In this document: piece by piece, positions 1-40,116 of the stretch
Numbering within the stretch: the stretch's first letter is position 1
Layout of the letters: the number at the start of each line of letters is the position of its first letter
DNA from: a virus
Length of the DNA: 40,116 nucleotides
Strand: one strand, 5' to 3'
Virus genome (UHGV): UHGV-1361477
Program-made: the position numbers and the translations under genes
Notes under the pieces: generated by a model
The model's input: the letters and a program-made list of their open reading frames with translations, nothing else
Database searches by the model: none
Told to the model about the DNA's origin: nothing

Positions 1-105
1 ATTCCAGGTTGCTATCGTGAATGGATATTCACCGCCGAGAGCTTTCTCTTGTAGGGCAGCACGGGAACGCATCACCTGCAAAACCTTCTCTTTTACATCC
101 ATCAT
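1..105 (-). CDS. hypothetical protein, N-terminal part (continues past window start; in frame with ORF at 39961-40116)
   Basis: ATG at 105 overlaps stop of the 102-1316 gene (ATGATGA); open frame runs to position 1 with no stop. Confidence 0.45.
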   Translation of the reverse strand, partial: MMDVKEKVLQVMRSRAALQEKALGGEYPFTIATWN

Positions 106-1316
106 TTCGCCTCCTGTGGCGGTTCTGGTAGCGGCATCCAGTGTGACGGTTTCCACGACGCACCAGGAATTATCCACCCATCATTAGCGTCAGGATGACC
201 CGGGATGTAAGTCGCCCATTTCATTCGCCAGTCACCTTTCCTGTCAAACTCCACGGCAACAAGAACGGCTGTTTTGGTATCCGGCATTCGCTCACTACAG
301 CTTATCCAACCATCCGGAGTTACCGGAGAATTTCCATTTACCAAGTCAGCTCGAACATATAGCGTGTCATCATGGTGCTGATTGTGGCTGCACCACGTTA
401 ATTCGCTTAACTCGCCATCTTCTGGCCATACTCCAGCTGTTTGCAGCCAGATATGGGCTGGCGCATCCTGGCAAGGTGTATTAACTGGAAACTTGTAAGT
501 TTGGCTTACAGGTTGGCTACCCTGAAGCATGGCAGCGTGGCAGGCATACTCAACGCCCTTAACTGCATCTGCGCAGTAGTTATAGCGATTGCATTCCACT
601 AATTTCCGTTTGAGTTTTTCAATTGCCTGCCCGACATCAGCCTGTATTTCCGGAACTGGCGGAACGGCTGTCTGCTGCTCTCGAACGTCATTAGTCGCTA
701 TCGGTTCTGCTGCCAACTGACTGGCATATTTGTTAATGGTAACGATAAGCTCTTGCTCAGCCTCATCCAGACAATCACCGATACCTCGTCTGTCGCCGTC
801 AAAATCATCGAAATCGGCATGAATCTTGGCAACCTTCAGGATTGCGGACAACACCTCACTAGGAATTACCGGATAGTTGGTTGACGTTTCCGCGATTTCC
901 CGAAAATTATTGGTTGACGAATTCTTATTTTCCCGAAAGTTTCCGGACTGAAGCATGGCGGCGCGGCAGGCGTTCCAGCCAGCTGTTCGCCCAAGCGCGT
1001 AAACTTCAGATGGCTCAAGATAATCAATGTCATGCCCGTCCTCATCGTCGTTCTCAGGTAATGCAGCAGGTACTACCGGTACTGGCGGAGCGGCGTAGAC
1101 TTCAATAATCCCATTATCAATAGGCCATTCTCCATCCTTGAGATAGTCACTTGTGCCGTCAACTTGCTGTTCAGCAATGTGGAATGCACCAACTGGCTCT
1201 GCCTCAAGCGAGGCCAGTGCAATCCGTGCCAGTTCCATTTGTTCGCCACGGGTAAGTCCGTTTTCAAGCGGATTTTTAATGAACAATTCAATACGTTCTT
1301 TGGTAATAGTGGTCAT
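102..1316 (-). CDS. early-region protein with C-terminal DUF551-like domain
   Basis: 404 aa ORF; C-terminal WxPxxHWMPLPEPP motif recalled as DUF551; internal protein repeat (CRAAMLQ / CHAAMLQ) matched by DNA repeat near 529-552 and 951-974; stop/start overlap with neighbours. Confidence 0.55.
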   Translation of the reverse strand: MTTITKERIELFIKNPLENGLTRGEQMELARIALASLEAEPVGAFHIAEQQVDGTSDYLKDGEWPIDNGIIEVYAAPPVPVVPAALPENDDEDGHDIDYLEPSEVYALGRTAGWNACRAAMLQSGNFRENKNSSTNNFREIAETSTNYPVIPSEVLSAILKVAKIHADFDDFDGDRRGIGDCLDEAEQELIVTINKYASQLAAEPIATNDVREQQTAVPPVPEIQADVGQAIEKLKRKLVECNRYNYCADAVKGVEYACHAAMLQGSQPVSQTYKFPVNTPCQDAPAHIWLQTAGVWPEDGELSELTWCSHNQHHDDTLYVRADLVNGNSPVTPDGWISCSERMPDTKTAVLVAVEFDRKGDWRMKWATYIPGHPDANDGWIIPGASWKPSHWMPLPEPPQEAK

Positions 1317-1828
1317 GCCGCGTTTCCTTCTTTCTTATTAACAATTACACCGTCATATATTTCATTAAGGTGCCCTCTCAACTCCATACGCCTTAATGCA
1401 GATAACATGTAATCGCATTCAACCTGCTTATTTCCAGTAAATGGCTTATCGTCAGGATTACCCCAACAGCAATTACCCTTGGGCCACCCATGTACTTTCC
1501 GTACTCTTCCGTTAACAACGTGAAGTAATCCCCAGCCAGGTGGTAAATCCTCAACTGAAATAATTCCCGGCTCACTAATAAAGAATCGCCAGTCGCCCAT
1601 TCCAAGAGATGGATTTTTACGAAAACGCTTTTTTCTATCTGCCAACAAGTCAGCACGAGAACACTTCGCCTCTATCAGGCATGATGCTGAATTTCTGAAT
1701 CCCATAGCATCTGGCTGTTCTCCGGTACTGGTTACAGCTATAAAGCGGTCATGAAAACAAACCTTGAACCCATTGCGCTTAAGGAACTTATACGCAATCT
1801 GACAGAGTTCGCGGTGTGTTAACGCCAT
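1313..1828 (-). CDS. PD-(D/E)XK nuclease-like protein (MmcB-like)
   Basis: 172 aa from ATG at 1828 with AAGGAGAG SD; D..E.K spacing in DAMGFRNSASCLIEAKCSRADL resembles PD-(D/E)XK; family assignment from memory only. Confidence 0.4.
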   Translation of the reverse strand: MALTHRELCQIAYKFLKRNGFKVCFHDRFIAVTSTGEQPDAMGFRNSASCLIEAKCSRADLLADRKKRFRKNPSLGMGDWRFFISEPGIISVEDLPPGWGLLHVVNGRVRKVHGWPKGNCCWGNPDDKPFTGNKQVECDYMLSALRRMELRGHLNEIYDGVIVNKKEGNAA

Positions 1829-1829
1829 A

Positions 1830-2025
1830 TCACTCTCCTTTAGTGCGCAAGTGGTTTTTCCAGCGGTTTTGCGCCGCGCTGGGCTTTTTGCAAAAACCAC
1901 AATCCATCATCCCGTAATATTTCATCAACCCCATCCGTCGGTTGCTGAGTCTCACCCACTGCCAGACGCCAGGAGCGTTTCTACGAACTAACAGAATCTT
2001 TGCTTTACGGTTGTTGGTTGCCATA
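1830..2025 (-). CDS. hypothetical small basic protein (65 aa)
   Basis: ATG at 2025 preceded by same AAGGAGAGTGAT SD-junction as the downstream gene; fits exactly between neighbours. Confidence 0.4.
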
Positions 2026-2754
2026 TCACTCTCCTTTGATGCGAATGCCAGCTGCGCTTGCTGATTCTTCATATGCGCGTTTAGCAGCGTTAAGGATTGC
2101 TGCCAGTGGCGTATAGCCGCCATCCATTCGGATTGTGTTGTGGATGCCAGCCATTGTGTCGCGCAATTTGCTGTGGCTAGCAGACAGTTCTGCAATGCGC
2201 TTCTCTGCGGCTTCCAGCTTCTCGCGCATATCGTCAACGTACTCGACCAGAGATCCGCCAGCAGGAATTTCGCATTCCTCGACCAGTTGGAAGTAGATAT
2301 CAGCTGCGGCCCGTGTGTTGCTATGCCTAGCGTCGCCCATCTCACCTTCACGAAGAGCATCGCGTTCGGCGGTAAGATTGGCTATTTTGCTGTCTTTGCC
2401 TTCCAGCTCAACGCGCAGCCTCCCTACCGTTAGCGCAATATCCTCGTTCTCCTGGTCGCGGCGTTTGATGTATTGCTGGTTTCTTTCCCGTTCATCCAGA
2501 AGCGCCAGCACAGTAGCCGGATTGGCTGCGGCGATGAATTCAGCATTGGCCTGCTGTTCTATTTGGAAATCTTCATCGAAACCGCTTTCTGGATGCGCTC
2601 CTTCAATTCTGCAAATGGGAATATATCCAGCAACTTCACGATGAATTAGCGCATCATCACCATCAAATCGGCCCTCTCCATATTCGAGCGACCACTCGCC
2701 ACACGTTGCTTTTTCTGCCTTAGCACGCAGTGCCTGATAGTCAATCTTGCTCAC
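2026..2754 (-). CDS. Ead/Ea22-like early protein
   Basis: GTG start at 2754 with GGGAGA SD; N-terminus VSKIDYQALRAKAEKATCGEW typical of Ea22-type proteins; coiled-coil middle. Confidence 0.55.
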   Translation of the reverse strand: MSKIDYQALRAKAEKATCGEWSLEYGEGRFDGDDALIHREVAGYIPICRIEGAHPESGFDEDFQIEQQANAEFIAAANPATVLALLDERERNQQYIKRRDQENEDIALTVGRLRVELEGKDSKIANLTAERDALREGEMGDARHSNTRAAADIYFQLVEECEIPAGGSLVEYVDDMREKLEAAEKRIAELSASHSKLRDTMAGIHNTIRMDGGYTPLAAILNAAKRAYEESASAAGIRIKGE

Positions 2755-3046
2755 TGGTTGTCTCCCTTGCTGGGCTTTCGAATATATCAAACTCAAACAA
2801 CTTAACCACGTCATCAAACAGGACATAATCGCCATCAGGATCTTCAGTCATGTCAGCGCCACAATCCTGACCGAACGAGTCACAACCATCCATATCAAGC
2901 TCGTATCGCTTCAGGTTTGCGATATTTGATAAATTCAGCGCCAGTACAGCCAGGTCATAAACCTCTTCGGCGGTATACCCTGCGCCATGCCCATACATTT
3001 CAATGCGGGATATGATTTCTTCTACCCGTTGTTTTGTGATCGTCAT
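2741..3046 (-). CDS. hypothetical acidic protein (101 aa)
   Basis: ORF with GGAGG SD; ATGA overlap with upstream gene. Confidence 0.5.
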   Translation of the reverse strand: MTITKQRVEEIISRIEMYGHGAGYTAEEVYDLAVLALNLSNIANLKRYELDMDGCDSFGQDCGADMTEDPDGDYVLFDDVVKLFEFDIFESPARETTSEQD

Positions 3047-3549
3047 TTTTGCTCACCTCCCTGTTCTTCCAGAAAAATACGCATAGCCTCAAGCATCTCT
3101 TCGGTGTCATACGGAGACAGCTTGTCACGCAGGATGTGTTCAATGCTGTTAATGAACTTTCGGATTGCTTTGCGTTCAATTTCAGTCAGGAAAGCATCGG
3201 TGGCTGACATATTTCCTGTTGCCTTCATGGCCTTCAAAATAACCAGAACGCCATCTTGCCCAACCAACTCGGAGATAATCTCAGTGTTGTCGCCAACAAC
3301 ATCACAGAATGCCTGAACAGCTTTACGAGCAAGTGCATTCTCCGCCGCCAGCGCCGCGCACTTGGCCTCAAGGTTATCAATCGTGATTCCAGCAGAACGA
3401 CACTCCCGCAACGCCGTTTCCAGTTTTGATTCAAGTTCACCGAACTTACGGACAAGATATTCAGCGTTTGTTTCGTTAACCTTTAAATCACTTGGGATGC
3501 ATTTACCTTTCAGAAAACCATCCATCTCAATTAGTGACATTTGTTTCAT
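3043..3549 (-). CDS. hypothetical protein (168 aa)
   Basis: ORF; ATGA start/stop coupling at both ends. Confidence 0.55.
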
Positions 3550-3710
3550 TTCTTCCCACTCCGCAACATCGCATTCAGATATTTGTTTTGATTCACTGAT
3601 GGAAAAGAATTTCTCTTAAGCAATTCCTCTCTCGATGGCATTGGCTTTACGCGTTGGCGAATAATCATTTCTGCCGGAAGAATGCCGGGATTGTATGCAA
3701 GTCCTCTCAT
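3546..3710 (-). CDS. hypothetical small protein (54 aa)
   Basis: Below ORF-track cutoff; found by hand; ATGA coupling to both neighbours, fills gap exactly. Confidence 0.4.
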
Positions 3711-3988
3711 GATTTACTCTCCGCGAACTGGTCAACAGCCGTGCTAAGTGATACACCTAAAGTCTCGATATGCTGCTGAATATCCTGTAGTGTCTGCGCC
3801 TGAGATAACAGGATTTCACGGTTGCATAACTCTTTAACCAGATGCTCAAACTTGCTGTAATAGCCGATACGACTTAGTGTTTCTTTGCCTGCATTCTCGC
3901 CTTCTTTGATAATTCCTCTTTCGCTAAGAATCAGATCGTGTTTGGTTCCGGTAATAACGTATTTTCCGAGGTCGATGTTTAGCTTCAT
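3707..3988 (-). CDS. hypothetical protein (93 aa)
   Basis: ORF in operon context. Confidence 0.5.
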
Positions 3989-4004
3989 TGTTAATTACTC
4001 CATG

Positions 4005-4319
4005 TTAATTTATTCGTATGCCTGCTCTTTCTTCATCGAGTTTTTTTAGCTTGTATCGCATAGCTCTTACTGAATAAATTGAGCGGCAGGTTGCAATTGC
4101 TATTTCTTCTGCTGAGAACTTACCGAAAAGTGATACTTCGGCTCTTGTCCATCGTCTTCCACGAAGTCGGCTAACAATGTCAGCGCCAATCCTTGTTGCT
4201 TTCGCCATTACTGCTTTTTCAGTCCTTTCCAGTTTTTCTGCGATAACTTCAACTGGCATTGTCGCCGCCACCTCGCGCAAGAAATCGACTTCCCATTTCT
4301 CCCATGGAGTCTTTTTCAT
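4005..4319 (-). CDS. hypothetical protein, possible DNA-binding (two W-x-x-E-V repeats)
   Basis: 104 aa ORF; internal duplication WEKWEVDFLREV / WTRAEVSLFGKF. Confidence 0.5.
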   Translation of the reverse strand: MKKTPWEKWEVDFLREVAATMPVEVIAEKLERTEKAVMAKATRIGADIVSRLRGRRWTRAEVSLFGKFSAEEIAIATCRSIYSVRAMRYKLKKLDEERAGIRIN

Positions 4320-4330
4320 AGTCGATACCG

Positions 4331-4813
4331 TTATTTGATAAGAAGTGAAGGTTTCCCAACCTTGAGTTGAGCGCCTGGGATATTTATTCCTGCTTTTAGT
4401 TGGTGCTTGATTGCCAACTTGTCGGCTTTAATTGTCGTTTCAAACTCAACGTATTCATGAGGAAGGGCGCTTGAGTCGATGATTTCTACAGTTTCTGACG
4501 GTTTTCTGATTGTTACCTGGTGAATACCTGCTCGAATCTTTTTCTTGCCAACCATTTCAAGCGATGACGCTATATATGATTTGATGCTGTCAATCTTATT
4601 TTGAATTACTGTGGCTCGCTCATTCAGTGACTTTGCCTCTTCCTTGAGGCGTTCGGCATAACCAGATTCATTTTTAATGACGGAAAGAAGTTGCTCTATT
4701 TTATCGGTAAATTCTCCTTCCATGCCTTCTATTGTGTCAGCAATCATCTCTGGTTCTAAATCTGAATCCATCAATTTTGCGTATTCATTGGCAATTTCAT
4801 ACAGTTTGCTCAC
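4331..4813 (-). CDS. Gp157-family protein
   Basis: GTG start at 4813 after GGAGG; N-terminus SKLYEIANEYAKLMD resembles siphovirus Gp157 family, commonly next to recT. Confidence 0.55.
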   Translation of the reverse strand: MSKLYEIANEYAKLMDSDLEPEMIADTIEGMEGEFTDKIEQLLSVIKNESGYAERLKEEAKSLNERATVIQNKIDSIKSYIASSLEMVGKKKIRAGIHQVTIRKPSETVEIIDSSALPHEYVEFETTIKADKLAIKHQLKAGINIPGAQLKVGKPSLLIK

Positions 4814-5699
4814 TGGCAACCTCCAGTTTCGCTTTGCATTCTATGTAAATGGCTTGTACGTTCTGCTGCAATTTCATTCCAGATGTCAGGCGATATGCTT
4901 CTGCAAAATATCGCTTCAAATCATCCATGTTTTCTGCCTGAGCCATTTCATCGCAAAGAAGTTGTGCTTTATCCATTATTTCCTGCTGGCGTTTCCGTTC
5001 ATCTTCGCGGATATCTTCCTCTGATTTGTGCGGCATAACTGGTTCCTGATGCATACCTTCATCTTCGTTAAGCAGGTGAATGGCATTATCCAGTCGCTGG
5101 GCTTTAGGCCAGTATTTGCTGGCGCGTTTAACTATTGTTTTACGCGCCATCTCTTCCCAGAATGTTTTCCACGGTCCATTCTTTGCCTTGCTCGTTGCTT
5201 CCACAGCTTTAATTTCTGCCAGACTCATTTCTTCAGTCAGGTAGTCACCATCTGCTGTTTTAACCGTGCAATAACCTCCAACAATAGAGCCTCGCTCACC
5301 AAATGCGTTGTATTTGTGGGTTGGTGCTGAATCAAGGCCATTTGATTCATAGGTGTCGTTTGAGTACACCAGTTTGCATTGCCCCCACTTAATTGATCCT
5401 GTCGATTGCGCAAGATGAAGTAATCCCATGTAACTGATATCAAGGCACACCATGCCGTCGCGAGGAACCAGATAAGCCAGTTTGCTGGCCGGGTTTAAGG
5501 TGATGCCGATCGCCGCAACATTGATGATGGCGTTCTGTGCGCTGGTTGGATTTGCCAGTGCTGTTTTAGCCAGGTAATCGTTTTTCTGGAAATACTGAAT
5601 TGCAAACTGGCTTTCCTTAGCCCATGTCACCGTCTGTTCAGTCAATGCTCCGCAGAATAACTGCTCTTGCTGTTTAACGAATTCAACGATATTGCTCAT
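4797..5699 (-). CDS. recT: RecT-family single-strand annealing recombinase
   Basis: 300 aa; motif GPWKTFWEEMARKTIVKRASKYWP matches E. coli RecT GPWVTHWEEMAKKTAIRRLFKYLP. Confidence 0.85.
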   Translation of the reverse strand: MSNIVEFVKQQEQLFCGALTEQTVTWAKESQFAIQYFQKNDYLAKTALANPTSAQNAIINVAAIGITLNPASKLAYLVPRDGMVCLDISYMGLLHLAQSTGSIKWGQCKLVYSNDTYESNGLDSAPTHKYNAFGERGSIVGGYCTVKTADGDYLTEEMSLAEIKAVEATSKAKNGPWKTFWEEMARKTIVKRASKYWPKAQRLDNAIHLLNEDEGMHQEPVMPHKSEEDIREDERKRQQEIMDKAQLLCDEMAQAENMDDLKRYFAEAYRLTSGMKLQQNVQAIYIECKAKLEVASEQTV

Positions 5700-6007
5700 G
5701 CAGCTTCTCCATAAATATGTCTGCGTTTGAATATTGCGAAGGCATATTCAGCCTTAACTCTTTCGGTTATTGCATCCCAGAACCATTCATCGGCTTTTTC
5801 CTGATAGTTACAGTCATCATCTTCCAGCCAGTCGATAGCGTCCTTAGTGTGTTCATCTGGTTTATATGAGCGAAGCATTTCGCTTATTGGGTCGCAACGT
5901 TTGCAGAGGCGATCAACTTCACTGTTGATTCGTTCGTAATCTTCATCAGTAAAACTTGCGATTATTTGCGATATTTCACGCTTATCATTCAGAGTCAGAA
6001 TCATCAT
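5696..6007 (-). CDS. hypothetical acidic protein (103 aa)
   Basis: ORF immediately upstream of recT in the operon, overlapping stop/start. Confidence 0.5.
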   Translation of the reverse strand: MMILTLNDKREISQIIASFTDEDYERINSEVDRLCKRCDPISEMLRSYKPDEHTKDAIDWLEDDDCNYQEKADEWFWDAITERVKAEYAFAIFKRRHIYGEAA

Positions 6008-6088
6008 CTTTCTCCTGTTCTTTGTGCTGATTGAGCATTTTGTTCATCTGACGAATGAATTCTTCGTCTGACCATGTATCCGCAATGC

Positions 6089-6253
6089 TCATTGCTTAAC
6101 GACCTTAATCAGTTGAGTTACCTCAATGATGTCCTCGCATAAATCAGAGTACTGAAATGGGCCGCAGTTGTGAGAGTTAGTGCGTCGGGCGAAAGCCATT
6201 CTTCTAAGTTCTTTCAGGGCTTCTTCCAGTTCTTCGTAAGTTGGTTTTTTCAT
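6089..6253 (-). CDS. hypothetical small protein (54 aa), Kil-position
   Basis: Hand-found ORF; ATGA coupling to cIII-like stop (6250-6253) and to a further 35-aa ORF at 5985-6092. Confidence 0.35.
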   Translation of the reverse strand: MKKPTYEELEEALKELRRMAFARRTNSHNCGPFQYSDLCEDIIEVTQLIKVVKQ

Positions 6254-6420
6254 GGCTGTACCTTTTGATTCAGAAACTCAACAAGACGATCCAGCAAGCT
6301 CTTAACGCGAGGTTGTTTAAAGTCTGCTCCGGTTAAAATATTTTTTCGTGAATGCTGCACCGATAAAATCGGGTTGAAAGGGCGAACCGATGCCGCCCCT
6401 GCAATAGCGAACTGTTGCAT
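6250..6420 (-). CDS. cIII: CIII-like protease inhibitor peptide
   Basis: 56 aa from ATG 6420 with GGAG SD; MQQFAIAG N-terminus and SLLDRLVEFLNQ helix resemble lambda CIII (MQYAIAGW...). Confidence 0.6.
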   Translation of the reverse strand: MQQFAIAGAASVRPFNPILSVQHSRKNILTGADFKQPRVKSLLDRLVEFLNQKVQP

Positions 6421-6480
6421 AGGATGCTCCTTCTGTTTGATTGCATAACGAAAACGCCTCGAATGAAGCGTTATTGGTAT

Positions 6481-6510
6481 GCATATAAAAAGGCCCTCAC
6501 ACTGGAGGGC
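6481..6510 (-). terminator. intrinsic terminator (tL-type) on minus strand
   Basis: GCCCTC-cagtgt-GAGGGC hairpin followed by CTTTTTATAT on minus strand. Confidence 0.6.
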
Positions 6511-6616
6511 AAAGAAGATTTCCAATAATCAGAACAAGTCGGCTCCTGTTTAGTTACGAGCGACATTGCTCCGTGTATTCACTCGTTGGAATGAATACAC
6601 AGTGCTTATTCGCAGC

Positions 6617-6943
6617 CTACATAATCATTCCGGTTATTATTACCATTTCAATATCGCTATCTTTCATAATGATTGGAGTTGAGTTATCAACTTTACTTTT
6701 ACTCCATTTTCCTGCATCAGTTTTTACCGCTCCACAATAAGAAAGCCAATCATCATCACAATGTTCTGGATCACTAATTCTGACAAGAACACGTGATAGT
6801 GCTTTTTCGATACTTTCATCACAATTAGCATTTGTGTAATTGCCGTGAGACAATTTCAAATCGTTAACTTCATCTTCATTGGCATCAAAAATATAGATTT
6901 CAGTCGACTCTGGAACATTTTCATAAACCATTAAAACTTTCAT
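6617..6943 (-). CDS. hypothetical acidic protein (108 aa), AT-rich moron-like
   Basis: ORF with GGGG SD; visibly AT-rich codon usage; bracketed by terminators. Confidence 0.6.
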   Translation of the reverse strand: MKVLMVYENVPESTEIYIFDANEDEVNDLKLSHGNYTNANCDESIEKALSRVLVRISDPEHCDDDWLSYCGAVKTDAGKWSKSKVDNSTPIIMKDSDIEMVIITGMIM

Positions 6944-6961
6944 TTTTACCCCATGTTGTTT

Positions 6962-6993
6962 ATGCCAAAAATAAATGCCACCGTCAGGCAGCC
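6962..6993 (-). terminator. candidate intrinsic terminator on minus strand
   Basis: GCUGCC-UGAC-GGUGGC stem (two G.U pairs) followed by AUUUAUUUUUGG; overlaps stop of a 14-codon ORF. Confidence 0.4.
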
Positions 6994-7140
6994 TTGTTGT
7001 AAAGTCGGCGTTTGACTTTCTTGAGCATGGCTCACCTCAATCGTAATAAGCTGGAATTGATTTTCCGCGTTGCTTCTGGCGACCAACACAAGTCACACCC
7101 ATTTCACTGCGTGGCTTGCGGTAGTAAATTAGGTTTGTTC

Positions 7141-7167
7141 AGACAATAAAAAACCCACCGAAGTGGG
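7141..7167 (-). terminator. intrinsic terminator (tL1-like) on minus strand
   Basis: CCCACTTCGGTGGG hairpin directly after TAG stop at 7168-7170, then TTTTTTATT. Confidence 0.7.
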
Positions 7168-7506
7168 CTATGACCATTTTTTATTTGGATTTCGTTGGTG
7201 AGCGTGATTAACAACTCTGTGCATTACATCCTCATATTTTTCATCTTCAATTTTTTCGACATCGCGAGGAAATGGTGTTGCTAATGCTTTGTCAACTTTG
7301 TCCATTGGGTCTTCATTAATCTTATATTCAGGACCATCATCTATAGCATTAAATCCAGGTGTTATACCGTTTTTTAATGCATATGCTATCCTTTTTTCCC
7401 ATCTCGCTATTCTCCTCCTGTCTCGAGATGTAAGACCTCTATCAGATACTTTTCTGTTTTGTCCGCTGTCAGGATTAACATAAATAGTCTTTTTCACCAT
7501 AAGCAT
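7168..7506 (-). CDS. hypothetical basic protein downstream of N
   Basis: ORF; first ATG at 7506, 3 nt after N stop; ORF-track start at 7512 is TTG. Confidence 0.55.
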   Translation of the reverse strand: MLMVKKTIYVNPDSGQNRKVSDRGLTSRDRRRIARWEKRIAYALKNGITPGFNAIDDGPEYKINEDPMDKVDKALATPFPRDVEKIEDEKYEDVMHRVVNHAHQRNPNKKWS

Positions 7507-7508
7507 AC

Positions 7509-7814
7509 TCAATAAGCACCGTACGGTAGTTTACCGTACAATTTTATTTTTTGGACTGCATGTATTTTGTTTCCTAATGGGTTTGAATCTTTGTAATAAA
7601 TACTTCTATTTTTTCGAACGACTTCTTCTTTCTTCTTGCAGCAAAGGATTCCTAGTGATGCTGCTTTGTCTGCTTTGACGCAACCAGAGAGCTTTAGCGC
7701 AATTTTTCGCGCCAGTGCTTCATTACTGCGTCGCTCGGCAATAAGTTCTGCTCTGCGAGCTTTGTAGCGGCTTTTTGCCGTACCTTTGGATTCTTTCCAG
7801 ACAATGGTTACCAT
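7509..7814 (-). CDS. N: antitermination protein N (phage 21 / P22 gp24-like arginine-rich motif)
   Basis: ATG 7814 after AAAGGAG; N-terminal GTAKSRYKARRAELIAERR resembles P22 gp24 GNAKTRRHERRRKLAIER; first gene after pL and nutL. Confidence 0.75.
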   Translation of the reverse strand: MVTIVWKESKGTAKSRYKARRAELIAERRSNEALARKIALKLSGCVKADKAASLGILCCKKKEEVVRKNRSIYYKDSNPLGNKIHAVQKIKLYGKLPYGAY

Positions 7815-7924
7815 GATGGTCTCCTTTAAGTGGCTTTGGCGCATGACGCGTCGAGGTGCTTATCTTCTCGATCGCTGTCTTGCAGCTGCAATTCGCGCCA
7901 TCCCCAAAACCACTCAAGTTCTGG

Positions 7925-7965
7925 TCTCAACGGTTAGGTTGAGAGTCCGTCGATGTTAAAGAGCC
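7925..7965 (-). promoter_or_regulatory. nutL (boxA GCTCTTTAAC + boxB hairpin)
   Basis: On minus strand GCTCTTTAACATCGACGGAC then TCTCAAC-CTAACC-GTTGAGA; same boxA and loop as nutR at 9053-9092. Confidence 0.6.
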
Positions 7966-8010
7966 TGCCAATCTGTTCCGTTTGGCTTCCAGCGTCCTGC
8001 TGATGGCTTA

Positions 8011-8039
8011 AATTTAAGACTTCTTAATTTATTGGTCAA
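8011..8039 (-). promoter_or_regulatory. pL promoter with OL operator
   Basis: Minus strand -35 TTGACC (8039-8034), 17-nt spacer, -10 TAAATT (8016-8011); palindromic AATTTAAGACTTCTTAATT operator overlaps. Confidence 0.55.
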
Positions 8040-8100
8040 GTGCATTTTTGAAGAAAACTTAATTTTATGGGCGTGAATTTAGTTTGTCTTTGATTTTTAA

Positions 8101-8128
8101 CGGGAAATAAAAAAGGGGCGAAAGCCCC
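8101..8128 (-). terminator. intrinsic terminator after c2
   Basis: GGGGC-TTTC-GCCCC hairpin immediately after TAA, followed by TTTTTTATTT on minus strand. Confidence 0.75.
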
Positions 8129-8779
8129 TTAAGGAAGGTTTGCTAGCTTGGCATCAACGACAACGCCAATGATTTTACAGTTCCCATTGATTTCAATCAT
8201 TGGGTATTGTGGATTGAGTGGTTTCAGGAATTTTCTACCGGCATCAATAACTAACTTTTTGAATGTCGCCTCGTTTTCTCCTTCAAGTTTGGCGACTACC
8301 AACTTTCCATTACGTGGTTCGACTTCTGGGTCGACGAGAATAATCATCCCCTCAGGAATACTCAGTCCTGCCGGGGCAGTCATTGAATCGCCTTTAACGT
8401 CGAGCCAAAAAGAGTCTTCAGAACAATCTACCGTTGTGTCGTACCAGTTATCTATTGCACGCCTATGATATGGCTCTACAGCTTCCATCCAACATCCTGC
8501 GCTTACCCAACTAATTAGAGGATACGAACCTCTTGGATCATGCCTGCTGTGATAGGCAATGTTTGAAAGACTATCCTCTCCTTTCAACAGGTAATCAGGG
8601 GAGCACTGCAAAGCCTTGGCTAAGGCCAATAGGTTTTCGCCATTGGGCTCAGTTTCAGATCGCTCCCATTGGGAAATAGCAACATTAGACACGCCAACCA
8701 TCTTGCCAAGGGCAGCCTGCCTAATCTTGAGTTCTTTTCTGCGAGCGCGAATACGCTCACCCATCAGTTGTGTATTCAT
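8129..8779 (-). CDS. c2: C2 (CI-type) repressor, LexA-like fold
   Basis: 216 aa; near-identical by recall to P22 C2 (MNTQLMGERIRARRK...GVVVDAKLANLP). Confidence 0.95.
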   Translation of the reverse strand: MNTQLMGERIRARRKELKIRQAALGKMVGVSNVAISQWERSETEPNGENLLALAKALQCSPDYLLKGEDSLSNIAYHSRHDPRGSYPLISWVSAGCWMEAVEPYHRRAIDNWYDTTVDCSEDSFWLDVKGDSMTAPAGLSIPEGMIILVDPEVEPRNGKLVVAKLEGENEATFKKLVIDAGRKFLKPLNPQYPMIEINGNCKIIGVVVDAKLANLP

Positions 8780-8781
8780 AG

Positions 8782-8846
8782 TTAAGACATCTTAAATAAA
8801 CTTGACTTAAGATTCCTTTGGTGGATAATTTAAGTGTTCTTTAATT
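8782..8846. promoter_or_regulatory. OR operators with divergent pRM/pR
   Basis: Three TTAAG-type sites (8782-8797, 8805-8822, 8827-8846; last matches P22 OR1 ATTTAAGTGTTCTTTAAT); pR -35 TTGACT 8802-8807, -10 GATAAT 8824-8829. Confidence 0.7.
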
Positions 8847-8859
8847 TCGGAGCGAGTCT

Positions 8860-9045
8860 ATGTACAAAAAAGATGTTATTGACCACTTCGGAACCCAGCG
8901 TGCTGTTGCTAAAGCACTAGGCATTAGCGATGCAGCAGTCTCTCAGTGGAAAGAAGTTATCCCAGAGAAAGACGCCTATCGATTGGAAATCGTTACAGCT
9001 GGCGCCCTGAAGTATCAAGAAAGTGCTTACCGCCAAGCGGCATAA
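8860..9045 (+). CDS. cro: Cro repressor
   Basis: 61 aa MYKKDVIDHFGTQRAVAKALGISDAAVSQWKE... matches P22 Cro by recall; GGAG SD. Confidence 0.95.
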   Translation: MYKKDVIDHFGTQRAVAKALGISDAAVSQWKEVIPEKDAYRLEIVTAGALKYQESAYRQAA

Positions 9046-9052
9046 GCAAATT

Positions 9053-9092
9053 GCTCTTTAACAGTTCTGGCCTTTCACCTCTAACCGGGTGA
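9053..9092 (+). promoter_or_regulatory. nutR (boxA + boxB)
   Basis: GCTCTTTAACA boxA then TCACC-TCTAACCG-GGTGA hairpin. Confidence 0.6.
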
Positions 9093-9160
9093 GCAAACAT
9101 CAGCGGCAAATCCATTGGGTGTGCCGCTATAACTCAATATCAATATAGGAAAATTAACAA

Positions 9161-9457
9161 ATGGCACAAGCAAGCTACAGCAAGCCAACACAGCGAGAAA
9201 TTGATCGCGCTGAAACTGATTTACTCATCAACCTGTCAACGCTTACCCATCGCGGTCTGGCAAAGATGATTGGCTGTCATGAATCGAAGATAAGCAGAAC
9301 GGACTGGAGATTTATTGCTTCGGTCTTGTGTGCTTTCGGAATGGCATCAGACATCAGTCCGATTAGCAGGGCTTTTAAGTATGCGCTTGATGAAATCACA
9401 AAGAAAAAATCCCCGGCCGCCACCGAGGATTTTAAGCAAATTGATATGCAATTCTGA
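9161..9457 (+). CDS. cII: CII-like transcriptional activator
   Basis: 98 aa; C-terminus [18 protein letters not shown] vs lambda CII NKKRPAATERSEQIQMEF; HTH in middle. Confidence 0.8.
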
Positions 9458-9489
9458 GGGAATTACTGGATCAATCCACAGGAGTAATT

Positions 9490-9636
9490 ATGACAAAACA
9501 ACTCAGTCCTTACCAGGACAAAATTCACAAACACATACTACGTGATCGCTTCCTGTCCAGCTTCAAGCAGCCTGGTCGATTCCGGGCTGAGTTGGAAAAA
9601 GTGAAGCTGATGCAGAAGGAGAAAGGTCATGAGTAA
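9490..9636 (+). CDS. hypothetical small basic protein (48 aa)
   Basis: Hand-found; AGGAG SD; overlaps start of O-like gene. Confidence 0.4.
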
Positions 9637-10528
9637 CATATCTAATCTAGCCGAAGCCAGAGAGGCCAGAAGGCTCCAACAACCGCATCAAAGCAGCGGT
9701 AAGGGGTATGCCTTGCTGCACCGTAAAATTATGGATGTGCCGTTTTACAAGGACGCAGAAGCAGCGCATCTGTGGGTTCACTTAATCCTCAAAGCAAAGC
9801 ATACGCCTGAGTATGTAATGACTGACGCAGGAGAAATTCTGGTAGGCAGAGGGAAGCTACTTGGTGGTAGAAACTCTCTGGCGTTTGAAACAGGACTCAA
9901 ACCAGATCGCGTTCAGTACCTGCTTAGAAAGTTCAAAAAACTCGGCATGATTGACTGGGTTTCACACGGTAAATTCTCAGTTTTCTCGGTAGAGAAATAT
10001 GACGATTATCAGTCAAATTTTGTACCAGCAGATTACCAGCAAATTACCACCTCAAAGCCAGCAATACCAATGCCTGCAAGCAATACTGTACCAGCAGATT
10101 ACCAGCAAATTACCACAGATAAAGAATATAATAATATTATCTCTAATACTGACGTATTAGAGAGTACCGCAGCAGACAAAAAGTCTGACAAGAAAAAACC
10201 TTCCGTTAGCTGTCAGGATGTTGTCGATGCTTACCACGAAATCCTTCCTGAAGCGCCAAGAATCCGCGCACTGAATGACAAGCGTAAAAACCAGATCCGA
10301 ACGTTCTGGCGCAAAGCCGGAGTGATAACCCGACAGCTTGACGGGCATGGTTTCACGATGCAGGACTGGAGAAATTATTTGAGCTACGTTGGCGAAAATT
10401 GCCGATGGATGTTCGAAGAGCGCCCAAACCATCAACGCGGAACCGTCTGGCACAAAAAGGGATTTGATTTCCTGCTTAACGATAATACCTACCTGAAAGT
10501 TCGTGAGGGTGAACACGATGACCGATAA
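9629..10528 (+). CDS. replication initiator (O-like replisome organiser)
   Basis: 299 aa; position between cII and helicase; contains internal iterons; N-terminal HTH-like region. Confidence 0.75.
10021..10150. repeat. putative ori: two perfect 30-bp iterons plus AT-rich tract inside O-like gene
   Basis: TGTACCAGCAGATTACCAGCAAATTACCAC at 10021-10050 and 10087-10116, followed by AT-rich 10117-10150; encodes [10 protein letters not shown] twice. Confidence 0.55.
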
Positions 10529-11954
10529 TTTTTATGCGCCGCCCCATAGCATCGAGGCAGAGCAGGCGGTGATTGGTGGATTGCTTCTGGATGATGACAG
10601 CAGTGAGCGCGTCCAGAAAGTTCTGGCGATGCTGAAGCCTGATTCATTTTACAGCCGACCACACAAAATCCTTTTCGAAGAAATAACCAGAATGCACCGG
10701 GAGCAAAAGCCAGTAGATGGCCTGACGCTTTTCGATGAACTGGAGCGTAAATCGTTAACGGCGTCTGTTGGCGGTTTTGCTTATATCGCTGAGATCGCAA
10801 AGAACACGCCAAGCGCCGCAAACATCGTTGCCTATGCAATGCAGGTTCGCGAAACCGCAATGGAACGCTACGCCATCAACCGCATGACTGAAGCGACGGA
10901 ATTGCTCTATTCCCGCAACGGAATGACTGCGACGCAGAAGTACGAAGCTATTCAGGCGATTTTCACGCAACTGACAGACCATGCAAAAACCGGATCGCGT
11001 CGCGGCCTTCGCTCATTTGGCGAGGTCATGGAAGACTGGGTTAGCGACCTTGAGAAGCGATTTGACCCGTCAGGCGAACAGCGAGGAATGAGCACAGGCA
11101 TCCCATCGCTGGACAGGATGCTGTCACCGAAAGGTCTGGTGAAAGGCTCTCTGTTTGTCATTGGCGCTCGCCCTAAGATGGGGAAAACGACGCTATACAG
11201 CCAGATGGCAATCAACTGCGCAGTGCATGAGAAAAAGCCCGCTCTGATGTTCAGCCTTGAAATGCCAGGTGACCAGATACTGGAAAAACTGGTAGGGCAG
11301 AAGTCAGGTGTTAACCCGAATATTTTTTACCTTCCGGCGACAAATGACGCTGATGACGGCTATCAGGGTGATTACGATGGTGACTTCAACAGGGCGATCG
11401 AAACAGCCAATCGCTTGAGTGAAATCGACATGCTTTACATCGACGACACGCCGGGATTATCTCTGGCTCAAATCGTCAGCGAAAGCCGTCGAATCAAGCG
11501 AGAAAAAGGATGTGTTGGCATGATTCTGGTCGATTACCTGACACTAATGACCGCTGAGAAGGCCGATCGCAACGACCTTGCTTACGGCATGATCACCAAA
11601 GGACTGAAGAACCTTGCCAAAGAGCTTGATTGCGTTGTTGTGCTTCTGACACAGCTTAACCGCGCACTGGAAAGCCGAACCAATAAACGCCCATTACCAA
11701 GTGACTCACGAGATACAGGGCAGATTGAACAGGATTGCGATTATTGGGTGGGGATCCATCGTGAAGGTGCTTTTGATGACAGTGTTCCACCTGGTGAAAC
11801 CGAACTAATCCTTCGTCTCAATCGTCATGGCAATACCGGCACGGTGTATTGCATTCAGGCAAATGGCGCTATTTATGACACAGACCAACAGTCTGCTGAA
11901 ATGCGCCGCCGTGAACGCGAGGAACCGCAATCCAAGAAGAAAGGAGGATTCTGA
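10518..11954 (+). CDS. replicative DNA helicase (DnaB family)
   Basis: 478 aa from ATG 10518; DnaB N-terminal domain and Walker A GARPKMGKT; overlaps O stop. Confidence 0.9.
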   Translation: MTDNFYAPPHSIEAEQAVIGGLLLDDDSSERVQKVLAMLKPDSFYSRPHKILFEEITRMHREQKPVDGLTLFDELERKSLTASVGGFAYIAEIAKNTPSAANIVAYAMQVRETAMERYAINRMTEATELLYSRNGMTATQKYEAIQAIFTQLTDHAKTGSRRGLRSFGEVMEDWVSDLEKRFDPSGEQRGMSTGIPSLDRMLSPKGLVKGSLFVIGARPKMGKTTLYSQMAINCAVHEKKPALMFSLEMPGDQILEKLVGQKSGVNPNIFYLPATNDADDGYQGDYDGDFNRAIETANRLSEIDMLYIDDTPGLSLAQIVSESRRIKREKGCVGMILVDYLTLMTAEKADRNDLAYGMITKGLKNLAKELDCVVVLLTQLNRALESRTNKRPLPSDSRDTGQIEQDCDYWVGIHREGAFDDSVPPGETELILRLNRHGNTGTVYCIQANGAIYDTDQQSAEMRRREREEPQSKKKGGF

Positions 11955-11983
11955 TGACCATCTACATCACTGAGCTAATAACA

Positions 11984-12014
11984 GGCCTGCTGGTAATCGC
12001 AGGCCTTTTTATTT
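11984..12014 (+). terminator. candidate intrinsic terminator (or part of a 27-codon hydrophobic ORF)
   Basis: GGCCTGC-tggtaatc-GCAGGCC then TTTTTATTT; same bases lie inside ORF 11954-12037. Confidence 0.5.
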
Positions 12015-12029
12015 GGGGGAGGGTAAATC

Positions 12030-12236
12030 GTGGCTGAGTTAATTTTCTCTGCATTGAGGATTCTCGGTGCTATGTGGATGGTGGCGACGTTCATTGTTGT
12101 TGCCAGAAGTTTTGTCCGGTTGGTAGGCGAAGGTAAAGACCTGGTAGGTGTGCTTTTCGGTAGCATTTTCCTGTGGGTGATTATCGGTGTTATGCCTGTC
12201 GCTGTAGCAAAAATGGCGTGGCGTTTTGTGAGTTGA
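12030..12236 (+). CDS. small membrane protein (2 predicted TM helices)
   Basis: GTG start after GGAGG; hydrophobic segments. Confidence 0.5.
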   Translation: MAELIFSALRILGAMWMVATFIVVARSFVRLVGEGKDLVGVLFGSIFLWVIIGVMPVAVAKMAWRFVS

Positions 12237-12253
12237 ACTGATGGTAAATATCG

Positions 12254-12574
12254 ATGGACGAATCAAGAAAGCAGTTTGAAGAAAGTTGGTTGCGACGTGG
12301 AGGCGAATCCTCAGACCTTATCCGTTACCCTGAAAATCACCATGAAATTGGCAGTGGTAATATTGGTGGTCAATACGTGATGGACGATGTTCAAGGCCAC
12401 TGGCAAACGTGGCAGGCATCGCGATCAGCTATTGAAATAACCGCGCCAAAGTTTATCGACAGCAGAGAAGCATTAGCCAAAGGGTTTACTGTTGATTATT
12501 CCAATGGCTTCGGTGATGCAATGGATGCTTATGAGGAAAACATCCGCGCTGCTGGAATCAAAGTGAAGGAGTGA
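12254..12574 (+). CDS. hypothetical protein, paralog A (MDESRKQFEE family)
   Basis: 106 aa; shares N-terminus MDESRKQFEE, central WQASR(S/A)AIE and C-terminal IRAAGIK with ORF 13032-13388. Confidence 0.6.
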   Translation: MDESRKQFEESWLRRGGESSDLIRYPENHHEIGSGNIGGQYVMDDVQGHWQTWQASRSAIEITAPKFIDSREALAKGFTVDYSNGFGDAMDAYEENIRAAGIKVKE

Positions 12575-12576
12575 GC

Positions 12577-12762
12577 ATGAGTCGACGAAGTAGCTTTTTG
12601 GGGTTTGTAATATTCCTGTCCTGCACTGGTTACATCGTAATCTGGTCAATTTCGAACATTGACCGTGGCGGGGAATATCTCATTGTAATGTTCTTTCCTT
12701 TGTTTCTTGGGTGGTACGCCGCAAGGTTGCTGGAAGAATGGGGTTACAGGCATAAAAAATAA
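12577..12762 (+). CDS. small membrane protein (2 TM)
   Basis: ATG after AAGGAG; hydrophobic. Confidence 0.5.
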   Translation: MSRRSSFLGFVIFLSCTGYIVIWSISNIDRGGEYLIVMFFPLFLGWYAARLLEEWGYRHKK

Positions 12763-12821
12763 AGGAGTGTTCAGTGAAGCAAACCCTTTTTTATTGGATT
12801 AAGAGCGAGTGGTAAGTACCG

Positions 12822-13004
12822 ATGGTAAATGCATTTATTTGTAGTTTATTTCTTGTCGCGATTTTTCATGGATTCCTTCTGATGATGAGTTTTGTTCTCT
12901 GGAATAATGGATATCGCATATTGGGAGTAGGTTTTGTTTTACGGTTTTCAGTTGTCTGCGCGTTGCTACCGATAATTATGGCGACTATCAAATATTATTG
13001 GTAA
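12822..13004 (+). CDS. small membrane protein (2 TM), AT-rich
   Basis: 60 aa hydrophobic ORF; AT-rich. Confidence 0.45.
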   Translation: MVNAFICSLFLVAIFHGFLLMMSFVLWNNGYRILGVGFVLRFSVVCALLPIIMATIKYYW

Positions 13005-13031
13005 CCCAAAAAATCATCGATGGAGAGTGAT

Positions 13032-13388
13032 ATGGACGAATCAAGAAAGCAGTTTGAGGAATACGTTGCCAAAAAATTGAGATTACCATTCGAGATGATA
13101 ACCGAGGCAAGAAATGGTGATAGGTACTTCGCATTTTCAAGCATGGATATTCGTCACTCCTTAAATGAGTGGTGGACTTTATGGCAGGCATCGCGAGCAG
13201 CTATTGAACTGGATATCGACTGGCCAGAATCGAATGACGACTTTTGGAAAGATGGTGAAGAAGGTGCTTATGCGATGGGTTATGAGGATGGGCGTGACAA
13301 AACGGTAATTGCAGTAATGAAAGCTATCAGAGCCGCTGGAATTAAAGAGAAGAATTTCGATGAAGCAAACAATATTCCTCCGAACTAA
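13032..13388 (+). CDS. hypothetical protein, paralog B (MDESRKQFEE family)
   Basis: ATG 13032 after GGAGAGTGAT; paralogous to 12254-12574. Confidence 0.6.
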   Translation: MDESRKQFEEYVAKKLRLPFEMITEARNGDRYFAFSSMDIRHSLNEWWTLWQASRAAIELDIDWPESNDDFWKDGEEGAYAMGYEDGRDKTVIAVMKAIRAAGIKEKNFDEANNIPPN

Positions 13389-13770
13389 GCAACAACAGCA
13401 AGCCGCAATCAACGCCATCCTCGCAACACCACTCGATAAAGACAAGCCAGTCACCATCCGCATTACTGACTACAAGCGCAACCTTGACCAGAACGCAAAA
13501 TTTCACGCGATGCTGGCGGATATCGCTCGTCAGGTTCAATGGTGCGGCAAATGGTTAAAACCAGAACAATGGAAGGTTTTGTTGATCAGCGGTCATGCAG
13601 TGGCAACAAAACAGGAAGCTGATGTTTTGCCCGGGCTTGAAGGCGAATACGTCAACATTCGCGAAAGCAGCGCGCAGATGAGTGTGAAGCGTATGGCAAG
13701 TCTTATCGAGTACACAACAGCCTGGGCTATTGGTCATGGTGTCAGATTTACCGACAGGAGGTACGAATGA
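13360..13770 (+). CDS. ninB: NinB (Orf) recombination protein
   Basis: 136 aa; [25 protein letters not shown] resembles lambda NinB LDQNRKLWACLGDVSRQVEWHGRWL. Confidence 0.8.
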
Positions 13771-13943
13771 GACGACAGCGACGAAGTATCACCGACATCA
13801 TCTGCGAAAACTGCAAATACCTTCCAACGAAACGCTCCAGAAATAAACGCAAGCCAATCCCAAAAGAATCTGACGTAAAAACCTTCAACTACACGGCTCA
13901 CCTGTGGGATATCCGGTGGCTAAGACATCGTGCGAGGAAATGA
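13767..13943 (+). CDS. ninE: NinE
   Basis: 58 aa [20 protein letters not shown]... matches lambda NinE by recall; ATGA coupling. Confidence 0.7.
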
Positions 13944-14329
13944 CAATGGATTATTCACAGTTAAGTGATTTTGAAATTAACGTGGCGGTATTCGAAGCCA
14001 TTCATAACGGATCACCGGATTACAAAGAAGGTGAGAATGGCGCGATGGTGTTTATCTCATTTGAGGGAGACATTGTAAACGGAGACGCAGTTGAAGTAGA
14101 GGTTGAGCGCGGATCCTTTAACCCATGCGCAAACCCAGCAGACGCATGGCCGATTATCACTGAAAACAACATCAGCATAATTTTAGACAATCCCTCAATG
14201 CCGTGCGCTACAGACAACGCAAGGGACTTGTTTGATGATGCCGGACCGAATGTTGGTGTCGCATATGACAATCCACTCCGTGCCGCCATGATTGTCTTTC
14301 TCATGATGCAGGACGCCAATAATGCTTAG
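13940..14329 (+). CDS. NinX-like protein
   Basis: 129 aa from ATG 13940; [13 protein letters not shown]-terminus typical of NinX (DUF2591) by recall. Confidence 0.5.
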
Positions 14330-14498
14330 CCCATCCCAATCCCTTCAATACCAGAAAGAAAGCGTCGAGCGGGCTTTAACGTGCGCTAACTGCGGTCAGA
14401 AGCTGCATGTGCTGGAAGTTCACGTGTGTGAGCACTGCTGCGCAGAACTGATGAGCGATCCGAATAGCTCAATGTACGAGGAAGAAGACGATGAATGA
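14322..14498 (+). CDS. ninF: NinF
   Basis: 58 aa [30 protein letters not shown]... Cys-rich, matches lambda NinF by recall. Confidence 0.7.
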   Translation: MLSPSQSLQYQKESVERALTCANCGQKLHVLEVHVCEHCCAELMSDPNSSMYEEEDDE

Positions 14499-15213
14499 GT
14501 TAATAAATGGCAATGCCATCAAAATGACAAGCATTGAAATCGCTGAGTTGGTGGGTAAGCGTCATGACAATGTGAAACGTACCATCGAAACGCTGGCTAA
14601 GAATGGTGTTATCCGGCTTCCTCAAATTGAGGATTGTGGAAGAATCAATGGGTTAGGCTTAAATCAAAGTTTTTGTGTGTATGCATTCGAAGGCGAACAA
14701 GGAAAGCGAGACAGTATTGTCGTTGTAGCCCAGTTGTCGCCGGAATTCACCGCTCGTCTTGTTGACCGTTGGCGAGAGCTTGAAGAAACTGCGGTTAATA
14801 TCCCCAAAACGCTACCAGAAGCGTTGCGCCTTGCTGCTGATCTTGCTGAGCAGAAAATGCAACTGGAAAACCAGCTCGCAATTGCCGCACCTAAAGTTGA
14901 GTTTGCCGATCGCGTTGGCGAGGCCAGCGGAATTTTGATTGGAAACTATGCAAAGGTTGTTGGAATTGGTCCAAACAAACTGTTTGCGTGGATGCGCGAT
15001 CACAAAATCCTTATTGCTTCAGGTTCCCGGCGCAATGTGCCAATGCAGGAATATATGGATCGCGGCTATTTCACAGTGAAAGAAACAGCGGTCAACACAA
15101 ATCACGGAATACAGATATCGTTCACCACAAAAATCACCGGGCGTGGTCAACAGTGGCTGACCAGAAAGCTGCTCGATAACGGAATGCTGAAAGTAACAGG
15201 GGAGGCTGCTTAA
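14491..15213 (+). CDS. Rha-family phage regulatory protein / antirepressor (KilAC-type C-terminus)
   Basis: 240 aa; N-terminal TSIEIAELVGKRHDNVKRTIE (Rha-type), C-terminal antirepressor-like domain. Confidence 0.65.
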   Translation: MNELINGNAIKMTSIEIAELVGKRHDNVKRTIETLAKNGVIRLPQIEDCGRINGLGLNQSFCVYAFEGEQGKRDSIVVVAQLSPEFTARLVDRWRELEETAVNIPKTLPEALRLAADLAEQKMQLENQLAIAAPKVEFADRVGEASGILIGNYAKVVGIGPNKLFAWMRDHKILIASGSRRNVPMQEYMDRGYFTVKETAVNTNHGIQISFTTKITGRGQQWLTRKLLDNGMLKVTGEAA

Positions 15214-15503
15214 TGGCTAACCTACGCAAAGAAGCGCGCGGAAGAGAATGCCAGGTACGTATTTACGGCGTATGCAATGGCAATCCTGAAACCACAGTTC
15301 TGGCACATTACCGGATGGCTGGAATTTGCGGAACGGGAATGAAGCCTGACGACCTGATCGGCGCATGGGCTTGTAGTGACTGCCACGCGGAGATCGACCG
15401 ACGCACCCGGATTCTCGACAACAAAGACGCCAGACTTTACCACCTCGAAGGCGTGATCAGGACGCAGGCGATACTGCTGAAGGAGGGGAAGATTAAGTCA
15501 TGA
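15213..15503 (+). CDS. YbcO-like DUF1364 protein (putative nuclease)
   Basis: 96 aa MANLRKEARGRECQVRIYGVCNGNPETTVLAH... four Cys; matches E. coli DLP12 YbcO by recall. Confidence 0.7.
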   Translation: MANLRKEARGRECQVRIYGVCNGNPETTVLAHYRMAGICGTGMKPDDLIGAWACSDCHAEIDRRTRILDNKDARLYHLEGVIRTQAILLKEGKIKS

Positions 15504-16024
15504 ACGGTAAAAGATATCCAACACAAAAAGAAATCAATGAATTGTATGAATATAATAGCGAAACAGGTTTGTTTATATACAAGAGAAGAGAAAGTGTAAG
15601 AGAGTGCTGGAATTCAACATATGCCGGTAAGATTGCTGGTTCTATAGATGAAAAAGGATACGTTCGTATATCTGTAAATAAAAAAGTTTGTCGAGCTCAT
15701 AGAATCGCATGGATATCCTTTTATGGAAGTGAACCTGATGGGGAAATTGACCACATAAATGGAGTTAAAAGCGATAACAGAATATGCAATTTGCGCGTTG
15801 TAGATGATAAACAGAACTCAAGGAACAGAAAAAAGCCTATTAATAATCGCTCTGGAGTAATGGGGGTTGCCTACTATAAGAAGAATAAAAAGTGGGGCGC
15901 ATATATAAACAGTGATAATAAAAAGATATTTCTTGGATTATACGATGACATATCTCTAGCCGTTAATGCCAGAAAATTGGCGGAATCACGATTGGGGTAT
16001 CACCATAATCATGGGAGAGGATAA
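15500..16024 (+). CDS. HNH homing endonuclease (HNH + AP2-like domain)
   Basis: 174 aa; HRIAW...IDHINGVKSDNRICNLRVV HNH motif; strongly AT-rich; sits between ybcO-like and rusA. Confidence 0.75.
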   Translation: MNGKRYPTQKEINELYEYNSETGLFIYKRRESVRECWNSTYAGKIAGSIDEKGYVRISVNKKVCRAHRIAWISFYGSEPDGEIDHINGVKSDNRICNLRVVDDKQNSRNRKKPINNRSGVMGVAYYKKNKKWGAYINSDNKKIFLGLYDDISLAVNARKLAESRLGYHHNHGRG

Positions 16025-16387
16025 ATGGCAGAATACAGATTCACACTTCCGTACCCACCGTCGCTGAACACCTACTGGCGAAGACGGGGAAGCCAATACT
16101 ACATCAGCGATAAAGGCCAGAAATACCGAAAAGACGTTCAGCAAATCATCCGCCAACTTAAGTTAGACATTTTCACCAAATCACGACTCCGCATCAAAGT
16201 CATCGCAGACGTTCCAGACTCCCGCCGCCGCGACCTCGACAACATCCTGAAAGGTTTACTCGACTCCCTTATCCACGCCGGATTTGCGGAAGACGACGAG
16301 CAATTCGATGACATTCGCGTAATTCGTGGTGTGAAAGTACCAGGTGGAAGGCTTGGAATAAAAATCACCGAACTGGAGAACGCATGA
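16025..16387 (+). CDS. rusA: RusA Holliday junction resolvase
   Basis: 120 aa; DSRRRDLDNILKGLLDSLIHAGF...GGRLGIKITELENA matches RusA. Confidence 0.85.
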   Translation: MAEYRFTLPYPPSLNTYWRRRGSQYYISDKGQKYRKDVQQIIRQLKLDIFTKSRLRIKVIADVPDSRRRDLDNILKGLLDSLIHAGFAEDDEQFDDIRVIRGVKVPGGRLGIKITELENA

Positions 16388-16572
16388 ACGCCACAATTCA
16401 AACGATACCAGAGCTTCTTATCCAGACACGAGGCAATCAGACCGAAGTGGCAAGGATGCTTTCCTGCGCAAGAGGAACAGTGCTCAAGTACAACCGAGAC
16501 AGCAAAGGCGAGCGTCATGTAATAGTTAACGGCGTCCTGATGGTCAAACAGGGCAAGAGGGGAAGACGATGA
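16384..16572 (+). CDS. ninH: NinH
   Basis: 62 aa; GNQTEVARMLSCARGTV...VNGVLMV resembles lambda NinH. Confidence 0.65.
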   Translation: MNATIQTIPELLIQTRGNQTEVARMLSCARGTVLKYNRDSKGERHVIVNGVLMVKQGKRGRR

Positions 16573-17057
16573 GCATAAGAGAACTAAACCTCACCAAAGA
16601 GCAGCACGATTGGCTGAATGGCTGGCTTGAACTGTGGGGAGCATGGGTTTATTCAGGTCGTCTTGAAAAGCGCATGAGCAGCGTAATAGCGAAGTTCATG
16701 GAGAGCGTAGAGCCGGGAAGAGTTATGACAAGGCCAATGTGCAATGATGATGATGGAATGTTGATTTCTCAGGTCGTCGATTCCGTCATGTACATTGACA
16801 AGAAAGCCTTTGGCATCCTCCTCAGCTACTACGCTCATGGATCTTCCAAGCACGCCATTGCATCTTACTATCATCGTGTCGCAAGACCTCGCAAGATGTT
16901 ATGCCGTGGCGGCGGGCGCATTCAAAAACCATCGCTCGCAACCTGTCGCCGGGAAGTTGACGAAATCCTCAATGCCTCGTTGTTTATGATTTATCCGGTT
17001 CTGGATAGTGCGTTTAAAAACCGGAAACGTGTAGATAAAATTAAACATGTAGCATAG
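16569..17057 (+). CDS. Q: late antiterminator Q (Phage_antitermQ family, not lambda-Q type)
   Basis: 162 aa; RPMCNDDDGMLI motif as in QuuD/Q21-type; directly upstream of late promoter region. Confidence 0.7.
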   Translation: MSIRELNLTKEQHDWLNGWLELWGAWVYSGRLEKRMSSVIAKFMESVEPGRVMTRPMCNDDDGMLISQVVDSVMYIDKKAFGILLSYYAHGSSKHAIASYYHRVARPRKMLCRGGGRIQKPSLATCRREVDEILNASLFMIYPVLDSAFKNRKRVDKIKHVA

Positions 17058-17063
17058 AACGTG

Positions 17064-17147
17064 TTGACATCATTGAGCAAATGAGCAACACTATTCGCAT
17101 AAGCTGCCGTTAGTGACTCTTAAGTTGCAACGGTGGCTTTTTTTGTT
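17064..17147 (+). promoter_or_regulatory. candidate pR' late promoter and tR' terminator
   Basis: -35 TTGACA 17064-17069; downstream CUGCCGUU...AACGGUGG stem then TTTTTTT at 17140-17146; -10 not cleanly identified. Confidence 0.4.
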
Positions 17148-17931
17148 TGCACAACAGGTAAGAGCATTCTCCCTTATGGGGCTTGGCTTAAATGCACCGA
17201 GTGCTCTTATCGTTGTGGCAGCACAACGATAGTTTTCGTCAGAGTTGGCGACTTTGCGGTTTTTTAGAAACTGACCACAAAGATAAATGCAAACGATGAT
17301 GTTGTTCTGATGGCGGCGTAATAGCCTGTAAGTCAGCAAGGTCTTCCGACTCCTTGTAAACAAATTCGGCGCACTGGCCCGGTGTGATTAATAATGGGCA
17401 CACAACAGGTAAGAGCATTGCGCGCCTGACGAGCCCATGAGGGACGAAACGCATTAGCGTCGTGCGGAGTATCCCCAGCCGGGGAATAACTGGATACCAG
17501 GGGAGACAACCCTAAGCGCATTTACGAGTGTGTTTAGGGCGTGGGTCGGCAATGACTCCCTGTGCAGCCGACATCTGGCCCGGCAACATACAGTGCTCCT
17601 TCCGTTGTGCTGAATTAAGCGAATACCGGAAGCAGAATCGGGTCAACAAATGCGTACAGGCGTCATCGCCTCCCAGTAACAGCACACCCAAACTGAGCCG
17701 TAGCCACTGGCTATCCTGAACTCATCAGTGATAGTTACGCTGCGGCCTTCTATACATGACCTTCGTGAAAGCGGGTGGCAAGAGGCTGCGCTAACAACCT
17801 CCTGCCGTTTTGCCCGTGCATATCGGTCACGAACAAATCTGATTACTAAACACAGTAGCCTGGATTTGTTCTATCAGTAATCGACCTTATTCCTAATTAA
17901 ATAGAGCAAATCCCCTTATTGGGGGTAAGAC

Positions 17932-18255
17932 ATGAAGATGCCAGAAAAACATGACCTGTTAGCCGCCATTCTCGCGGCAAAGGAACAAGGCATCGGGGCA
18001 ATCCTTGCGTTTGCAATGGCGTACCTTCGCGGCAGATATAATGGCGGTGCGTTTACAAAAACAGTAATCGACGCAACGATGTGCGCCATTATCGCCTGGT
18101 TCATTCGTGACCTTCTCGACTTCGCCGGACTAAGTAGCAATCTCGCTTATATAACGAGCGTGTTCATCGGCTACATCGGTACTGACTCGATTGGTTCGCT
18201 TATCAAACGCTTCGCTGCTAAAAAAGCCGGAGTAGAAGATGGTGGAAATCAATAA
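17932..18255 (+). CDS. S: holin, lambda S type (dual-start MKM)
   Basis: 107 aa [22 protein letters not shown]... matches lambda S by recall. Confidence 0.95.
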
Positions 18256-18715
18256 TCAACGTAAGGCGTTCCTCGATATGCTGGCGTGGTCAGAGGGAAC
18301 TGATAACGGACGTCAGAAAACCAGAAATCATGGTTATGACGTCATTGTTGGCGGAGAGCTATTCACTGATTACTCCGATCACCCTCGCAAACTTGTCACG
18401 CTAAACCCAAAACTCAAATCAACAGCAGCCGGACGTTACCAGCTTCTTTCCCGTTGGTGGGATGCCTACCGCAAGCAGCTTGGACTGAAAGACTTCTCTC
18501 CGAAAAGCCAGGACGCTGTGGCATTGCAGCAGATTAAAGAGCGTGGTGCTTTACCGATGATTGACCGCGGTGATATTCGTCAGGCAATCGACCGTTGCAG
18601 TAATATCTGGGCTTCACTGCCGGGCGCTGGTTATGGTCAGTTCGAGCATAAGGCTGACAGCCTGATTGCAAAATTCAAAGAGGCTGGCGGAACGGTCAGA
18701 GAGATTGAGGTATGA
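18239..18715 (+). CDS. R: endolysin, lambda R-type lytic transglycosylase
   Basis: 158 aa [24 protein letters not shown]... matches lambda R. Confidence 0.95.
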
Positions 18716-19149
18716 GCAGAGTCACCGCGATTATCTCCGCTCTGGTTATCTGCATCATCGTCTGCCTGTCATGGGCTGTTAATCATTACCGTGATAATGC
18801 CATCGCCTACAAAGAGCAGCGCGATAAAGCCAGGTACATCATCGCTGACATGCAGAAGCGTCAACGTGATGTAGCAGAACTTGACGCCAGATACACAAAG
18901 GAGCTTGCTGATGCTAATGCGACTATCGAAAGTCTCCGTGCTGATGTTTCTGCTGGTCGTAAGCGCCTGCAAGTCGCCGCCACCTGTGCAAAGTCAACGA
19001 CCGGAGCCAGCAGCATGGGCGATGGAGAAAGTCCAAGACTTACAGCAGATGCTGAACTCAATTATTACCGTCTCCGAAGTGGAATCGACAAGATAACCGC
19101 GCAGGTTAACTACCTGCAGGAATACATCAGGACGCAATGCCTTCGATGA
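18712..19149 (+). CDS. Rz: i-spanin Rz
   Basis: 145 aa, N-terminal TM, coiled coil; lambda-like N-terminus. Confidence 0.85.
18911..19096 (+). CDS. Rz1: o-spanin Rz1 (lipoprotein, embedded in Rz +1 frame)
   Basis: 61 aa from ATG 18911; lipobox LVVSAC, proline-rich; nested in Rz. Confidence 0.7.
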
Positions 19150-19323
19150 TAGCGATAATTTTACTCATCATCCTTCACATCTGGCTCTGTAGACAGGATG
19201 GTGATCACTTCTGGAGTGAATCCAGATTAAACATCTCATTGCTGATGCTTGATATTGAGCATCTTGCGCGCGGTAAGGGGCTGCGTTGAGATAAGAGCCA
19301 GTCATTACAAATACCAGGATTTA

Positions 19324-19350
19324 GCCTCGCATTCGCGGGGCTTTTTATTG
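19324..19350 (+). terminator. candidate intrinsic terminator after lysis cassette
   Basis: GCCTCGC-attc-GCGGGGC then TTTTTATTG. Confidence 0.45.
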
Positions 19351-19453
19351 CCATTACAAAAGCCATTCCCTACAGAGTGGCTTTGATAATGGCTTATACC
19401 CTACACGGGATAACTTAACTGATATCCCTTTTAACGGATAAACGGAGCCAACA

Positions 19454-19696
19454 ATGGCAGAGATTATTCCCATGACTGAAGAACAGAAATTCCAGTTAGA
19501 GATTTACAAACTGGTCATGAACCAGAACGCAGCCGCAGAAGAAGCATTTCAATTCATTGGCACTGACGAGCTGAAGCTTGAGCTATTCAAAATTCACTTC
19601 CAGTCAGGCGGCGCTAATTCAGATATCACGACCCGCACTATCGAAGCGGTGCGTAAATCGAAGGAAGCGTTAGACCTGTTCACTACCGGAGCATAA
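19454..19696 (+). CDS. hypothetical protein (80 aa) upstream of terS
   Basis: ORF with GGAG SD; 3 nt before terS. Confidence 0.5.
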   Translation: MAEIIPMTEEQKFQLEIYKLVMNQNAAAEEAFQFIGTDELKLELFKIHFQSGGANSDITTRTIEAVRKSKEALDLFTTGA

Positions 19697-19698
19697 AC

Positions 19699-20139
19699 AT
19701 GGCGCGCCCAACAAAGTATCAAGAGGCGTACGCCGAACAGGCACGCAAACTGTGCTTGCTGGGCTACACCGATGCAGAGCTTGCTGATTTCTTCGAAGTC
19801 AGTGAGTCAACTATTAACAAGTGGAAGCTTGATTATCCTAAGTTTTCGGAGTCCATAAAAAAGGGTAAGGCCGTCGCTGATGCAGAAGTTAGTGACCGTC
19901 TTTATCAACGCGCTATGGGCTTCGTGGCTCCAGACATCGATATTCGTGTTATTGAAAACAGAATTGTCGAAACTCCGCTTGAGAAGTATTACCCGCCTGA
20001 TACAACAGCTGCCATCTTCTGGCTTAAGAACCGACAGAAGGATAAATGGCGCGACAAGGTTGATCACGAATTAACAGGCAAAGACGGCGGCGCAATCCAG
20101 ATTGAAACATCACCGATGAGCACTCTATTCGGAAAATGA
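19699..20139 (+). CDS. terminase small subunit
   Basis: 146 aa; N-terminal HTH (ELADFFEVSESTINKW); immediately upstream of large terminase. Confidence 0.75.
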   Translation: MARPTKYQEAYAEQARKLCLLGYTDAELADFFEVSESTINKWKLDYPKFSESIKKGKAVADAEVSDRLYQRAMGFVAPDIDIRVIENRIVETPLEKYYPPDTTAAIFWLKNRQKDKWRDKVDHELTGKDGGAIQIETSPMSTLFGK

Positions 20140-21548
20140 CCTCGATTAATCCTATCTTTGAACCGTTCATTGAGGCGCATCGCTACAAAGTCGCCAAAGG
20201 CGGTCGAGGTAGCGGTAAATCATGGGCAATTGCGAGGCTGCTTGTTGAGGCGGCGCGTCGGCAGCCTGTGCGTATTCTCTGCGCTCGTGAACTGCAAAAC
20301 AGTATCAGCGATTCGGTGATCCGGCTGCTTGAAGACACCATCGAGCGTGAAGGATATTCGGCTGAGTTTGAAATTCAGCGTTCAATGATTCGTCATCTCG
20401 GAACGAATGCTGAATTCATGTTCTACGGCATAAAAAACAACCCGACGAAGATTAAATCGCTAGAAGGTATTGATATCTGCTGGGTGGAGGAAGCGGAAGC
20501 GGTAACGAAGGAATCATGGGATATCCTGATACCAACCATCCGTAAGCCGTTCTCTGAAATATGGGTGAGCTTTAACCCGAAAAACATCCTCGACGATACC
20601 TATCAGCGATTCGTTGTAAATCCTCCCGATGATATTTGCCTGCTGACGGTGAACTACACCGACAACCCGCATTTTCCTGAAGTTCTCCGTCTGGAGATGG
20701 AAGAGTGTAAACGCAGAAATCCGACACTGTATCGTCACATCTGGCTTGGTGAGCCGGTAAGCGCAAGTGATATGGCAATCATCAAACGTGAATGGCTTGA
20801 AGCTGCTACCGATGCGCACAAGAAACTCGGATGGAAAGCGAAAGGCGCTGTTGTCTCTGCGCATGACCCATCAGATACAGGGCCAGATGCTAAAGGTTAT
20901 GCATCGCGTCACGGTTCGGTGGTTAAGCGCATTGCCGAAGGTCTACTGATGGACATCAACGAGGGTGCTGACTGGGCTACTTCTCTGGCGATTGAAGACG
21001 GCGCTGACCACTACCTGTGGGATGGCGATGGCGTTGGTGCCGGGCTACGCAGACAGACAACGGAAGCATTCTCCGGTAAGAAAATCACCGCCACGATGTT
21101 TAAGGGCAGCGAATCGCCGTTCGATGAAGATGCACCGTATCAGGCCGGAGCATGGGCTGATGAAGTCGTGCAGGGCGACAACGTTCGCACTATTGGCGAT
21201 GTGTTCCGCAATAAGCGAGCGCAATTCTATTACGCGCTGGCTGACAGGTTGTATCTGACATATCGGGCGGTTGTCCACGGTGAGTATGCAGACCCCGACG
21301 ACATGCTGAGCTTCGACAAAGAAGCGATAGGCGAGAAGATGCTGGAGAAGCTGTTTGCAGAACTGACGCAGATTCAGCGCAAATTCAATAACAACGGGAA
21401 GCTGGAGCTTATGACTAAGGTCGAAATGAAGCAGAAGCTCGGTATTCCATCTCCTAACCTGGCTGATGCGCTGATGATGTGTATGCATTGCCCGGCATTG
21501 GTCCGCGAAGAAACAGAAATATACGTTCCCTCATCCTCCGGTTGGTAA
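20136..21548 (+). CDS. terminase large subunit
   Basis: 470 aa; Walker A KGGRGSGKS; nuclease domain; same length as Sf6 gp2 by recall. Confidence 0.9.
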   Translation: MTSINPIFEPFIEAHRYKVAKGGRGSGKSWAIARLLVEAARRQPVRILCARELQNSISDSVIRLLEDTIEREGYSAEFEIQRSMIRHLGTNAEFMFYGIKNNPTKIKSLEGIDICWVEEAEAVTKESWDILIPTIRKPFSEIWVSFNPKNILDDTYQRFVVNPPDDICLLTVNYTDNPHFPEVLRLEMEECKRRNPTLYRHIWLGEPVSASDMAIIKREWLEAATDAHKKLGWKAKGAVVSAHDPSDTGPDAKGYASRHGSVVKRIAEGLLMDINEGADWATSLAIEDGADHYLWDGDGVGAGLRRQTTEAFSGKKITATMFKGSESPFDEDAPYQAGAWADEVVQGDNVRTIGDVFRNKRAQFYYALADRLYLTYRAVVHGEYADPDDMLSFDKEAIGEKMLEKLFAELTQIQRKFNNNGKLELMTKVEMKQKLGIPSPNLADALMMCMHCPALVREETEIYVPSSSGW

Positions 21549-21550
21549 AC

Positions 21551-23677
21551 ATGGCAGAGACATTAGAGAAAAAACATGAGCGGATCATGCTCAGGTTTGA
21601 CCGCGCCTATTCTCCACAGAAGGAAGTGCGCGAAAAGTGCATTGAAGCTACGAGGTTTGCTCGTGTCCCCGGAGGTCAATGGGAAGGAGCAACGGCGGCT
21701 GGAACTAAGCTTGATGAGCAGTTCGAGAAGTATCCTAAGTTTGAAATCAATAAGGTAGCAACTGAACTTAACCGCATCATTGCAGAATACCGCAATAACA
21801 GAATCACTGTTAAGTTTCGTCCTGGTGACAGAGAGGCAAGCGAAGAGTTAGCCAATAAATTAAATGGTCTGTTCCGTGCTGACTACGAAGAAACTGATGG
21901 CGGTGAGGCTTGCGATAATGCATTTGACGACGCTGCTACTGGTGGTTTCGGTTGCTTCCGTTTGACGTCGATGCTGGTCAATGAATACGACCCCATGGAC
22001 GATCGTCAGCGTATTGCTATTGAACCAATATACGACCCGTCGCGCTCTGTGTGGTTTGACCCTGACGCTAAGAAGTACGACAAATCTGACGCGTTGTGGG
22101 CGTTCTGCATGTATTCGTTGTCACCTGAAAAATATGAGGCTGAATACGGAAAGAAACCTCCTGCTTCTCTGGATGTAACGTCTATGACCAGTTGGGAATA
22201 TGACTGGTTTGATGAAGATGTTATTTACATAGCGAAGTATTACGAAGTTCGTAAAGAGTCTGTTGACGTCATCAGTTATCGACATCCAATCACTGGAGAG
22301 ATTGCAACATACGACAGTGATCAGGTTGAAGATATTGAAGATGAACTGGCAATAGCTGGATTTCATGAAGTGGCAAGGCGCTCAGTGAAGCGCCGTCGTG
22401 TGTATGTATCCGTAGTGGATGGTGATGGTTTCCTTGAGAAACCTCGACGTATTCCTGGTGAGCATATCCCCCTCATCCCGGTTTATGGAAAACGCTGGTT
22501 CATTGATGACATTGAGCGTGTCGAAGGACATATTGCAAAAGCAATGGATCCACAGCGTTTGTATAACCTTCAGGTATCAATGCTGGCTGATACTGCAGCA
22601 CAAGACCCCGGTCAGATCCCTATAGTTGGCATGGAGCAAATTCGTGGACTTGAGAAGCACTGGGAGGCTCGCAACAAGAAACGACCAGCGTTCTTGCCGT
22701 TGCGCGAAGTGAGAGATAAATCTGGCAACATTATCGCTGGAGCTACCCCGGCAGGATATACACAGCCTGCGGTTATGAATCAGGCATTGGCTGCATTACT
22801 ACAGCAAACCAGTGCAGATATTCAGGAGGTTACAGGCGGCAGTCAGGCCATGCAGCAGATGCCAAGTAATATTGCTCAGGAAACGGTTAACAACTTGATG
22901 AACAGAGCAGATATGGCTTCGTTTATCTATCTGGACAATATGGCGAAAAGTCTTAAACGCGCTGGTGAAGTATGGCTGTCAATGGCGCGTGAAGTGTACG
23001 GTTCAGAACGTGAAGTGCGCATCGTTAACGAAGATGGAAGTGATGATATCGCTGTCATGAGCGCACAGGTTGTTGACAGGCAAACAGGGGCTGTTGTTGC
23101 GTTAAATGACCTTTCTGTCGGTCGATACGATGTGACGGTTGATGTTGGACCAAGCTACACAGCACGACGTGATGCAACGGTTTCTGTACTGACAAATGTC
23201 CTTAGCTCTATGCTTCCAACAGACCCAATGCGCCCGGCAATTCAGGGTATTATTCTGGACAATATCGATGGCGAAGGCCTTGATGACTTCAAAGAGTACA
23301 ACCGAAACCAACTGCTGATATCTGGCATTGCAAAACCACGCAATGAGAAAGAGCAGCAGATTGTTCAACAGGCGCAAATGGCAGCACAAAGCCAGCCAAA
23401 TCCTGAAATGGTTCTCGCTCAGGCGCAAATGGTAGCAGCGCAGGCAGAAGCGCAAAAAGCAACTAACGAAACTGCTCAAACTCAAATCAAAGCATTTACT
23501 GCCCAGCAGGATGCGATGGAGAGTCAGGCAAACACTGTCTATAAACTGGCTCAAGCCAGAAACATCGATGACAAAGCAGTGATGGAGGCAATACGCCTTC
23601 TGAAAGATGTCGCCGAGTCACAACAACAGCAATTCCAGTCACCACCACAGTCTCCGGCAGACTTAATGCCGAGTTAA
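21551..23677 (+). CDS. portal protein (P22/Sf6-type)
   Basis: 708 aa from ATG 21551; blocks KRRRVYVSVV and GEHIPLIPVYG align with P22 gp1 KRRRVYKSII and GEHIPIVPVFG. Confidence 0.9.
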   Translation: MAETLEKKHERIMLRFDRAYSPQKEVREKCIEATRFARVPGGQWEGATAAGTKLDEQFEKYPKFEINKVATELNRIIAEYRNNRITVKFRPGDREASEELANKLNGLFRADYEETDGGEACDNAFDDAATGGFGCFRLTSMLVNEYDPMDDRQRIAIEPIYDPSRSVWFDPDAKKYDKSDALWAFCMYSLSPEKYEAEYGKKPPASLDVTSMTSWEYDWFDEDVIYIAKYYEVRKESVDVISYRHPITGEIATYDSDQVEDIEDELAIAGFHEVARRSVKRRRVYVSVVDGDGFLEKPRRIPGEHIPLIPVYGKRWFIDDIERVEGHIAKAMDPQRLYNLQVSMLADTAAQDPGQIPIVGMEQIRGLEKHWEARNKKRPAFLPLREVRDKSGNIIAGATPAGYTQPAVMNQALAALLQQTSADIQEVTGGSQAMQQMPSNIAQETVNNLMNRADMASFIYLDNMAKSLKRAGEVWLSMAREVYGSEREVRIVNEDGSDDIAVMSAQVVDRQTGAVVALNDLSVGRYDVTVDVGPSYTARRDATVSVLTNVLSSMLPTDPMRPAIQGIILDNIDGEGLDDFKEYNRNQLLISGIAKPRNEKEQQIVQQAQMAAQSQPNPEMVLAQAQMVAAQAEAQKATNETAQTQIKAFTAQQDAMESQANTVYKLAQARNIDDKAVMEAIRLLKDVAESQQQQFQSPPQSPADLMPS

Positions 23678-23690
23678 CCAGGAGTAATCA

Positions 23691-24575
23691 ATGGAAAACG
23701 AACTGATCATCGACGGTCAGGTTATTGGCCTGTCTGAAACACAGGAAAATGCAGAAGAAACCATCATCCAAACAGAGTCACAGCCTGAGAATGAAAGCCA
23801 GGATGACAACGGTAAAGAGGTGGCAATTGAGCCTGAAAAAACCGAAGAGACACCAGAAGATTACGCCTTGCGTATTGGTGATGAAGAAATTCAGCTTAAC
23901 GCTGACGATGATGATCACATTGACGGGCAACCTGCACCGCAATGGGTGAAAGATCTTCGCAAAGGCTTCAAAGAAACACAGAAAGAAAACCGTGAGTTGC
24001 GCCGCCAGCTTGAGGAAGCATTAGCCAAGCCTGCGGAACATCAGCAACCACAACCAGACGCTATTCCACCAAAACCGACTCTTGAGTCGTGTGATTATGA
24101 CGAACAGGCGTTTGAACAGGCATTGACTGATTGGCATGAGAAAAAAGGCCGTGTCGAACAGCAGCAGCAACAAAAACTACGTCAGCAACAGGAATACCAA
24201 CAGCGTTTCCAGCAAAGGGTAGAAGCGCATAAACAACGGGCAGCCAAACTTCCTGTGAAAGATTATCAGGAAATGGAGGCCATTGTTCTTAGTGAGCTAC
24301 CACCAATTCAGCAGGAAATCATCATTCACTGTGCAGACGAAGGCTCTGAACTACTCGCCTATGGCTTAGGTAAGAGCCAGCAATTACGCCAGCGTGTAGC
24401 CGCTGAGACAGATCCAATTCGCGCAGCATTCCTCTTGGGGCAGATTAGCAAACAGGTAAGCCTTGCTCCAAAACCAAAGAAAGCCATCAAGCCAGAGCCG
24501 GAAGTACGTGGTGGCGGTGCTGATGCGAAACAAGACGAATTCAACAAATTATGCCCCGGCGCAAAAATCGAATAA
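23691..24575 (+). CDS. scaffolding protein
   Basis: 294 aa, acidic, Q-rich coiled coil; between portal and coat. Confidence 0.7.
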   Translation: MENELIIDGQVIGLSETQENAEETIIQTESQPENESQDDNGKEVAIEPEKTEETPEDYALRIGDEEIQLNADDDDHIDGQPAPQWVKDLRKGFKETQKENRELRRQLEEALAKPAEHQQPQPDAIPPKPTLESCDYDEQAFEQALTDWHEKKGRVEQQQQQKLRQQQEYQQRFQQRVEAHKQRAAKLPVKDYQEMEAIVLSELPPIQQEIIIHCADEGSELLAYGLGKSQQLRQRVAAETDPIRAAFLLGQISKQVSLAPKPKKAIKPEPEVRGGGADAKQDEFNKLCPGAKIE

Positions 24576-24586
24576 GGAAAAGATAA

Positions 24587-25858
24587 ATGCATAACAATCT
24601 CGACAGTAACGTCAGTCAAATCGTTCTGAAAAAATTCCTTCCTGGTTTTATGTCAGATTTAGTTCTGGCGAAAACCGTAGACCGTCAGTTGCTGGCAGGT
24701 GAAATCAACTCCAGCACTGGCGATAGCGTTAGCTTTAAACGTCCGCATCAATTCTCATCCCTCCGTACTCCCACTGGTGATATTTCAGGGCAAAATAAAA
24801 ACAACCTGATCTCAGGTAAAGCTACGGGGCGTGTAGGTAACTACATCACTGTTGCTGTTGAATATCAGCAACTGGAGGAAGCGATCAAGCTTAACCAACT
24901 GGAAGAAATTCTCGCGCCGGTTCGCCAGCGAATCGTTACCGACCTTGAAACAGAGCTTGCTCACTTCATGATGAATAACGGTGCGTTGTCACTTGGTAGC
25001 CCCAATACTCCAATCACCAAATGGTCTGATGTTGCGCAGACGGCATCTTTCCTGAAAGACCTCGGCGTTAATGAAGGTGAAAACTATGCTGTAATGGATC
25101 CATGGTCTGCACAGCGACTTGCTGATGCGCAGACTGGTTTGCACGCTTCAGATCAATTGGTTCGTACTGCATGGGAGAATGCGCAGATTCCAACCAATTT
25201 TGGCGGCATTCGCGCACTGATGTCTAATGGGCTTGCCTCTCGTACGCAGGGGGCATTTGGCGGAACACTGACAGTCAAAACACAGCCAACTGTTACCTAT
25301 AACGCAGTTAAAGACTCATACCAGTTCACTGTAACATTGACCGGAGCGACAGCCAGCGTTACAGGTTTTCTGAAAGCTGGTGATCAGGTTAAATTCACCA
25401 ATACCTACTGGCTGCAACAGCAGACCAAACAGGCGTTGTATAACGGAGCCACACCAATTAGCTTCACTGCAACGGTTACTGCTGATGCTAATTCAGACAG
25501 CAGTGGCGATGTGACGGTTACGCTTTCTGGTGTTCCGATTTATGACACTACAAACCCGCAGTACAACTCTGTAAGTCGTCAGGTAGCGGCAGGCGATGCC
25601 GTATCTGTAGTAGGCACTGCTAGCCAGACAATGAAGCCAAACCTGTTCTATAACAAGTTCTTCTGTGGACTTGGCTCTATCCCACTGCCGAAACTGCACA
25701 GTATTGATTCTGCTGTTGCAACATATGAAGGTTTCTCCATCCGCGTACATAAATACGCAGATGGCGATGCCAACGTGCAAAAAATGCGCTTTGACTTACT
25801 GCCTGCATATGTGTGCTTTAACCCTCACATGGGCGGTCAGTTCTTCGGTAATCCGTAA
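24587..25858 (+). CDS. major capsid (coat) protein, P22/Sf6-like
   Basis: 423 aa; position and size as Sf6 gp5; followed by strong terminator. Confidence 0.8.
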   Translation: MHNNLDSNVSQIVLKKFLPGFMSDLVLAKTVDRQLLAGEINSSTGDSVSFKRPHQFSSLRTPTGDISGQNKNNLISGKATGRVGNYITVAVEYQQLEEAIKLNQLEEILAPVRQRIVTDLETELAHFMMNNGALSLGSPNTPITKWSDVAQTASFLKDLGVNEGENYAVMDPWSAQRLADAQTGLHASDQLVRTAWENAQIPTNFGGIRALMSNGLASRTQGAFGGTLTVKTQPTVTYNAVKDSYQFTVTLTGATASVTGFLKAGDQVKFTNTYWLQQQTKQALYNGATPISFTATVTADANSDSSGDVTVTLSGVPIYDTTNPQYNSVSRQVAAGDAVSVVGTASQTMKPNLFYNKFFCGLGSIPLPKLHSIDSAVATYEGFSIRVHKYADGDANVQKMRFDLLPAYVCFNPHMGGQFFGNP

Positions 25859-25862
25859 TAAC

Positions 25863-25890
25863 AAGGGGCTTCCGCCCCTTTTATGTTTTA
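25863..25890 (+). terminator. intrinsic terminator after coat gene
   Basis: AAGGGGC-ttcc-GCCCCTT then TTTATGTTTT. Confidence 0.7.
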
Positions 25891-25900
25891 AGGAAACAAT

Positions 25901-26086
25901 ATGGATCGCATGAGTGTATTCCTTGCCGCAGATAACGAATCCGGACATGTACAGGCCGTTATCGCAGAAAAAGACTTCCAGTTTTTCGAAAAGTTGGGCT
26001 TTGTTGCCTCAGTTGATGAATTGAAATCGACCAGCAAGCGAGGTCGTAAGGCGGCAGACAATGGCAACAGTACTGACAAAGGGTGA
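25901..26086 (+). CDS. hypothetical small protein (61 aa)
   Basis: ORF after coat terminator; overlaps next gene by 26 nt. Confidence 0.4.
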   Translation: MDRMSVFLAADNESGHVQAVIAEKDFQFFEKLGFVASVDELKSTSKRGRKAADNGNSTDKG

Positions 26087-26543
26087 GATCGTCCTTTTTG
26101 CGCTTCGTAAGTTTGCTATTGCTTCTAATGCATCGCTGACTGATGTTGAGCCGCAATCAATTGAAGATGGTGTAAATGATCTGGAAGATATGATGTCCGA
26201 GTGGATGATTAACCCCGGCGACATTGGTTACGCTTTCGCAACTGGAGATGAGCAGCCATTACCAGATGATGAGTCAGGTCTTCCAAGAAAATACAAACAC
26301 GCAGTAGGCTATCAGTTATTGCTGAGAATGCTATCTGATTACAGCCTTGAGCCAACTCCGCAAGTTCTCAGTAACGCCCAACGCTCATATGATGCCTTGA
26401 TGACCGACACTCTGGTTGTTCCTTCAATGCGACGACGTGGAGATTTTCCTGTAGGACAGGGTAATAAATATGACGTGTTTACATCTGACCGATATTATCC
26501 AGGCGATCTCCCTATGATTGATGGCGATATCCCAAACGCATAG
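26061..26543 (+). CDS. head completion / tail accessory protein (P22 gp4-like)
   Basis: 160 aa; position and size as P22 gp4. Confidence 0.55.
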   Translation: MATVLTKGEIVLFALRKFAIASNASLTDVEPQSIEDGVNDLEDMMSEWMINPGDIGYAFATGDEQPLPDDESGLPRKYKHAVGYQLLLRMLSDYSLEPTPQVLSNAQRSYDALMTDTLVVPSMRRRGDFPVGQGNKYDVFTSDRYYPGDLPMIDGDIPNA

Positions 26544-26551
26544 GTGAATAA

Positions 26552-27970
26552 ATGCCGATTCAGCAACTTCCGCTTATGAAAGGTGTCGGCAAAGACTTTC
26601 GAAACGCCGACTATATCGACTATCTGCCAGTGAATATGTTGGCTACACCCAAAGAAATCCTGAGCAGCAGCGGATATCTTCGCTCATTCCCGGGCATTGC
26701 CAAACGCTCTGATGTAAACGGTGTATCGCGCGGCGTCGAGTACAACATGGCGCAGAGTGCTGTTTATCGCGTGTGTGGTGGCAAGCTGTACAAAGGAGAA
26801 AATGCAGTCGGTGATGTTGCCGGAAGTGGTCGCGTATCAATGGCACATGGTCGGACATCTCAGGCTGTAGGCGTTAATGGTCAACTGGTCGAGTATCGCT
26901 ATGATGGCACGGTTAAAACCGTCTCAAACTGGCCTGCAGACAGCGGATTCACTCAGTATGAGTTAGGTTCGGTTCGCGACATTACGCGCTTGCGTGGGCG
27001 TTATGCGTGGTCAAAAGACGGCACCGATTCATGGTTTATCACTGACCTTGAAGACGAATCGCATCCTGACCGATACAGCGCACAATATCGTGCCGAGTCT
27101 CAGCCTGACGGCATCATTGGCATCGGAACATGGCGAGACTTCATCGTCTGTTTTGGTTCATCGACGATTGAGTATTTTTCCCTGACTGGTGCAACCACCG
27201 TTGGTGCCGCTTTGTATGTCGCACAGCCATCGCTGATGGTGCAGAAAGGTATTGCCGGAACCTATTGCAAAACGCCATTCGCTGATTCCTATGCGTTCAT
27301 CAGCAATCCGGCAACAGGTGCTCCGTCTGTGTATATCATCGGCTCCGGTCAGGTATCACCAATCGCCAGCGCGAGCATTGAGAAAATACTACGCTCCTAC
27401 ACTGCTGATGAACTTGCTGATGGCGTGATGGAATCGCTGCGATTTGATGCGCATGAACTGCTGATTATCCACCTTCCGCGCCACGTCCTCGTGTACGACG
27501 CATCTTCAAGCGCCAATGGTCCGCAATGGTGTGTACTGAAAACAGGCTTGTATGACGATGTGTACCGCGCTATCGACTTCATTTACGAAGGCAATCAGAT
27601 AACGTGCGGCGATAAGCTGGAATCGGTGACCGGGAAATTGCAATTCGATATCAGCAGCCAGTACGACAAGCAACAGGAACATCTGCTGTTTACTCCTCTG
27701 TTCAAAGCGGATAACGCCAGAGTGTTCGATCTTGAGGTTGAATCGTCAACTGGCGTTGCGCAGTACGCCGACCGCCTGTTCCTCTCTGCAACCACTGACG
27801 GCATAAATTACGGACGTGAGCAGATGATTGAACAGAATGAACCGTTCGTTTACGACAAACGTGTTTTGTGGAAGCGAGTCGGGCGCATCAGGAAAAATGT
27901 TGGCTTCAAATTGCGCGTTATCACGAAGTCACCTGTCACTCTGTCAGGCTGCCAGATAAGGATCGAGTAA
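26552..27970 (+). CDS. tail accessory protein (P22 gp10-like)
   Basis: 472 aa, same length and position as P22 gp10. Confidence 0.6.
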
Positions 27971-28923
27971 TGGCTGATTCTAATCTCAATGAGCCGGTAA
28001 TCATCCAGGCTACACGGCTAGACACATCAGTCCTTCCACGCAATATCTTCTCGCAGTCATATCTGCTGTACGTTATCGCACAGGGTACTGATGTTGGTAA
28101 CGTGGCGAACAAGGCCAACGAAGCAGGGAAGGGGGCTTATGATGCACAGGTGAAGAATGATGAGCAGGATGTCACCCTTGCAGACCATGAATCCAGAATT
28201 GAAGCTGCTGAAGCAACTCTCATCAATCATGAACATAGAATCGCAGCAGCGGAAAGCACTCTTGCAGATCATGAAACAAGGATTACGGCTGCTGAAACAG
28301 AGCTGGCTGATCACGAGACGCGAATTGCTGCCAATGAATCTGAGTTAGCAAACCATGATGCGCGCATAACTCAGAATACAACCGATATCGACGCACTTGA
28401 TACCAGGCTCACAGCGGCAGAAGGAAGTATTTCGACGCTACAGAGCACAGTTGGTGATCACTCAACAAGAATATCTGCGCTTGAGTATGCCACCACGCGC
28501 AAGAAATCAGAGGTTGTTTACTCAGGAGTATCTGTAACCATCCCGACAGCGCCGACTAACCTTGTTAGCCTGCTGAAAACGCTCACGCCGTCATCCGGCA
28601 CGTTGTCACCATTCTTCGACACCGTTAACAACAAGATGGTTGTGTTCAACGAGAGCAAAACCTTGTTCTTCAAGCTGTCGATTGTCGGGACGTGGCCCAG
28701 CGGAACCACCAACAGGTCAATGCAGCTAACCTTTTCCGGCTCTGTTCCTGACACGTTGGTCAGCAGTCGTAATGCGGCGACAACAACCGACAACATCCTG
28801 TTAGCTACGTTCTTCAGTGTGGATAAAGACGGCTTTCTTGCCACAAATGGCAGCACGTTAACCATTCAGTCAAATGGTGCGGCGTTTACTGCCACAACCA
28901 TCAAAATCATTGCGGAGCAGTGA
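27970..28923 (+). CDS. tail needle protein (gp26-like) with repeat-containing coiled coil and C-terminal knob
   Basis: 317 aa from ATG 27970; five 14-aa repeats ([14 protein letters not shown]); C-terminal beta-rich domain. Confidence 0.65.
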
Positions 28924-29390
28924 TGGAAATAAAGCTCATCGATAATCCGGTGAAGCTTGCAGAATTCCTCAACAACCCGGCAAACACGGGAAATATCGTA
29001 GACAGTGGAGACAAATACTACATCAAGCCTGATGCGGTATATCTCGGCATCTACGAAGGATTAGTGCTGGCTGGAGTTCATGAAGTGCGTAACTTCTGGC
29101 ATAGCGTTGTTGAATGCCATGCGGTGTATGACCCCGGATTCCGTGGAGAATATGCACTGCAAGGGCATCGATTATTCTGCAAATGGCTTCTCGAAAACTC
29201 ACCATTCCTTAACAGCATCACCATGGTTCCTGACACCACCAAATACGGACGGGCAATTATCCGTTTGCTTGGCGCTACCCGTGTTGGTCACCTTGATGAT
29301 GCGTACATGAGTAACGGAAAACCGGTTGGAATCACCCTCTATCAATTACCTCGTTCGAAATATGAGGAGCTATTAAATGTTAGTACTTAG
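28920..29390 (+). CDS. head assembly protein (P22 gp14-like)
   Basis: 156 aa; position after needle gene. Confidence 0.5.
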
Positions 29391-30036
29391 CGAAAGCTTC
29401 AAGAATAAATTGCTTCCCATGAATGGGTATATGAAAGGCGGCAGCGACTCCGGCTCTAAAGCCCAGGCACGCGCAACTGAAAAGGGCATCGAATTGCAGC
29501 GTGAAATGTGGCAAACGAACATGCAGAACCTTGCGCCGTTCACGCCACTCGCTCAGCAGTACGTATCACAGTTGCAAAATCTTTCCTCTCTACAGGGGCA
29601 AGGTCAGGCGCTTAACCAGTATTACAACTCTCAGCAATATAAAGACCTTGCAGGGCAGGCGCGCTATCAGAGTCTGGCAGCAGCAGAGGCAACGGGTGGA
29701 TTAGGCTCTACAGCAACAGGAAACCAGTTAGCAGCAATCGCACCTACACTCGGTCAAAACTGGCTGTCAGGTCAGATGAACAACTACAACAATCTGGCAA
29801 ATATCGGCCTTGGCGCTCTTACAGGTCAGGCAAACGCCGGGCAGAACTATGCCAACAACGTCAGCCAATTGTATCAACAGCAGGCTGCCGCATCTGCGGC
29901 TAATGCGAATAAACCATCAGGATTTCAGAGCGCCTTGGGTGGAGCGGCAGCAGGTGCAGCTGCAGGTACTGCAATCATGCCTGGTTGGGGTACAGCAATT
30001 GGTGCTGGCGTCGGTCTTCTTGGTTCACTTTTTTAA
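29377..30036 (+). CDS. ejection (DNA transfer) protein, gp7-like
   Basis: 219 aa, Q/N/G/A-rich with glycine-zipper C-terminus; GAGGAG SD. Confidence 0.55.
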   Translation: MLVLSESFKNKLLPMNGYMKGGSDSGSKAQARATEKGIELQREMWQTNMQNLAPFTPLAQQYVSQLQNLSSLQGQGQALNQYYNSQQYKDLAGQARYQSLAAAEATGGLGSTATGNQLAAIAPTLGQNWLSGQMNNYNNLANIGLGALTGQANAGQNYANNVSQLYQQQAAASAANANKPSGFQSALGGAAAGAAAGTAIMPGWGTAIGAGVGLLGSLF

Positions 30037-30048
30037 TGGAGGTGTCTC

Positions 30049-31521
30049 TTGGCTACATGGCAACAGGCTGGTAATTCAGGCGCGCTTCTTGCCGGGTTAG
30101 GCGGCATGAACTCCAACGCTCCAAGAGCAAGTGATGCAGACGCCACGCTTGCATACATTCGACAGAATAACGAGATGGAGCGTTCAGGACGTAATAACGT
30201 TGGCTTGCAGGCTTTGCAGGGCATTTCATCTGTCATGGATATGTATAAGCAGATGGATCAGCAGAAGCGACAGCAAGAGTTTCAGCAGGCTTATGCTGAT
30301 GCATATACATCTGGTGACCGCGATGCAATGCGAAAACTGGCATCACAGTATCCTGAGCAGTTTGACGCTGTAAGAAACGGCATGAAATTTGTCGATGAAG
30401 ACCAGCGTTCCACTGTCGGCACACTGGCAGCAAGTGCCAGACTGGCAGCTTCATCTCCAGAAGCCATGATGTCATGGTTGCAGAACAACTCATCTGAGCT
30501 TACTCGTGCCGGAGTAGACCCTCTGGATGTGGCGAAAATGTATCAGCAAAATCCACAAGGTTTCACAGAGTTTGTTGATCACCTTGGAATGGCTGCTCTT
30601 GGTCCGATTGATTACTTCAATGTTCAGGACAAGATGGCTGGTCGTGAAATTGACCGAGGAAGGCTGGCAGAGACAATCCGCAGCAATCAGGCTGGAGAGG
30701 CGCTTCAGGCGAGAGGGCAGGATATTAGCCGAGCAAATGCGTTAACGTCAGCATATGCACCAACAGCTGCAATGCAGAATTATAATCAGTACGCGCAAAT
30801 GTTAAAGGCGGATCCCGATGGTGCAGCGGCATTTGCGGCAGCGGCGGGAATTAATCCCAATGCTAAGAAATTACTTAAGGTTGAAACCAATCCTGATGGC
30901 TCGGTAACTAAGTATTACACCGATGGCAGCGAGGAAGCCGGAAAACTAAACCAACCTATATCTGGTGATGGCATTAAACCAATTAGCTTGCCACAAGCGC
31001 AAAGCATCATAGATAAGGCTAATGAGGGTTCCAAGAAGGCGGCAGGATTTGCTTTGCGATTAAAAGATTCAATGGACTCAATGAATCAGCTTAGTAAAAG
31101 CATTGACCCTAAGCGAGTTGCATTAATAAATCGCTCTCTTGGTGATGGGACTATTGCAAATTTAAGCCTATCACCAGCGGAGCAGCAATATATGGTAAAT
31201 GCGAGAGACGCCTTGTATGCAATTTTGCGCCCAGAAACAGGTGCAGCAATTACTCTGCCAGAGATGCAGGAGTATTCCAAAATGTACCTGCCTCAGCCCG
31301 GTGATTCCAAGGCTGCTACTGAAACAAAAATGCGAAAAATGCAGGGCCAATATAACTCATTACGTGGTCAGTCTGGTCGCGTTTATGATGCTTTGGTGGT
31401 TTCAAGTGCTGCAAATAGTCAACAACAGAGCAATAGCCAACAACCGGCAAATACCCAACAGCAGCAGAGTCAATCCGGATCATATACCTCAAAATCAGGC
31501 ATTCAATTTACGGTGGAATGA
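30049..31521 (+). CDS. ejection protein, gp20-like
   Basis: 490 aa; TTG start after GGAGGTG; size and position as P22 gp20. Confidence 0.55.
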
Positions 31522-33365
31522 TGAAAGTAACTGCAAACGGTAAGACATTTACCTTCCCTGATGGTACGAGCACGGAAGATATTGGCACCGCCATTGATGA
31601 GTATTTTGCTGGTCAGGCTGTTCAGCAACAAACAGTTAATCAGGCCAATAATGAACCAGCACGTGAAGAACCATCATTGATGCAACAAGCTGGCGATTGG
31701 CTCACAGGTGCTCAAAGTGCAGGGCAAATTGCAGAACAGGCTGGTCGTGGTCTGGTAAACATACCATTTGACGTATTGCAGGGTGGCGCAAGTCTGATTA
31801 ATGCAATCAGCCAGGGGCTTGGTGGCCCCAAGGTTTTGGATGATGTTTATCGCCCTGTCGATCGACCGACAGACCCTTATGCGCAAGCTGGAGAAACAAT
31901 TGGCGGGTATTTAGTTCCAGGAGTTGGAACGGCAGGAAGCATGGCTATTGGATCACTGGCAGAAGCCGCAAACCAGAAAGGTGATTTCGCGCAAAATGCA
32001 GCCATAAATGCCGGAGTTAACCTTGCCGCTCAGGGTGTTCTTTCCGCAGCAGCAAAGGGAATAGGGCGTGGAATAACGGCTATAAAAGGCGATATCGCGC
32101 CAGAAGTAGCGAAAAAAATTGCCACCTCAGAATCAATGGGTGTGACGCCAATGACATCTGATGTCATCCCACCGAAAAATGCTTTCACTCGTGGCCTTAC
32201 TCAGGATGCCGAGGGGGCTTTGCTCGGGACAGGCTCAAAGCGAGCTGAGCAATATGCAACGCGTAGTAAGCTGGTAAGTAATTATTTTGACCGTTTTGGT
32301 GAGTACAACCCTGATGATGTGGTGAAATCTCTGACCACCACGTTAAGGGGGCGGAAGGATGCCGCTGGCGCTGTTATCAATGACGTCACCAATAAAATGG
32401 GTAATGCCTCAGTTGATACCACAAATACCATGAATGCTCTGAATACAGCGATCGCAAGACAGGAACGGCTTGGGACATCTGCCAATCAAAGCCTGCTTAC
32501 ATCCTTGCGTAACCTACGTGAAGAATTAGCAAACCCTGCAACTGATTTGGATGTTACGTTTGATCTCTTGCGTCAGCACAGAACAGCATTTAGATCTAAT
32601 GTTCAGGGAGATGCTATGGTCTTCCCCAACCAGGCAAAAGCAGCTACCAATATGGTAGAGAATGCAATGTCAAAAGACCTTCGTAACGCAGTTGCTAAAA
32701 ACCTCGGTGCATCAGACGCAGCAAAATACCTTAAAGCAAATTCCGATTATGCAAACGTTTATAATAAGGTGCTTAATAAAAACATTGCTAACAAGCTCAA
32801 CAAGGCAAGCAGTGAAGCCAGTCCTGAACTTATAAATACCGTTGTATTAAGCAGAAAACCATCTGACGTGAAACGAATCTGGAGCGCATTGGATGATAAA
32901 GGGAAAGATGCTATGCGTGCAGCTTACGTCAGCAAAATAGCGGAAAAATCCGGTGACTCTCCAGCCAAGTTCATCACTGAAGTTAATAAGCTGAAATCTC
33001 AGTCAGGCGGTGAAATTTACAACACTATTTTTTCTGGAAAGCACATGAAAGAGCTTGATGCTCTTCATGAAGTTCTACAGCAAACAGCAAGGTCAGACAC
33101 CGCAAATGTAGTAACTCAGACGGGGCAATCGCAAGCCAACAGGATAAGGACGATTGGCGCAACTGCGACTCTTGGCGTATCAATGGGGCTTGAGGCTGGT
33201 TTCGGTGCAATGATGCGCTTGTATGAGTCCAAAGCAGCAAGGAATGCTCTCTTACGTTTGGCAAACACCAAAGCAGGAACGCCAGCCTATGAAAGAGCGC
33301 TAAATAATGCTGCAAATGCGATACGCCCTATACTTTCAAGCCAAATTACAGCAGAACAGCAATAA
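31518..33365 (+). CDS. ejection protein, gp16-like
   Basis: 615 aa; size and position as P22 gp16. Confidence 0.6.
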
Positions 33366-33379
33366 AAGATAAGATATAA

Positions 33380-33865
33380 CTACCTGATATTACTGCTACT
33401 GTTGCATGTTACCGTGTTTCCAAATCCTGAATTGCAGTTTGTATATGTGTCAACGCGTGTTGGGTAAGGTTGAGTTATAACAGGCTGGCGCGCTTTTTGC
33501 TCGATCGCTTGCATTGTGTTTACAGCCTGATAATTCAATAAAGCCTGCTGGAATGCTTGGCTTTGCGCTATTTGTTGGGCTTGTTCTTGGCTTTGTAATT
33601 GAACATAAAGATTCTGAAGTTCAAGTCTTGCCTGTGTGTCACTTATCTTGCCTTCATCGACACCTTGCCCGAGCATCTTCGCAGCAAGGACATACAGCTT
33701 AGGTGTTGGTGCTGATGCCATGCGAGAGTCGTTCTTCAAGCTGGCATCAAGGCAATTAGCCATATCGCTAAGCTTTGGATAGCGTTGCTCGCAACTTGCC
33801 TGATAGTCGCTTACTTTTGCGCACCCAGCCAGCAGAAGCGGGATAATTAACAGTGATTTTTTCAT
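33380..33865 (-). CDS. lipoprotein (signal peptide + lipobox LLAGC), candidate superinfection-exclusion moron
   Basis: 161 aa from ATG 33865 with AAGGAGAG SD; MKKSLLIIPLLLAGC; Q-rich coiled coil; at P22 sieA position. Confidence 0.7.
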   Translation of the reverse strand: MKKSLLIIPLLLAGCAKVSDYQASCEQRYPKLSDMANCLDASLKNDSRMASAPTPKLYVLAAKMLGQGVDEGKISDTQARLELQNLYVQLQSQEQAQQIAQSQAFQQALLNYQAVNTMQAIEQKARQPVITQPYPTRVDTYTNCNSGFGNTVTCNSSSNIR

Positions 33866-33899
33866 ATAATTAACTCTCCTTAGTTTTGCGCAGGATACC

Positions 33900-34265
33900 A
33901 TGAAAAAAGTTAACATTGGAAACGTACCAAAGATGCTAGTACCGCTCTTTGAGAGCGGTACAATTGTGTTTTGTAGAGACTTTCCAGAATGGCAACGCCT
34001 GCATCAAAAACTTGGCGTTGACGTGCATGACTCGGACGCCAACGGAGCGTCTCATACAATGAGTAGCGAGAATGGTGTTTTGCATGTGATAGGCGTGTTC
34101 AATGGCAAACTATCTACTATTGCCCATGAGTGCGCTCACATGGCATTCGATATCTGCTCAAGGGTCGGTGTTGATGTTGAACCAGGAAGAGCCAACGAGA
34201 CTTACTGCTACTTAATGAGCAGGCTTGTTGAGTTCTGCGAGCGACATATCAAAAAGCCGGAGTGA
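33900..34265 (+). CDS. hypothetical protein with HEXXH motif (putative small zinc-metallopeptidase-like)
   Basis: 121 aa filling the gap between neighbours exactly; HECAH motif with acidic residues about 20 aa downstream. Confidence 0.5.
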   Translation: MKKVNIGNVPKMLVPLFESGTIVFCRDFPEWQRLHQKLGVDVHDSDANGASHTMSSENGVLHVIGVFNGKLSTIAHECAHMAFDICSRVGVDVEPGRANETYCYLMSRLVEFCERHIKKPE

Positions 34266-34272
34266 TCCGGCT
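34252..34272. terminator. bidirectional terminator hairpin between convergent genes
   Basis: AGCCGGA-gtga-TCCGGCT; on minus strand followed by TTTTTG. Confidence 0.5.
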
Positions 34273-34278
34273 TGATTA

Positions 34279-34458
34279 TTACTTTTTGCTGTCTGGAGTT
34301 CGCTTATCTAATACCCAGCCATGACCTGGCTTTGTTGTTGGTGGAAGCCTTTCGTTGTCCTTGACGGTGGCAAAATTGTCTTTCTTACCGCCGCGCGGGC
34401 CAACTTCTTGGTATATTCCGCCGTTTTTTCCTGTGTTTTCACCTGGTTTTTTCGCCAT
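34279..34458 (-). CDS. YjzC-like small protein
   Basis: 59 aa from ATG 34458 with GAGG SD; GIYQEVGPRGG...LPPTTKPGHGW pattern recalled as YjzC-like family. Confidence 0.45.
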   Translation of the reverse strand: MAKKPGENTGKNGGIYQEVGPRGGKKDNFATVKDNERLPPTTKPGHGWVLDKRTPDSKK

Positions 34459-34548
34459 GATATACCTCAACATACACCCGTTATTGGGCGATTAAATATT
34501 GATCTCATTTTATAAGTAGTCAATATGGCCCAGGTAAATGCAAAAATT

Positions 34549-34572
34549 AACCCACCGTCAGGTGGGTTTTTT
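34549..34572. terminator. hairpin with T-runs on both sides overlapping mnt stop
   Basis: ACCCACC-gtca-GGTGGGT followed by TTTTTTG on plus strand. Confidence 0.45.
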
Positions 34573-34809
34573 GTACAAATCCTTCAGCGTATCAAACACC
34601 ATCTTCTTAACAAGTTCGGACTGCTCATCAGCGATGCGTTCCGCATCGTCTCGATAGCCTGAAATTTTGGATGGCTTTGATACAGCATCAGTAACTATCT
34701 GAACTAATTCTGAATTAAGAGAGCGGCCATTGGATTTGGCTCGCTGTTTTAGTTTTTCCTTTAATTCGTAAGGTAGCCGCAGATTAAATTGCGGGTCATC
34801 TCTTCCCAT
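34558..34809 (-). CDS. mnt: Mnt repressor (ribbon-helix-helix, Arc/Mnt family)
   Basis: 83 aa MGRDDPQFNLRLPYELKEKLKQRAKSNGRSLNSEL...KKMVFDTLKDLYKKPT matches P22 Mnt by recall. Confidence 0.85.
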   Translation of the reverse strand: MGRDDPQFNLRLPYELKEKLKQRAKSNGRSLNSELVQIVTDAVSKPSKISGYRDDAERIADEQSELVKKMVFDTLKDLYKKPT

Positions 34810-34872
34810 TCTTGATGCCTCGCTTTTGTGAGTGGATCGGCATCTTATTATCTGCTGGTTGCATCCTCAATA

Positions 34873-34887
34873 AGACCACAGTGGTCT
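34873..34887. promoter_or_regulatory. Mnt operator-like palindrome
   Basis: Perfect palindrome AGACCACAGTGGTCT; compare P22 Omnt AGGTCCACGGTGGACCT (recalled). Confidence 0.6.
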
Positions 34888-34955
34888 CTTTGTTTGATTA
34901 ATAATGCATCACTGTGGCAATGCTGCGGCGATTCCTTGTATCTGGAGCAAATTAA

Positions 34956-36392
34956 ATGACAGACATTACAGCCAATGTTGTAGTCAGCATGCCTTCGCAA
35001 CTCTTCACTATGGCTCGTTCTTTTAAAGCCGTAGCTAATGGAAAGATTTATATCGGTAAAATTGACACTGACCCAGTAAATCCTGAAAACCAGATTCAGG
35101 TTTATGTAGAGAACGAAGACGGCTCTCATGTTCCCGTTTCGCAACCAATCATCATTAACGCCGCTGGTTACCCTGTATATAACGGACAGATTGCCAAATT
35201 CGTAACTGAGCAAGGCCATTCTATGGCTGTTTATGATGCGTATGGTGCACAGCAGTTCAAATTCCCAAATGTGCTGAAGTATGACCCGGATCAGTTAAGA
35301 GTAGTTTTGACTGGACAGTCTGGTGATGGACTTAAGAATTTTTATGCTGGCTCAGGATGGACTGGTTCAGATGCAGCTGGTGACAATATTTATAACAATG
35401 AAACTATCATATATAAAAATGCTACACGACAGAGATTCTCCATACCAGAAACACCAATTCCAGATCCCATTATTTGGCTGGAAAAAATTAGTTCTGCAAC
35501 TAGGGATGACGGCATCAAACGATGGGATCAGGGGGTAATTTATAACTCTTTGCGCAAGGTGTCAGGAAGTGCATATACATGCACAACTACAAGTGTTGCT
35601 AAGCATGAGGGAGGGAATGGGCATTCAATTGGTCACCACATGCGTGGAGAATCAAGAAATCCGCAAGCCGAAACATGGGGGGGGTGGTCATATGGTGCAG
35701 TATTAGGAGATGCAGTGCAGAATGGAGCGATTAGCACTATTGCACATGAATTTAATCTGAATAATCGAGGTCCCGATAAAGGATGGATGGAGAATGCACT
35801 GCAAGGATCTGTAAGAGGGTTGGTATGTGTAACTCAGGATAAAAGCAATCCAGTAACACAGATGATTACCATCGGAAGAGGGAGTGAAGCTCCAAATGGT
35901 TATATCTGGACAGGAATGTTGTTTAGAGGTAATTCTATTTCCACTCCAACAGAGGAACTAACCGAGGTAGGTAATGGCGAATACATCAGACTTGAGGGAT
36001 CTCTATCATCTGGAGCTGCAAACGGCATTAGATTTAGAACAAATTATTTTAGGAGTGGAATTTCATTTTCTGAAGCTAGATTTTCAAACAACTGCGCAAT
36101 TTTGATGGGCGACAATCAACGAATTACGGTAGGAACGGGCCCGGCAAATACAACACATTTGAGTTTCAACAGGGCTGAGAACTGGGCTAACTTCAACAAC
36201 TTAAGAATACGACTTAATGGCAATCAAGTTATTTCAGAGAGGAGGACGGGATGGGGATCGCCAACCGGCACCGTATCCCGAGCAGCATTTAACTCTGGAA
36301 CAATAACTCACGAAGATTTAGCAAAGGTAGTTGCAGCATTAATTCAGGACTTACATGCTTCAACCGGGCATGGATTAATTGGTTTAACTTAA
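34956..36392 (+). CDS. tailspike / receptor-binding protein with P22-like N-terminal head-binding domain
   Basis: 478 aa; first about 115 aa ([17 protein letters not shown]...LKYDPDQL) match P22 gp9 N-terminus; remainder unrelated and shorter than known tailspikes. Confidence 0.8.
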
Positions 36393-36404
36393 CAGGACAA
36401 TAAA

Positions 36405-36590
36405 ATGGATAAGCAAACTATTCAAAATATCATGCAGTTTATGCTTCGCGTAAATCTTAGCGGTCATGAAGTTCCTGCTTTTAATTCTTCAATGAATGCA
36501 TTACAGGCTGAATTAGATCGCGAAAATGACCAGCCACTCCAGCGAGTACTAAATGCTGCTCACAATGAACCTGTTACGGAGAATGATTAA
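36405..36590 (+). CDS. hypothetical small protein (61 aa)
   Basis: ORF with AGGA SD immediately after tailspike. Confidence 0.45.
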   Translation: MDKQTIQNIMQFMLRVNLSGHEVPAFNSSMNALQAELDRENDQPLQRVLNAAHNEPVTEND

Positions 36591-36591
36591 A

Positions 36592-36798
36592 ATGAAAACA
36601 GAAAGCGGTGCTTTCAAATTTGACGGTGGAGAGGTTAAAGGAATTAACAGCATTGCCATTATTGAGGTGCGCGGTAACGGGTGGGGCGCTGGTTTTTATT
36701 TTAAGCCAAATACTGCCGTTAAAGTCGATGGTAATAAGCCTGATCTGAACGAGTTTCGTGATTCCTGCGCATTGTCGGTAATGACTCCAACTTACTGA
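36592..36798 (+). CDS. hypothetical small protein, 3' end runs into IS1 terminal repeat
   Basis: 68 aa; last 7 codons are encoded by the IS1-end fragment starting at 36777. Confidence 0.45.
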
Positions 36799-36905
36799 TA
36801 GTGTTTTATATTCAGATAATGCCCGATGACTTTGTCATGCAGCTCCACCGATTTTGAGAACGACAGCGACTTCCGTCCCAGCCGTGCACCAGGCTGGTTC
36901 AGAAT
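36777..36905. mobile_element. IS1 terminal fragment (about 125 bp of one end, remainder absent)
   Basis: GGTAATGACTCCAACTTACTGATAGTGTTTTAT...CCGTCCCAGCCGTGC matches recalled IS1 inverted-repeat end; match is lost after about 36905. Confidence 0.6.
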
Positions 36906-37329
36906 CATGTTCTGCTGATTTTGTCCGGCGGCAGAACGCAATTTGCCAGAGTGATGGGAAGGGCATTAATCACGGATGATGGTGAAGCGATCGAAGTGGA
37001 GGCGGCGGAAGAGGTGGAGGTGATGTGGCGTGTTACGTACTTCATCAACAGCGCGCTGCAGGATGGCGTGGTGGTGTGATGGGTGGCATTACCCCACCTT
37101 TTCATCAATCCAGTCCGCCCACCACTGCAGCATGTCTCTGCATTTATCGTAGTTGATGCATCACTATCACCCTGTAATGGCTTATTACTGGTTTGCATAC
37201 AGGTAGGCATGAACAGATACCTACACATGAAGATGGAACTAGTCCGGATGCGATATTTTTGGTGATCACGTACATCATCAACGAAGCGCGTTATGTTGAG
37301 TTTTATGACTGCCAAGTAATGTGAAAATT

Positions 37330-37637
37330 GCGATGCGTACCAAATTGTGTACCAAATTAAAATCATAAACCATGAAACCCTTACTCATGGCTGTTCTCAG
37401 GCTGGGTGCGTGTAATCGTGAAAGAGGAAGGTAGGTTGTTTATCTGTGTCTGTCATTGTCTAGCATTGTCCACTGTAGTTAATTAACTGTCTGTTATAAC
37501 TCGAAAAACAACCATTTTTTCACCTGAGTATGTCTACGAACGTCAAATATAGTTGTTTACTGTGCGCTGTTGTCCATGTGATATTGTGTACCAGATGTGT
37601 ACCAAACTATTATTTCTGAGCGTACCAAATATTATTT
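37330..37637. promoter_or_regulatory. putative attP region with arm-type repeat motifs
   Basis: GTACCAAA repeated (37334-37357 twice; 37586-37606 twice; 37620-37630) and CATTGTC repeats at 37452-37470; upstream of int. Confidence 0.4.
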
Positions 37638-38816
37638 ATGGCTATAAGCGACACAAAACTGCGTACTATTTATGGTAAACCATATTCGGGCCCACAAGAA
37701 GTGGCTGATGCCGATGGCCTCAGCGTACGAATTTCACCGAAGGGGGTCATCCAGTTCCAGTACCGCTATCGCTGGCATGGCAAGCCTAATCGACTTGGGC
37801 TTGGTCGATACCCATCCCTGTCTTTGAAGGATGCCAGACAGATCACTGCTGACTTGCGAAAGCTCTATTTCTCAGGAACGGATCCACGCACCTATTTTGA
37901 AGAGAAGGTGGAGAACTCCATGACGGTCGCCCAGTGTCTCGACTACTGGTTCGACAACTACGTCTCTACAACTCTCAGAGAAAAGACCCAGGCACTTTAC
38001 CGATCAACGGTTATGAAGCGCATGCATGACGCCTTTCCTAATCGTCCGGCATCTTCTATCACGGTTAAGCAATGGGTTGACCTGCTTACCGAAGAAGAAA
38101 GAGATAATCCACGCCGAGCAAGGCAGGTGCTAAGTCAACTAAGATCAGCAATAAGTTGGTGCATGCGGCGTCAGTTGATAGATAGTTGCGCAATTATGAG
38201 CATCCAACCAAGGGACTTCGGCTCCCGCGCTGAGGTAGGGGATCGGGTACTGTCGTATCACGAACTGGCTAAGATTTGGCTTGCTATTGAAAGAAGCCGT
38301 GCGTCTACGTCAAATAAGCTCCTTCATCAGATGCTTATGCTGTGGGGGGCGAGGCTCTCAGAGCTTAGGCTGGCAACAAAGACAGAATTTGACCTGCTGG
38401 ACAACGTATGGACCGTACCGAAAGAGCATAGCAAGATGGGTAATGTTATCCGCCGTCCAATCTTCGAACAAATTAAGCCTTTTCTCGAAAAAGCCATGAC
38501 AACGTACAATGATGTTCTTTTCCCTGGAGAAGACATAAACAAACCGATCAGCATCGCTGCAGCCAACCGATTCGTAAATAGAATAAGGGGAGGGATGGAT
38601 CTGGGTTACTGGCGAACACATGATTTCAGAAGAACGCTTGTTACACGTCTGTCCGAGATGAATGTCGAGCCTCATGTTACTGAGCGAATGCTCGGTCATG
38701 AACTTGGCGGGATAATGTCAGTATACAATAAACACGACTGGATAGAGGCTCAGCGCAAAGCGTATGAGCTTCACGCTGATAAATTGTTCTGGCACATCAG
38801 GAGCATTTCTGATTAA
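37638..38816 (+). CDS. int: tyrosine integrase (phage integrase family, P4-like arm-binding N-terminus)
   Basis: 392 aa; catalytic signature HDFRRT...LGH...VYNKHD; N-terminal arm-binding domain. Confidence 0.9.
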   Translation: MAISDTKLRTIYGKPYSGPQEVADADGLSVRISPKGVIQFQYRYRWHGKPNRLGLGRYPSLSLKDARQITADLRKLYFSGTDPRTYFEEKVENSMTVAQCLDYWFDNYVSTTLREKTQALYRSTVMKRMHDAFPNRPASSITVKQWVDLLTEEERDNPRRARQVLSQLRSAISWCMRRQLIDSCAIMSIQPRDFGSRAEVGDRVLSYHELAKIWLAIERSRASTSNKLLHQMLMLWGARLSELRLATKTEFDLLDNVWTVPKEHSKMGNVIRRPIFEQIKPFLEKAMTTYNDVLFPGEDINKPISIAAANRFVNRIRGGMDLGYWRTHDFRRTLVTRLSEMNVEPHVTERMLGHELGGIMSVYNKHDWIEAQRKAYELHADKLFWHIRSISD

Positions 38817-38988
38817 CGCCACCGTTAAGAATCCACCCTTCAACAGCTTCACGAAGGTATGATTTGGGGTGGGTTCTGACTGGCTTCGGAAATCCGTGTC
38901 GTTTGGTATAGTTCCAGATTGTCTGACGTGATGAAACACCGAGCTTGTTCATCACTTCTTTCTCAGGAATCAGGCTGGTATCGGTCAT
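38797..38988 (-). CDS. AlpA/Xis-like HTH protein (putative excisionase)
   Basis: 63 aa; VMNKLGVSSRQTIWNYTKRHGFPKPV typical of AlpA/excisionase HTH; converges on int. Confidence 0.6.
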   Translation of the reverse strand: MTDTSLIPEKEVMNKLGVSSRQTIWNYTKRHGFPKPVRTHPKSYLREAVEGWILNGGVNQKCS

Positions 38989-39001
38989 CTTAATTCTCCA
39001 G

Positions 39002-39028
39002 GCAAAAAGAAACCGCCATATAGCGGCT
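39002..39028 (-). terminator. weak candidate terminator on minus strand
   Basis: CCGC-tatatg-GCGG hairpin followed by TTTCTTTTT on minus strand. Confidence 0.3.
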
Positions 39029-39065
39029 CTATCAGATATGTACAGGCCTCATCGAGTGTGAGGCG

Positions 39066-39410
39066 TTAGTCCTTGCGTAGCTCGCTGATTCTTCTGTAAG
39101 TCTCTGGTGCTTTGTTTCCGTGTATCTTCATTTCAGACTTCAACAGAGCAACGAGGGAATCCCATTCGTTGAGGATGCCTTTGAATGCCGGAACGCGCTT
39201 TGCAACCTTGTCGAATGAATCTCTGATTTCTGGAATCTGCTCAACAAGCGCAACGCATCGTTGGAAATCGGCTGCGTCATGTGGAGCGCCGAAGTGATGA
39301 CCATAGATATTCTTTTTCAGTCCACATGCGATTGAGGCAAGAGTTGCGCTACTGATGCCGACATCGCCAGTTGATTGCCATTTCAAAACCTTCATAGCCA
39401 AATCTGACAT
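39066..39410 (-). CDS. hypothetical protein (114 aa)
   Basis: ATG 39410 with GGAG SD just downstream of terminator 39425-39450. Confidence 0.5.
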   Translation of the reverse strand: MSDLAMKVLKWQSTGDVGISSATLASIACGLKKNIYGHHFGAPHDAADFQRCVALVEQIPEIRDSFDKVAKRVPAFKGILNEWDSLVALLKSEMKIHGNKAPETYRRISELRKD

Positions 39411-39420
39411 TTCTTGTCTC

Positions 39421-39444
39421 CAATAAAAAACCGCCATCAGGCGG
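39421..39444 (-). terminator. intrinsic terminator on minus strand
   Basis: CCGCCTGATGGCGG hairpin followed by TTTTTTATTG on minus strand. Confidence 0.6.
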
Positions 39445-39604
39445 ATTGGTGTTCTTTCAGTTCTTCAATTCGAATATTGGTTACTTCTGCATGTGCTATC
39501 TGCGCCCATATCATCCAGTGGTTATAGCAGTCGTTGATGTCCTCTGCTTCGATAACTCTGTTGAATGGTTCTCCATTCCATTCACCTGTAACTCGGAAGT
39601 GCAT
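39437..39604 (-). CDS. hypothetical small protein (55 aa)
   Basis: Hand-found ORF MHFRVTGEWNGEPF...; GGAG SD; stop lies inside the terminator stem. Confidence 0.4.
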   Translation of the reverse strand: MHFRVTGEWNGEPFNRVIEAEDINDCYNHWMIWAQIAHAEVTNIRIEELKEHQSA

Positions 39605-39676
39605 TTATCATCTCCATAAAACAAAACCCGCCGTAGCGAGTTCAGATAAAAGAAATCCCCGCGAGTGCGAGGATTG

Positions 39677-39961
39677 TTATTCAGTGACGATATTTACCTT
39701 TATCGCGTATACCTTAACCGGATTCTCTCCAAAGTGCGGATGTGTAATTGTCTTTATTTCATACCCTTCATACGGGACGTCAATTCTGCGGCTGGAATCG
39801 TCGCGCTTCGGATATCCCTTCGTGATAATCAGGCGGTCATACTCCCGGAACATAATTCGCTTATTCCAATAGTCATTACACAGGCGATACTCTTCCGTTT
39901 TCTCCCCGCGAATCATGGCATCGAAGTATTCACCTTTGACGGCAAGTTGTAGGTTAGCCAT
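39677..39961 (-). CDS. ASCH/DUF3850-like small protein
   Basis: 94 aa from ATG 39961; LAVKGEYFDAMIRGEKTEEYR pattern resembles ASCH-type beta-barrel proteins. Confidence 0.4.
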   Translation of the reverse strand: MANLQLAVKGEYFDAMIRGEKTEEYRLCNDYWNKRIMFREYDRLIITKGYPKRDDSSRRIDVPYEGYEIKTITHPHFGENPVKVYAIKVNIVTE

Positions 39962-40116
39962 TACCGCACCTCCAGCCTCCATACCGCCTGACCAATCCGG
40001 CTGGCATAGGTATCTTTAGATACTGTTCCGTCTTTAGCAATCTCCATAAGAATTTTGCGCAAATCTGCCGAACGCCATTCTTCATCAGGAAATTCCTTCT
40101 CCATTGCCAACCGCAA
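39961..40116 (-). CDS. hypothetical protein, C-terminal part (start lies beyond window end; in frame with 1-105)
   Basis: Open minus-strand frame from window end to TAA at 39961-39963, overlapping next ATG. Confidence 0.45.
   Translation of the reverse strand: MRLAMEKEFPDEEWRSADLRKILMEIAKDGTVSKDTYASRIGQAVWRLEVR

Follow-up and report, generated by a model that had tools for sequence, protein, structure and literature searches.

A 40,116-nt sequence is very probably the complete, circularly assembled genome of a temperate P22-like Escherichia coli phage with an sbcB integration module

Closest described systems

The phages HK620, Sf6, Gally, N7, E212, phiv205-1 and Kapi1 (Lederbergvirus) possess a tailspike with the P22 head-binding domain and a lambdoid early region. 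In P22-like phages the pac site is located inside the small-terminase gene (PMC8022706), and the virion DNA is permuted and terminally redundant, a circular assembly being expected (PMC8022706, PMC10345575). In Salmonella phage L, which has the same terminase family as the genome described here, restriction analysis has confirmed the permutation, and the permuted, redundant virion DNA leads to a circular sequence whose start is arbitrary (PMC8022706). A second set of relatives is found at sbcB, a known lambdoid integration site documented for the Stx2c prophage (PMC8309913). These relatives, such as the Stx2c phages 1717 and 2851 and the prophages of PEC41 and O145:H28 RM12581, are long-tailed Stx-type lambdoid prophages or remnants, integrated with both attL and attR.

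The window, by which is meant the whole stretch of 40,116 nt analysed here, has the same circular gene order and virion module as the Lederbergvirus phages, together with their type of tailspike N-terminus and early region. It shows mosaic matches to HK620, Sf6, Gally, N7, phiv205-1 and Kapi1 (94–98% nucleotide identity over shared segments), with which its gene map is collinear after rotation by about 19.7 kb, while E212 has the same int and the same attP P arm. The tailspike C-terminal module is rare, unlike those of the Lederbergvirus references, and the N-terminal part of the small terminase subunit differs from Sf6 gp1. Their records begin at the terminase gene or at int, whereas the window is opened inside eaa. 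With the sbcB prophages, the window shares int, xis and the P' arm (97–99.6% nucleotide identity), the same core in the sbcB 5' end and the same early-left ASCH-eaa-DUF551 block. It differs from them in that the integration module resides in a P22-like podophage, as judged from its genes, with an unrecombined attP and an adjoining IntS remnant. The window is a new mosaic combination, neither of its halves being covered to more than about 59% by any deposited phage. It is a further example of mosaicism, combining a virion module of P22-like type with an integration module known otherwise from Stx2c-type lambdoid prophages.

Very probably, the window represents the unintegrated genome of a temperate P22-like podophage of E. 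coli, complete and in a single copy, which was assembled as a circle and opened inside eaa. This outcome is ordinary and expected for this kind of phage. The analysis identifies an intact temperate phage genome in its entirety, as opposed to a fragment or a flanked prophage; the value of this is mainly one of bookkeeping, and current understanding is unchanged.

Gene content of the window

Positions 1–40116 comprise one complete genome unit of Lederbergvirus type, opened at an arbitrary point, in which each phage module is present as a single copy. The P22-type virion module contains, in order, the portal, scaffold, coat, gp4, gp10, the gp26 needle, a gp14-like protein and three ejection proteins (PHROGs 156, 648, 283, 637, 578, 1219/1030, 651, 598, 917 and 770), and P22-specific Pfam families are found on the identical virion gene sets of the ENA contig NODE_84, an assembly of the same phage, and of relative L011. 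The lambdoid early region includes N, cI, cro, cII, O, a DnaB-type P, nin, Q and a lysis cassette, an assignment supported by the Pfam labels on the identical early region of the ENA contig scaffold_103, another assembly of the same phage.

The tailspike gene (34956–36392, plus strand) encodes a P22 head-binding domain, which extends over roughly the first 120 residues, and the rare receptor-binding module at the C-terminus. Its N-terminus matches PF09008 over positions 1–113 of 113 (E = 3.6e-65), and residues 1–120 match the tailspikes of Sf6 and P22, while the structure prediction for the protein is of low confidence (pLDDT 38.5). As the first-pass annotation had pointed out, int (37638–38816, plus strand) lies after the tailspike gene and not at a genome end. 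No tRNA or other RNA was found in Rfam and tRNA scans of the window, so the attachment site is not tRNA-based.

No host genes were detected anywhere in the window, and both of its ends fall inside one phage gene. An IS1 remnant is present at 36777–36915, where a 38-aa gene call with PF03400 is found at the same place in relatives L011 and L013; this remnant belongs to the phage arm in many prophages.

The genome ends and the eaa gene

The in-frame join of the two window ends, from which a circular or permuted phage genome had been proposed, was reproduced. A minus-strand reading frame runs off the left edge, with an ATG at 105–103 and a second ATG at 102–100, and is open to base 1 (35 codons); another, also on the minus strand, enters at 40116 and stays open for 51 codons until a TAA at 39963–39961. 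Joining 40116 to 1 produces one uninterrupted frame of 86 codons (MMDVKEKVLQ...AVWRLEVR*). The chance that two open frames meet in phase at the ends is 1/3, and hence the in-frame join alone is weak evidence; it becomes significant because the joined product is independently recognized as a real conserved gene. This gene is eaa, whose 5' part (codons 1–35) occupies 1–105 and whose 3' part (codons 36–86 plus the stop codon) occupies 39961–40116, both on the minus strand.

The joined product matches phrog_2814 over residues 1–86 of 86 (E = 3.7e-51) and has 94 homologue clusters, mostly of 86–88 aa, at 100% coverage. The conserved motif ATWN|LRLAME straddles the join between residues 35 and 36. 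The joined protein is predicted to fold as a single confident winged-helix domain, on the basis of a model (pLDDT 94, one compact domain) of a homologue that shares 97% identity with it, built from an alignment of 29 sequences. Searches of NCBIfam and Pfam with Eaa returned no family, and the name 'eaa protein' is taken from source annotations only.

The neighbours of eaa are arranged as in annotated prophages. Directly upstream is a DUF551-containing early-left gene (102–1316, minus strand), overlapping eaa by ATGA; directly downstream is an ASCH-domain gene (39677–39961, minus strand; phrog_625), the ATG of which overlaps the eaa stop codon (TAATG) as in relative L001. Annotated prophages show identical overlaps on both sides, and the exact protein of the DUF551 gene is encoded on the ENA contig scaffold_103, followed by an intact eaa gene.

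Two assemblies of the same phage continue across the join, and the DNA past each window edge is in both of them the other end of the window and not bacterial chromosome. The ENA contig NODE_84 aligns over 24956–40116 plus 1–788 (15,949 nt, 100% identical, 0 gaps), while scaffold_103 aligns over 37369–40116 plus 1–11316 (14,064 nt, 2 mismatches, 0 gaps, 99.986%). Only scaffold_103 is clearly independent, as it carries the 2 mismatches, whereas NODE_84 is 100% identical and could share a sample with the window. Ungapped alignments across the join were also obtained with the chromosomes of E. coli PEC41 and O145:H28 RM12581 and with one IMG/VR contig. The exact 41-mer spanning the join occurs once in IMG/VR and is absent from the GTDB representative genomes.

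These alignments bear on whether circularity could be an assembly artefact, produced either by a linear contig with ends that merely appear continuous or by a repeat through which the circle was falsely closed. Such an artefact would be compatible with the one-in-three chance of an in-frame join and with the finding of no terminal overlap between the window ends, although an overlap may have been trimmed. Against it, the joined gene belongs, at full length, to a conserved family, the DNA over the join is contiguous in both chromosomes, in the IMG/VR contig and in the two same-phage assemblies, and the gene order over the join agrees with other P22-like phages. There is likewise no internal repeat capable of mis-joining, direct repeats of at least 40 nt being absent from the 40,116-nt window. 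An artefact is thus very improbable and is effectively refuted by scaffold_103 and NODE_84.

Neither pac nor cos lies at the ends of the record, which carry no terminal repeats and fall within eaa, at a distance of about 20 kb from terS; the in-frame join is best explained by an arbitrary breakpoint inside that gene. As the genome is very probably whole and circular, gene calls should wrap around the ends, and a single eaa gene of 86 codons should be annotated in place of two partial open reading frames.

Attachment site and integration module

The attP (37335–37629, plus strand) contains two copies of the repeat KYGTACCARA in the P arm (37335 and 37347), a core, and three copies in the P' arm (37586, 37597 and 37620). 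Five copies are found in the whole window against 0.5 expected, a number reached by none of 100 shuffled sequences, and these copies, which lie on both sides of the core, are probably arm-type repeats. The core or crossover segment, GTAATCGTGAAA (12 nt, 37412–37423), was located by a four-way alignment of the window attP, attB of K-12, attL of FDAARGOS_1337 and attR of LD39-1, in which it is the only stretch identical in all four and the flanks switch exactly there. The integration site is thereby fixed as the 5' end of sbcB.

Overlapping the core is a phage-borne replacement for the sbcB 5' end, MTDTDKQPTFLFHDY (45 nt, 37412–37456, minus strand), which restores an intact reading frame to sbcB at attL once the phage is integrated. 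The resulting sbcB coding sequence is 1425 nt in the lysogen versus 1428 nt in K-12. In the proposed scheme, the integrase would recombine the attP core (37412–37423) with the 5' end of host sbcB during lysogeny, splitting the tailspike-attP-int region into attR (tailspike to dacD) and attL (sbcB-int onwards); sbcB would stay intact, since the P' side supplies a substitute start. The integrase, of the sbcB-site type (phrog_1), contains an arm-DNA-binding domain and a catalytic domain (PF13356 + PF00589), and its gene is 98.7–99.6% identical in nucleotide sequence to int genes adjoining sbcB in four chromosomes. An excisionase or AlpA-like HTH gene, xis (phrog_66, with a weak match to PF05930), lies next to int at 38797–38988 on the minus strand. 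On the other side, the 3'-end remnant of an IntS-type integrase gene (37089–37149, minus strand), whose product ends in QWWADWIDEKVG before the stop codon, marks a swap of the integration module.

Integrated relatives match the window only from 37412 rightward (attL, by sbcB) or only up to 37440 (attR, by dacD), while the window and the free phage E212 are continuous through the att site. Among the same-phage assemblies, NODE_84 also passes through attP unbroken; scaffold_103 terminates 43 nt left of the core.

The earlier claim that the sequence is not a single prophage with host flanks is accordingly borne out, as no host DNA is present and attP is unrecombined, and the structure found is not one bounded by attL and attR. 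Overlooked short host flanks might be suspected from the 45 nt at 37412–37456, which resemble the sbcB start, and from the IS1 fragment. However, the sbcB-like stretch is enclosed by phage arms in mid-window, and its sequence departs from that of the host copy (25/29 identical); both window ends are inside a phage gene, host genes are lacking throughout the window, and in many prophages the IS1 remnant forms part of the phage arm. The 45 nt were therefore rejected as a host flank, being the attP core region, and an integrated prophage with such flanks is extremely improbable, being refuted by the att alignment, scaffold_103 and NODE_84.

The first-pass annotation had also raised a tandem lysogen, in which the window would be a unit cut from two or more head-to-tail copies at sbcB with an attP-like junction. 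Such an array likewise predicts an intact attP and an in-frame join of the ends, and its sequence would be the same as that of a circle; single integrated relatives at sbcB do exist. However, the slice would need to be exactly one unit to the base, without redundancy, which a whole circular record fits far better. In a search of 5,426 complete E. coli genomes with 37192–37470 as the query, the best attP match comprises the attR part only, and none of the 25 matches listed is a full-length attP, all being the attR or attL part. No place covers at least 80% of the tailspike-attP-int region, and the unbroken passage of NODE_84 through attP also speaks against a tandem array. Such an array is hence quite improbable, and the source appears to have been virion, replicative or excised DNA.

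A stably maintained, non-integrating circular episome (phage-plasmid) would equally appear as a circle-like sequence carrying a complete complement of phage genes, and one Arc/Mnt-like protein matches a PHROG labelled 'partition protein ATPase'. This 83-aa match is, however, an Arc/Mnt ribbon-helix-helix repressor (PF03869, PF11423; annotated as Arc family), and the window carries a complete int-xis-attP module, relatives with the same arms being integrated at sbcB. The phage-plasmid was rejected, as no partition or plasmid-replication genes are found among the gene matches of the window and the 'partition' label belongs to the repressor; its probability is put at a very low value. There is altogether only a slight chance that the source was a natural tandem polylysogen at sbcB or a persistent extrachromosomal circular P22-like phage, either of which, if true, would be an unusual lifestyle for the P22-like group.

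Terminase and packaging

For the preferred reading, a single-copy circular genome, the remaining evidence comes from the packaging genes. The large terminase subunit TerL (20136–21548, plus strand) is of the Sf6 gp2 type, matching PDB entry 4idh with 1087 bits over residues 1–470, and also 4iee and 4ife. A circular assembly is expected here, as this TerL is essentially Sf6 gp2, a headful terminase from a clade that has been characterised by experiment, and the phage itself presumably packages by the headful mechanism. The claim of a circularly closed or permuted genome thus holds on the bridged ends, the unrecombined attP, the single copy of every segment and the headful-type terminase, from which a circular topology of the source would follow.

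In the proposed explanation, the genome would replicate to concatemers, as in P22, Sf6 and HK620, and the terminase would package these starting at a pac site in the small-terminase gene, yielding linear, terminally redundant and circularly permuted virion DNAs. Reads from such virion DNAs, or from the replicating or excised circle, would assemble to a circle without natural ends, which would then have been written linearly from an arbitrary breakpoint in eaa. To ease comparison with other phages, the genome could be renumbered from the terminase gene.

The small terminase subunit TerS (19699–20139, plus strand; phrog_309) resembles Sf6 gp1 only in its C-terminal 37 aa. This TerS is very common, occurring in 15,653 index blocks.

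Circular closure across the window ends

The window is read as a circular or permuted phage genome and not as a single prophage, as proposed in the first-pass annotation; this reading is supported by bridging contigs, an attP, the lack of host genes in the window and the type of terminase. On the minus strand, a frame with ATG at 105-103 (second ATG at 102-100) is open to base 1 (35 codons), and the same frame resumes at 40116 and is open down to TAA at 39963-39961 (51 codons). Direct reading of the ends thus agrees with the edge ORFs reported earlier, and translation of the join recovers the predicted single ORF of 86 codons (eaa; 39961-40116 plus 1-105, minus strand), beginning MMDVKEKVLQ and ending AVWRLEVR before the stop. 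Chance alone brings two open frames into phase in one case out of three, so the in-frame join requires independent support. The window contains no terminal direct overlap of at least 8 nt and no ambiguous bases (N).

An artificial junction composed of the last 1500 and first 1500 window bases (join at 1500/1501) aligns without gaps over the join to two chromosomes, that of E. coli PEC41 at 96.8% (junction bases 1-1642) and that of O145:H28 RM12581 at 94.4% (bases 986-1835), and an exact 41-mer spanning the join is present in an IMG/VR contig. Among further assemblies of the same phage, found by exact-protein look-ups, ENA scaffold_103 (SAMN10275363) covers 37369..40116+1..11316 (14,064 nt, 2 mismatches, no gap), while ENA NODE_84 (31,654 bp, ERZ652405) covers 24956..40116+1..788 with 100% identity over 15,949 nt. 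In both, the DNA outside the window edges is the opposite window end, with the frame unbroken. The window covers 1 to 40116 and these contigs lead from 40116 back to 1, so that the circle is complete, without a lost or an extra base.

Terminase and packaging

TerS (19699-20139, plus strand) and TerL (20136-21548, plus strand) form a mosaic pair, where TerL aligns with Sf6 gp2 from end to end at near identity (1087 bits; PDB 4idh), whereas the likeness of TerS to Sf6 gp1 is limited to the C-terminal 37 residues, which are presumed to be the TerL-interacting tail. This comparison implies that the pac recognition domain of TerS would differ from that of Sf6 gp1. Identical TerS proteins are extremely widespread among E. 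coli prophages (15,653 index blocks). In P22-like phages, headful packaging starts at a pac site located within the gene for the small terminase subunit and gives terminally redundant, circularly permuted virion DNA (PMC8022706), and joining ends are routine for such phages. Both window ends fall within a gene, at about 20 kb from terS, and thus represent an arbitrary cut rather than physical ends. The practical consequences are limited to annotating eaa as one gene wrapped across the window ends and, if desired, re-origining the sequence at terS.

The eaa gene

Several lines of evidence identify the joined ORF as a real gene. Its product matches PHROG 2814 over positions 1-86 of 86 (E 3.7e-51), and a search of 5.8 billion proteins returned 94 homologue clusters, mostly of 86-88 aa at 100% coverage, labelled "eaa protein" at source and found in Escherichia, Salmonella, Klebsiella, Enterobacter and Raoultella. 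The conserved motif ATWN|LRLAME straddles the join at residues 35|36 (29-sequence alignment). The gene overlaps its upstream neighbour, a DUF551 gene (102-1316), by 4 nt (ATGA), and its downstream neighbour, an ASCH gene (39677-39961), through TAATG, both overlaps being the same as in the annotated E. coli PEC41 arrangement.

The AlphaFold model of a 97%-identical homologue is one compact winged-helix domain (pLDDT 94, pTM 0.83), a high-confidence, stand-alone fold with the predicted topology H1-b-H2-H3-b-b, where helix 2 contains the join position. No Pfam or NCBIfam family matched Eaa. Foldseek relates the model to the winged-helix DNA-binding domains of RosR, Fur, BlaI/MecI and PapI/PefI at the fold level only (TM 0.6-0.7, E > 0.01), from which we infer that Eaa, a small protein encoded in the early-left operon, probably binds DNA.

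Genome composition

The phage is a new mosaic of a very well known kind, P22-like, with segments 94-98% identical to HK620, Sf6, Gally, N7, phiv205-1, Kapi1 and E212 (megablast, about 50,700 phage records), any one record covering at most about 59% of either window half. The maps of these seven phages are collinear with the window after rotation by about 19.7 kb, and its 40.1 kb length is within the range of the matched relatives (38.3-47.3 kb). The virion module is of the Sf6/HK620 type, while the sbcB-type integration module is shared with Stx2c-like lambdoid prophages and phage E212.

PHROG and Pfam scans found a single copy of every phage module. The minus-strand early-left operon wraps through the window ends (xis, small ea genes, ASCH, eaa, DUF551, Ea22-like genes, a Gam-like gene, RecT and N); the other modules comprise immunity and replication (cI, cII, O and a DnaB-type P), the nin region with Ant/Roi followed by Q, lysis (holin, endolysin, Rz), packaging and head (TerS, TerL, portal, scaffold, coat), and tail and ejection (gp4, gp10, needle, a gp14-like protein, three ejection proteins, the Arc/Mnt region and the tailspike). 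Host flanks were looked for, as advised at the first pass, and the same scans detected no host genes in the window; neither tRNA genes nor Rfam matches were found in it. The top PHROG of the Arc/Mnt-type ribbon-helix-helix repressor (34558-34809, minus strand; 83 aa) is phrog_795, "partition protein ATPase", a misleading label for a protein of this size and fold, which Pfam labels Arc/Mnt.

The tailspike (34956-36392, plus strand) is short (478 aa), and its Pfam, PHROG and PDB sequence matches are confined to the N-terminal P22 head-binding domain. Among 5.8 billion proteins, just 15 clusters contain the C-terminal module (residues ~121-478; nt ~35316-36392), fused to PF09008 or PF18668 N-termini; AlphaFold did not model it from a 13-sequence alignment (pLDDT 38.5). 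This receptor-binding part may be an uncharacterised glycan-binding or depolymerase module.

Integration at sbcB

The int gene (37638-38816, plus strand) lies downstream of the tailspike, as noted previously, and encodes arm-DNA-binding (PF13356) and catalytic domains. Lambdoid (Stx2c) prophages are documented at sbcB (PMC8309913). The sbcB-adjacent integrated prophages of PEC41, RM12581, FDAARGOS_1337 and A10 align with the window solely from 37412 rightward, while free phage E212 aligns from 37192. In draft genomes with the same tailspike arm (99.4% identity), the match stops at 37440 and continues into dacD-sbmC-yeeA, which is the integrated form. As integrated relatives break at att where the window is continuous, the window carries the unrecombined site.

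When attL, attR (strain LD39-1, dacD-adjacent) and the attB of K-12 are aligned with the window, the crossover falls in a 12-nt identity, GTAATCGTGAAA (37412-37423), in a stretch that copies sbcB codons 7-16 imperfectly. The P' side of attP (37412-37456, minus strand) encodes a replacement SbcB N-terminus, MTDTDKQPTFLFHDY, one codon shorter than the K-12 start MMNDGKQQSTFLFHDY. Thus sbcB stays intact in lysogens, in agreement with their annotated CDS of 1425 nt (1428 nt in K-12); integration at its 5' end preserves the exonuclease I frame, with the upstream region now supplied by the phage. Five KYGTACCARA repeats in the same orientation flank the core, with two copies to its left and three to its right; the expectation for the whole window is about 0.5, and five were reached in 0 of 100 shuffles.

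One unit of a tandem double lysogen would look identical to the window, which makes this the rival to weigh; it is nevertheless very improbable, as the window would then have to be a slice exactly one unit long, and among the 25 matches listed from 5,426 complete E. coli genomes there was no full-length attP of this type. The best match to 37192-37470 spans just 37192-37440 (attR), and the other listed matches comprise either the 37192-37440 part (attR) or 37412-37470 (attL). The circular or permuted phage genome is therefore retained. The evidence from the module scans, the att alignment, the bridging scaffold_103 and NODE_84, and the lack of direct repeats of at least 40 nt in the window contradicts each of three further rivals: false circularisation, a phage-plasmid and a single prophage with host flanks.

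Scaffold_103, an independent metagenome scaffold, ends at window position 37369, 43 nt left of the attP core; this end, not exactly at the core, may be an assembly-graph branch from mixed integrated and free forms in the sample. The sbcB-adjacent prophage of PEC41 (5022-14242 of that locus) runs int-xis-ea genes-RecT-kil-cIII-DUF2528 directly into a tailspike gene, and appears to be a deleted remnant without immunity, replication, lysis and head genes.

Just left of attP, 37089-37149 (minus strand) preserves the 3' end of an IntS-type integrase gene (~20 codons and the stop; ..QWWADWIDEKVG), where homology to an argW/IntS prophage (E. coli EF5-18-41) stops at 37149 and that to phage E212 starts at 37192. 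A short IS1 remnant (~36777-36915) sits between attP and the small ORFs distal to the tailspike; it accounts for BLAST matches at thousands of places in E. coli genomes and is kept in related prophages, with a 38-aa PF03400 gene call at two of the loci compared (L011 and L013). Together, the two remnants mark a past swap from an argW/IntS-type module.

What the first reader, a model, noticed from the sequence alone, without database searches (positions are those of the whole stretch)
6478..7512. Acidic AT-rich moron and an N-coupled gene, each bracketed by intrinsic terminators in the pL operon
Immediately after N, a 112-aa basic protein (7168-7506) starts 3 nt after the N stop and ends at a strong terminator (7141-7167). 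A 108-aa highly acidic, AT-rich ORF (6617-6943) follows, preceded by a 14-codon ORF with strong SD (6984-7028) whose stop lies in a hairpin plus T-run (6962-6993), and followed by another terminator (6481-6510). This is the genomic position of ral/sieB-type accessory genes in lambda. Acidic small early proteins are frequent anti-restriction or anti-defence factors, so these would be expressed only after N antitermination.
Basis: partly seen in the sequence, partly recalled or inferred. Interest (0 to 1): 0.55.

Follow-up and report, generated by a model that had tools for sequence, protein, structure and literature searches.

The report
Nun gene plus orphan acidic cargo gene
This stretch of a lambda-like prophage holds the well-known Nun gene, which blocks rival lambda phages, a recombination scar, and a small acidic phage protein of unknown function and unmatched predicted fold that is a reasonable but untested anti-defence candidate.

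Summary
The sequence observations hold. All the ORFs and four terminator-like hairpins are at the stated places. The 108-aa gene is acidic (pI 4.36, net -11) and AT-rich: 33% GC against 46.6%, in the lowest 0.1% of the window.

- **The 112-aa protein is HK022 Nun.** It matches at 111 of 112 residues. The promoter annotated for nun in HK022/O276 lies inside the 3' end of N and is conserved here except for one -10 base. Nun is therefore probably made in the lysogen, not only after N antitermination.
- **N is phage-21-type.** Its arginine-rich motif and nutL match phage 21, which explains how N and Nun can coexist.
- **The 14-codon ORF is a recombination scar.** It joins the start of an mEpX1_038-like gene to the conserved "NKAA-stop-hairpin" end shared by ral.
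- **The 108-aa gene is a clean insertion of about 347 bp.** It has no promoter or terminator of its own and sits between the ral-end hairpin and lambda tL2a.
- **It belongs to PHROG 4658, function unknown.** The family occurs in lambdoid pL operons and in stretches of small genes of T4-like and other virulent phages. It is under purifying selection (dN/dS 0.07). The fold is predicted at pLDDT 97 and matches no PDB structure.

An early host- or defence-modulating role is plausible but unproven.

The parts
7925..7965 (-). nutL of phage 21 type: boxA GGCTCTTTAACA (7954-7965) and boxB hairpin TCTCAACCTAACCGTTGAGA (7925-7944). Context, outside the finding.
   Evidence: The sequence from CTCTTTAACA (the last 10 nt of boxA) through boxB and into N is identical to lambda imm21 (A4). 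The box names come from my own knowledge of phage 21 nut sites.
7509..7814 (-). Antiterminator N, 101 aa. The first ~70 codons are phage 21 N. The last third has diverged and travels with nun.
   Evidence: phrog_271, E 1e-29. The arginine-rich motif matches PDB 1NYB, the phage 21 N peptide. DNA alignment with lambda imm21. The 3' third is shared with the region upstream of nun in HK022/O276/HK75.
7533..7561 (-). Homologue of the HK022 nun promoter: -35 ATGCAG at 7556-7561 and -10 TACGGT at 7533-7538. It lies inside the 3' end of N. There is one A->G change, at 7535, in the -10 hexamer.
   Evidence: The hexamers are annotated in O276 (MH547045) at L011:1266-1271 and 1289-1294. Sequences compared.
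7168..7506 (-). nun, the HK022-type transcription arrest/termination factor that excludes lambda. Alternative in-frame starts at 7500 and 7497.
   Evidence: phrog_5632, E 2.5e-70. 111/112 identical to the O276/HK022 Nun. PDB 6ALG_N E 5.7e-72 and 1HJI_B.
7143..7169 (-). Intrinsic terminator directly after nun: stem AGCCCAC/GTGGGTT, UUCG loop, T6.
   Evidence: -10.3 kcal/mol. The HK022 counterpart differs but keeps the stem, including one A-U to G-C compensatory pair (A2).
7037..7137 (-). Orphan remnant of the 3' third of a phage-21-type N gene (YYRKPRSEMGVTCVGRQ...), with no start codon.
   Evidence: Alignment with the end of the lambda imm21 N gene (A1; N21 translation).
6984..7028 (-). 14-codon ORF, best read as a recombination scar. 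Its first ~10 codons and SD come from an mEpX1_038-like gene. Its last 5 codons and stop come from the conserved ...NKAA-stop gene end shared by ral and an 83-aa gene.
   Evidence: A1, the Ral translation and A5. The identical scar occurs in L013 and L020.
6962..6992 (-). Weak hairpin plus interrupted T-run, the conserved linker found after ral in lambda. It always precedes the 108-aa gene.
   Evidence: -8.2 kcal/mol, z -0.55. A5: after the 149-aa gene the stem sequence is different but pairing is kept.
6610..6956 (-). Cargo insertion of about 347 bp relative to lambda imm21 and HK75. It holds only a ribosome-binding site and the 108-aa ORF (6617-6943).
   Evidence: A6. GC 33%. phrog_4658, E 2.4e-38. 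dN/dS 0.07. AlphaFold2 pLDDT 96.9.
6483..6510 (-). Lambda tL2a terminator.
   Evidence: Annotated as tL2a in O276 and as a terminator in mEpX1 and HK75. Identical stem in A6..
6444..6472 (-). Second terminator-like hairpin, just upstream of the cIII-like gene.
   Evidence: -9.9 kcal/mol, z -2.8. HK75 annotates a second terminator at the homologous place.
6250..6420 (-). cIII-like gene (56 aa), the next gene of the operon. Context.
   Evidence: phrog_550, E 5.9e-19.

Best explanation
The interval is the promoter-proximal accessory part of a lambdoid leftward early operon. It was assembled from exchangeable modules.

**Order on the - strand:** pL, phage-21-type nutL, N, nun, nun terminator, a dead N 3' fragment, a 14-codon junction scar, a weak hairpin, the 108-aa cargo gene, tL2a, a second hairpin, cIII, then the recombination genes.

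**Shown here:**
- The identity of each part.
- The insertion boundaries of the cargo gene.
- That the 108-aa gene encodes a real, selected protein.

**Inferred for nun:**
- In the lysogen, nun is transcribed from its own weak promoter inside the end of N and stops at its own terminator.
- Nun then arrests RNA polymerase on superinfecting lambda-nut phages.
- The resident phage escapes because its own N/nut pair is of phage 21 specificity.

**Inferred for the 108-aa gene:**
- It has no promoter of its own. It is reached only by pL transcripts that N has made terminator-resistant, so it is an early lytic product.
- The family is small, conserved in its acidity and restricted to phages.
- The same family sits next to ral, P22 gp17-like and anti-RecBCD genes in temperate phages, and among runs of small genes in T4-like and other virulent phages.
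- Its most likely role is therefore a stoichiometric binder or inhibitor of a host or host-defence component during early infection.

**My estimates:** about 0.9 for the anatomy, about 0.7 for the expression logic, and about 0.35 for the counter-defence role specifically.
For: **Module identities and expression.**
- Nun, N, cIII and PHROG assignments.
- Nun promoter annotation and its conservation here.
- Nun is present in HK022 lysogens, and nun mutants grow lytically and lysogenise normally (PMC5386594; PMC4124055).
- Nun excludes lambda and lambda imm434, which share the same NUT sites (PMC4124055). The window's nutL is identical to phage 21.
- The scar and the N remnant.

**The cargo gene.**
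- Clean insertion relative to lambda imm21 and HK75.
- No promoter-like site on the - strand between 6950 and 7150.
- The identical 108-aa protein was seen in 10 different lambdoid/P22-like prophage contexts. It always lies between N and cIII, directly after ral, sieB plus the scar, nun plus the scar, or a 149-aa ORF, and it is often followed by a P22 gp17-like gene.
- An 82%-identical orthologue sits in the same slot, after ral and a 67-aa gene.
- Homologues occur in Pseudotevenvirus (next to ndd), Jedunavirus and Stephanstirmvirinae. One metagenomic T4-like contig has it between the topoisomerase and holin genes.
- dN/dS is 0.07.
- Median net charge is -11 across 38 representatives.
- The model is confident.
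Against: - No function has been shown for any member of the 108-aa family. No Pfam, NCBIfam or PADLOC match was found, and no name was given by any source.
- Gene neighbourhood in hypervariable slots is weak evidence. Such slots also carry host-killing, exclusion and regulatory genes.
- The promoter scan is a simple consensus match and could miss a weak or activator-dependent promoter.
- The window's nun promoter has a changed -10 base (TACAGT to TACGGT), so lysogenic expression of nun in this particular prophage is not certain.
- I could not read King et al. 2000 itself.
Confidence: 0.6

Rival explanations
1. The 108-aa protein is a DNA-mimic anti-restriction protein of the Ocr/ArdA/Arn kind.
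For: - It is acidic (pI 4.36, net -11), and this is conserved across the family.
- It lies next to ral in many prophages.
- One metagenomic T4-like contig carries a homologue between the topoisomerase and holin genes. By my recollection of the T4 map, that region holds arn.
Against: - The predicted fold is a compact alpha/beta domain.
- The most conserved residues are P11, E12, H33, Y36, N38, W80, T104 and G105. Only 8 positions are at least 60% acidic.
- As I recall, Ocr carries roughly two to three times this net charge at a similar length.
- It co-occurs with ral rather than replacing it.
Confidence: 0.12
2. The 108-aa protein binds or degrades a small immune signalling molecule, or carries out another pocket-based activity, rather than acting through its charge.
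For: - The nearly invariant residues are a polar/aromatic set: E12, H33, Y36, N38, W80 and T104.
- It is small and single-domain.
- It is present in both temperate and virulent phages.
Against: - No fold similarity to any solved sponge or phosphodiesterase.
A pocket is therefore only conjecture.
Confidence: 0.13
3. The 108-aa gene is a true moron. It is expressed from the repressed prophage and benefits the lysogen, for example by superinfection exclusion, as Nun or SieB do.
For: - It is atypically AT-rich extra DNA.
- It neighbours the exclusion genes nun and sieB.
Against: - No promoter-like site lies upstream.
- The insert carries no promoter or terminator of its own.
- Transcripts from the nun promoter should stop at the nun terminator.
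- The family is common in strictly virulent phages, which have no lysogens to protect.
Confidence: 0.08
4. The 108-aa protein redirects ordinary host physiology early in infection, for example transcription, nucleoid, replication or proteolysis. It would act as Kil, cIII, Ndd or AsiA do, and have nothing to do with defence systems.
For: - It sits in the same operon as cIII and kil.
- It sits beside ndd in Pseudotevenvirus.
- It is small and acidic.
Against: - Nothing specific argues against this.
- Its patchy, cargo-like distribution is more typical of accessory than of core takeover genes: only 59 clusters with E <= 0.001 among 1.84 billion representative proteins, and it is present in only some lambdoid prophages.
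Confidence: 0.25
5. The 14-codon ORF is a functional leader peptide. Its translation would control the hairpin at 6977-6992, as in attenuation.
For: - It has a strong SD.
- Its stop codon lies inside the hairpin.
- The identical ORF is present in two other prophage contexts.
Against: - Both halves are accounted for as ends of other genes. In mEpX1 the same start continues into a 45-aa ORF. The same NKAA-stop-hairpin ends ral and an 83-aa gene.
- The hairpin is weak.
- No alternative antiterminator pairing was seen.
Confidence: 0.04

Closest known systems
Nun of coliphage HK022 (also in HK75, mEpX1, mEp235, O276)
   Same: - 111/112 amino-acid identity.
- The RNA-binding arginine-rich motif and the C-terminal arrest segment (...HRVVNHAHQRNPNKKWS) are identical.
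- About 120 nt upstream, including the annotated promoter, are shared.
- A hairpin terminator follows directly.
   Different: - Here, as in mEpX1 and mEp235, a complete N gene and a nut site precede nun. HK022 keeps only the dead 3' end of N and uses put RNA for antitermination (annotation).
- One base differs in the -10 hexamer.
- The terminator sequence differs but is still paired.
Lambda ral-to-ea10 region with tL2a, and the hypervariable N-to-cIII slot of lambdoid phages
   Same: - Same backbone: the ral-end hairpin, the ~100-nt conserved spacer and tL2a are nearly identical to lambda imm21.
- The slot holds ral, sieB, gp17-like and other accessory genes in relatives.
   Different: - ral itself is absent here; only its last codons survive in the scar.
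- An extra 108-aa gene is inserted that neither lambda nor HK022 has.
PHROG 4658, an uncharacterised phage protein family
   Same: Full-length match, E 2.4e-38. Homologues have the same length and the same conserved residues.
   Different: - The E. coli prophage version has no close (>60% identity) relative in the phage genome collection searched.
- Listed homologues there are in Jedunavirus, Pseudotevenvirus, Stephanstirmvirinae and other large virulent phages.
Small acidic phage inhibitors: Ocr, ArdA, Arn, Ugi
   Same: Small size, negative charge, early expression context and position beside an anti-restriction gene.
   Different: - No sequence or fold similarity.
- The conserved positions are mostly not acidic.
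- No activity is known.
Morons as defined in HK97/HK022 comparisons (Juhala et al. 2000)
   Same: Extra gene present in one genome and cleanly absent from relatives, with atypical base composition.
   Different: It lacks its own promoter and terminator. It relies on operon transcription and on backbone terminators.

Membership tests
HK022 Nun transcription arrest factor | Full-length sequence identity with HK022 Nun | tested here: met
   111/112 identical to O276/HK022 Nun. PDB 6ALG_N E 5.7e-72. phrog_5632 E 2.5e-70.
HK022 Nun transcription arrest factor | Arginine-rich motif that binds lambda boxB, and C-terminal residues needed for arrest (H98, R102, K106, K107, W108 in 109-aa numbering) | tested here: met
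   Both segments are identical in the pairwise alignment. Residue roles are taken from PMC5386594. The peptide of PDB 1HJI_B matches residues 22-47.
HK022 Nun transcription arrest factor | Own constitutive promoter just upstream, active in the repressed prophage | tested here: inconclusive
   The annotated -35 is identical. The -10 is TACGGT instead of TACAGT. Promoter activity was not measured.
HK022 Nun transcription arrest factor | Lysogen excludes lambda-nut phages but not phages with other nut sites | not testable with these tools
   This needs plating of lambda and lambda imm21 on the lysogen.
Phage 21-type N antiterminator with cognate nutL | Arginine-rich motif GTAKSRYKARRAELIAERR, with boxA and boxB identical to phage 21 | tested here: met
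   PDB 1NYB match. DNA from within boxA through boxB to about codon 70 of N is identical to lambda imm21.
Moron (self-contained extra transcription unit) | Gene present here and cleanly absent at the same site in relatives | tested here: met
   Insertion of about 347 bp relative to lambda imm21 and HK75 (A6).
Moron (self-contained extra transcription unit) | Own promoter and own terminator within the inserted DNA | tested here: not met
   No promoter-like site on the - strand between 6950 and 7150. Both flanking hairpins belong to the backbone, which is present without the insert.
Moron (self-contained extra transcription unit) | Base composition different from the surrounding genome | tested here: met
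   33.0% GC against 46.6%, in the lowest 0.1% of 327-nt windows.
DNA-mimic anti-restriction proteins (Ocr, ArdA, Arn) | Fold or sequence similarity to a known mimic | tested here: not met
DNA-mimic anti-restriction proteins (Ocr, ArdA, Arn) | Conserved surface array of acidic residues that imitates the phosphate backbone | tested here: inconclusive
   Family-wide acidity: median net charge -11. However, only 8 positions are at least 60% D/E, and the top-conserved residues are mostly non-acidic. The surface geometry could not be examined.
DNA-mimic anti-restriction proteins (Ocr, ArdA, Arn) | Inhibits restriction in vivo or in vitro | not testable with these tools
   Needs an experiment.
Ral (lambda restriction alleviation) | Sequence match to Pfam PF11058 / lambda Ral | tested here: not met
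   No Pfam hit for the 108-aa protein. In other prophages it lies next to a separate Ral gene. Only the last 5 codons of a ral-type gene end survive here.
PHROG 4658 | Full-length profile match | tested here: met
   E 2.4e-38, residues 1-108 on profile positions 2-109 of 109.
Lambda terminator tL2a | Sequence identity with the annotated tL2a and the same position upstream of the ea10/cIII genes | tested here: met
   Annotated as tL2a in O276 under the match. Identical stem in lambda imm21 and HK75.

The most novel reading that the evidence does not exclude
The 108-aa acidic protein (PHROG 4658) founds a new-fold family of phage counter-defence proteins. It would inhibit a bacterial immune system or bind its signal. 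The family is shared by horizontal transfer between lambdoid prophages and T4-like, Jedunavirus and phi92-like virulent phages of enterobacteria.
Probability: 0.3. Interest if true: 0.65.

Novelty: new member of a known kind. Interest (0 to 1): 0.35.

Why it matters
**What is already understood.** Most of the interval is explained by known biology. Nun exclusion is a textbook case, and the terminators and the scar are ordinary lambdoid mosaic joints.

**The part worth following.** The 108-aa gene is common: the identical protein is indexed in 991 blocks of the assembly collection. It is strongly selected and predicted with very high confidence. Yet it matches no solved structure and no annotated family. 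It also appears both in the accessory slot of temperate phages and among runs of small genes in virulent phages. That profile fits many phage inhibitors of bacterial immunity found in recent years, so it is a cheap, well-defined candidate for anti-defence or host-takeover screens.

**A side result.** Nun travels as a cassette together with the last third of an N gene. This gives a simple recombination route by which an exclusion gene can move between N-dependent phages. It also suggests how HK022 came to have nun without N.

Tried and rejected
**Searches on the 108-aa protein that found nothing useful.**
- Pfam, NCBIfam and PADLOC scans gave nothing. There was only a sub-threshold ferredoxin hit, E 0.025, far below its cut-off.
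- A profile search of PDB sequences gave a best E of 0.46.
- BFVD returned only uncharacterised members of the same family.
- The AlphaFold database library was not available.
- A word-indexed homology search with the family profile returned no named or Pfam-annotated relatives.

**Other searches that led nowhere.**
- Rfam on 5800-9300 gave no credible RNA family.
- Literature searches by accession, PHROG id and peptide strings found nothing.
- King et al. 2000 on the nun promoter could not be read. The promoter position therefore rests on the O276 GenBank annotation.

**Ideas rejected.**
- *The 14-codon ORF as a leader peptide.* Both of its halves are ends of other genes.
- *The 47-aa ORF at 6946-7089 as a real gene.* It lies in a different frame across the scar, and no family hit was found.
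- *The 210-aa and 163-aa 'members' of the 108-aa protein's 90% cluster as fusions.* Their sequences are unrelated, so this is a clustering artefact.
- *The 122-aa version as a longer protein.* It is only an upstream-extended annotation of the same ORF.
Full report
**1. What the window is.**
- The region around the finding is the immunity and early-left region of a lambdoid prophage.
- A LexA-like cI repressor lies at 8129-8779 (-), cro at 8860-9045 (+) and cII at 9161-9457 (+).
- On the - strand, the leftward operon runs from a pL-like promoter (8011-8039) through N, the finding, a cIII-like gene (6250-6420) and a RecT recombination module.
- The closest sequenced phages over this stretch are mEpX1, mEp235, PDP110P1 and Kapi1. 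None covers more than 74% of 6400-7900, because the middle differs.

**2. Check of the observation.**
- Terminator-like sites are enriched in 5500-9200: 11 found against 3.9 +/- 2.0 in shuffles.
- Four of them lie on the - strand inside or at the edge of the finding: 7152-7169, 6977-6992, 6493-6510 and 6453-6472.
- Their stabilities are -10.3, -8.2, -10.7 and -9.9 kcal/mol. The second is no better than shuffled sequence.
- The 108-aa gene has 33.0% GC against 46.6% for the window, in the lowest 0.1% of equal-sized windows. Its product has pI 4.36 and net charge -11.
That is excluded.

**3. The 'N-coupled basic protein' is Nun.**
- The 112-aa ORF matches the PHROG 'Nun-like transcription termination factor' at E 2.5e-70.
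- It is 111/112 identical to the Nun of O276/HK022; the only change is V48I.
- It matches PDB 6ALG chain N (Nun in the E. coli elongation complex) at E 5.7e-72, and the Nun peptide of 1HJI.
- The arginine-rich RNA-binding motif is unchanged. So is the C-terminal segment that enters the polymerase cleft, whose key residues H98, R102, K106, K107 and W108 are described in PMC5386594.
- The solved chain aligns to residues 4-112 of the ORF. The published 109-aa numbering therefore corresponds to the GTG at 7497.
- Overall pI is 9.5, but only the N-terminal half is basic.

**4. How nun is probably expressed.**
- The GenBank record of O276 carries the HK022 immunity region. It annotates a nun promoter 27-55 nt upstream of the nun ATG.
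[quoted passage not shown] 2000, seen). I could not read the paper itself.
- The ~120 nt upstream of nun are essentially identical in the window, HK022/O276, HK75 and mEpX1.
- In the window this stretch is the 3' end of the N reading frame.
- The annotated -35 (ATGCAG, 7556-7561) is identical. The -10 is TACGGT (7533-7538) instead of TACAGT.
- Nun is reported at about 100 nM in HK022 lysogens (PMC5386594).
- Its only known role is to exclude lambda and lambda imm434, which share the same NUT sites. nun mutants grow lytically and lysogenise normally (PMC4124055).
- Nun is therefore most likely a prophage-expressed exclusion factor here too. Its transcript would be confined by the terminator at 7152-7169.
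- That terminator differs in sequence from HK022's but keeps the stem, including one A-U to G-C compensatory pair.
- 'Expressed only after N antitermination' is therefore probably wrong for this gene. The altered -10 base leaves some doubt for this particular allele.

**5. N, and why N and Nun can coexist.**
- From within boxA through boxB to about codon 70 of N, the window is identical to phage 21 as carried by lambda imm21.
- The arginine-rich motif matches the phage 21 N peptide of PDB 1NYB.
- By that identity the real N start is ATG 7814, giving 101 aa.
- Nun is targeted through lambda boxB. A phage with 21-type N and nut should not be hit by its own Nun. This is inference from the stated specificity.
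- The last third of N diverges from N21 exactly where the similarity to the HK022 nun-upstream region begins.
- Directly after the nun terminator comes a second, start-less copy of an N21-type last third, at about 7037-7137.
- The simplest reading is that nun moves as a cassette: the last third of an N gene, then nun, then its terminator. The cassette recombined into an N21 gene and left the displaced N21 end behind.
- On this reading, HK022 keeps the same cassette without the front of N.

**6. The 14-codon ORF and its hairpin.**
- In mEpX1 the same SD and the same first ~10 codons (ATGCTCAAGAAAGTCAAACGCCGACTTTACAA) continue into an annotated 45-aa ORF, mEpX1_038, which its annotators call similar to Sf6 gene 36.
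- In the window the sequence switches at TTTACAA to CAAGGCTGCCTGA followed by the hairpin.
- That ending is also the end of lambda ral (...KQNNKAA-stop) and of an 83-aa gene in strain AST198.
- The short ORF is thus a junction of two gene ends at a microhomology. The identical scar is present in two other prophage contexts, L013 and L020.
- The hairpin plus TTTATTTTTGGCATAAACAAYA is a conserved inter-module linker.
- Behind a different upstream gene (149 aa) the stem has another sequence but still pairs. The structure may therefore matter, although it is weak.
- I give the leader-peptide idea a low probability.

**7. The 108-aa gene as an insertion.**
- I aligned the window with lambda imm21 (from the ral end to ea10) and with HK75 (from the nun end to cIII).
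- The window has about 347 extra bases, 6610-6956, between ...CATAAAYAACA and GAATAA(A/G)CACTG.
- The ~100 nt that follow, and the terminator at 6493-6510, are nearly identical in all three.
- That terminator is annotated as tL2a in O276 and as a terminator in mEpX1 and HK75.
- The insert contains only a ribosome-binding site (GGGG, 5 nt before the ATG) and the ORF.
- No promoter-like site was found on the - strand between the nun terminator and the ORF.
- It is therefore extra, compositionally foreign DNA, but not a self-contained moron. It depends on operon transcription, which in lambda-type phages means N-modified polymerase reading through the intervening terminators. That last step is inference from the lambda paradigm.

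**8. The 108-aa protein is real, and what it resembles.**
- It matches PHROG 4658 (unknown function) over its full length, E 2.4e-38.
- The identical protein is indexed in 991 blocks of the public assembly collection.
- In the ten contexts read, it always lies between N and cIII of different lambdoid or P22-like prophages. It comes directly after ral (three contexts), a 149-aa ORF (five), nun plus the scar (one) or sieB plus the scar (one). It is often followed by a P22 gp17-like gene.
- An 82%-identical orthologue occupies the same slot, and dN/dS between the two is 0.07.
- Distant homologues (about 29-35% identity, full length) are in Klebsiella Jedunavirus, in Pseudotevenvirus (three genes downstream of ndd), and in Stephanstirmvirinae. 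Others lie in metagenomic phage contigs among runs of small genes, one of them between the T4-type topoisomerase and holin genes.
- An exhaustive HMMER search of 1.84 billion representatives found only 59 clusters at E <= 0.001, nearly all about 100-115 aa. No member has a name or a Pfam domain.
- Acidity is a family trait: median net charge -11, and 34 of 38 full-length representatives have pI below 5.1.
- The most conserved positions are P11, E12, H33, Y36, N38, W80, T104 and G105.
- AlphaFold2 with a 29-sequence alignment gives pLDDT 96.9 and pTM 0.88. The model has a beta-hairpin, three helices and a C-terminal strand.

**9. Most likely mechanism, and rivals.**
- The anatomy and expression logic are set out in points 3-7.
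- For the 108-aa protein I favour an early lytic role: a small binding protein that neutralises a host factor or host-defence factor.
- The grounds are phage-restricted distribution, conserved charge, purifying selection, cargo-like insertion, and its neighbours. These are ral, a gp17-like gene and anti-RecBCD genes in temperate phages, and early accessory regions in virulent phages.
- This is inference from context. I put about 0.35 on counter-defence specifically and about 0.25 on non-defence host takeover.
- The DNA-mimic version is weakened by the lack of any fold match and by the nature of the conserved residues.
- A lysogen-protecting role is weakened by the lack of a promoter and by the family's abundance in virulent phages.

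**10. Novelty and verdict.**
- Nun, N21/nut21, tL2a and mosaic junction scars are all known. The N-plus-nun arrangement is already annotated in mEpX1 and mEp235.
- What remains open is an uncharacterised but widespread phage protein family with a confident orphan fold.
- The finding as written is mostly ordinary. It contains one worthwhile candidate for experimental screening.

Noticed in passing
window 7521-7539 (- strand): A perfect hairpin (UUGUACGGUAAACUACCGUACGG, -12.9 kcal/mol, z -3.75) lies in the last codons of N and overlaps the annotated -10 of the nun promoter. The window's single A->G change at 7535 weakens the -10 match and also completes the stem. HK022, HK75 and mEpX1 have a mismatch at that position.
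   Followed up: partly
window 7037-7137 and 7509-7630 (- strand): Two copies of the last third of an N gene flank nun: a diverged one that completes the N reading frame, and an orphan phage-21-type one after the nun terminator. This suggests that nun moves as a cassette by recombination within N. It also suggests that the region upstream of nun in HK022 is a dead N remnant.
   Followed up: partly
E. coli prophage loci L012-L021 and the hits: The slot between N/nun and cIII is hypervariable. Besides the 108-aa gene it carries ral, sieB, a P22 gp17-like gene, unannotated 149-aa and 83-aa ORFs, an Nmad5-family nucleotide-modification protein, and DUF2528 and XkdD/Y8K6-family proteins. No complete RefSeq E. 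coli genome has the window's exact mosaic at more than 93% coverage.
   Followed up: partly
protein collection, cluster of the 108-aa protein (P0063, P0064, P0071): The 90% cluster that holds the 108-aa protein has a 210-aa cysteine-rich representative whose sequence is unrelated. This looks like a clustering artefact, not a fusion.
   Followed up: yes
window 9629-10528 (+ strand): The replication-initiator-like gene contains a direct repeat that encodes [10 protein letters not shown] twice. These may be origin iterons inside the gene, as in lambda O.
   Followed up: no
window 7300-7600: nun and the diverged end of N are also AT-rich (35-38% GC against 46.6%). This fits a foreign origin for the whole nun cassette.
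   Followed up: no
L022 4001-4327: The 82%-identical orthologue of the 108-aa gene, from a sequencing-run assembly (Logan ERR4405589), has 43% GC against 33% for the window's copy. Named members of its 90% cluster are from Enterobacter, Salmonella and E. coli. It also lacks the T-rich linker upstream. The extreme AT-richness is therefore a feature of the E. coli lineage of the gene, not of the family.
   Followed up: partly

What the first reader, a model, noticed from the sequence alone, without database searches (positions are those of the whole stretch)
15500..16024. Free-standing HNH homing endonuclease inserted between ybcO-like gene and rusA
The ybcO-rusA pair is normally adjacent in lambdoid nin regions. 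Here a 174-aa HNH/AP2-type endonuclease ORF, visibly more AT-rich than its neighbours, is precisely intercalated with 4-bp overlaps on both sides. This is the signature of a mobile homing endonuclease gene.
Basis: partly seen in the sequence, partly recalled or inferred. Interest (0 to 1): 0.5.

Follow-up and report, generated by a model that had tools for sequence, protein, structure and literature searches.

The report
Mobile nuclease gene in prophage
A small AT-rich gene for a site-specific DNA-cutting enzyme (HNH nuclease plus AP2 DNA-binding domain) sits exactly between two conserved genes of a P22-like E. coli phage; about 97% of related phages lack it, so it is an ordinary but unusually clean example of a selfish "homing" gene in a temperate phage.

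Summary
The ORF is real: 15500..16024, + strand, 174 aa. It has a full-length HNH_3 match (E 1e-16) and keeps every residue that is invariant in its family. Its predicted fold (pLDDT 91.6) is an I-HmuI-like HNH nuclease followed by an AP2 DNA-binding domain. GC is 35% against 50-54% in the flanks.

One detail of the finding is wrong. Only the upstream junction is a 4-bp ATGA overlap. Downstream, TAA abuts the rusA ATG with no overlap.

Relatives such as HK75, HK620, HK97 and CUS-3 have ybcO and rusA fused by ATGA with no insert. The gene is in 33 of 5426 complete E. coli genomes, while about 996 carry the ybcO/rusA module. It is in 18 IMG/VR contigs and in no deposited phage genome.

All carriers share one cassette, 15499..16068: the gene plus the first 44 nt of rusA. 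Within it, 14 substitutions (16028..16064) are almost completely linked to the gene. The flanks are as diverse as in the empty alleles.

A decayed orthologue sits at the same ybcO junction in Symbiopectobacterium. Paralogues occupy three other sites in sister prophages.

Verdict: a free-standing HNH-AP2 homing endonuclease gene, a new member of a known kind. Cleavage and homing are inferred, not shown.

The parts
15213..15503 (+). ybcO (DUF1364, putative nuclease), the upstream flank. Its TGA stop overlaps the HEG (homing endonuclease gene) start codon as ATGA.
   Evidence: Pfam PF07102 E 7.6e-44; sequence. No site in ybcO is associated with presence of the HEG.
15482..15506 (+). Translation start region taken over from rusA: the Shine-Dalgarno-like GGAGGGG (15482-15488) plus ATGAACG. 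These 7 nt are identical to the first 7 nt of rusA in insert-free alleles, so the left end of the insertion is ambiguous by 7 nt.
   Evidence: Alignment with HK75; junction catalogue of 79 loci.
15500..16024 (+). Free-standing HNH-AP2 endonuclease gene (HEG), 174 aa.
15692..15823 (+). HNH_3 catalytic motif, residues 65-108, containing the family-invariant H85, N87, D92, N93, N97, L98; N109 follows immediately.
   Evidence: Pfam match over profile positions 2-46 of 46; invariant columns of the 54-sequence alignment A2.
15851..15994 (+). AP2-like DNA-binding domain, residues about 118-165: three beta strands and a helix.
16013..16021 (+). GGGAGAGGA, the last sense codons of the HEG (conserved C-terminal HGRG). 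It gives a Shine-Dalgarno-like sequence 3 nt upstream of the relocated rusA start (the TAA stop lies between them).
   Evidence: Sequence; the C-terminal NHGR motif is conserved in the family. A function as ribosome-binding site is inferred.
16025..16387 (+). rusA (Holliday junction resolvase), the downstream flank. It starts directly after the HEG stop.
   Evidence: Pfam RusA 2.4e-16; PHROG 34 7.5e-53.
16028..16064 (+). HEG-linked variant tract: 14 substitutions within rusA nt 4-40, fixed in all 17 carriers analysed. Nine are absent from all 58 empty alleles and five occur in 1 to 7 of them (frequency differences 0.88-1.0). This is the predicted location of the protected recognition/cleavage site, or a co-converted donor flank.
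   Evidence: Per-site association. The 20-mer GAATACAGATTCACACTTCC occurs in IMG/VR only in the 18 HEG-bearing contigs.
15499..16068 (+). Minimal cassette shared by all carriers. The nearest flanking polymorphisms (15498 and 16069) already segregate among carriers with identical HEGs.
   Evidence: Pairwise identical-run analysis over 210 carrier pairs; site counts.

Best explanation
The ORF at 15500..16024 is a free-standing homing endonuclease gene (HEG) of the HNH-AP2 family. It lies in the delayed-early 'nin' operon of a P22-like temperate coliphage.

Anatomy (shown). The insert of exactly 525 nt entered at the zero-length ybcO|rusA junction.
- It took over rusA's start codon, its ATGA coupling to ybcO and its upstream ribosome-binding site.
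- It hands rusA a new ATG preceded by a Shine-Dalgarno-like GGGAGAGGA made of the HEG's own last codons.
- So neither neighbour is disrupted.

The protein has an I-HmuI-like N-terminal and HNH nuclease module and a C-terminal AP2 DNA-binding domain.

Mechanism (inferred).
- The enzyme would be made during lytic growth, in co-infection or on infection or induction of a cell holding an insert-free relative.
- It would bind the empty ybcO|rusA junction, with the AP2 domain probably on the GC-rich rusA nt 28-41, and nick or cut within roughly the first 45 nt of rusA.
- Recombinational repair from the HEG-bearing genome would then copy the 570-nt cassette (15499..16068) into the cut genome.
- Carriers would be immune because the insert splits the site and because their rusA 5' end carries 14 substitutions.

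The same activity would also act as marker exclusion against insert-free competitors.
For: Family and fold:
- HNH_3 E 1.1e-16 over the full profile; PHROG 99 E 5e-63; PADLOC 'homing endonuclease' model E 1.2e-5.
- All 12 invariant columns of a 54-member alignment are kept, including H85, N87, D92, N93, N97 and N109.
- The HNH+AP2 architecture is an established HEG family (Magnani 2004, as cited in PMC10448857).

Presence/absence at one exact site:
- HK75, CUS-3, HK620, HK97, HK022 and others lack it, with ybcO-ATGA-rusA.
- 33 of 5426 complete E. coli genomes carry it, against 996 with the module.
- 18 IMG/VR contigs carry it.
- No DNA match in 50,697 phage records.

Foreign composition: GC 35.4% and GC3 29.7%, against 50-54% and 55-60% in the flanks.

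Maintained function: every full-length copy read is intact (19 sequences), with 12 synonymous and 6 nonsynonymous variants over 103.7 and 418.3 sites, so pN/pS is about 0.12.

Protected-site signature: 14 sites in 16028..16064 are fixed in carriers and absent or rare in empty alleles (frequency differences 0.88-1.0). No associated site lies in ybcO or beyond 16069.

Movement relative to the flanks:
- HEG nucleotide diversity is 0.0075. In carriers, ybcO is 0.041 and rusA 0.023, the same as in empty alleles at 0.040 and 0.021.
- Identical HEGs lie next to ybcO alleles differing at up to 15 of 287 sites (Fisher p 1.3e-6).
- The flanks differ from 2 nt upstream and from 44 nt downstream.

Site fidelity across genera: Symbiopectobacterium has a ybcO about 75% identical, followed with the same ATGA overlap by an orthologue about 78% identical.

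Family behaviour: paralogues of 40-44% identity sit at other present/absent sites in sister P22-like prophages.
Against: - No cleavage or homing has been observed. Everything about the target is inferred.
- The gene is seen at only one site and at low frequency, about 3% of modules. There is no sign of a sweep or of independent gains.
- Background linkage in this region already decays within 25-50 bp: mean r2 is 0.73 at 1-10 bp, 0.28 at 11-25 bp and 0.09 at 26-50 bp. Unlinked, diverse flanks are therefore also expected from the ordinary intense recombination of lambdoid phages. Only the two nearest SNPs (-2 and +44, with r2 of 0.06 and 0.03) hint at extra exchange at the borders.
- Low diversity inside the insert is also expected for any rare allele class.
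- The linked rusA 5' tract resembles a natural allele found without the HEG in roi|rusA genomes. It may therefore be inherited donor sequence rather than an evolved immunity.
- The AP2 call is sub-threshold by sequence.
- The Symbiopectobacterium orthologue is equally compatible with long vertical residence.
Confidence: 0.62

Rival explanations
1. Passive cargo or a retired selfish gene. An HNH-AP2 nuclease gene was acquired once by illegitimate recombination, using the 7-nt ATGAACG microhomology on the left and a crossover in rusA on the right. It now spreads only vertically and by the ordinary homologous recombination that shuffles nin modules. Its nuclease would serve another purpose, such as attacking competing phages or host DNA, or none at the insertion site.
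For: - Only one site is known and the frequency is about 3%.
- Background LD decays within 25-50 bp, so unlinked flanks need no targeted break.
- A rare allele class is expected to have low internal diversity.
- The linked rusA tract resembles a pre-existing allele class.
- The orthologue in Symbiopectobacterium has diverged about as much as its ybcO, as under vertical descent.
Against: - Purifying selection and intact catalytic residues show an active protein is maintained.
- The family is known for homing.
- A 14-substitution block lies exactly next to the insert and nowhere else.
- The nearest flanking SNPs are unlinked although pairs at under 10 bp normally have r2 of about 0.7.
- Paralogues at three other present/absent sites in the same phage group look like a typical HEG family pattern.
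Confidence: 0.28
2. Domesticated accessory nuclease. The protein works with its neighbours YbcO (putative nuclease) and RusA (Holliday junction resolvase) in phage recombination or replication restart. It is kept because it benefits the phage, not because it homes.
For: It lies between two nuclease genes in one translationally coupled operon. It is under purifying selection.
Against: - About 97% of phages with the same ybcO and rusA do without it.
- No flanking site other than the 40-nt rusA 5' tract covaries with its presence.
- Its composition is foreign.
- Its closest relatives, at 56% identity or less, lie in unrelated contexts.
Confidence: 0.06
3. Packaging-associated HNH, like HK97 gp74, which assists terminase in cutting DNA.
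For: It is an HNH protein in a tailed phage.
Against: - It lies in the nin region, about 4 kb upstream of the terminase genes (20136..21548), not beside them.
- P22-like phages package by the headful mechanism (established knowledge).
- It has an AP2 DNA-binding domain and an I-HmuI-like fold.
- It is absent from most relatives with the same virion module.
Confidence: 0.01

Closest known systems
HNH-AP2 homing endonuclease family (Magnani, Sjolander and Hake 2004; 'IPA-HNH' HEGs of Vibrio phage ICP1 in Barth et al. 2023, PMC10448857)
   Same: N-terminal HNH nuclease plus C-terminal AP2 DNA-binding domain. Small (about 170 aa), free-standing, phage-borne, and located at boundaries of exchange between related phages.
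   Different: This member has a canonical HNH_3 motif, whereas the ICP1 genes are too divergent for that profile. It lives in a temperate P22-like coliphage nin operon rather than a lytic phage. Its AP2 domain is sub-threshold by Pfam. No member this close has been tested biochemically; the next best protein is at most 56% identical.
I-HmuI (Bacillus phage SPO1, PDB 1U3E)
   Different: I-HmuI is encoded inside a group I intron and is a nicking enzyme with a helix-turn-helix C-terminal domain (my knowledge of the literature). The protein here is free-standing and ends in an AP2 domain.
Free-standing HEGs of T-even phages (SegG, SegE, SegF, MobE)
   Same: They are inserted between conserved genes without disrupting them, and are present or absent among relatives. 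The target lies in a neighbouring conserved gene. Flanking markers are co-converted, and donor alleles carry protective substitutions (SegG and SegE are cited in PMC10448857; the remainder is my knowledge).
   Different: Seg proteins are GIY-YIG enzymes, and the hosts are lytic phages with their own recombination-dependent replication. Here the carrier is temperate, so targets could include resident prophages. The linked tract is very short (44 nt).
RefSeq/NCBI entries 'HNH endonuclease signature motif containing protein' (e.g. WP_001535922.1)
   Same: This is the same protein. The exact sequence is on 339 public contigs, and the 90% cluster has 145 members, all listed ones named E. coli.
   Different: These are only automatic names. 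I found no description of the insertion site, the polymorphism or the linked tract in the searched literature.

Membership tests
HNH / His-Me finger endonucleases (Pfam HNH_3, PF13392) | Sequence match to the HNH_3 profile above the curated threshold | tested here: met
   60.6 bits against a cut-off of 24.8, E 1.1e-16, profile positions 2-46 of 46.
HNH / His-Me finger endonucleases (Pfam HNH_3, PF13392) | Catalytic His and the Asn/Asp residues of the motif are intact | tested here: met
   H85, N87, D92, N93, N97, L98 and N109 are invariant in 54 homologues and present here. The motif reads EIDHINGVKSDNRICNLRVVDDKQNSRN.
HNH / His-Me finger endonucleases (Pfam HNH_3, PF13392) | Fold similar to a solved HNH homing endonuclease | tested here: met
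AP2 DNA-binding domain (PF00847) | Sequence match above the Pfam gathering score | tested here: not met
   14.8 bits against a cut-off of 33.3, E 0.036, and only profile positions 1-28 of 54. Many homologues do carry a precomputed PF00847 hit.
AP2 DNA-binding domain (PF00847) | Three-stranded sheet packed on a helix, superposable on solved AP2 domains | tested here: met
Free-standing homing endonuclease gene | Lies between genes (not in an intron or intein) and is present or absent at the same exact site in otherwise homologous genomes | tested here: met
   Precise 525-nt indel against HK75. 58 empty alleles against 18 occupied ones in IMG/VR. 33 against about 960 E. coli genomes.
Free-standing homing endonuclease gene | The enzyme cleaves the insert-free allele at or near the insertion site | not testable with these tools
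   Needs purified protein and the empty ybcO|rusA junction as substrate.
Free-standing homing endonuclease gene | The carrier allele is protected because the target is disrupted or altered | tested here: inconclusive
   The insert separates the ybcO 3' end from rusA, and 14 linked substitutions lie in rusA nt 4-40. That these prevent cleavage is inferred.
Free-standing homing endonuclease gene | Unidirectional gene conversion with co-conversion of flanks (above-input inheritance) | tested here: inconclusive
   Identical inserts lie on diverged flanks (p 1.3e-6), with very short shared tracts. But background LD in the region decays in 25-50 bp, so ordinary recombination is not excluded.
Free-standing homing endonuclease gene | Composition or phylogeny indicating horizontal origin | tested here: met
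   GC3 is 29.7% against 55-60% in the flanks. There is a gap from at least 98% to at most 56% identity to the next full-length relatives among 5.8 billion proteins.
Terminase-associated HNH (HK97 gp74 type) | Located beside the terminase/portal genes and required for cos cleavage | tested here: not met
   The gene is in the nin region. Terminase is at 20136..21548 and the portal at 21479..23677.

The most novel reading that the evidence does not exclude
The gene is an active homing and marker-exclusion weapon operating among temperate P22-like and lambdoid coliphages. It would be expressed from the early operon when a carrier infects, or is induced in, a cell that also holds an insert-free phage or prophage. 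It would cut the rusA 5' end of the rival and convert it, leaving a 570-nt footprint.

Together with its paralogues at ninF, Q|holin and lysis|terminase sites, it would mean that endonuclease-made breaks, not only illegitimate recombination, set some of the classic mosaic boundaries of the nin region.
Probability: 0.4. Interest if true: 0.5.

Novelty: new member of a known kind. Interest (0 to 1): 0.33.

Why it matters
Free-standing homing endonuclease genes have been worked out mostly in lytic T-even phages. Temperate lambdoid phages are the textbook case of mosaic genomes, yet the source of their module boundaries is still debated.

This locus offers a compact natural system in genetically tractable phages, since HK620, HK97 and P22-type relatives are the empty alleles. 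It has:
- a defined empty site;
- a defined 570-nt cassette;
- a predicted 40-nt target with 14 diagnostic substitutions.

It could be used to test whether nuclease-made breaks drive exchange between phages and resident prophages. Practically, it is an uncharacterised HNH-AP2 enzyme with a predictable long recognition site. If the enzyme proves inactive, the finding is simply a correctly annotated accessory gene.

Tried and rejected
- DNA search of the gene against 50,697 phage records found no match at about 65-70% sensitivity. No cultured phage can serve as a reference carrier.
- A scan of species-representative genomes with the family alignment found nothing above 49% identity. No intermediate lineages were found there.
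- Contexts of the next-closest proteins P0002 (49%) and P0009 (56%) are unrelated or too short. tblastn of the window's neighbours against the distant IMG/VR loci found no close ybcO or rusA neighbour.
- I hoped linkage disequilibrium would separate homing from ordinary recombination. It does not, because background LD already decays within 25-50 bp.
- Promoter and terminator scans around the gene were at chance level: 4 found against 4.6 expected, and 4 against 3.9. There is no evidence for a promoter of its own.
- Rfam and tRNA scans of the whole window found nothing.
- PADLOC gave only its generic 'homing endonuclease' model and no defence system.
- The truncated copy in strain 1008S19 looked at first like a second insertion context. 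It is an IS1-mediated deletion of a decayed prophage.
- The 70%-identical 139-nt hits in eight other E. coli genomes are a different HNH gene near kil/recT, not this element.
- I rejected the packaging-HNH reading and the idea of an artefactual ORF.

Full report
THE OBSERVATION

The ORF exists as described: ATG at 15500, TAA at 16022-16024, + strand, 174 aa.
- The gene before it (15213..15503) is a YbcO/DUF1364 protein (Pfam E 7.6e-44).
- The gene after it (16025..16387) is RusA (Pfam 2.4e-16; PHROG 34 7.5e-53).
- Further neighbours are NinB, NinX, NinF, Roi/Ant, NinH and Q.

The rest of the window carries a P22-type portal, coat protein, tailspike head-binding domain, terminase, integrase and a CI-like repressor. 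The window is therefore a whole P22-like temperate phage or prophage, and the ORF lies in its nin region.

The ORF is clearly AT-rich. GC is 35.4% and GC3 29.7%, against 54.3%/59.8% for ybcO and 49.6%/55.4% for rusA. The sliding-window trough reaches 0.34.

One detail of the finding is wrong. The upstream junction is a 4-bp ATGA overlap. Downstream, the stop TAA is followed immediately by the rusA ATG, with no overlap.

WHAT THE PROTEIN IS

- Pfam HNH_3 matches over the whole profile (E 1.1e-16). PHROG 99 'HNH endonuclease' gives E 5e-63. PADLOC returns only its generic homing endonuclease model.
- In an alignment with 53 homologues, twelve columns are invariant and this protein keeps all of them: Y18, H85, N87, D92, N93, N97, L98, N109, G122, V123, G146, A154. 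The HNH motif is therefore not degenerate.
- An AlphaFold model built on that alignment is confident (mean pLDDT 91.6).
- Foldseek superposes residues of about 118-165 on the TEM1 AP2 domain at 1.2 A.
- By sequence alone the AP2 call is below threshold (14.8 bits against 33.3). The 'AP2' label rests on fold and on homologues that carry a precomputed AP2 hit.
- HNH plus AP2 is a recognised family of homing endonucleases in phages, cyanobacteria and protists (Magnani et al. 2004, as summarised in PMC10448857).

PRESENCE AND ABSENCE

- The 2.7 kb around the gene matches 389 phage records. None covers 80% of it. The best matches (CUS-3, HK75, HK629, HK620, HK97, HK022, mEpX1/2) match in two pieces that skip the ORF.
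- In HK75, ybcO and rusA are fused by ATGA. The alignment with the window shows one clean gap of 525 nt.
- The gene's DNA has no match in 50,697 phage records, even with sensitive blastn. By tblastn all phage relatives are below 60% identity.
- Among 5426 complete E. coli genomes, 996 have the ybcO/rusA module. Only 32-33 have the insert, at 98.9-100% identity, and always at this site.
- One further copy is 5'-truncated by an IS1-mediated deletion in a decayed prophage.
- IMG/VR holds 18 carrier contigs.
- In a 5.8-billion-protein collection there is one 90% cluster of 145 members, and all listed ones are named E. coli. The exact sequence is on 339 contigs. The next full-length relatives are at most 49-56% identical.

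ANATOMY OF THE INSERTION

The first 7 nt of the ORF (ATGAACG) are the first 7 nt of rusA in empty alleles. The left boundary is therefore ambiguous by 7 nt.

The simplest description is an insertion of 525 nt after ATGAACG.
- The endonuclease ORF inherits rusA's start codon, its coupling to ybcO and the upstream GGAGGGG.
- The insert ends in ...CATGGGAGAGGATAA ATGGCAG. This gives rusA a new start preceded by a Shine-Dalgarno-like GGGAGAGGA, made from the conserved C-terminal HGRG codons of the endonuclease.
- Both neighbours stay intact.

The role of these sequences in translation is inferred. A promoter and terminator scan found nothing beyond chance.

POPULATION COMPARISON

I compared 17-18 carriers (IMG/VR plus the window) with 58 empty ybcO|rusA alleles from IMG/VR.

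1. Fourteen sites within 16028..16064 (rusA nt 4-40) are fixed in all carriers.
   - Nine are absent from every empty allele and five occur in 1 to 7 of them. Frequency differences are 0.88-1.0.
   - No site in ybcO and no site from 16069 onward is associated with the insert.
   - The carrier-type 20-mer GAATACAGATTCACACTTCC occurs in IMG/VR only in the 18 carrier contigs.
2. Nucleotide diversity within the insert is 0.0075. In the same carriers, ybcO, rusA and ninH have 0.041, 0.023 and 0.024. These are the same values as in empty alleles: 0.040, 0.021, 0.026.
3. Carriers with identical inserts have ybcO alleles differing at up to 15 of 287 sites (Fisher p 1.3e-6).
   - Among pairs with identical or near-identical inserts, the flanks start to differ as close as 2 nt upstream and 44 nt downstream.
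   - The unit common to all carriers is therefore 15499..16068.
4. Within the insert there are 12 synonymous and 6 nonsynonymous variants, giving pN/pS of about 0.12. Every full-length copy read (19 sequences) is intact.
5. The four carriers examined in full (window, GPEC172, MNCRE44, XH992) are all P22-like. They differ in integrase, recombination genes, replication genes and Q allele.

LIMITS OF THAT EVIDENCE

I measured background linkage among common SNPs in the same sample. Mean r2 is 0.73 at 1-10 bp, 0.28 at 11-25 bp, 0.09 at 26-50 bp and about 0.03 beyond that.

Recombination here is so intense that unlinked, fully diverse flanks are expected even without a targeted break. A rare allele class is also expected to have low internal diversity. 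Only the two nearest SNPs speak for extra exchange at the cassette borders: r2 with the insert is 0.06 at -2 and 0.03 at +44, where about 0.7 is typical. Two sites are thin evidence.

The population data therefore show that the cassette has been moved onto many different flanks. They do not show how.

THE LINKED TRACT

The 14 substitutions change RusA residues 2, 5, 7 and 14, and four synonymous positions.

A similar 'YRFT' 5' end exists without the endonuclease gene in five IMG/VR contigs, where rusA follows roi directly and ybcO is missing. It differs from the carrier tract at about 8 of 45 positions, against about 14-15 for the common empty allele. The tract is therefore probably an old rusA allele class that travels with the insert, not a burst of new mutations.

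Either way it behaves as part of the cassette. A homing model also predicts such a block: an altered, uncuttable target beside the gene, and obligatory co-conversion of whatever lies between insertion point and cut site.

The empty allele is nearly invariant over rusA nt 7-26 and carries a GC-rich CCCGCCGTCGG at nt 28-41. Two of the linked changes alter that stretch. AP2 domains are reported to favour GC-rich DNA (PMC10448857). Placing the AP2 domain there is my speculation.

RELATIVES ELSEWHERE

A 1.2-kb Symbiopectobacterium contig carries a ybcO about 75% identical at the DNA level. It is followed, with the same ATGA overlap and the same MNGK start, by an orthologue about 78% identical. That orthologue is broken by a roughly 183-nt insertion and has lost its 3' end. 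The gene family member is therefore tied to this junction across genera, either by site-specific invasion or by long residence.

Paralogues of 44% and 40% identity lie at other sites in sister prophages:
- between Q and the holin gene in GPEC172;
- inside ninF in MNCRE44.

GPEC172 also has a GIY-YIG nuclease gene between the lysis and terminase genes. At all three places this window is the empty allele. Several nuclease genes of one family, each at its own present/absent site in one phage group, is the pattern known from the seg and mob genes of T-even phages (my knowledge).

CONCLUSION

This is a free-standing HNH-AP2 homing endonuclease gene inserted at the ybcO|rusA junction.

- Shown: identity and fold, intact catalytic residues, purifying selection, foreign composition, the exact indel, the 570-nt common cassette with 14 linked substitutions, carriage on diverse flanks and backbones, and the same site in another genus.
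- Inferred: that the enzyme cuts the empty junction, probably within the first 45 nt or so of rusA; that repair copies the cassette; and that the variant tract protects carriers.

I put the full mechanism at about 0.6. The main rival, at about 0.28, is a maintained nuclease gene that now spreads only by ordinary recombination.

I found no description of this site in the searched literature. Public databases name the protein only generically. It is a new member of a known kind, of modest interest, and a convenient model for nuclease-driven exchange among temperate phages.

Noticed in passing
window about 17100-17107 (between Q and the holin gene); L003 21611-22300: Prophage GPEC172 has a 690-nt insert here with a 170-aa HNH-AP2 paralogue (44% identical to the gene under study). 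The window is the exact empty allele, and the flanking matches abut at 17100-17107.
   Followed up: partly
window 19347-19374 (between lysis genes and small terminase); L003 24208-25008: GPEC172 carries an 801-nt segment with a GIY-YIG nuclease gene (L003 24355-24840) where the window has 28 nt. This is another present/absent nuclease gene.
   Followed up: partly
window about 14434-14437, inside ninF (14322..14498); L268 18913-19455: In prophage MNCRE44 a 168-aa HNH-AP2 paralogue (40% identical) sits inside ninF, which is annotated there as two NinF fragments. ninF is intact in the window. Whether the split ninF is still functional (intron-like or in-frame) was not examined.
   Followed up: partly
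window 17168-17683: About 515 nt between Q and the holin gene are relatively GC-rich (0.55) and lack any long + strand ORF, tRNA (ARAGORN) or Rfam hit. They are not shared with GPEC172. Relatives XH992 and 1008S19 have tRNA-Asn and tRNA-Thr at this position.
   Followed up: no
L104, L105, L109, L182, L186 (IMG/VR): A minority arrangement in which rusA follows roi directly (ATGA overlap, no ybcO). Its rusA 5' end (MNEYRFTL...) resembles the tract linked to the endonuclease gene. It may mark the rusA lineage in which the gene first resided.
   Followed up: partly
L187 about 610-792 (Symbiopectobacterium contig JBPETA010000371.1): The orthologous endonuclease gene is interrupted by a roughly 183-nt insertion of unknown nature and loses homology after about codon 115. 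This fits the pseudogene-rich genomes of that symbiont.
   Followed up: no
L002 3248-4438 (E. coli 1008S19): An IS1A element abuts a copy of the gene that lacks its first 87 nt. The replication and nin genes upstream, including ybcO, are deleted, so this is a decayed prophage.
   Followed up: yes
window 15213-15503: YbcO/DUF1364 is itself labelled 'HNH endonuclease' in PHROG 131 and in the RefSeq annotation of HK75. The insert thus lies between two nuclease genes. Automatic annotations can confuse the two 'HNH' genes.
   Followed up: no

What the first reader, a model, noticed from the sequence alone, without database searches (positions are those of the whole stretch)
33380..34955. Remodelled immI/sieA-position locus: Mnt repressor and operator retained, arc/ant absent, replaced by lipoprotein + HEXXH protein + YjzC-like gene
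In P22 the interval between the ejection gene 16 and the tailspike carries sieA and the immI module (mnt, arc, ant). Here a P22-type Mnt (34558-34809) and a perfect Mnt-operator-like palindrome AGACCACAGTGGTCT (34873-34887) are present, but no Arc or Ant ORF exists; the operator sits about 70 bp upstream of the tailspike start. In their place are a lipoprotein (33380-33865), a 121-aa protein with an HECAH zincin-like motif (33900-34265), and a YjzC-like small protein (34279-34458), separated by hairpin terminators. This could be an uncharacterised exclusion or antirepressor-type module; the HEXXH protein next to a repressor is reminiscent of ImmA/ImmR logic, but that is speculation.
Basis: partly seen in the sequence, partly recalled or inferred. 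Interest (0 to 1): 0.7.

Follow-up and report, generated by a model that had tools for sequence, protein, structure and literature searches.

The report
Mosaic P22-type "ant moron" without antirepressor
This is an ordinary, already-described kind of variable gene cluster that P22-like phages carry just before their tailspike gene: a reshuffled set of known cassettes in which the antirepressor has been lost but its repressor Mnt and the matching DNA site are kept.

Summary
The "replacement" reading is wrong. P22 itself encodes the same 121-aa HEXXH protein (hkcC, 1 aa different) and the 59-aa ORF59a between sieA and mnt. Only sieA is replaced, by a lipoprotein gene sitting under the unchanged P22 sieA promoter and ribosome-binding site. 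The 16-9 interval is the published "ant moron", and mnt-only versions are described for L, ST64T, ST104, ST160 and SE1.

Three points go beyond the published descriptions I found:
- This Mnt belongs to a Gln6 class paired with AAGACCAC-N-GTGGTC. P22 has His6 with AGGTCCAC-N-GTGGACCT. In 80 protein-selected loci, Gln6 alleles always lack arc/ant and have degraded Pant hexamers. They are under purifying selection (pN/pS about 0.12).
- hkcC belongs to a large uncurated family of about 120-aa phage proteins whose only invariant residues are H-E-x-x-H and a Glu 20 residues later. That is a gluzincin-type signature, but similarity to solved zincin folds is weak.
- ImmA/ImmR logic is not supported.

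Verdict: a new combination of known cassettes, of modest interest.

The parts
31518..33365 (+). Gene 16 homologue (ejection/DNA-transfer protein); left boundary of the variable interval
   Evidence: 615-aa ORF. The C-terminal 200 aa are 76-78% identical to P22 and ST160 gp16. RefSeq annotates it 'DNA transfer protein' in the 100% identical stretch of E. coli EF5-18-41.
33380..33865 (-). 161-aa lipoprotein in the sieA slot, function unknown. Signal peptide with lipobox LLAG|C and Ala at +2, so outer-membrane sorting is expected.
   Evidence: ORF. PHROG 6067 'unknown' at 2.9e-109. 90 homologues across Enterobacterales, all hypothetical. Cys15 and three further Cys are invariant. It holds the same position directly after gp16, on the opposite strand, in Gally, Serratia and Yersinia P22-like prophages. 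No similarity to P22 SieA. The AF2 model is only moderately confident (pLDDT 65; helical residues 18-100 at about 80).
33900..33930 (-). Homologue of the P22 sieA promoter, which overlaps the first 31 nt of hkcC; it now points into the lipoprotein gene
   Evidence: P22 record BK000583 annotates the sieA promoter at 13861-13891. These 31 nt are identical in the window. P22 homology continues through the TAAGGAG ribosome-binding site and stops at the lipoprotein ATG.
33900..34265 (+). hkcC: 121-aa HExxH...E zincin-like protein (H76, E77, H80, E100), on the same strand as the late operon
   Evidence: 99% identical to HK620 hkcC and to the unannotated P22 ORF. PHROG 1365 at 1.7e-39. 514 clusters found in the 1.84-billion-protein library. 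The only invariant columns in 58 diverse members are H76, E77, H80 and E100. AF2 pLDDT 89, with HECAH in helix 71-88 and E100 at the start of helix 100-116.
34254..34273 (.). Bidirectional intrinsic terminator shared by the convergent hkcC and orf59a genes
   Evidence: Found on both strands by the terminator scan; -14 kcal/mol. Annotated as bidirectional tORF59A in HK620 and as the 'mnt terminator' in P22. An equivalent hairpin lies between the two genes in the siphovirus copies of the pair (L128, L130, L131).
34279..34458 (-). orf59a: 59-aa Gly/Lys-rich YjzC-like protein, function unknown
   Evidence: 98% identical to P22 ORF59a. PHROG 3202 at 7.3e-31. Pfam YjzC 19.4 bits, below the 25-bit cut-off. 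Homologues are 66-80% identical across gamma- and alpha-proteobacteria.
34495..34523 (-). Sigma-70-like promoter for orf59a (TTGACT-17-AATATT)
   Evidence: It is the only promoter-like site found in 33300-35100. The same hexamers recur upstream of the orf59a homologues in L130 and L131.
34549..34568 (.). Hairpin terminator overlapping the end of mnt
   Evidence: Found on both strands; -14.3 kcal/mol. HK620 annotates the homologous hairpin as tMNT.
34558..34809 (-). mnt, Gln6 specificity class (MGRDDPQFNLRL...)
   Evidence: Pfam Arc plus Repressor_Mnt. PDB 1mnt at 2.8e-34 and the tetramerisation domain 1qey at 3e-12. 76% identical to P22 Mnt, with His6 replaced by Gln. 19 alleles give a median pN/pS of 0.12.
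34842..34870 (-). Pmnt homologue (TTGAGG-17-TAAGAT)
   Evidence: Position-for-position homologous to the annotated P22 Pmnt, TTGAGA-17-TATCAT. Assigned by homology only; it is below the 9/12 threshold of the promoter scan.
34837..34865 (+). Degraded remnant of Pant (TCGGCA-17-TGCATC against P22 TTGACA-17-TATATT)
   Evidence: Alignment to the annotated P22 Pant. The -35 hexamer TCGGCA is shared with the other Gln6 alleles (ATGGCA in L034). All Gln6 alleles carry C instead of T at the last base of the -10 hexamer.
34873..34887 (.). Mnt operator of the Gln6 class; the 17-bp frame 34872-34888 reads AAGACCAC-A-GTGGTCTC
   Evidence: Perfect 15-bp palindrome at the position homologous to P22 Omnt. 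It is unique in the window. The core GACCAC-N-GTGGTC is nearly invariant in 26 distinct intergenic sequences while the centre base varies freely.
34956..36392 (+). Tailspike: P22 head-binding domain plus a 358-aa receptor-binding part; right boundary of the interval
   Evidence: Pfam Head_binding at 3.6e-65. The C-terminal part is 65% identical to a Kagunavirus LM02P1 protein.

Best explanation
The interval between ejection gene 16 and tailspike gene 9 is the 'ant moron' (immI/sieA region) of a P22-like (Lederbergvirus) prophage. It is built from independently exchangeable cassettes that are all known from relatives.

1. A lipoprotein ORF is swapped in for sieA under the unchanged P22 sieA promoter and ribosome-binding site. 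I infer that it is made in the lysogen, exported to the outer membrane, and most likely acts as an envelope-level superinfection-exclusion or lysogenic-conversion factor.

2. The convergent pair hkcC/orf59a, which P22 itself carries, shares a bidirectional terminator.
- hkcC is a small cytoplasmic HExxH...E (gluzincin-type) metal-site protein. It is read in the late-operon direction and has no promoter of its own that I could detect. I infer late expression and metallopeptidase activity; the substrate is unknown.
- orf59a has its own conserved sigma-70 promoter on the opposite strand.

3. An arc/ant-less mnt module.
- Mnt here belongs to a Gln6 specificity class whose cognate operator is AAGACCAC-N-GTGGTC.
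- The once-strong Pant that the operator overlapped has decayed.
- Pmnt, which the operator abuts, is retained.
- I infer that Mnt tetramers bind this one operator, autoregulate mnt and silence any residual rightward transcription into the tailspike gene in the lysogen.
- In trans they could repress ant of incoming phages with the same operator type.

Shown: the identities, homologies, positions, covariation and selection. Inferred: expression timing, DNA binding, catalysis and exclusion.
For: The region is a known kind.
- Villafane 2008 (PMC2629481) defines the ant moron and lists the P22 genes sieA, hkcC, 59a, mnt, arc and ant. It also describes mnt-only morons in ST64T, ST104 and Para1.
- Phage L is described the same way (PMC8022706).
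- ST160 and SE1 show hkcC-orf59a-mnt-gp9 without arc/ant, at 91% nucleotide identity.
- Gally and 720R6 show lipoprotein-...-mnt-gp9.
- P22 encodes the same hkcC and ORF59a.
- The exact gene set occurs in 13 of 5426 complete E. coli genomes and in 7 of 80 Mnt-selected viral contigs. Other combinations occur too: SieA with Gln6 Mnt, and the lipoprotein with a full P22-type immI.

The Mnt class.
- In 80 loci chosen by protein similarity, His6 Mnt goes with arc and/or ant and, wherever a CCAC-N-GTGG palindrome was found, with AGGTCCAC-N-GTGGACCT.
- In the same sample, Gln6 Mnt goes with AAGACCAC-N-GTGGTC and with gp9 directly downstream.
- Gln6 also holds in Mnt proteins only 58-72% identical to the window's that keep the same operator.
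- The L/ST64T Mnt is of this class.
- Median pN/pS is 0.12.
- The promoter and operator assignments rest on the curated P22 features.

The lipoprotein slot.
- The 31-nt sieA promoter and the ribosome-binding site are conserved up to the ATG.
- The lipoprotein occupies the same slot in Serratia and Yersinia prophages.

hkcC.
- H, E, H and E are the only invariant residues.
- The model is confident, with both motifs on consecutive helices.
- The only named matches among viral models are SprT-like, metalloprotease and IrrE proteins.
- Weak PDB sequence hits are all metalloproteases aligned at HExxH.
- The hkcC/orf59a pair is conserved in siphovirus prophages and in Proteus and Xenorhabdus.
Against: - Nothing here shows expression, DNA binding, metal binding or exclusion.
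- Full immI modules with the Gln6-type operator were seen only in three metagenomic viral contigs (L009, L061, L072) of unknown host. The closest sequenced phage is an Erwinia phage. A trans target in E. coli or Salmonella is therefore not demonstrated.
- Pant 'decay' is judged from hexamers alone. A weak promoter may remain.
- The lipoprotein model is of low confidence and has no informative homologue.
- orf59a homologues occur without hkcC, and outside phages, in other Proteobacteria. Pairing of the two genes may therefore be mere linkage.
Confidence: 0.75

Rival explanations
1. One reading: the locus is a new exclusion or antirepressor-type module. The HEXXH protein would work with the repressor in ImmA/ImmR fashion, as a protease that cleaves or controls Mnt, functionally replacing arc/ant.
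For: - An invariant HExxH...E site lies about 300 bp from a repressor gene.
- Weak structural matches to 'IrrE protein' models (E 0.03-0.05).
- 1 of 58 family members touches Pfam M78 at E 0.099.
Against: - hkcC has no M78 hit.
- P22 has the same hkcC together with a full arc/ant module, so hkcC does not replace them.
- hkcC and mnt are on opposite strands, separated by orf59a and two terminators.
- The hkcC/orf59a cassette occurs in siphovirus tail-gene clusters, with no Mnt homologue detected in those loci.
- Gln6 mnt modules frequently lack hkcC.
- ImmR-type substrates are HTH repressors, whereas Mnt is a ribbon-helix-helix protein (own knowledge).
Confidence: 0.04
2. The mnt gene and its operator are a functionless, decaying relic of a lost immI region.
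For: - The Pant hexamers are degraded and arc/ant are gone.
- HK620 shows a further-decayed stage with only remnants.
- The authors of the phage L genome raise this possibility (PMC8022706).
Against: - 19 distinct Gln6 alleles are intact, with median pN/pS 0.12 at pS 0.35.
- The DNA-contact strand and the operator core are conserved together, even between Mnt proteins only 60% identical.
- The centre base of the operator varies freely while both half-sites do not.
- Pmnt-like hexamers are retained.
Confidence: 0.1
3. The Gln6 Mnt-operator pair is chiefly a dedicated switch for the tailspike gene. It blocks a residual ex-Pant promoter, or modulates late read-through, about 70 bp upstream of gene 9, so that no tailspike is made in the lysogen.
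For: - In all the arc/ant-less loci the operator lies 55-80 bp upstream of the gene 9 start codon or a 6-codon stub of it. Several relatives carry about 350 bp more before the full gene.
- The window has no terminator between the operator and gene 9.
- Villafane 2008 notes that the P22 moron and its repressors may affect tailspike level.
- P22 Pant transcripts can reach gene 9 (Berget, Poteete and Sauer 1983; own knowledge, not checked here).
Against: - The promoter remnant scores only 4/6 and 3/6 and lacks the key -11 A and -7 T in the window.
- Antiterminated late transcription is not expected to be stopped by a bound repressor (inference).
Confidence: 0.2
4. hkcC and orf59a form one two-gene functional system, for example a protease with a partner, substrate or inhibitor, or a defence or counter-defence pair. 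On this view they are not two merely linked genes.
For: The convergent pair, with its shared terminator, is kept at 60-63% and 76-81% identity respectively. It occurs in P22-like podoviruses, in siphovirus prophages of Klebsiella and Rosenbergiella, and in Proteus and Xenorhabdus genomes.
Against: - orf59a homologues at 66-80% identity occur without hkcC in Pseudomonas, Vibrio, Psychrobacter and Rhodobacterales, some in non-phage contexts.
- hkcC-family genes occur at other genome positions in L, ST64T and epsilon34, away from the 16-9 interval where P22-type phages carry orf59a; whether an orf59a lies beside them there was not checked.
- No PADLOC hit.
Confidence: 0.15

Closest known systems
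P22 immI / 'ant moron' (sieA-hkcC-orf59a-mnt-arc-sar-ant between genes 16 and 9)
   Same: - Same position between genes 16 and 9.
- Same hkcC and orf59a (1 aa different each), same sieA promoter, same terminators.
- Homologous mnt, Pmnt and operator position.
   Different: - arc, sar and ant are absent.
- Pant has decayed.
- Mnt is 76% identical, with His6 replaced by Gln and operator half-sites changed symmetrically at positions 2/16 and 4/14.
- The sieA ORF is replaced by an unrelated lipoprotein.
mnt-only ant morons of Salmonella phages ST160/SE1 and L/ST64T/ST104
   Same: - Gln6 Mnt with the AAGACCAC-N-GTGGTCTT operator directly upstream of gene 9, and no arc/ant.
- ST160 and SE1 also have hkcC and orf59a (PMC2629481; PMC8022706).
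   Different: - They have no lipoprotein.
- The L/ST64T Mnt is only 70% identical.
- The window has an extra roughly 11 bp after the operator.
E. coli phages Gally (OV696608) and vB_EcoP-720R6
   Same: - Same lipoprotein at the sieA slot.
- Gally has an identical Mnt, and its mnt-gene 9 intergenic region is identical over the stretch aligned, operator included. 720R6 matches the same stretch at 96.6% nucleotide identity.
   Different: In Gally, hkcC/orf59a are replaced by an unrelated 139-aa ORF.
HK620 hkcB-hkcC-(hkcD) region
   Same: hkcC is 99% identical; orf59a (HkcD) and the bidirectional terminator are also shared.
   Different: mnt and ant survive only as remnants. HK620 has hkcB instead of the lipoprotein.
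Minimal gluzincins and SprT-like zincin metallopeptidases
   Same: - HExxH on one helix and a Glu 20 residues on at the start of the next helix.
- A small beta-sheet plus a backing helix in front.
- The named structural neighbours among viral models are SprT-like or metalloprotease proteins.
   Different: - hkcC reaches no curated family threshold.
- Matches to solved zincins are weak.
- No activity is known.
P22 SieA and other prophage exclusion proteins, including lipoproteins such as TP-J34 Ltp (cited in PMC10883804)
   Same: The lipoprotein uses SieA's promoter and slot next to the ejection-protein genes that SieA targets.
   Different: - No sequence similarity to SieA.
[quoted passage not shown]
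- No exclusion data exist.

Membership tests
Mnt repressor (Arc/MetJ ribbon-helix-helix with C-terminal tetramerisation domain) | N-terminal Arc-like RHH domain | tested here: met
   Pfam PF03869 at 2.8e-22, residues 3-50. PDB 1mnt at 2.8e-34.
Mnt repressor (Arc/MetJ ribbon-helix-helix with C-terminal tetramerisation domain) | C-terminal Mnt tetramerisation domain | tested here: met
   Pfam PF11423 at 2.2e-18, residues 53-80. PDB 1qey at 3e-12.
Mnt repressor (Arc/MetJ ribbon-helix-helix with C-terminal tetramerisation domain) | A roughly 17-bp symmetric operator in the mnt upstream region, overlapping the divergent promoters | tested here: met
   The palindrome 34873-34887 aligns with the annotated P22 Omnt. 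It covaries with residue 6 of Mnt.
Mnt repressor (Arc/MetJ ribbon-helix-helix with C-terminal tetramerisation domain) | Specific binding of the protein to the operator | not testable with these tools
   Needs EMSA, footprinting or a reporter assay.
Complete immI immunity region (mnt-arc-sar-ant) | arc gene | tested here: not met
   No Arc ORF between mnt and gene 9. Arc is likewise missing from identical relatives such as L055.
Complete immI immunity region (mnt-arc-sar-ant) | ant antirepressor gene | tested here: not met
   Only 146 bp separate mnt from gene 9. No Ant hit in loci of this type.
Complete immI immunity region (mnt-arc-sar-ant) | Strong Pant promoter overlapped by Omnt | tested here: not met
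   TCGGCA-17-TGCATC against P22 TTGACA-17-TATATT. Not found by the promoter scan. Actual promoter activity is untested.
Zincin / gluzincin metallopeptidase (for hkcC) | HExxH motif conserved across the family | tested here: met
   H76, E77 and H80 are invariant in 19 close and 58 distant members.
Zincin / gluzincin metallopeptidase (for hkcC) | Third metal ligand Glu on the helix after the active-site helix | tested here: met
   E100 is invariant, 20 residues after H80, at the start of predicted helix 100-116. The spacing matches thermolysin H146/E166 (own knowledge). There is a weak phmmer alignment to thermolysin and neutral protease over this stretch (E 0.09).
Zincin / gluzincin metallopeptidase (for hkcC) | Zincin fold similar to solved members | tested here: inconclusive
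- By Foldseek against PDB, the best E is 0.12.
- In BFVD, named neighbours include SprT-like and metalloprotease proteins.
Zincin / gluzincin metallopeptidase (for hkcC) | Zinc binding and peptidase activity | not testable with these tools
   Needs biochemistry.
ImmA/IrrE (Peptidase M78) anti-repressor proteases | Match to the M78 domain | tested here: not met
   No Pfam hit for hkcC. 1 of 58 relatives hits at E 0.099.
ImmA/IrrE (Peptidase M78) anti-repressor proteases | Adjacent to and co-inherited with its cognate repressor | tested here: not met
   hkcC and mnt are on opposite strands, with an intervening gene and two terminators. The two genes occur independently of each other.
Bacterial lipoprotein | Signal peptide ending in a lipobox with an invariant Cys | tested here: met
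   MKKSLLIIPLLLAG|C, with C15 invariant and G14 nearly invariant in 27 homologues. No dedicated signal-peptide predictor was available.
SieA superinfection-exclusion protein | Sequence similarity to SieA | tested here: not met
   BLASTP finds no alignment at E <= 100.
YjzC family (PF14168), for orf59a | Score above the Pfam gathering threshold | tested here: not met
   19.4 bits against a cut-off of 25. There is a supporting weak tblastn hit to an annotated 'YjzC family protein' of Clostridium phage phiCT9441A (43% identity, E 4e-4).

The most novel reading that the evidence does not exclude
Two of the cassettes could hide undescribed biology.

(a) The lipoprotein that has taken over sieA's promoter could be a new outer-membrane or periplasmic superinfection-exclusion factor. 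It would act against the ejection-protein conduit of P22-like phages.

(b) hkcC could be the founding, easily testable member (it is a P22 gene) of a large new family of roughly 120-aa minimal gluzincin peptidases that many phages express late.

In addition, the Gln6 Mnt/AAGACCAC pair may be a naturally evolved second operator specificity. It could be kept as an orphan 'anti-antirepressor' immunity factor.
Probability: 0.3. Interest if true: 0.55.

Novelty: new member of a known kind. Interest (0 to 1): 0.3.

Why it matters
Mainly as a correction. The locus should be annotated as a standard P22-type ant moron, not as a new immunity system.

Three modest leads follow from the analysis:
- A natural Mnt specificity switch, His6 to Gln with symmetric operator changes. 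It fits the classical Mnt/Arc specificity genetics and would explain why mnt-only phages such as L do not control P22 ant.
- hkcC is an unstudied gene of the model phage P22. It carries an invariant metalloprotease-type site and has hundreds of relatives in phages.
- A conserved lipoprotein is expressed from sieA's promoter next to the ejection genes. It is a cheap candidate for exclusion assays.

Tried and rejected
- ImmA/ImmR logic was rejected on the Pfam result and on gene distribution.
- Defence-system membership: none of the four proteins hits PADLOC.
- NCBIfam has nothing for the lipoprotein, hkcC or orf59a.
- A profile search of hkcC against PDB sequences gave no hit with the close-homologue profile. 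The broad profile gave only sub-threshold astacin and myroilysin hits.
- Foldseek against AFDB50 was unavailable.
- Foldseek against PDB was uninformative.
- The lipoprotein has no PDB sequence relative.
- I looked for known phages that combine a Gln6-type operator with arc/ant. UPF_BP1 is P22-type. N7 and Midgardsormr38 have unrelated operators. Only the metagenomic contigs L009, L061 and L072 qualify.
- Literature searches for hkcC, YjzC and Mnt His6 returned nothing useful on function.
- The operator as an intrinsic terminator was rejected. The stem is weak (-8.6 kcal/mol) and the T-run is absent from the ST160-type alleles.


Full report
**1. Observation**

- a 161-aa protein at 33380-33865 (-), beginning MKKSLLIIPLLLAG|C;
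- a 121-aa protein at 33900-34265 (+), with HECAH at residues 76-80;
- a 59-aa protein at 34279-34458 (-);
- an 83-aa Mnt at 34558-34809 (-);
- the tailspike, from 34956 (+).

Mnt is a clear family member. Pfam gives Arc at 2.8e-22 and Repressor_Mnt at 2.2e-18. PDB 1mnt matches at 2.8e-34, and the tetramerisation domain 1qey at 3e-12.

The palindrome AGACCACAGTGGTCT (34873-34887) is perfect. It is unique in the window even when two mismatches are allowed, against 0.10 expected by chance. It ends 68 bp before the tailspike ATG.

Two strong hairpins followed by T-runs separate the genes, at 34254-34273 and 34549-34568. Each is about -14 kcal/mol.

No arc or ant ORF is present. Only 146 bp lie between mnt and gene 9.

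**2. What the region is**

Megablast against phage records finds the right two thirds of the region at 91% identity in Salmonella phages ST160, SE1 and relatives. There the order is hkcC, orf59a, mnt, gp9, without arc or ant. The outer parts are found at 96% in E. coli phages Gally and vB_EcoP-720R6, where the order is lipoprotein..., mnt, gp9. The hkcC-orf59a segment is found at 97% in P22 itself and at 96% in HK620.

Translating P22 shows that it encodes the same 121-aa protein and the same ORF59a between sieA and mnt, each with one substitution. These two genes therefore do not stand in for arc/ant.

The literature already names this interval the "ant moron". It lists the P22 genes as sieA, hkcC, 59a, mnt, arc and ant, and stresses rapid flux, with ten types in sixteen genomes. 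It describes morons in ST64T, ST104 and Para1 that hold only mnt plus one unknown gene (PMC2629481). Phage L is described as lacking sieA, arc and ant but keeping a diverged mnt that "could have acquired another function or be a remnant" (PMC8022706).

The 33300-35100 stretch is 100% identical to a prophage in E. coli EF5-18-41. At least 80% of it is present in 13 of 5426 complete E. coli genomes. No isolated phage record covers 80% or more of it. The window is thus a new combination of known cassettes.

**3. The mnt module**

Aligning the mnt-gene 9 spacer with P22 places the palindrome exactly where the annotated P22 Mnt operator lies (curated features of BK000583).

| Element | P22 | Window |
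|---|---|---|
| Operator (17-bp frame) | AGGTCCAC-G-GTGGACCT | AAGACCAC-A-GTGGTCTC |
| Pant | TTGACA-17-TATATT | TCGGCA-17-TGCATC |
| Pmnt (opposite strand) | TTGAGA-17-TATCAT | TTGAGG-17-TAAGAT |

ST160 has a perfect 17-mer, AAGACCAC-C-GTGGTCTT. The operator changes are symmetric, at positions 2/16 and 4/14.

The window Mnt is 76% identical to P22 Mnt. It differs in the N-terminal DNA-contact strand, DPQFNLR against DPHFNFR, which is His6 to Gln in the literature numbering. That His6 governs Mnt specificity is my recollection of Youderian et al. 1983 and Knight and Sauer 1989; I did not check it here.

I tested the association in two ways.
- **Pattern scan.** A scan of viral contigs for the palindrome gave 49 loci with an adjacent Mnt. 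All of them have Gln at position 6, including proteins only 58-72% identical to the window's.
- **Unbiased sample.** 80 loci were picked by Mnt protein similarity.

| Mnt class in the 80 loci | Operator, where a CCAC-N-GTGG palindrome was found | What follows |
|---|---|---|
| His6 | AGGTCCAC-N-GTGGACCT | arc and/or ant present |
| Gln6 | AAGACCAC-N-GTGGTC | gp9 directly, no arc/ant |

The L/ST64T/SPN9CC Mnt is a Gln6 allele.

In all Gln6 modules the Pant hexamers are degraded. The final T of the -10 is always C. Pmnt is kept.

The 19 distinct Gln6 alleles give a median pN/pS of 0.12 at pS 0.35. The operator half-sites are almost invariant while the centre base varies freely. This argues against a dead relic.

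Full immI modules with the Gln6-type operator and a consensus Pant do exist, in L009, L061 and L072. They are metagenomic, and their nearest sequenced relative is an Erwinia phage.

My reading is inference. Mnt tetramers bind the single operator, autoregulate mnt, and keep any residual rightward transcription into gene 9 off in the lysogen. They may also repress ant of incoming phages of the same operator class.

**4. hkcC, the HEXXH protein**

No curated family matches it in Pfam, NCBIfam or PADLOC. PHROG 1365 is "unknown".

Close homologues at 43-78% identity keep H76, E77, C78 and H80 invariant. N99-E100-T101 is kept in all but one frameshifted member.

A profile search of 1.84 billion representatives found 514 clusters, nearly all 100-140 aa long. 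In an alignment of 58 members at 23-43% identity, the only invariant columns are H76, E77, H80 and E100. This is the HExxH-plus-Glu spacing of gluzincins.

AlphaFold gives a confident model (pLDDT 89, pTM 0.83). The layout is strands, helix 28-37, a beta-hairpin, helix 71-88 carrying HECAH, and helix 100-116 starting at E100. This is a zincin-like arrangement.

Similarity to solved structures is weak.
- Foldseek against PDB is not significant.
- Against viral models there are 26 hits at E <= 1e-3, nearly all uncharacterised. Those with informative names are SprT-like (2) and metalloprotease (1), with weaker IrrE matches.
- Sub-threshold sequence hits are all metalloproteases aligned at the motif.

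I conclude that hkcC has a metalloprotease-type metal site and belongs to a large uncurated phage family. Fold membership is likely but not proven, and the substrate is unknown.

hkcC is on the late-operon strand, and I could detect no promoter of its own. Paralogous genes lie elsewhere in the genomes of L, ST64T and epsilon34. I infer late expression.

**5. orf59a and the pair**

orf59a has a TTGACT-17-AATATT promoter, the only promoter-like hit in the region. It shares the bidirectional terminator with hkcC.

The convergent pair recurs in siphovirus prophages of Klebsiella oxytoca and Rosenbergiella and in a metagenome, in each case upstream of the tape-measure gene in the tail-gene cluster. 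It also recurs in Proteus and Xenorhabdus genomes. In L130 and L131 the orf59a promoter hexamers are conserved.

However, orf59a homologues at 66-80% identity occur without hkcC in Pseudomonas, Vibrio, Psychrobacter and Rhodobacterales, partly outside phages. Functional coupling therefore remains open.

The YjzC assignment is below the Pfam threshold.

**6. The lipoprotein**

It has 90 homologues in Enterobacterales, none named. The lipobox Cys is invariant, and there is no similarity to SieA.

The annotated 31-nt P22 sieA promoter, which lies inside the first codons of hkcC, is identical in the window. P22 homology runs on through the ribosome-binding site and stops at the lipoprotein ATG. 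This is a clean ORF swap under sieA's expression signals.

The same gene sits directly after gp16 in P22-like prophages of Serratia and Yersinia ruckeri.

[quoted passage not shown] By position the lipoprotein is a plausible envelope exclusion factor, but this is inference only. Its model is weak.

**7. Verdict**

The "remodelled, replaced" interpretation is half wrong, and the ImmA/ImmR idea is not supported. The arrangement is a member of a published, highly mosaic class.

Three leads remain: the Gln6 Mnt/operator specificity class, the hkcC metal-site family, and the lipoprotein in the sieA slot. These are annotation-level novelties worth simple experiments.

Interest is 0.3.

Noticed in passing
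window 34279-34458 (-); loci L218-L229: The 59-aa ORF59a protein is unusually conserved, at 66-80% identity. Hosts include Proteus, Xenorhabdus, Psychrobacter, Pseudomonas, Vibrio, Ruegeria, Phaeovulum and a Hyphomicrobiaceae MAG. Contexts range from an integrase/M78 island to ordinary metabolic genes.
   Followed up: partly
L128-L132 (around 5000-5560 in L128, L130 and L131); L218, L220: The convergent hkcC/orf59a pair behaves as a mobile two-gene cassette. It is inserted upstream of the tape-measure gene in the tail-gene cluster of siphovirus prophages, and it is also present in Proteus and Xenorhabdus.
   Followed up: partly
window 33939-33961 (+): A 10-bp perfect hairpin (-17 kcal/mol) followed by a T-rich run lies inside hkcC, at about codons 14-21. 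It looks like a terminator for rightward transcripts, and its stem is longer than in P22.
   Followed up: no
window 34956-36392 (+): The tailspike is short, at 478 aa. It has a P22 head-binding domain plus a 358-aa part that is 65% identical to a Kagunavirus LM02P1 protein and 28% identical to Vi1-like tail spikes. RefSeq flags both this gene and gene 20 as partial pseudogenes in E. coli EF5-18-41, although the ORFs are open in the window.
   Followed up: partly
L101, L149, L160, L161, L163 (relatives): In several relatives the gene 9 start survives as a 6-codon stub (ATGACAGATATTATAAATAG). About 350 bp of AT-rich inserted DNA follows before the real tailspike gene.
   Followed up: no
same 16-9 interval in Salmonella prophage BTP1 (literature): BTP1 makes an abundant antisense RNA of more than 700 nt, STnc6030. 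It spans the gene 16 3' end and the tailspike 5' end and confers immunity to BTP1 (PMC7067206). Leftward transcripts from the sieA promoter, the orf59a promoter and Pmnt in this window could have similar antisense effects.
   Followed up: no
window 37638-38816 (+): A phage integrase (Arm-DNA-bind_3 plus Phage_integrase) lies here. The window therefore spans the right end of a P22-like genome or prophage. The gene layout after about 36.4 kb does not match the orientation seen in EF5-18-41, so the window may come from another strain.
   Followed up: no
phage records ST160, UAB_Phi20, Phi75, ST-32: These phages carry two hkcC-family matches per genome. L, ST64T, ST104 and epsilon34 carry only a 38-40% identical paralogue (orf129 / gp70) at another genome position. 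The window has a single copy.
   Followed up: partly

Follow-up and report, generated by a model that had tools for sequence, protein, structure and literature searches.

Lysogenic-conversion cargo is carried between the tailspike gene and the attachment site in P22 (gtrABC) and in Sf6 and Sf101 (oac). Relatives of the phage described here carry a glycosyltransferase gene at the same genomic position; unlike these cargoes, it is a single family-2 glycosyltransferase (GT2), neither gtrABC nor an acyltransferase, and it is deleted in the present phage. A second known component is the integration module of phages 2851, Sf101, mEp234 and HK140, whose attP serves integration in sbcB and in which a humD/UmuD-like gene ends about 10 bp before the P arm, as it does here. 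A third is IS1. The complete element is 768 bp long, with insA/insB and both terminal repeats, and its target-site duplication is 8-9 bp. IS1 promotes adjacent deletions; such transposase-promoted deletions begin at the IS terminus and leave the IS intact.

The window, that is, the whole stretch of 40,116 nucleotides analysed here (UHGV-1361477), belongs to a P22-like (Lederbergvirus-type) temperate phage, and the interval 36405-37637 lies between its tailspike gene, which encodes a protein of 478 aa with the P22 head-binding domain and ends at 36392, and its integrase gene. As a whole, this interval was matched with at least 80% query coverage at no place in 5426 complete E. coli genomes (among the matches listed, where an identical arrangement could escape in IS1-rich genomes) or in 50,697 phage records; piece by piece, it matches various relatives. 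Rfam and tRNA scans of 36300-37750 gave 0 families and 0 tRNAs, and a promoter/terminator scan found no enrichment of such sites across the interval. The pieces and their coordinates are collected in Table 1. The junctions within 36777-37324, and the homologies on their two sides, are demonstrated by the alignments. Very probably, this segment has no function and is the scar of three distinct events that befell the ancestors of a P22-like temperate phage, and attP (about 37325-37637) would be the sole working element of 36777-37637. The first-pass annotation had seen here two small ORFs, an IS1 end and decayed sequence before attP. Its observation is confirmed and all pieces can now be named: an IS1 end, two umuD-like remnants, an integrase tail and attP. 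Of its interpretation, the IS1 end, the fusion ORF, a later deletion and gene remnants stand, while an IS-mediated mechanism and a cargo of the gtrABC/oac type do not.

Table 1. Features between the tailspike gene and the end of the integrase gene (positions in the window)
Feature	Position	Strand	Remarks
orf61, intact small gene	36405-36590	+	same 61-aa gene called directly 3′ of the tailspike gene in L010-L018
orf88, cut to a 68-aa fusion	36592-36798	+	62 native residues, then IS1-read VMTPTY and stop
IS1 right-end fragment	36777-36887	-	terminal inverted repeat; last 31 codons and stop of insB
Deletion junction	36880-36887		8-bp microhomology AGCCGTGC; three-way alignment of window, IS1A and PK12 (L025)
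humD/umuD′-like no. 1, 3′ remnant	36880-37079	+	some 66 codons left of 104; nt identity to PK12, where the gene is intact, 93.7%
3′ stub of argW-type intS integrase gene	37089-37149	-	61 nt; last 19 codons and stop (...INYDKCRDMLQWWADWIDEKVG, stop)
humD/umuD′-like no. 2, remnant (HK140 gp28 type)	37150-37324	+	5′-truncated; internal deletion of about 60-70 nt; frameshift
attP region, phage 2851/Sf101 (sbcB) type	37325-37637	+	core TGTAATCGTGAAA at 37411-37423
2851-type tyrosine integrase	37638-38816	+	Pfam Arm-DNA-bind_3 and Phage_integrase

The first of the two small genes, orf61, always follows a tailspike receptor-binding domain of this type in the relatives (L010-L018), and the second, orf88, has been interrupted. 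DNA homology of orf88 to the uninterrupted genes of L010 and L011 (97-98% identical) ceases exactly at 36776, and IS1 enters at codon 62. Homologues in the relatives P0002-P0005 run on for 88-94 aa and read "...DSCALS MFPLPAIDALY...", from which the window ORF differs at its C-terminus; the homologue of Phapecoctavirus nieznany has 90 aa. The ORF is therefore, as had been proposed, a 3′-truncated fusion. The stop codon comes from IS1 as claimed, but the number of IS1-derived codons is six rather than seven, plus the third base of Ser62. Profile searches against Pfam and NCBIfam assigned none of orf61, orf88, orf80 and orf79 to a family.

These small genes have a wider distribution together with the tailspike. 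Across different virion types, orf61 accompanies its receptor-binding part (residues ~114-478), and orf88/orf80 and GT2 usually do so too (window 34956-36798; L024 3308-5210; L007 1602-3433). The amino acid identity of this part is 68% in E. coli E3, in a prophage of lambda-like (TipJ) type, and 26% in Phapecoctavirus nieznany, a myovirus of 145 kb in which homologues of orf61 and orf88 stand behind it. This distribution suggests that the receptor-binding domain and the small accessory genes form a mobile cassette. In the prophages of EF5-18-41 and PK12 (L001 2552-2906; L025 3378-3746), the PGAP annotation of the tailspike is limited to its head-binding domain, given as a partial pseudogene, with ~1.1 kb left unannotated; the window and L010 have an uninterrupted ORF of 478 aa.

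The sequence that interrupts orf88 is the right end of IS1. A pairwise alignment of 36777-36887 with annotated IS1A (L006) gave 109 identities in 111 positions and begins with base 1 of the right terminal repeat (GGTAATGACTCC...), and the minus-strand translation is the C-terminus of InsB. The terminal inverted repeat (~23 bp, GGTAATGACTCCAACTTA...) at 36777-36799 equals the right repeat of IS1A with one mismatch. Against the IS1A/IS1B elements of Escherichia and Shigella, the 23-bp right repeat and the insB 3′ end are thus 98% identical over 111 bp, and the fragment is joined to target DNA precisely at its terminal base; the orf88/IS1 joint at 36776/36777 is a genuine and precise transposition joint. 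The match from 36777 onward, which the first-pass annotation had assigned to IS1, recurs as IS1 copies in 4965 of the 5426 complete E. coli genomes when 36777-36905 is searched, with a median of 10 copies per genome. Unlike a complete element, however, the window keeps only 111 of 768 bp: IS1 identity stops at 36887, no more IS1 sequence follows, and ~657 bp are absent. Without insA and the left repeat, the fragment cannot transpose, and the target-site duplication is not recoverable, since the deletion also took the opposite end of the IS with the adjoining DNA.

The end of the IS1 match needed correction. A stretch at 36893-36915 resembles IS1 at 20 of 23 nt, and this chance likeness led BLAST and PGAP to extend the match to 36903-36917 and the earlier reading to end it near 36905. 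The true end is 36887, and 36880-36887 is common to IS1 and to the humD-like gene of PK12. The possibility that 36888-36915 represents a diverged IS1 isoform was considered and rejected: the PK12 humD-like gene matches from 36880 on at 94%, and no E. coli IS1 copy matched 36888-36915 better than at about 94% with two indels in the same test. The likeness of 36893-36915 to IS1 is a coincidence.

At the point where the alignment switches from IS1 to the humD-like gene, the octamer AGCCGTGC occurs exactly in both sequences. Compared with intact relatives, the window lacks about 2.1 kb of phage DNA, and ~657 bp of IS1 have gone as well. The figure of 2.1 kb is an estimate obtained by splicing L010 2917-3025 with L025 5001-6987 (PK12, with 91% identity in the overlapping part), because L010-L015, which at 97-98% identity are the nearest relatives without the interruption, are short contigs that end inside the GT2 gene. 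In E. coli PK12 (L025), the order is tailspike, small ORFs, orf80, GT2 (minus strand), orf79, humD-like gene (104 aa), intS (minus strand) and tRNA-Arg, and similar cargo is found in E3 and GCA_003291775. What the window has lost from such an arrangement is the 3′ end of orf88, orf80, the family-2 glycosyltransferase gene, orf79 and the 5′ end of the humD-like gene (first ~40 codons). The glycosyltransferase of the relatives has 393 aa, is encoded on the minus strand and matches Pfam PF13704 (Glyco_tranf_2_4) with 35.1 bits against a cut-off of 27.5. A role in O-antigen modification or lysogenic conversion would fit its position and family. The window has no O-antigen cargo between tailspike and attP, and no plus-strand ORF longer than 81 aa in 36393-37637. 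The earlier suggestion that cargo such as the O-antigen genes of P22/Sf6 was lost is thus half right: ~2.1 kb of cargo has gone compared with relatives, but the gene that they carry is GT2 and not gtrABC or oac.

A very probable course of the first two events can be reconstructed. IS1 would have transposed, in a lysogen, into codon 62 of the post-tailspike orf88, and recombination between the two copies of AGCCGTGC, one in IS1 and one in the downstream humD-like gene, would then have removed ~657 bp of IS1 together with about 2.1 kb. A later deletion that took the rest of IS1 had indeed been postulated, and the cut at 36887, at the octamer and followed by the humD-like gene, is in keeping with it. 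The same claim had made the rearrangement IS-mediated, and this part fails, since the deletion ends within the IS1 sequence, at a microhomology of 8 bp, and destroyed the IS; an illegitimate, microhomology-type deletion is therefore indicated, not a transposase-promoted adjacent one. A classical IS1-promoted deletion, in which transposase removes the cargo starting from the IS1 end, could draw on the IS1 end sitting exactly at the orf88 break. It is very unlikely: the endpoint falls 111 bp within the element, which has lost its left repeat, insA and the greater part of insB, and the joint coincides with the 8-bp microhomology. A chimeric assembly join at a repeat as abundant as IS1 (median 10 copies per genome) has hardly any probability either, as identical orf88-IS1 and IS1-humD junctions are present in three independently finished genomes and two IMG/VR contigs.

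Beyond the microhomology-type deletion joint, the window contains the 3′ parts of two humD/umuD′-like genes. The intact counterpart of no. 1 in PK12 encodes 104 aa beginning with MGFPSPAGDYVEQR, and the alignment of PK12 to the window spans 36880-37149 at 93.7% nt identity. By tblastn, no. 1 matched the C-termini of phage proteins named "UmuD-like protein" (E values of 1e-6 to 8e-4), and in translation it could be aligned to the UmuD-like proteins of the phages LAU1, SaltyDalty and CobraSix and to the intact genes of PK12, E3 and L016. A 52-aa ORF at 36921-37079, a "hypothetical" of PGAP in EF5-18-41, is a TTG-started sub-fragment inside no. 1; it gave no BLASTP match to HK140 gp28, and its kinship is seen only via tblastn against phages and through the intact PK12/LAU1 homologues. 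Remnant no. 2 is of the type that normally abuts an sbcB-type attP. The translation of 37193-37324 matched the UmuD-like protein of HK140 by BLASTP (E = 7e-7), and the match to this protein is distributed over two frames, "VDASLSPCNGLLLVC" (HK140 "VDASMSPCDGSLLVC") in one and "...VITYIINEARYVEF" in the other, with about 24 codons absent between the two segments. On the same sequence in strain c1-17, PGAP reports "HumD family ... frameshifted; incomplete".

The two related coding-like segments that had been noticed in this region, RVTYFINSAL and VITYIINEARYV, are both real; they are the C-termini of two different, paralogous humD-like genes, no. 1 and no. 2, and correspond to a DNA repeat (D3) with 82% identity over 22 nt. 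Likewise, the claim that 36905-37330 consists of gene remnants holds, the remnants being these two and the intS 3′ stub. The two humD-like remnants show C-terminal homology to UmuD′/HumD-like members; both are 5′-less, without the N-terminal GFPSPA-DYVE arm, the S24 catalytic domain or any Pfam match. Among intact relatives, the arm is present in PK12 (MGFPSPAGDYVEQR), with an NCBIfam HumD match to residues 1-20 only, and HK140 gp28 matches Peptidase_S24. The window therefore holds remnants of UmuD′/HumD family members and not members themselves. It is highly improbable that functional small proteins are made here from the 52-aa ORF, a 43-aa ORF at 37193-37324 or a 153-aa minus-strand ORF at 36905-37366. 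PGAP annotates the first as a hypothetical protein in EF5-18-41, and an annotated minus-strand hypothetical gene of Sf101 spans the equivalent remnant, but each of the three ORFs is either a piece of a longer gene or runs antisense to one, these longer genes being intact in other genomes, and none has a family match; moreover, the 52-aa ORF starts with TTG without a visible ribosome-binding site, and no. 2 is frameshifted.

Two further observations concern these genes. Sf101 orf17 (L002 3927-4175) and the 153-aa ORF of the window both run antisense across humD remnants and are probably spurious calls. In addition, a conserved two-gene cassette encoding a 79-aa protein and a short humD/umuD′-like protein stands beside att in unrelated lambdoid and P22-like phages at at least four integration sites (L025 6634-7187; L004 1946-2574; L009 2094-2653; L016 7788-8377; L024 6651-7207), and its humD/umuD′-like forms of 104-116 aa have the UmuD′ N-terminal arm, yet no Peptidase_S24 match.

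Between the two humD remnants lies a piece of different origin. The 61-nt intS stub, which the first-pass annotation had overlooked together with the exchange of integration modules that it betrays, is collinear with the 3′ end of the annotated intS in EF5-18-41 (L001 4685-5842) and PK12, and in both of these the minus-strand intS adjoins argW. The window ceases to resemble intS at 37149/37150; no more than the final 19 codons remain, and the IntS-type (P4-like) catalytic domain with R-K-H-R-H-Y is absent from them. Beyond this point, the attR side of the sbcB-locus prophage in strain c1-17 matches the window at 96.6% identity, and in that strain the same stub is found directly downstream of gtrA. 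The junction of the stub with humD no. 2 occurs in c1-17 (96.6%), L016, Sf101 and the IMG/VR contigs L028 and L029, and is more diverged in Sf101 and the lambda-att prophage L016 (84% identity); being widespread and diverged, it is therefore old. The latter prophage (GCA_003291775, L016 8344-8720) carries one more layer of scars, in the order full humD, intS stub, humD remnant no. 2, a second integrase-3′-like stub (77% to the first) and a lambda-type attR next to ybhB/bioA.

A GC-rich hairpin (37070-37098) followed by UUUU (37070-37102 in all) is located between the stop codons of humD no. 1 and intS. Its fold of -20.9 kcal/mol is only marginally stabler than that of shuffled sequences (z = -1.8), and a simple consensus terminator scan did not call it. 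The hairpin might terminate late or cargo transcripts, and this would possibly explain why the stub has been retained. A more elaborate proposal, that the stub, the hairpin and the adjoining humD-like sequences are a conserved linker that both terminates late-operon read-through into attP/int and serves as a crossover point, is unlikely. If true, the linker would be a homologous site at which P22-like and lambda-like phages swap whole integration modules (argW, sbcB, lambda att).

The last part of the interval belongs to the sbcB-type module. The core of attP was placed at 37411-37423 via the annotated 13-bp duplications of phages 1717 and mEp234, which substantiates the earlier assignment of an attP here, and it stands upstream of a 2851-type integrase gene. 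The published 13-bp core is CGTAATCGTGAAA (PMC4159516); TGTAATCGTGAAA of the window differs from it at one position of the 13, and its T variant recurs in the attR of the c1-17 prophage, which departs from the window right after the core. Five direct GYGTACCARA repeats, two to the left (37335, 37347) and three to the right of the core (37586, 37597, 37620), account for five of the seven matches to this motif in the entire window and are plausible arm-type integrase sites. Likeness to the module of 2851/Sf101/mEp234/HK140 extends to the arm repeats and to the integrase region, which is 96-98% identical at the nt level to those of Stx phages, mEp234 and Sf101, and the encoded integrase is the predicted working partner of this attP. 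Prophages with the same left arm adjoin dacD/sbcB, and the phage is a predicted sbcB integrator. There are also differences: the UmuD-like gene is intact in HK140 (129 aa, Peptidase_S24), whereas the window has a frameshifted remnant fused to the intS stub, and Sf101 carries oacB as cargo, whereas the window has no conversion gene.

The IS1 scar is found with another integration module as well. At least three finished E. coli genomes (EF5-18-41, CFSAN061770 and EP91A) have the identical scar in a prophage with intact intS at argW, and IMG/VR contig L026 also has the scar; among the E. coli genome matches listed, its carriers are 95-99% identical. The scar is therefore inherited and not specific to this phage. 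Its position beside an intact argW-type intS, a module other than that of sbcB, means that it is not specific to the present attP context either; it may first have arisen beside either module. The P22-like argW prophages of PK12 (uninterrupted) and EF5-18-41 are collinear with the window through the tailspike, orf61, part of orf88, humD no. 1 and the intS 3′ end at 94-99%, and EF5-18-41 shares the identical scar; they differ in having full intS and integration at tRNA-Arg (argW), where the window has 61 nt of intS and the sbcB module. Contig L027 (IMGVR_UViG_2563366922_000008, 37.8 kb) shows 100% identity with window 35829-36908 across the 1080 bp compared and stops at about this point; it may represent the same phage, or else a predicted prophage that is nearly identical and was cut at the IS1 scar.

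Within the stub, the window agrees with EF5-18-41 at 37109 and with c1-17 at 37134, 37142 and 37143. This mosaic would fit a homologous crossover inside the shared intS 3′ end that swapped integration modules; with only four informative sites, it is compatible with either direction of exchange. As the third event, we envisage that the cargo first ended against convergent intS and an argW-type attP, and that all but the last 61 nt of intS were then replaced by a block from an HK140/mEp234-like lambdoid phage, comprising a decayed humD-like gene, the sbcB-type attP and the 2851-type integrase gene. Most likely, the combination seen in the window arose when an argW-type phage with the IS1 scar and a phage of the sbcB type underwent homologous recombination in the humD no. 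1/intS-3′ sequence that they shared. Both the order of these events and their direction are inferred, and the reverse history is less likely: the IS1-scarred lineage might have had the stub and the sbcB module from the start, and EF5-18-41 and other argW prophages might have regained full intS by recombination. The stub/humD no. 2 junction is widespread and, at 84% in L016 and Sf101, far more diverged than the scar carriers at 95-99%, and it therefore predates the IS1 scar. On the other hand, the scar occurs with intact intS at least three times and with the stub once (the window, plus possibly L027), and the mosaic of the stub fits either direction.

Replacement of the argW-type module in an already scarred phage thus remains the preferred reading, and the locus is a well-resolved but ordinary case of phage mosaicism and IS decay, of a kind already known and implying no new biology. 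Annotators should mark the ORFs of 68, 52 and 43 aa, and likewise the antisense ORF of 153 aa, as pseudogenes or remnants and not as hypothetical proteins. The phage itself is to be recorded as an sbcB integrator without the glycosyltransferase cargo of its closest relatives, and its lysogens probably do not show the surface modification tied to the lost enzyme. The exact junctions reveal three kinds of event, namely IS insertion, microhomology deletion and integrase-module swap, and make the locus a clean worked example of how layered scars build up next to att in lambdoid phages.
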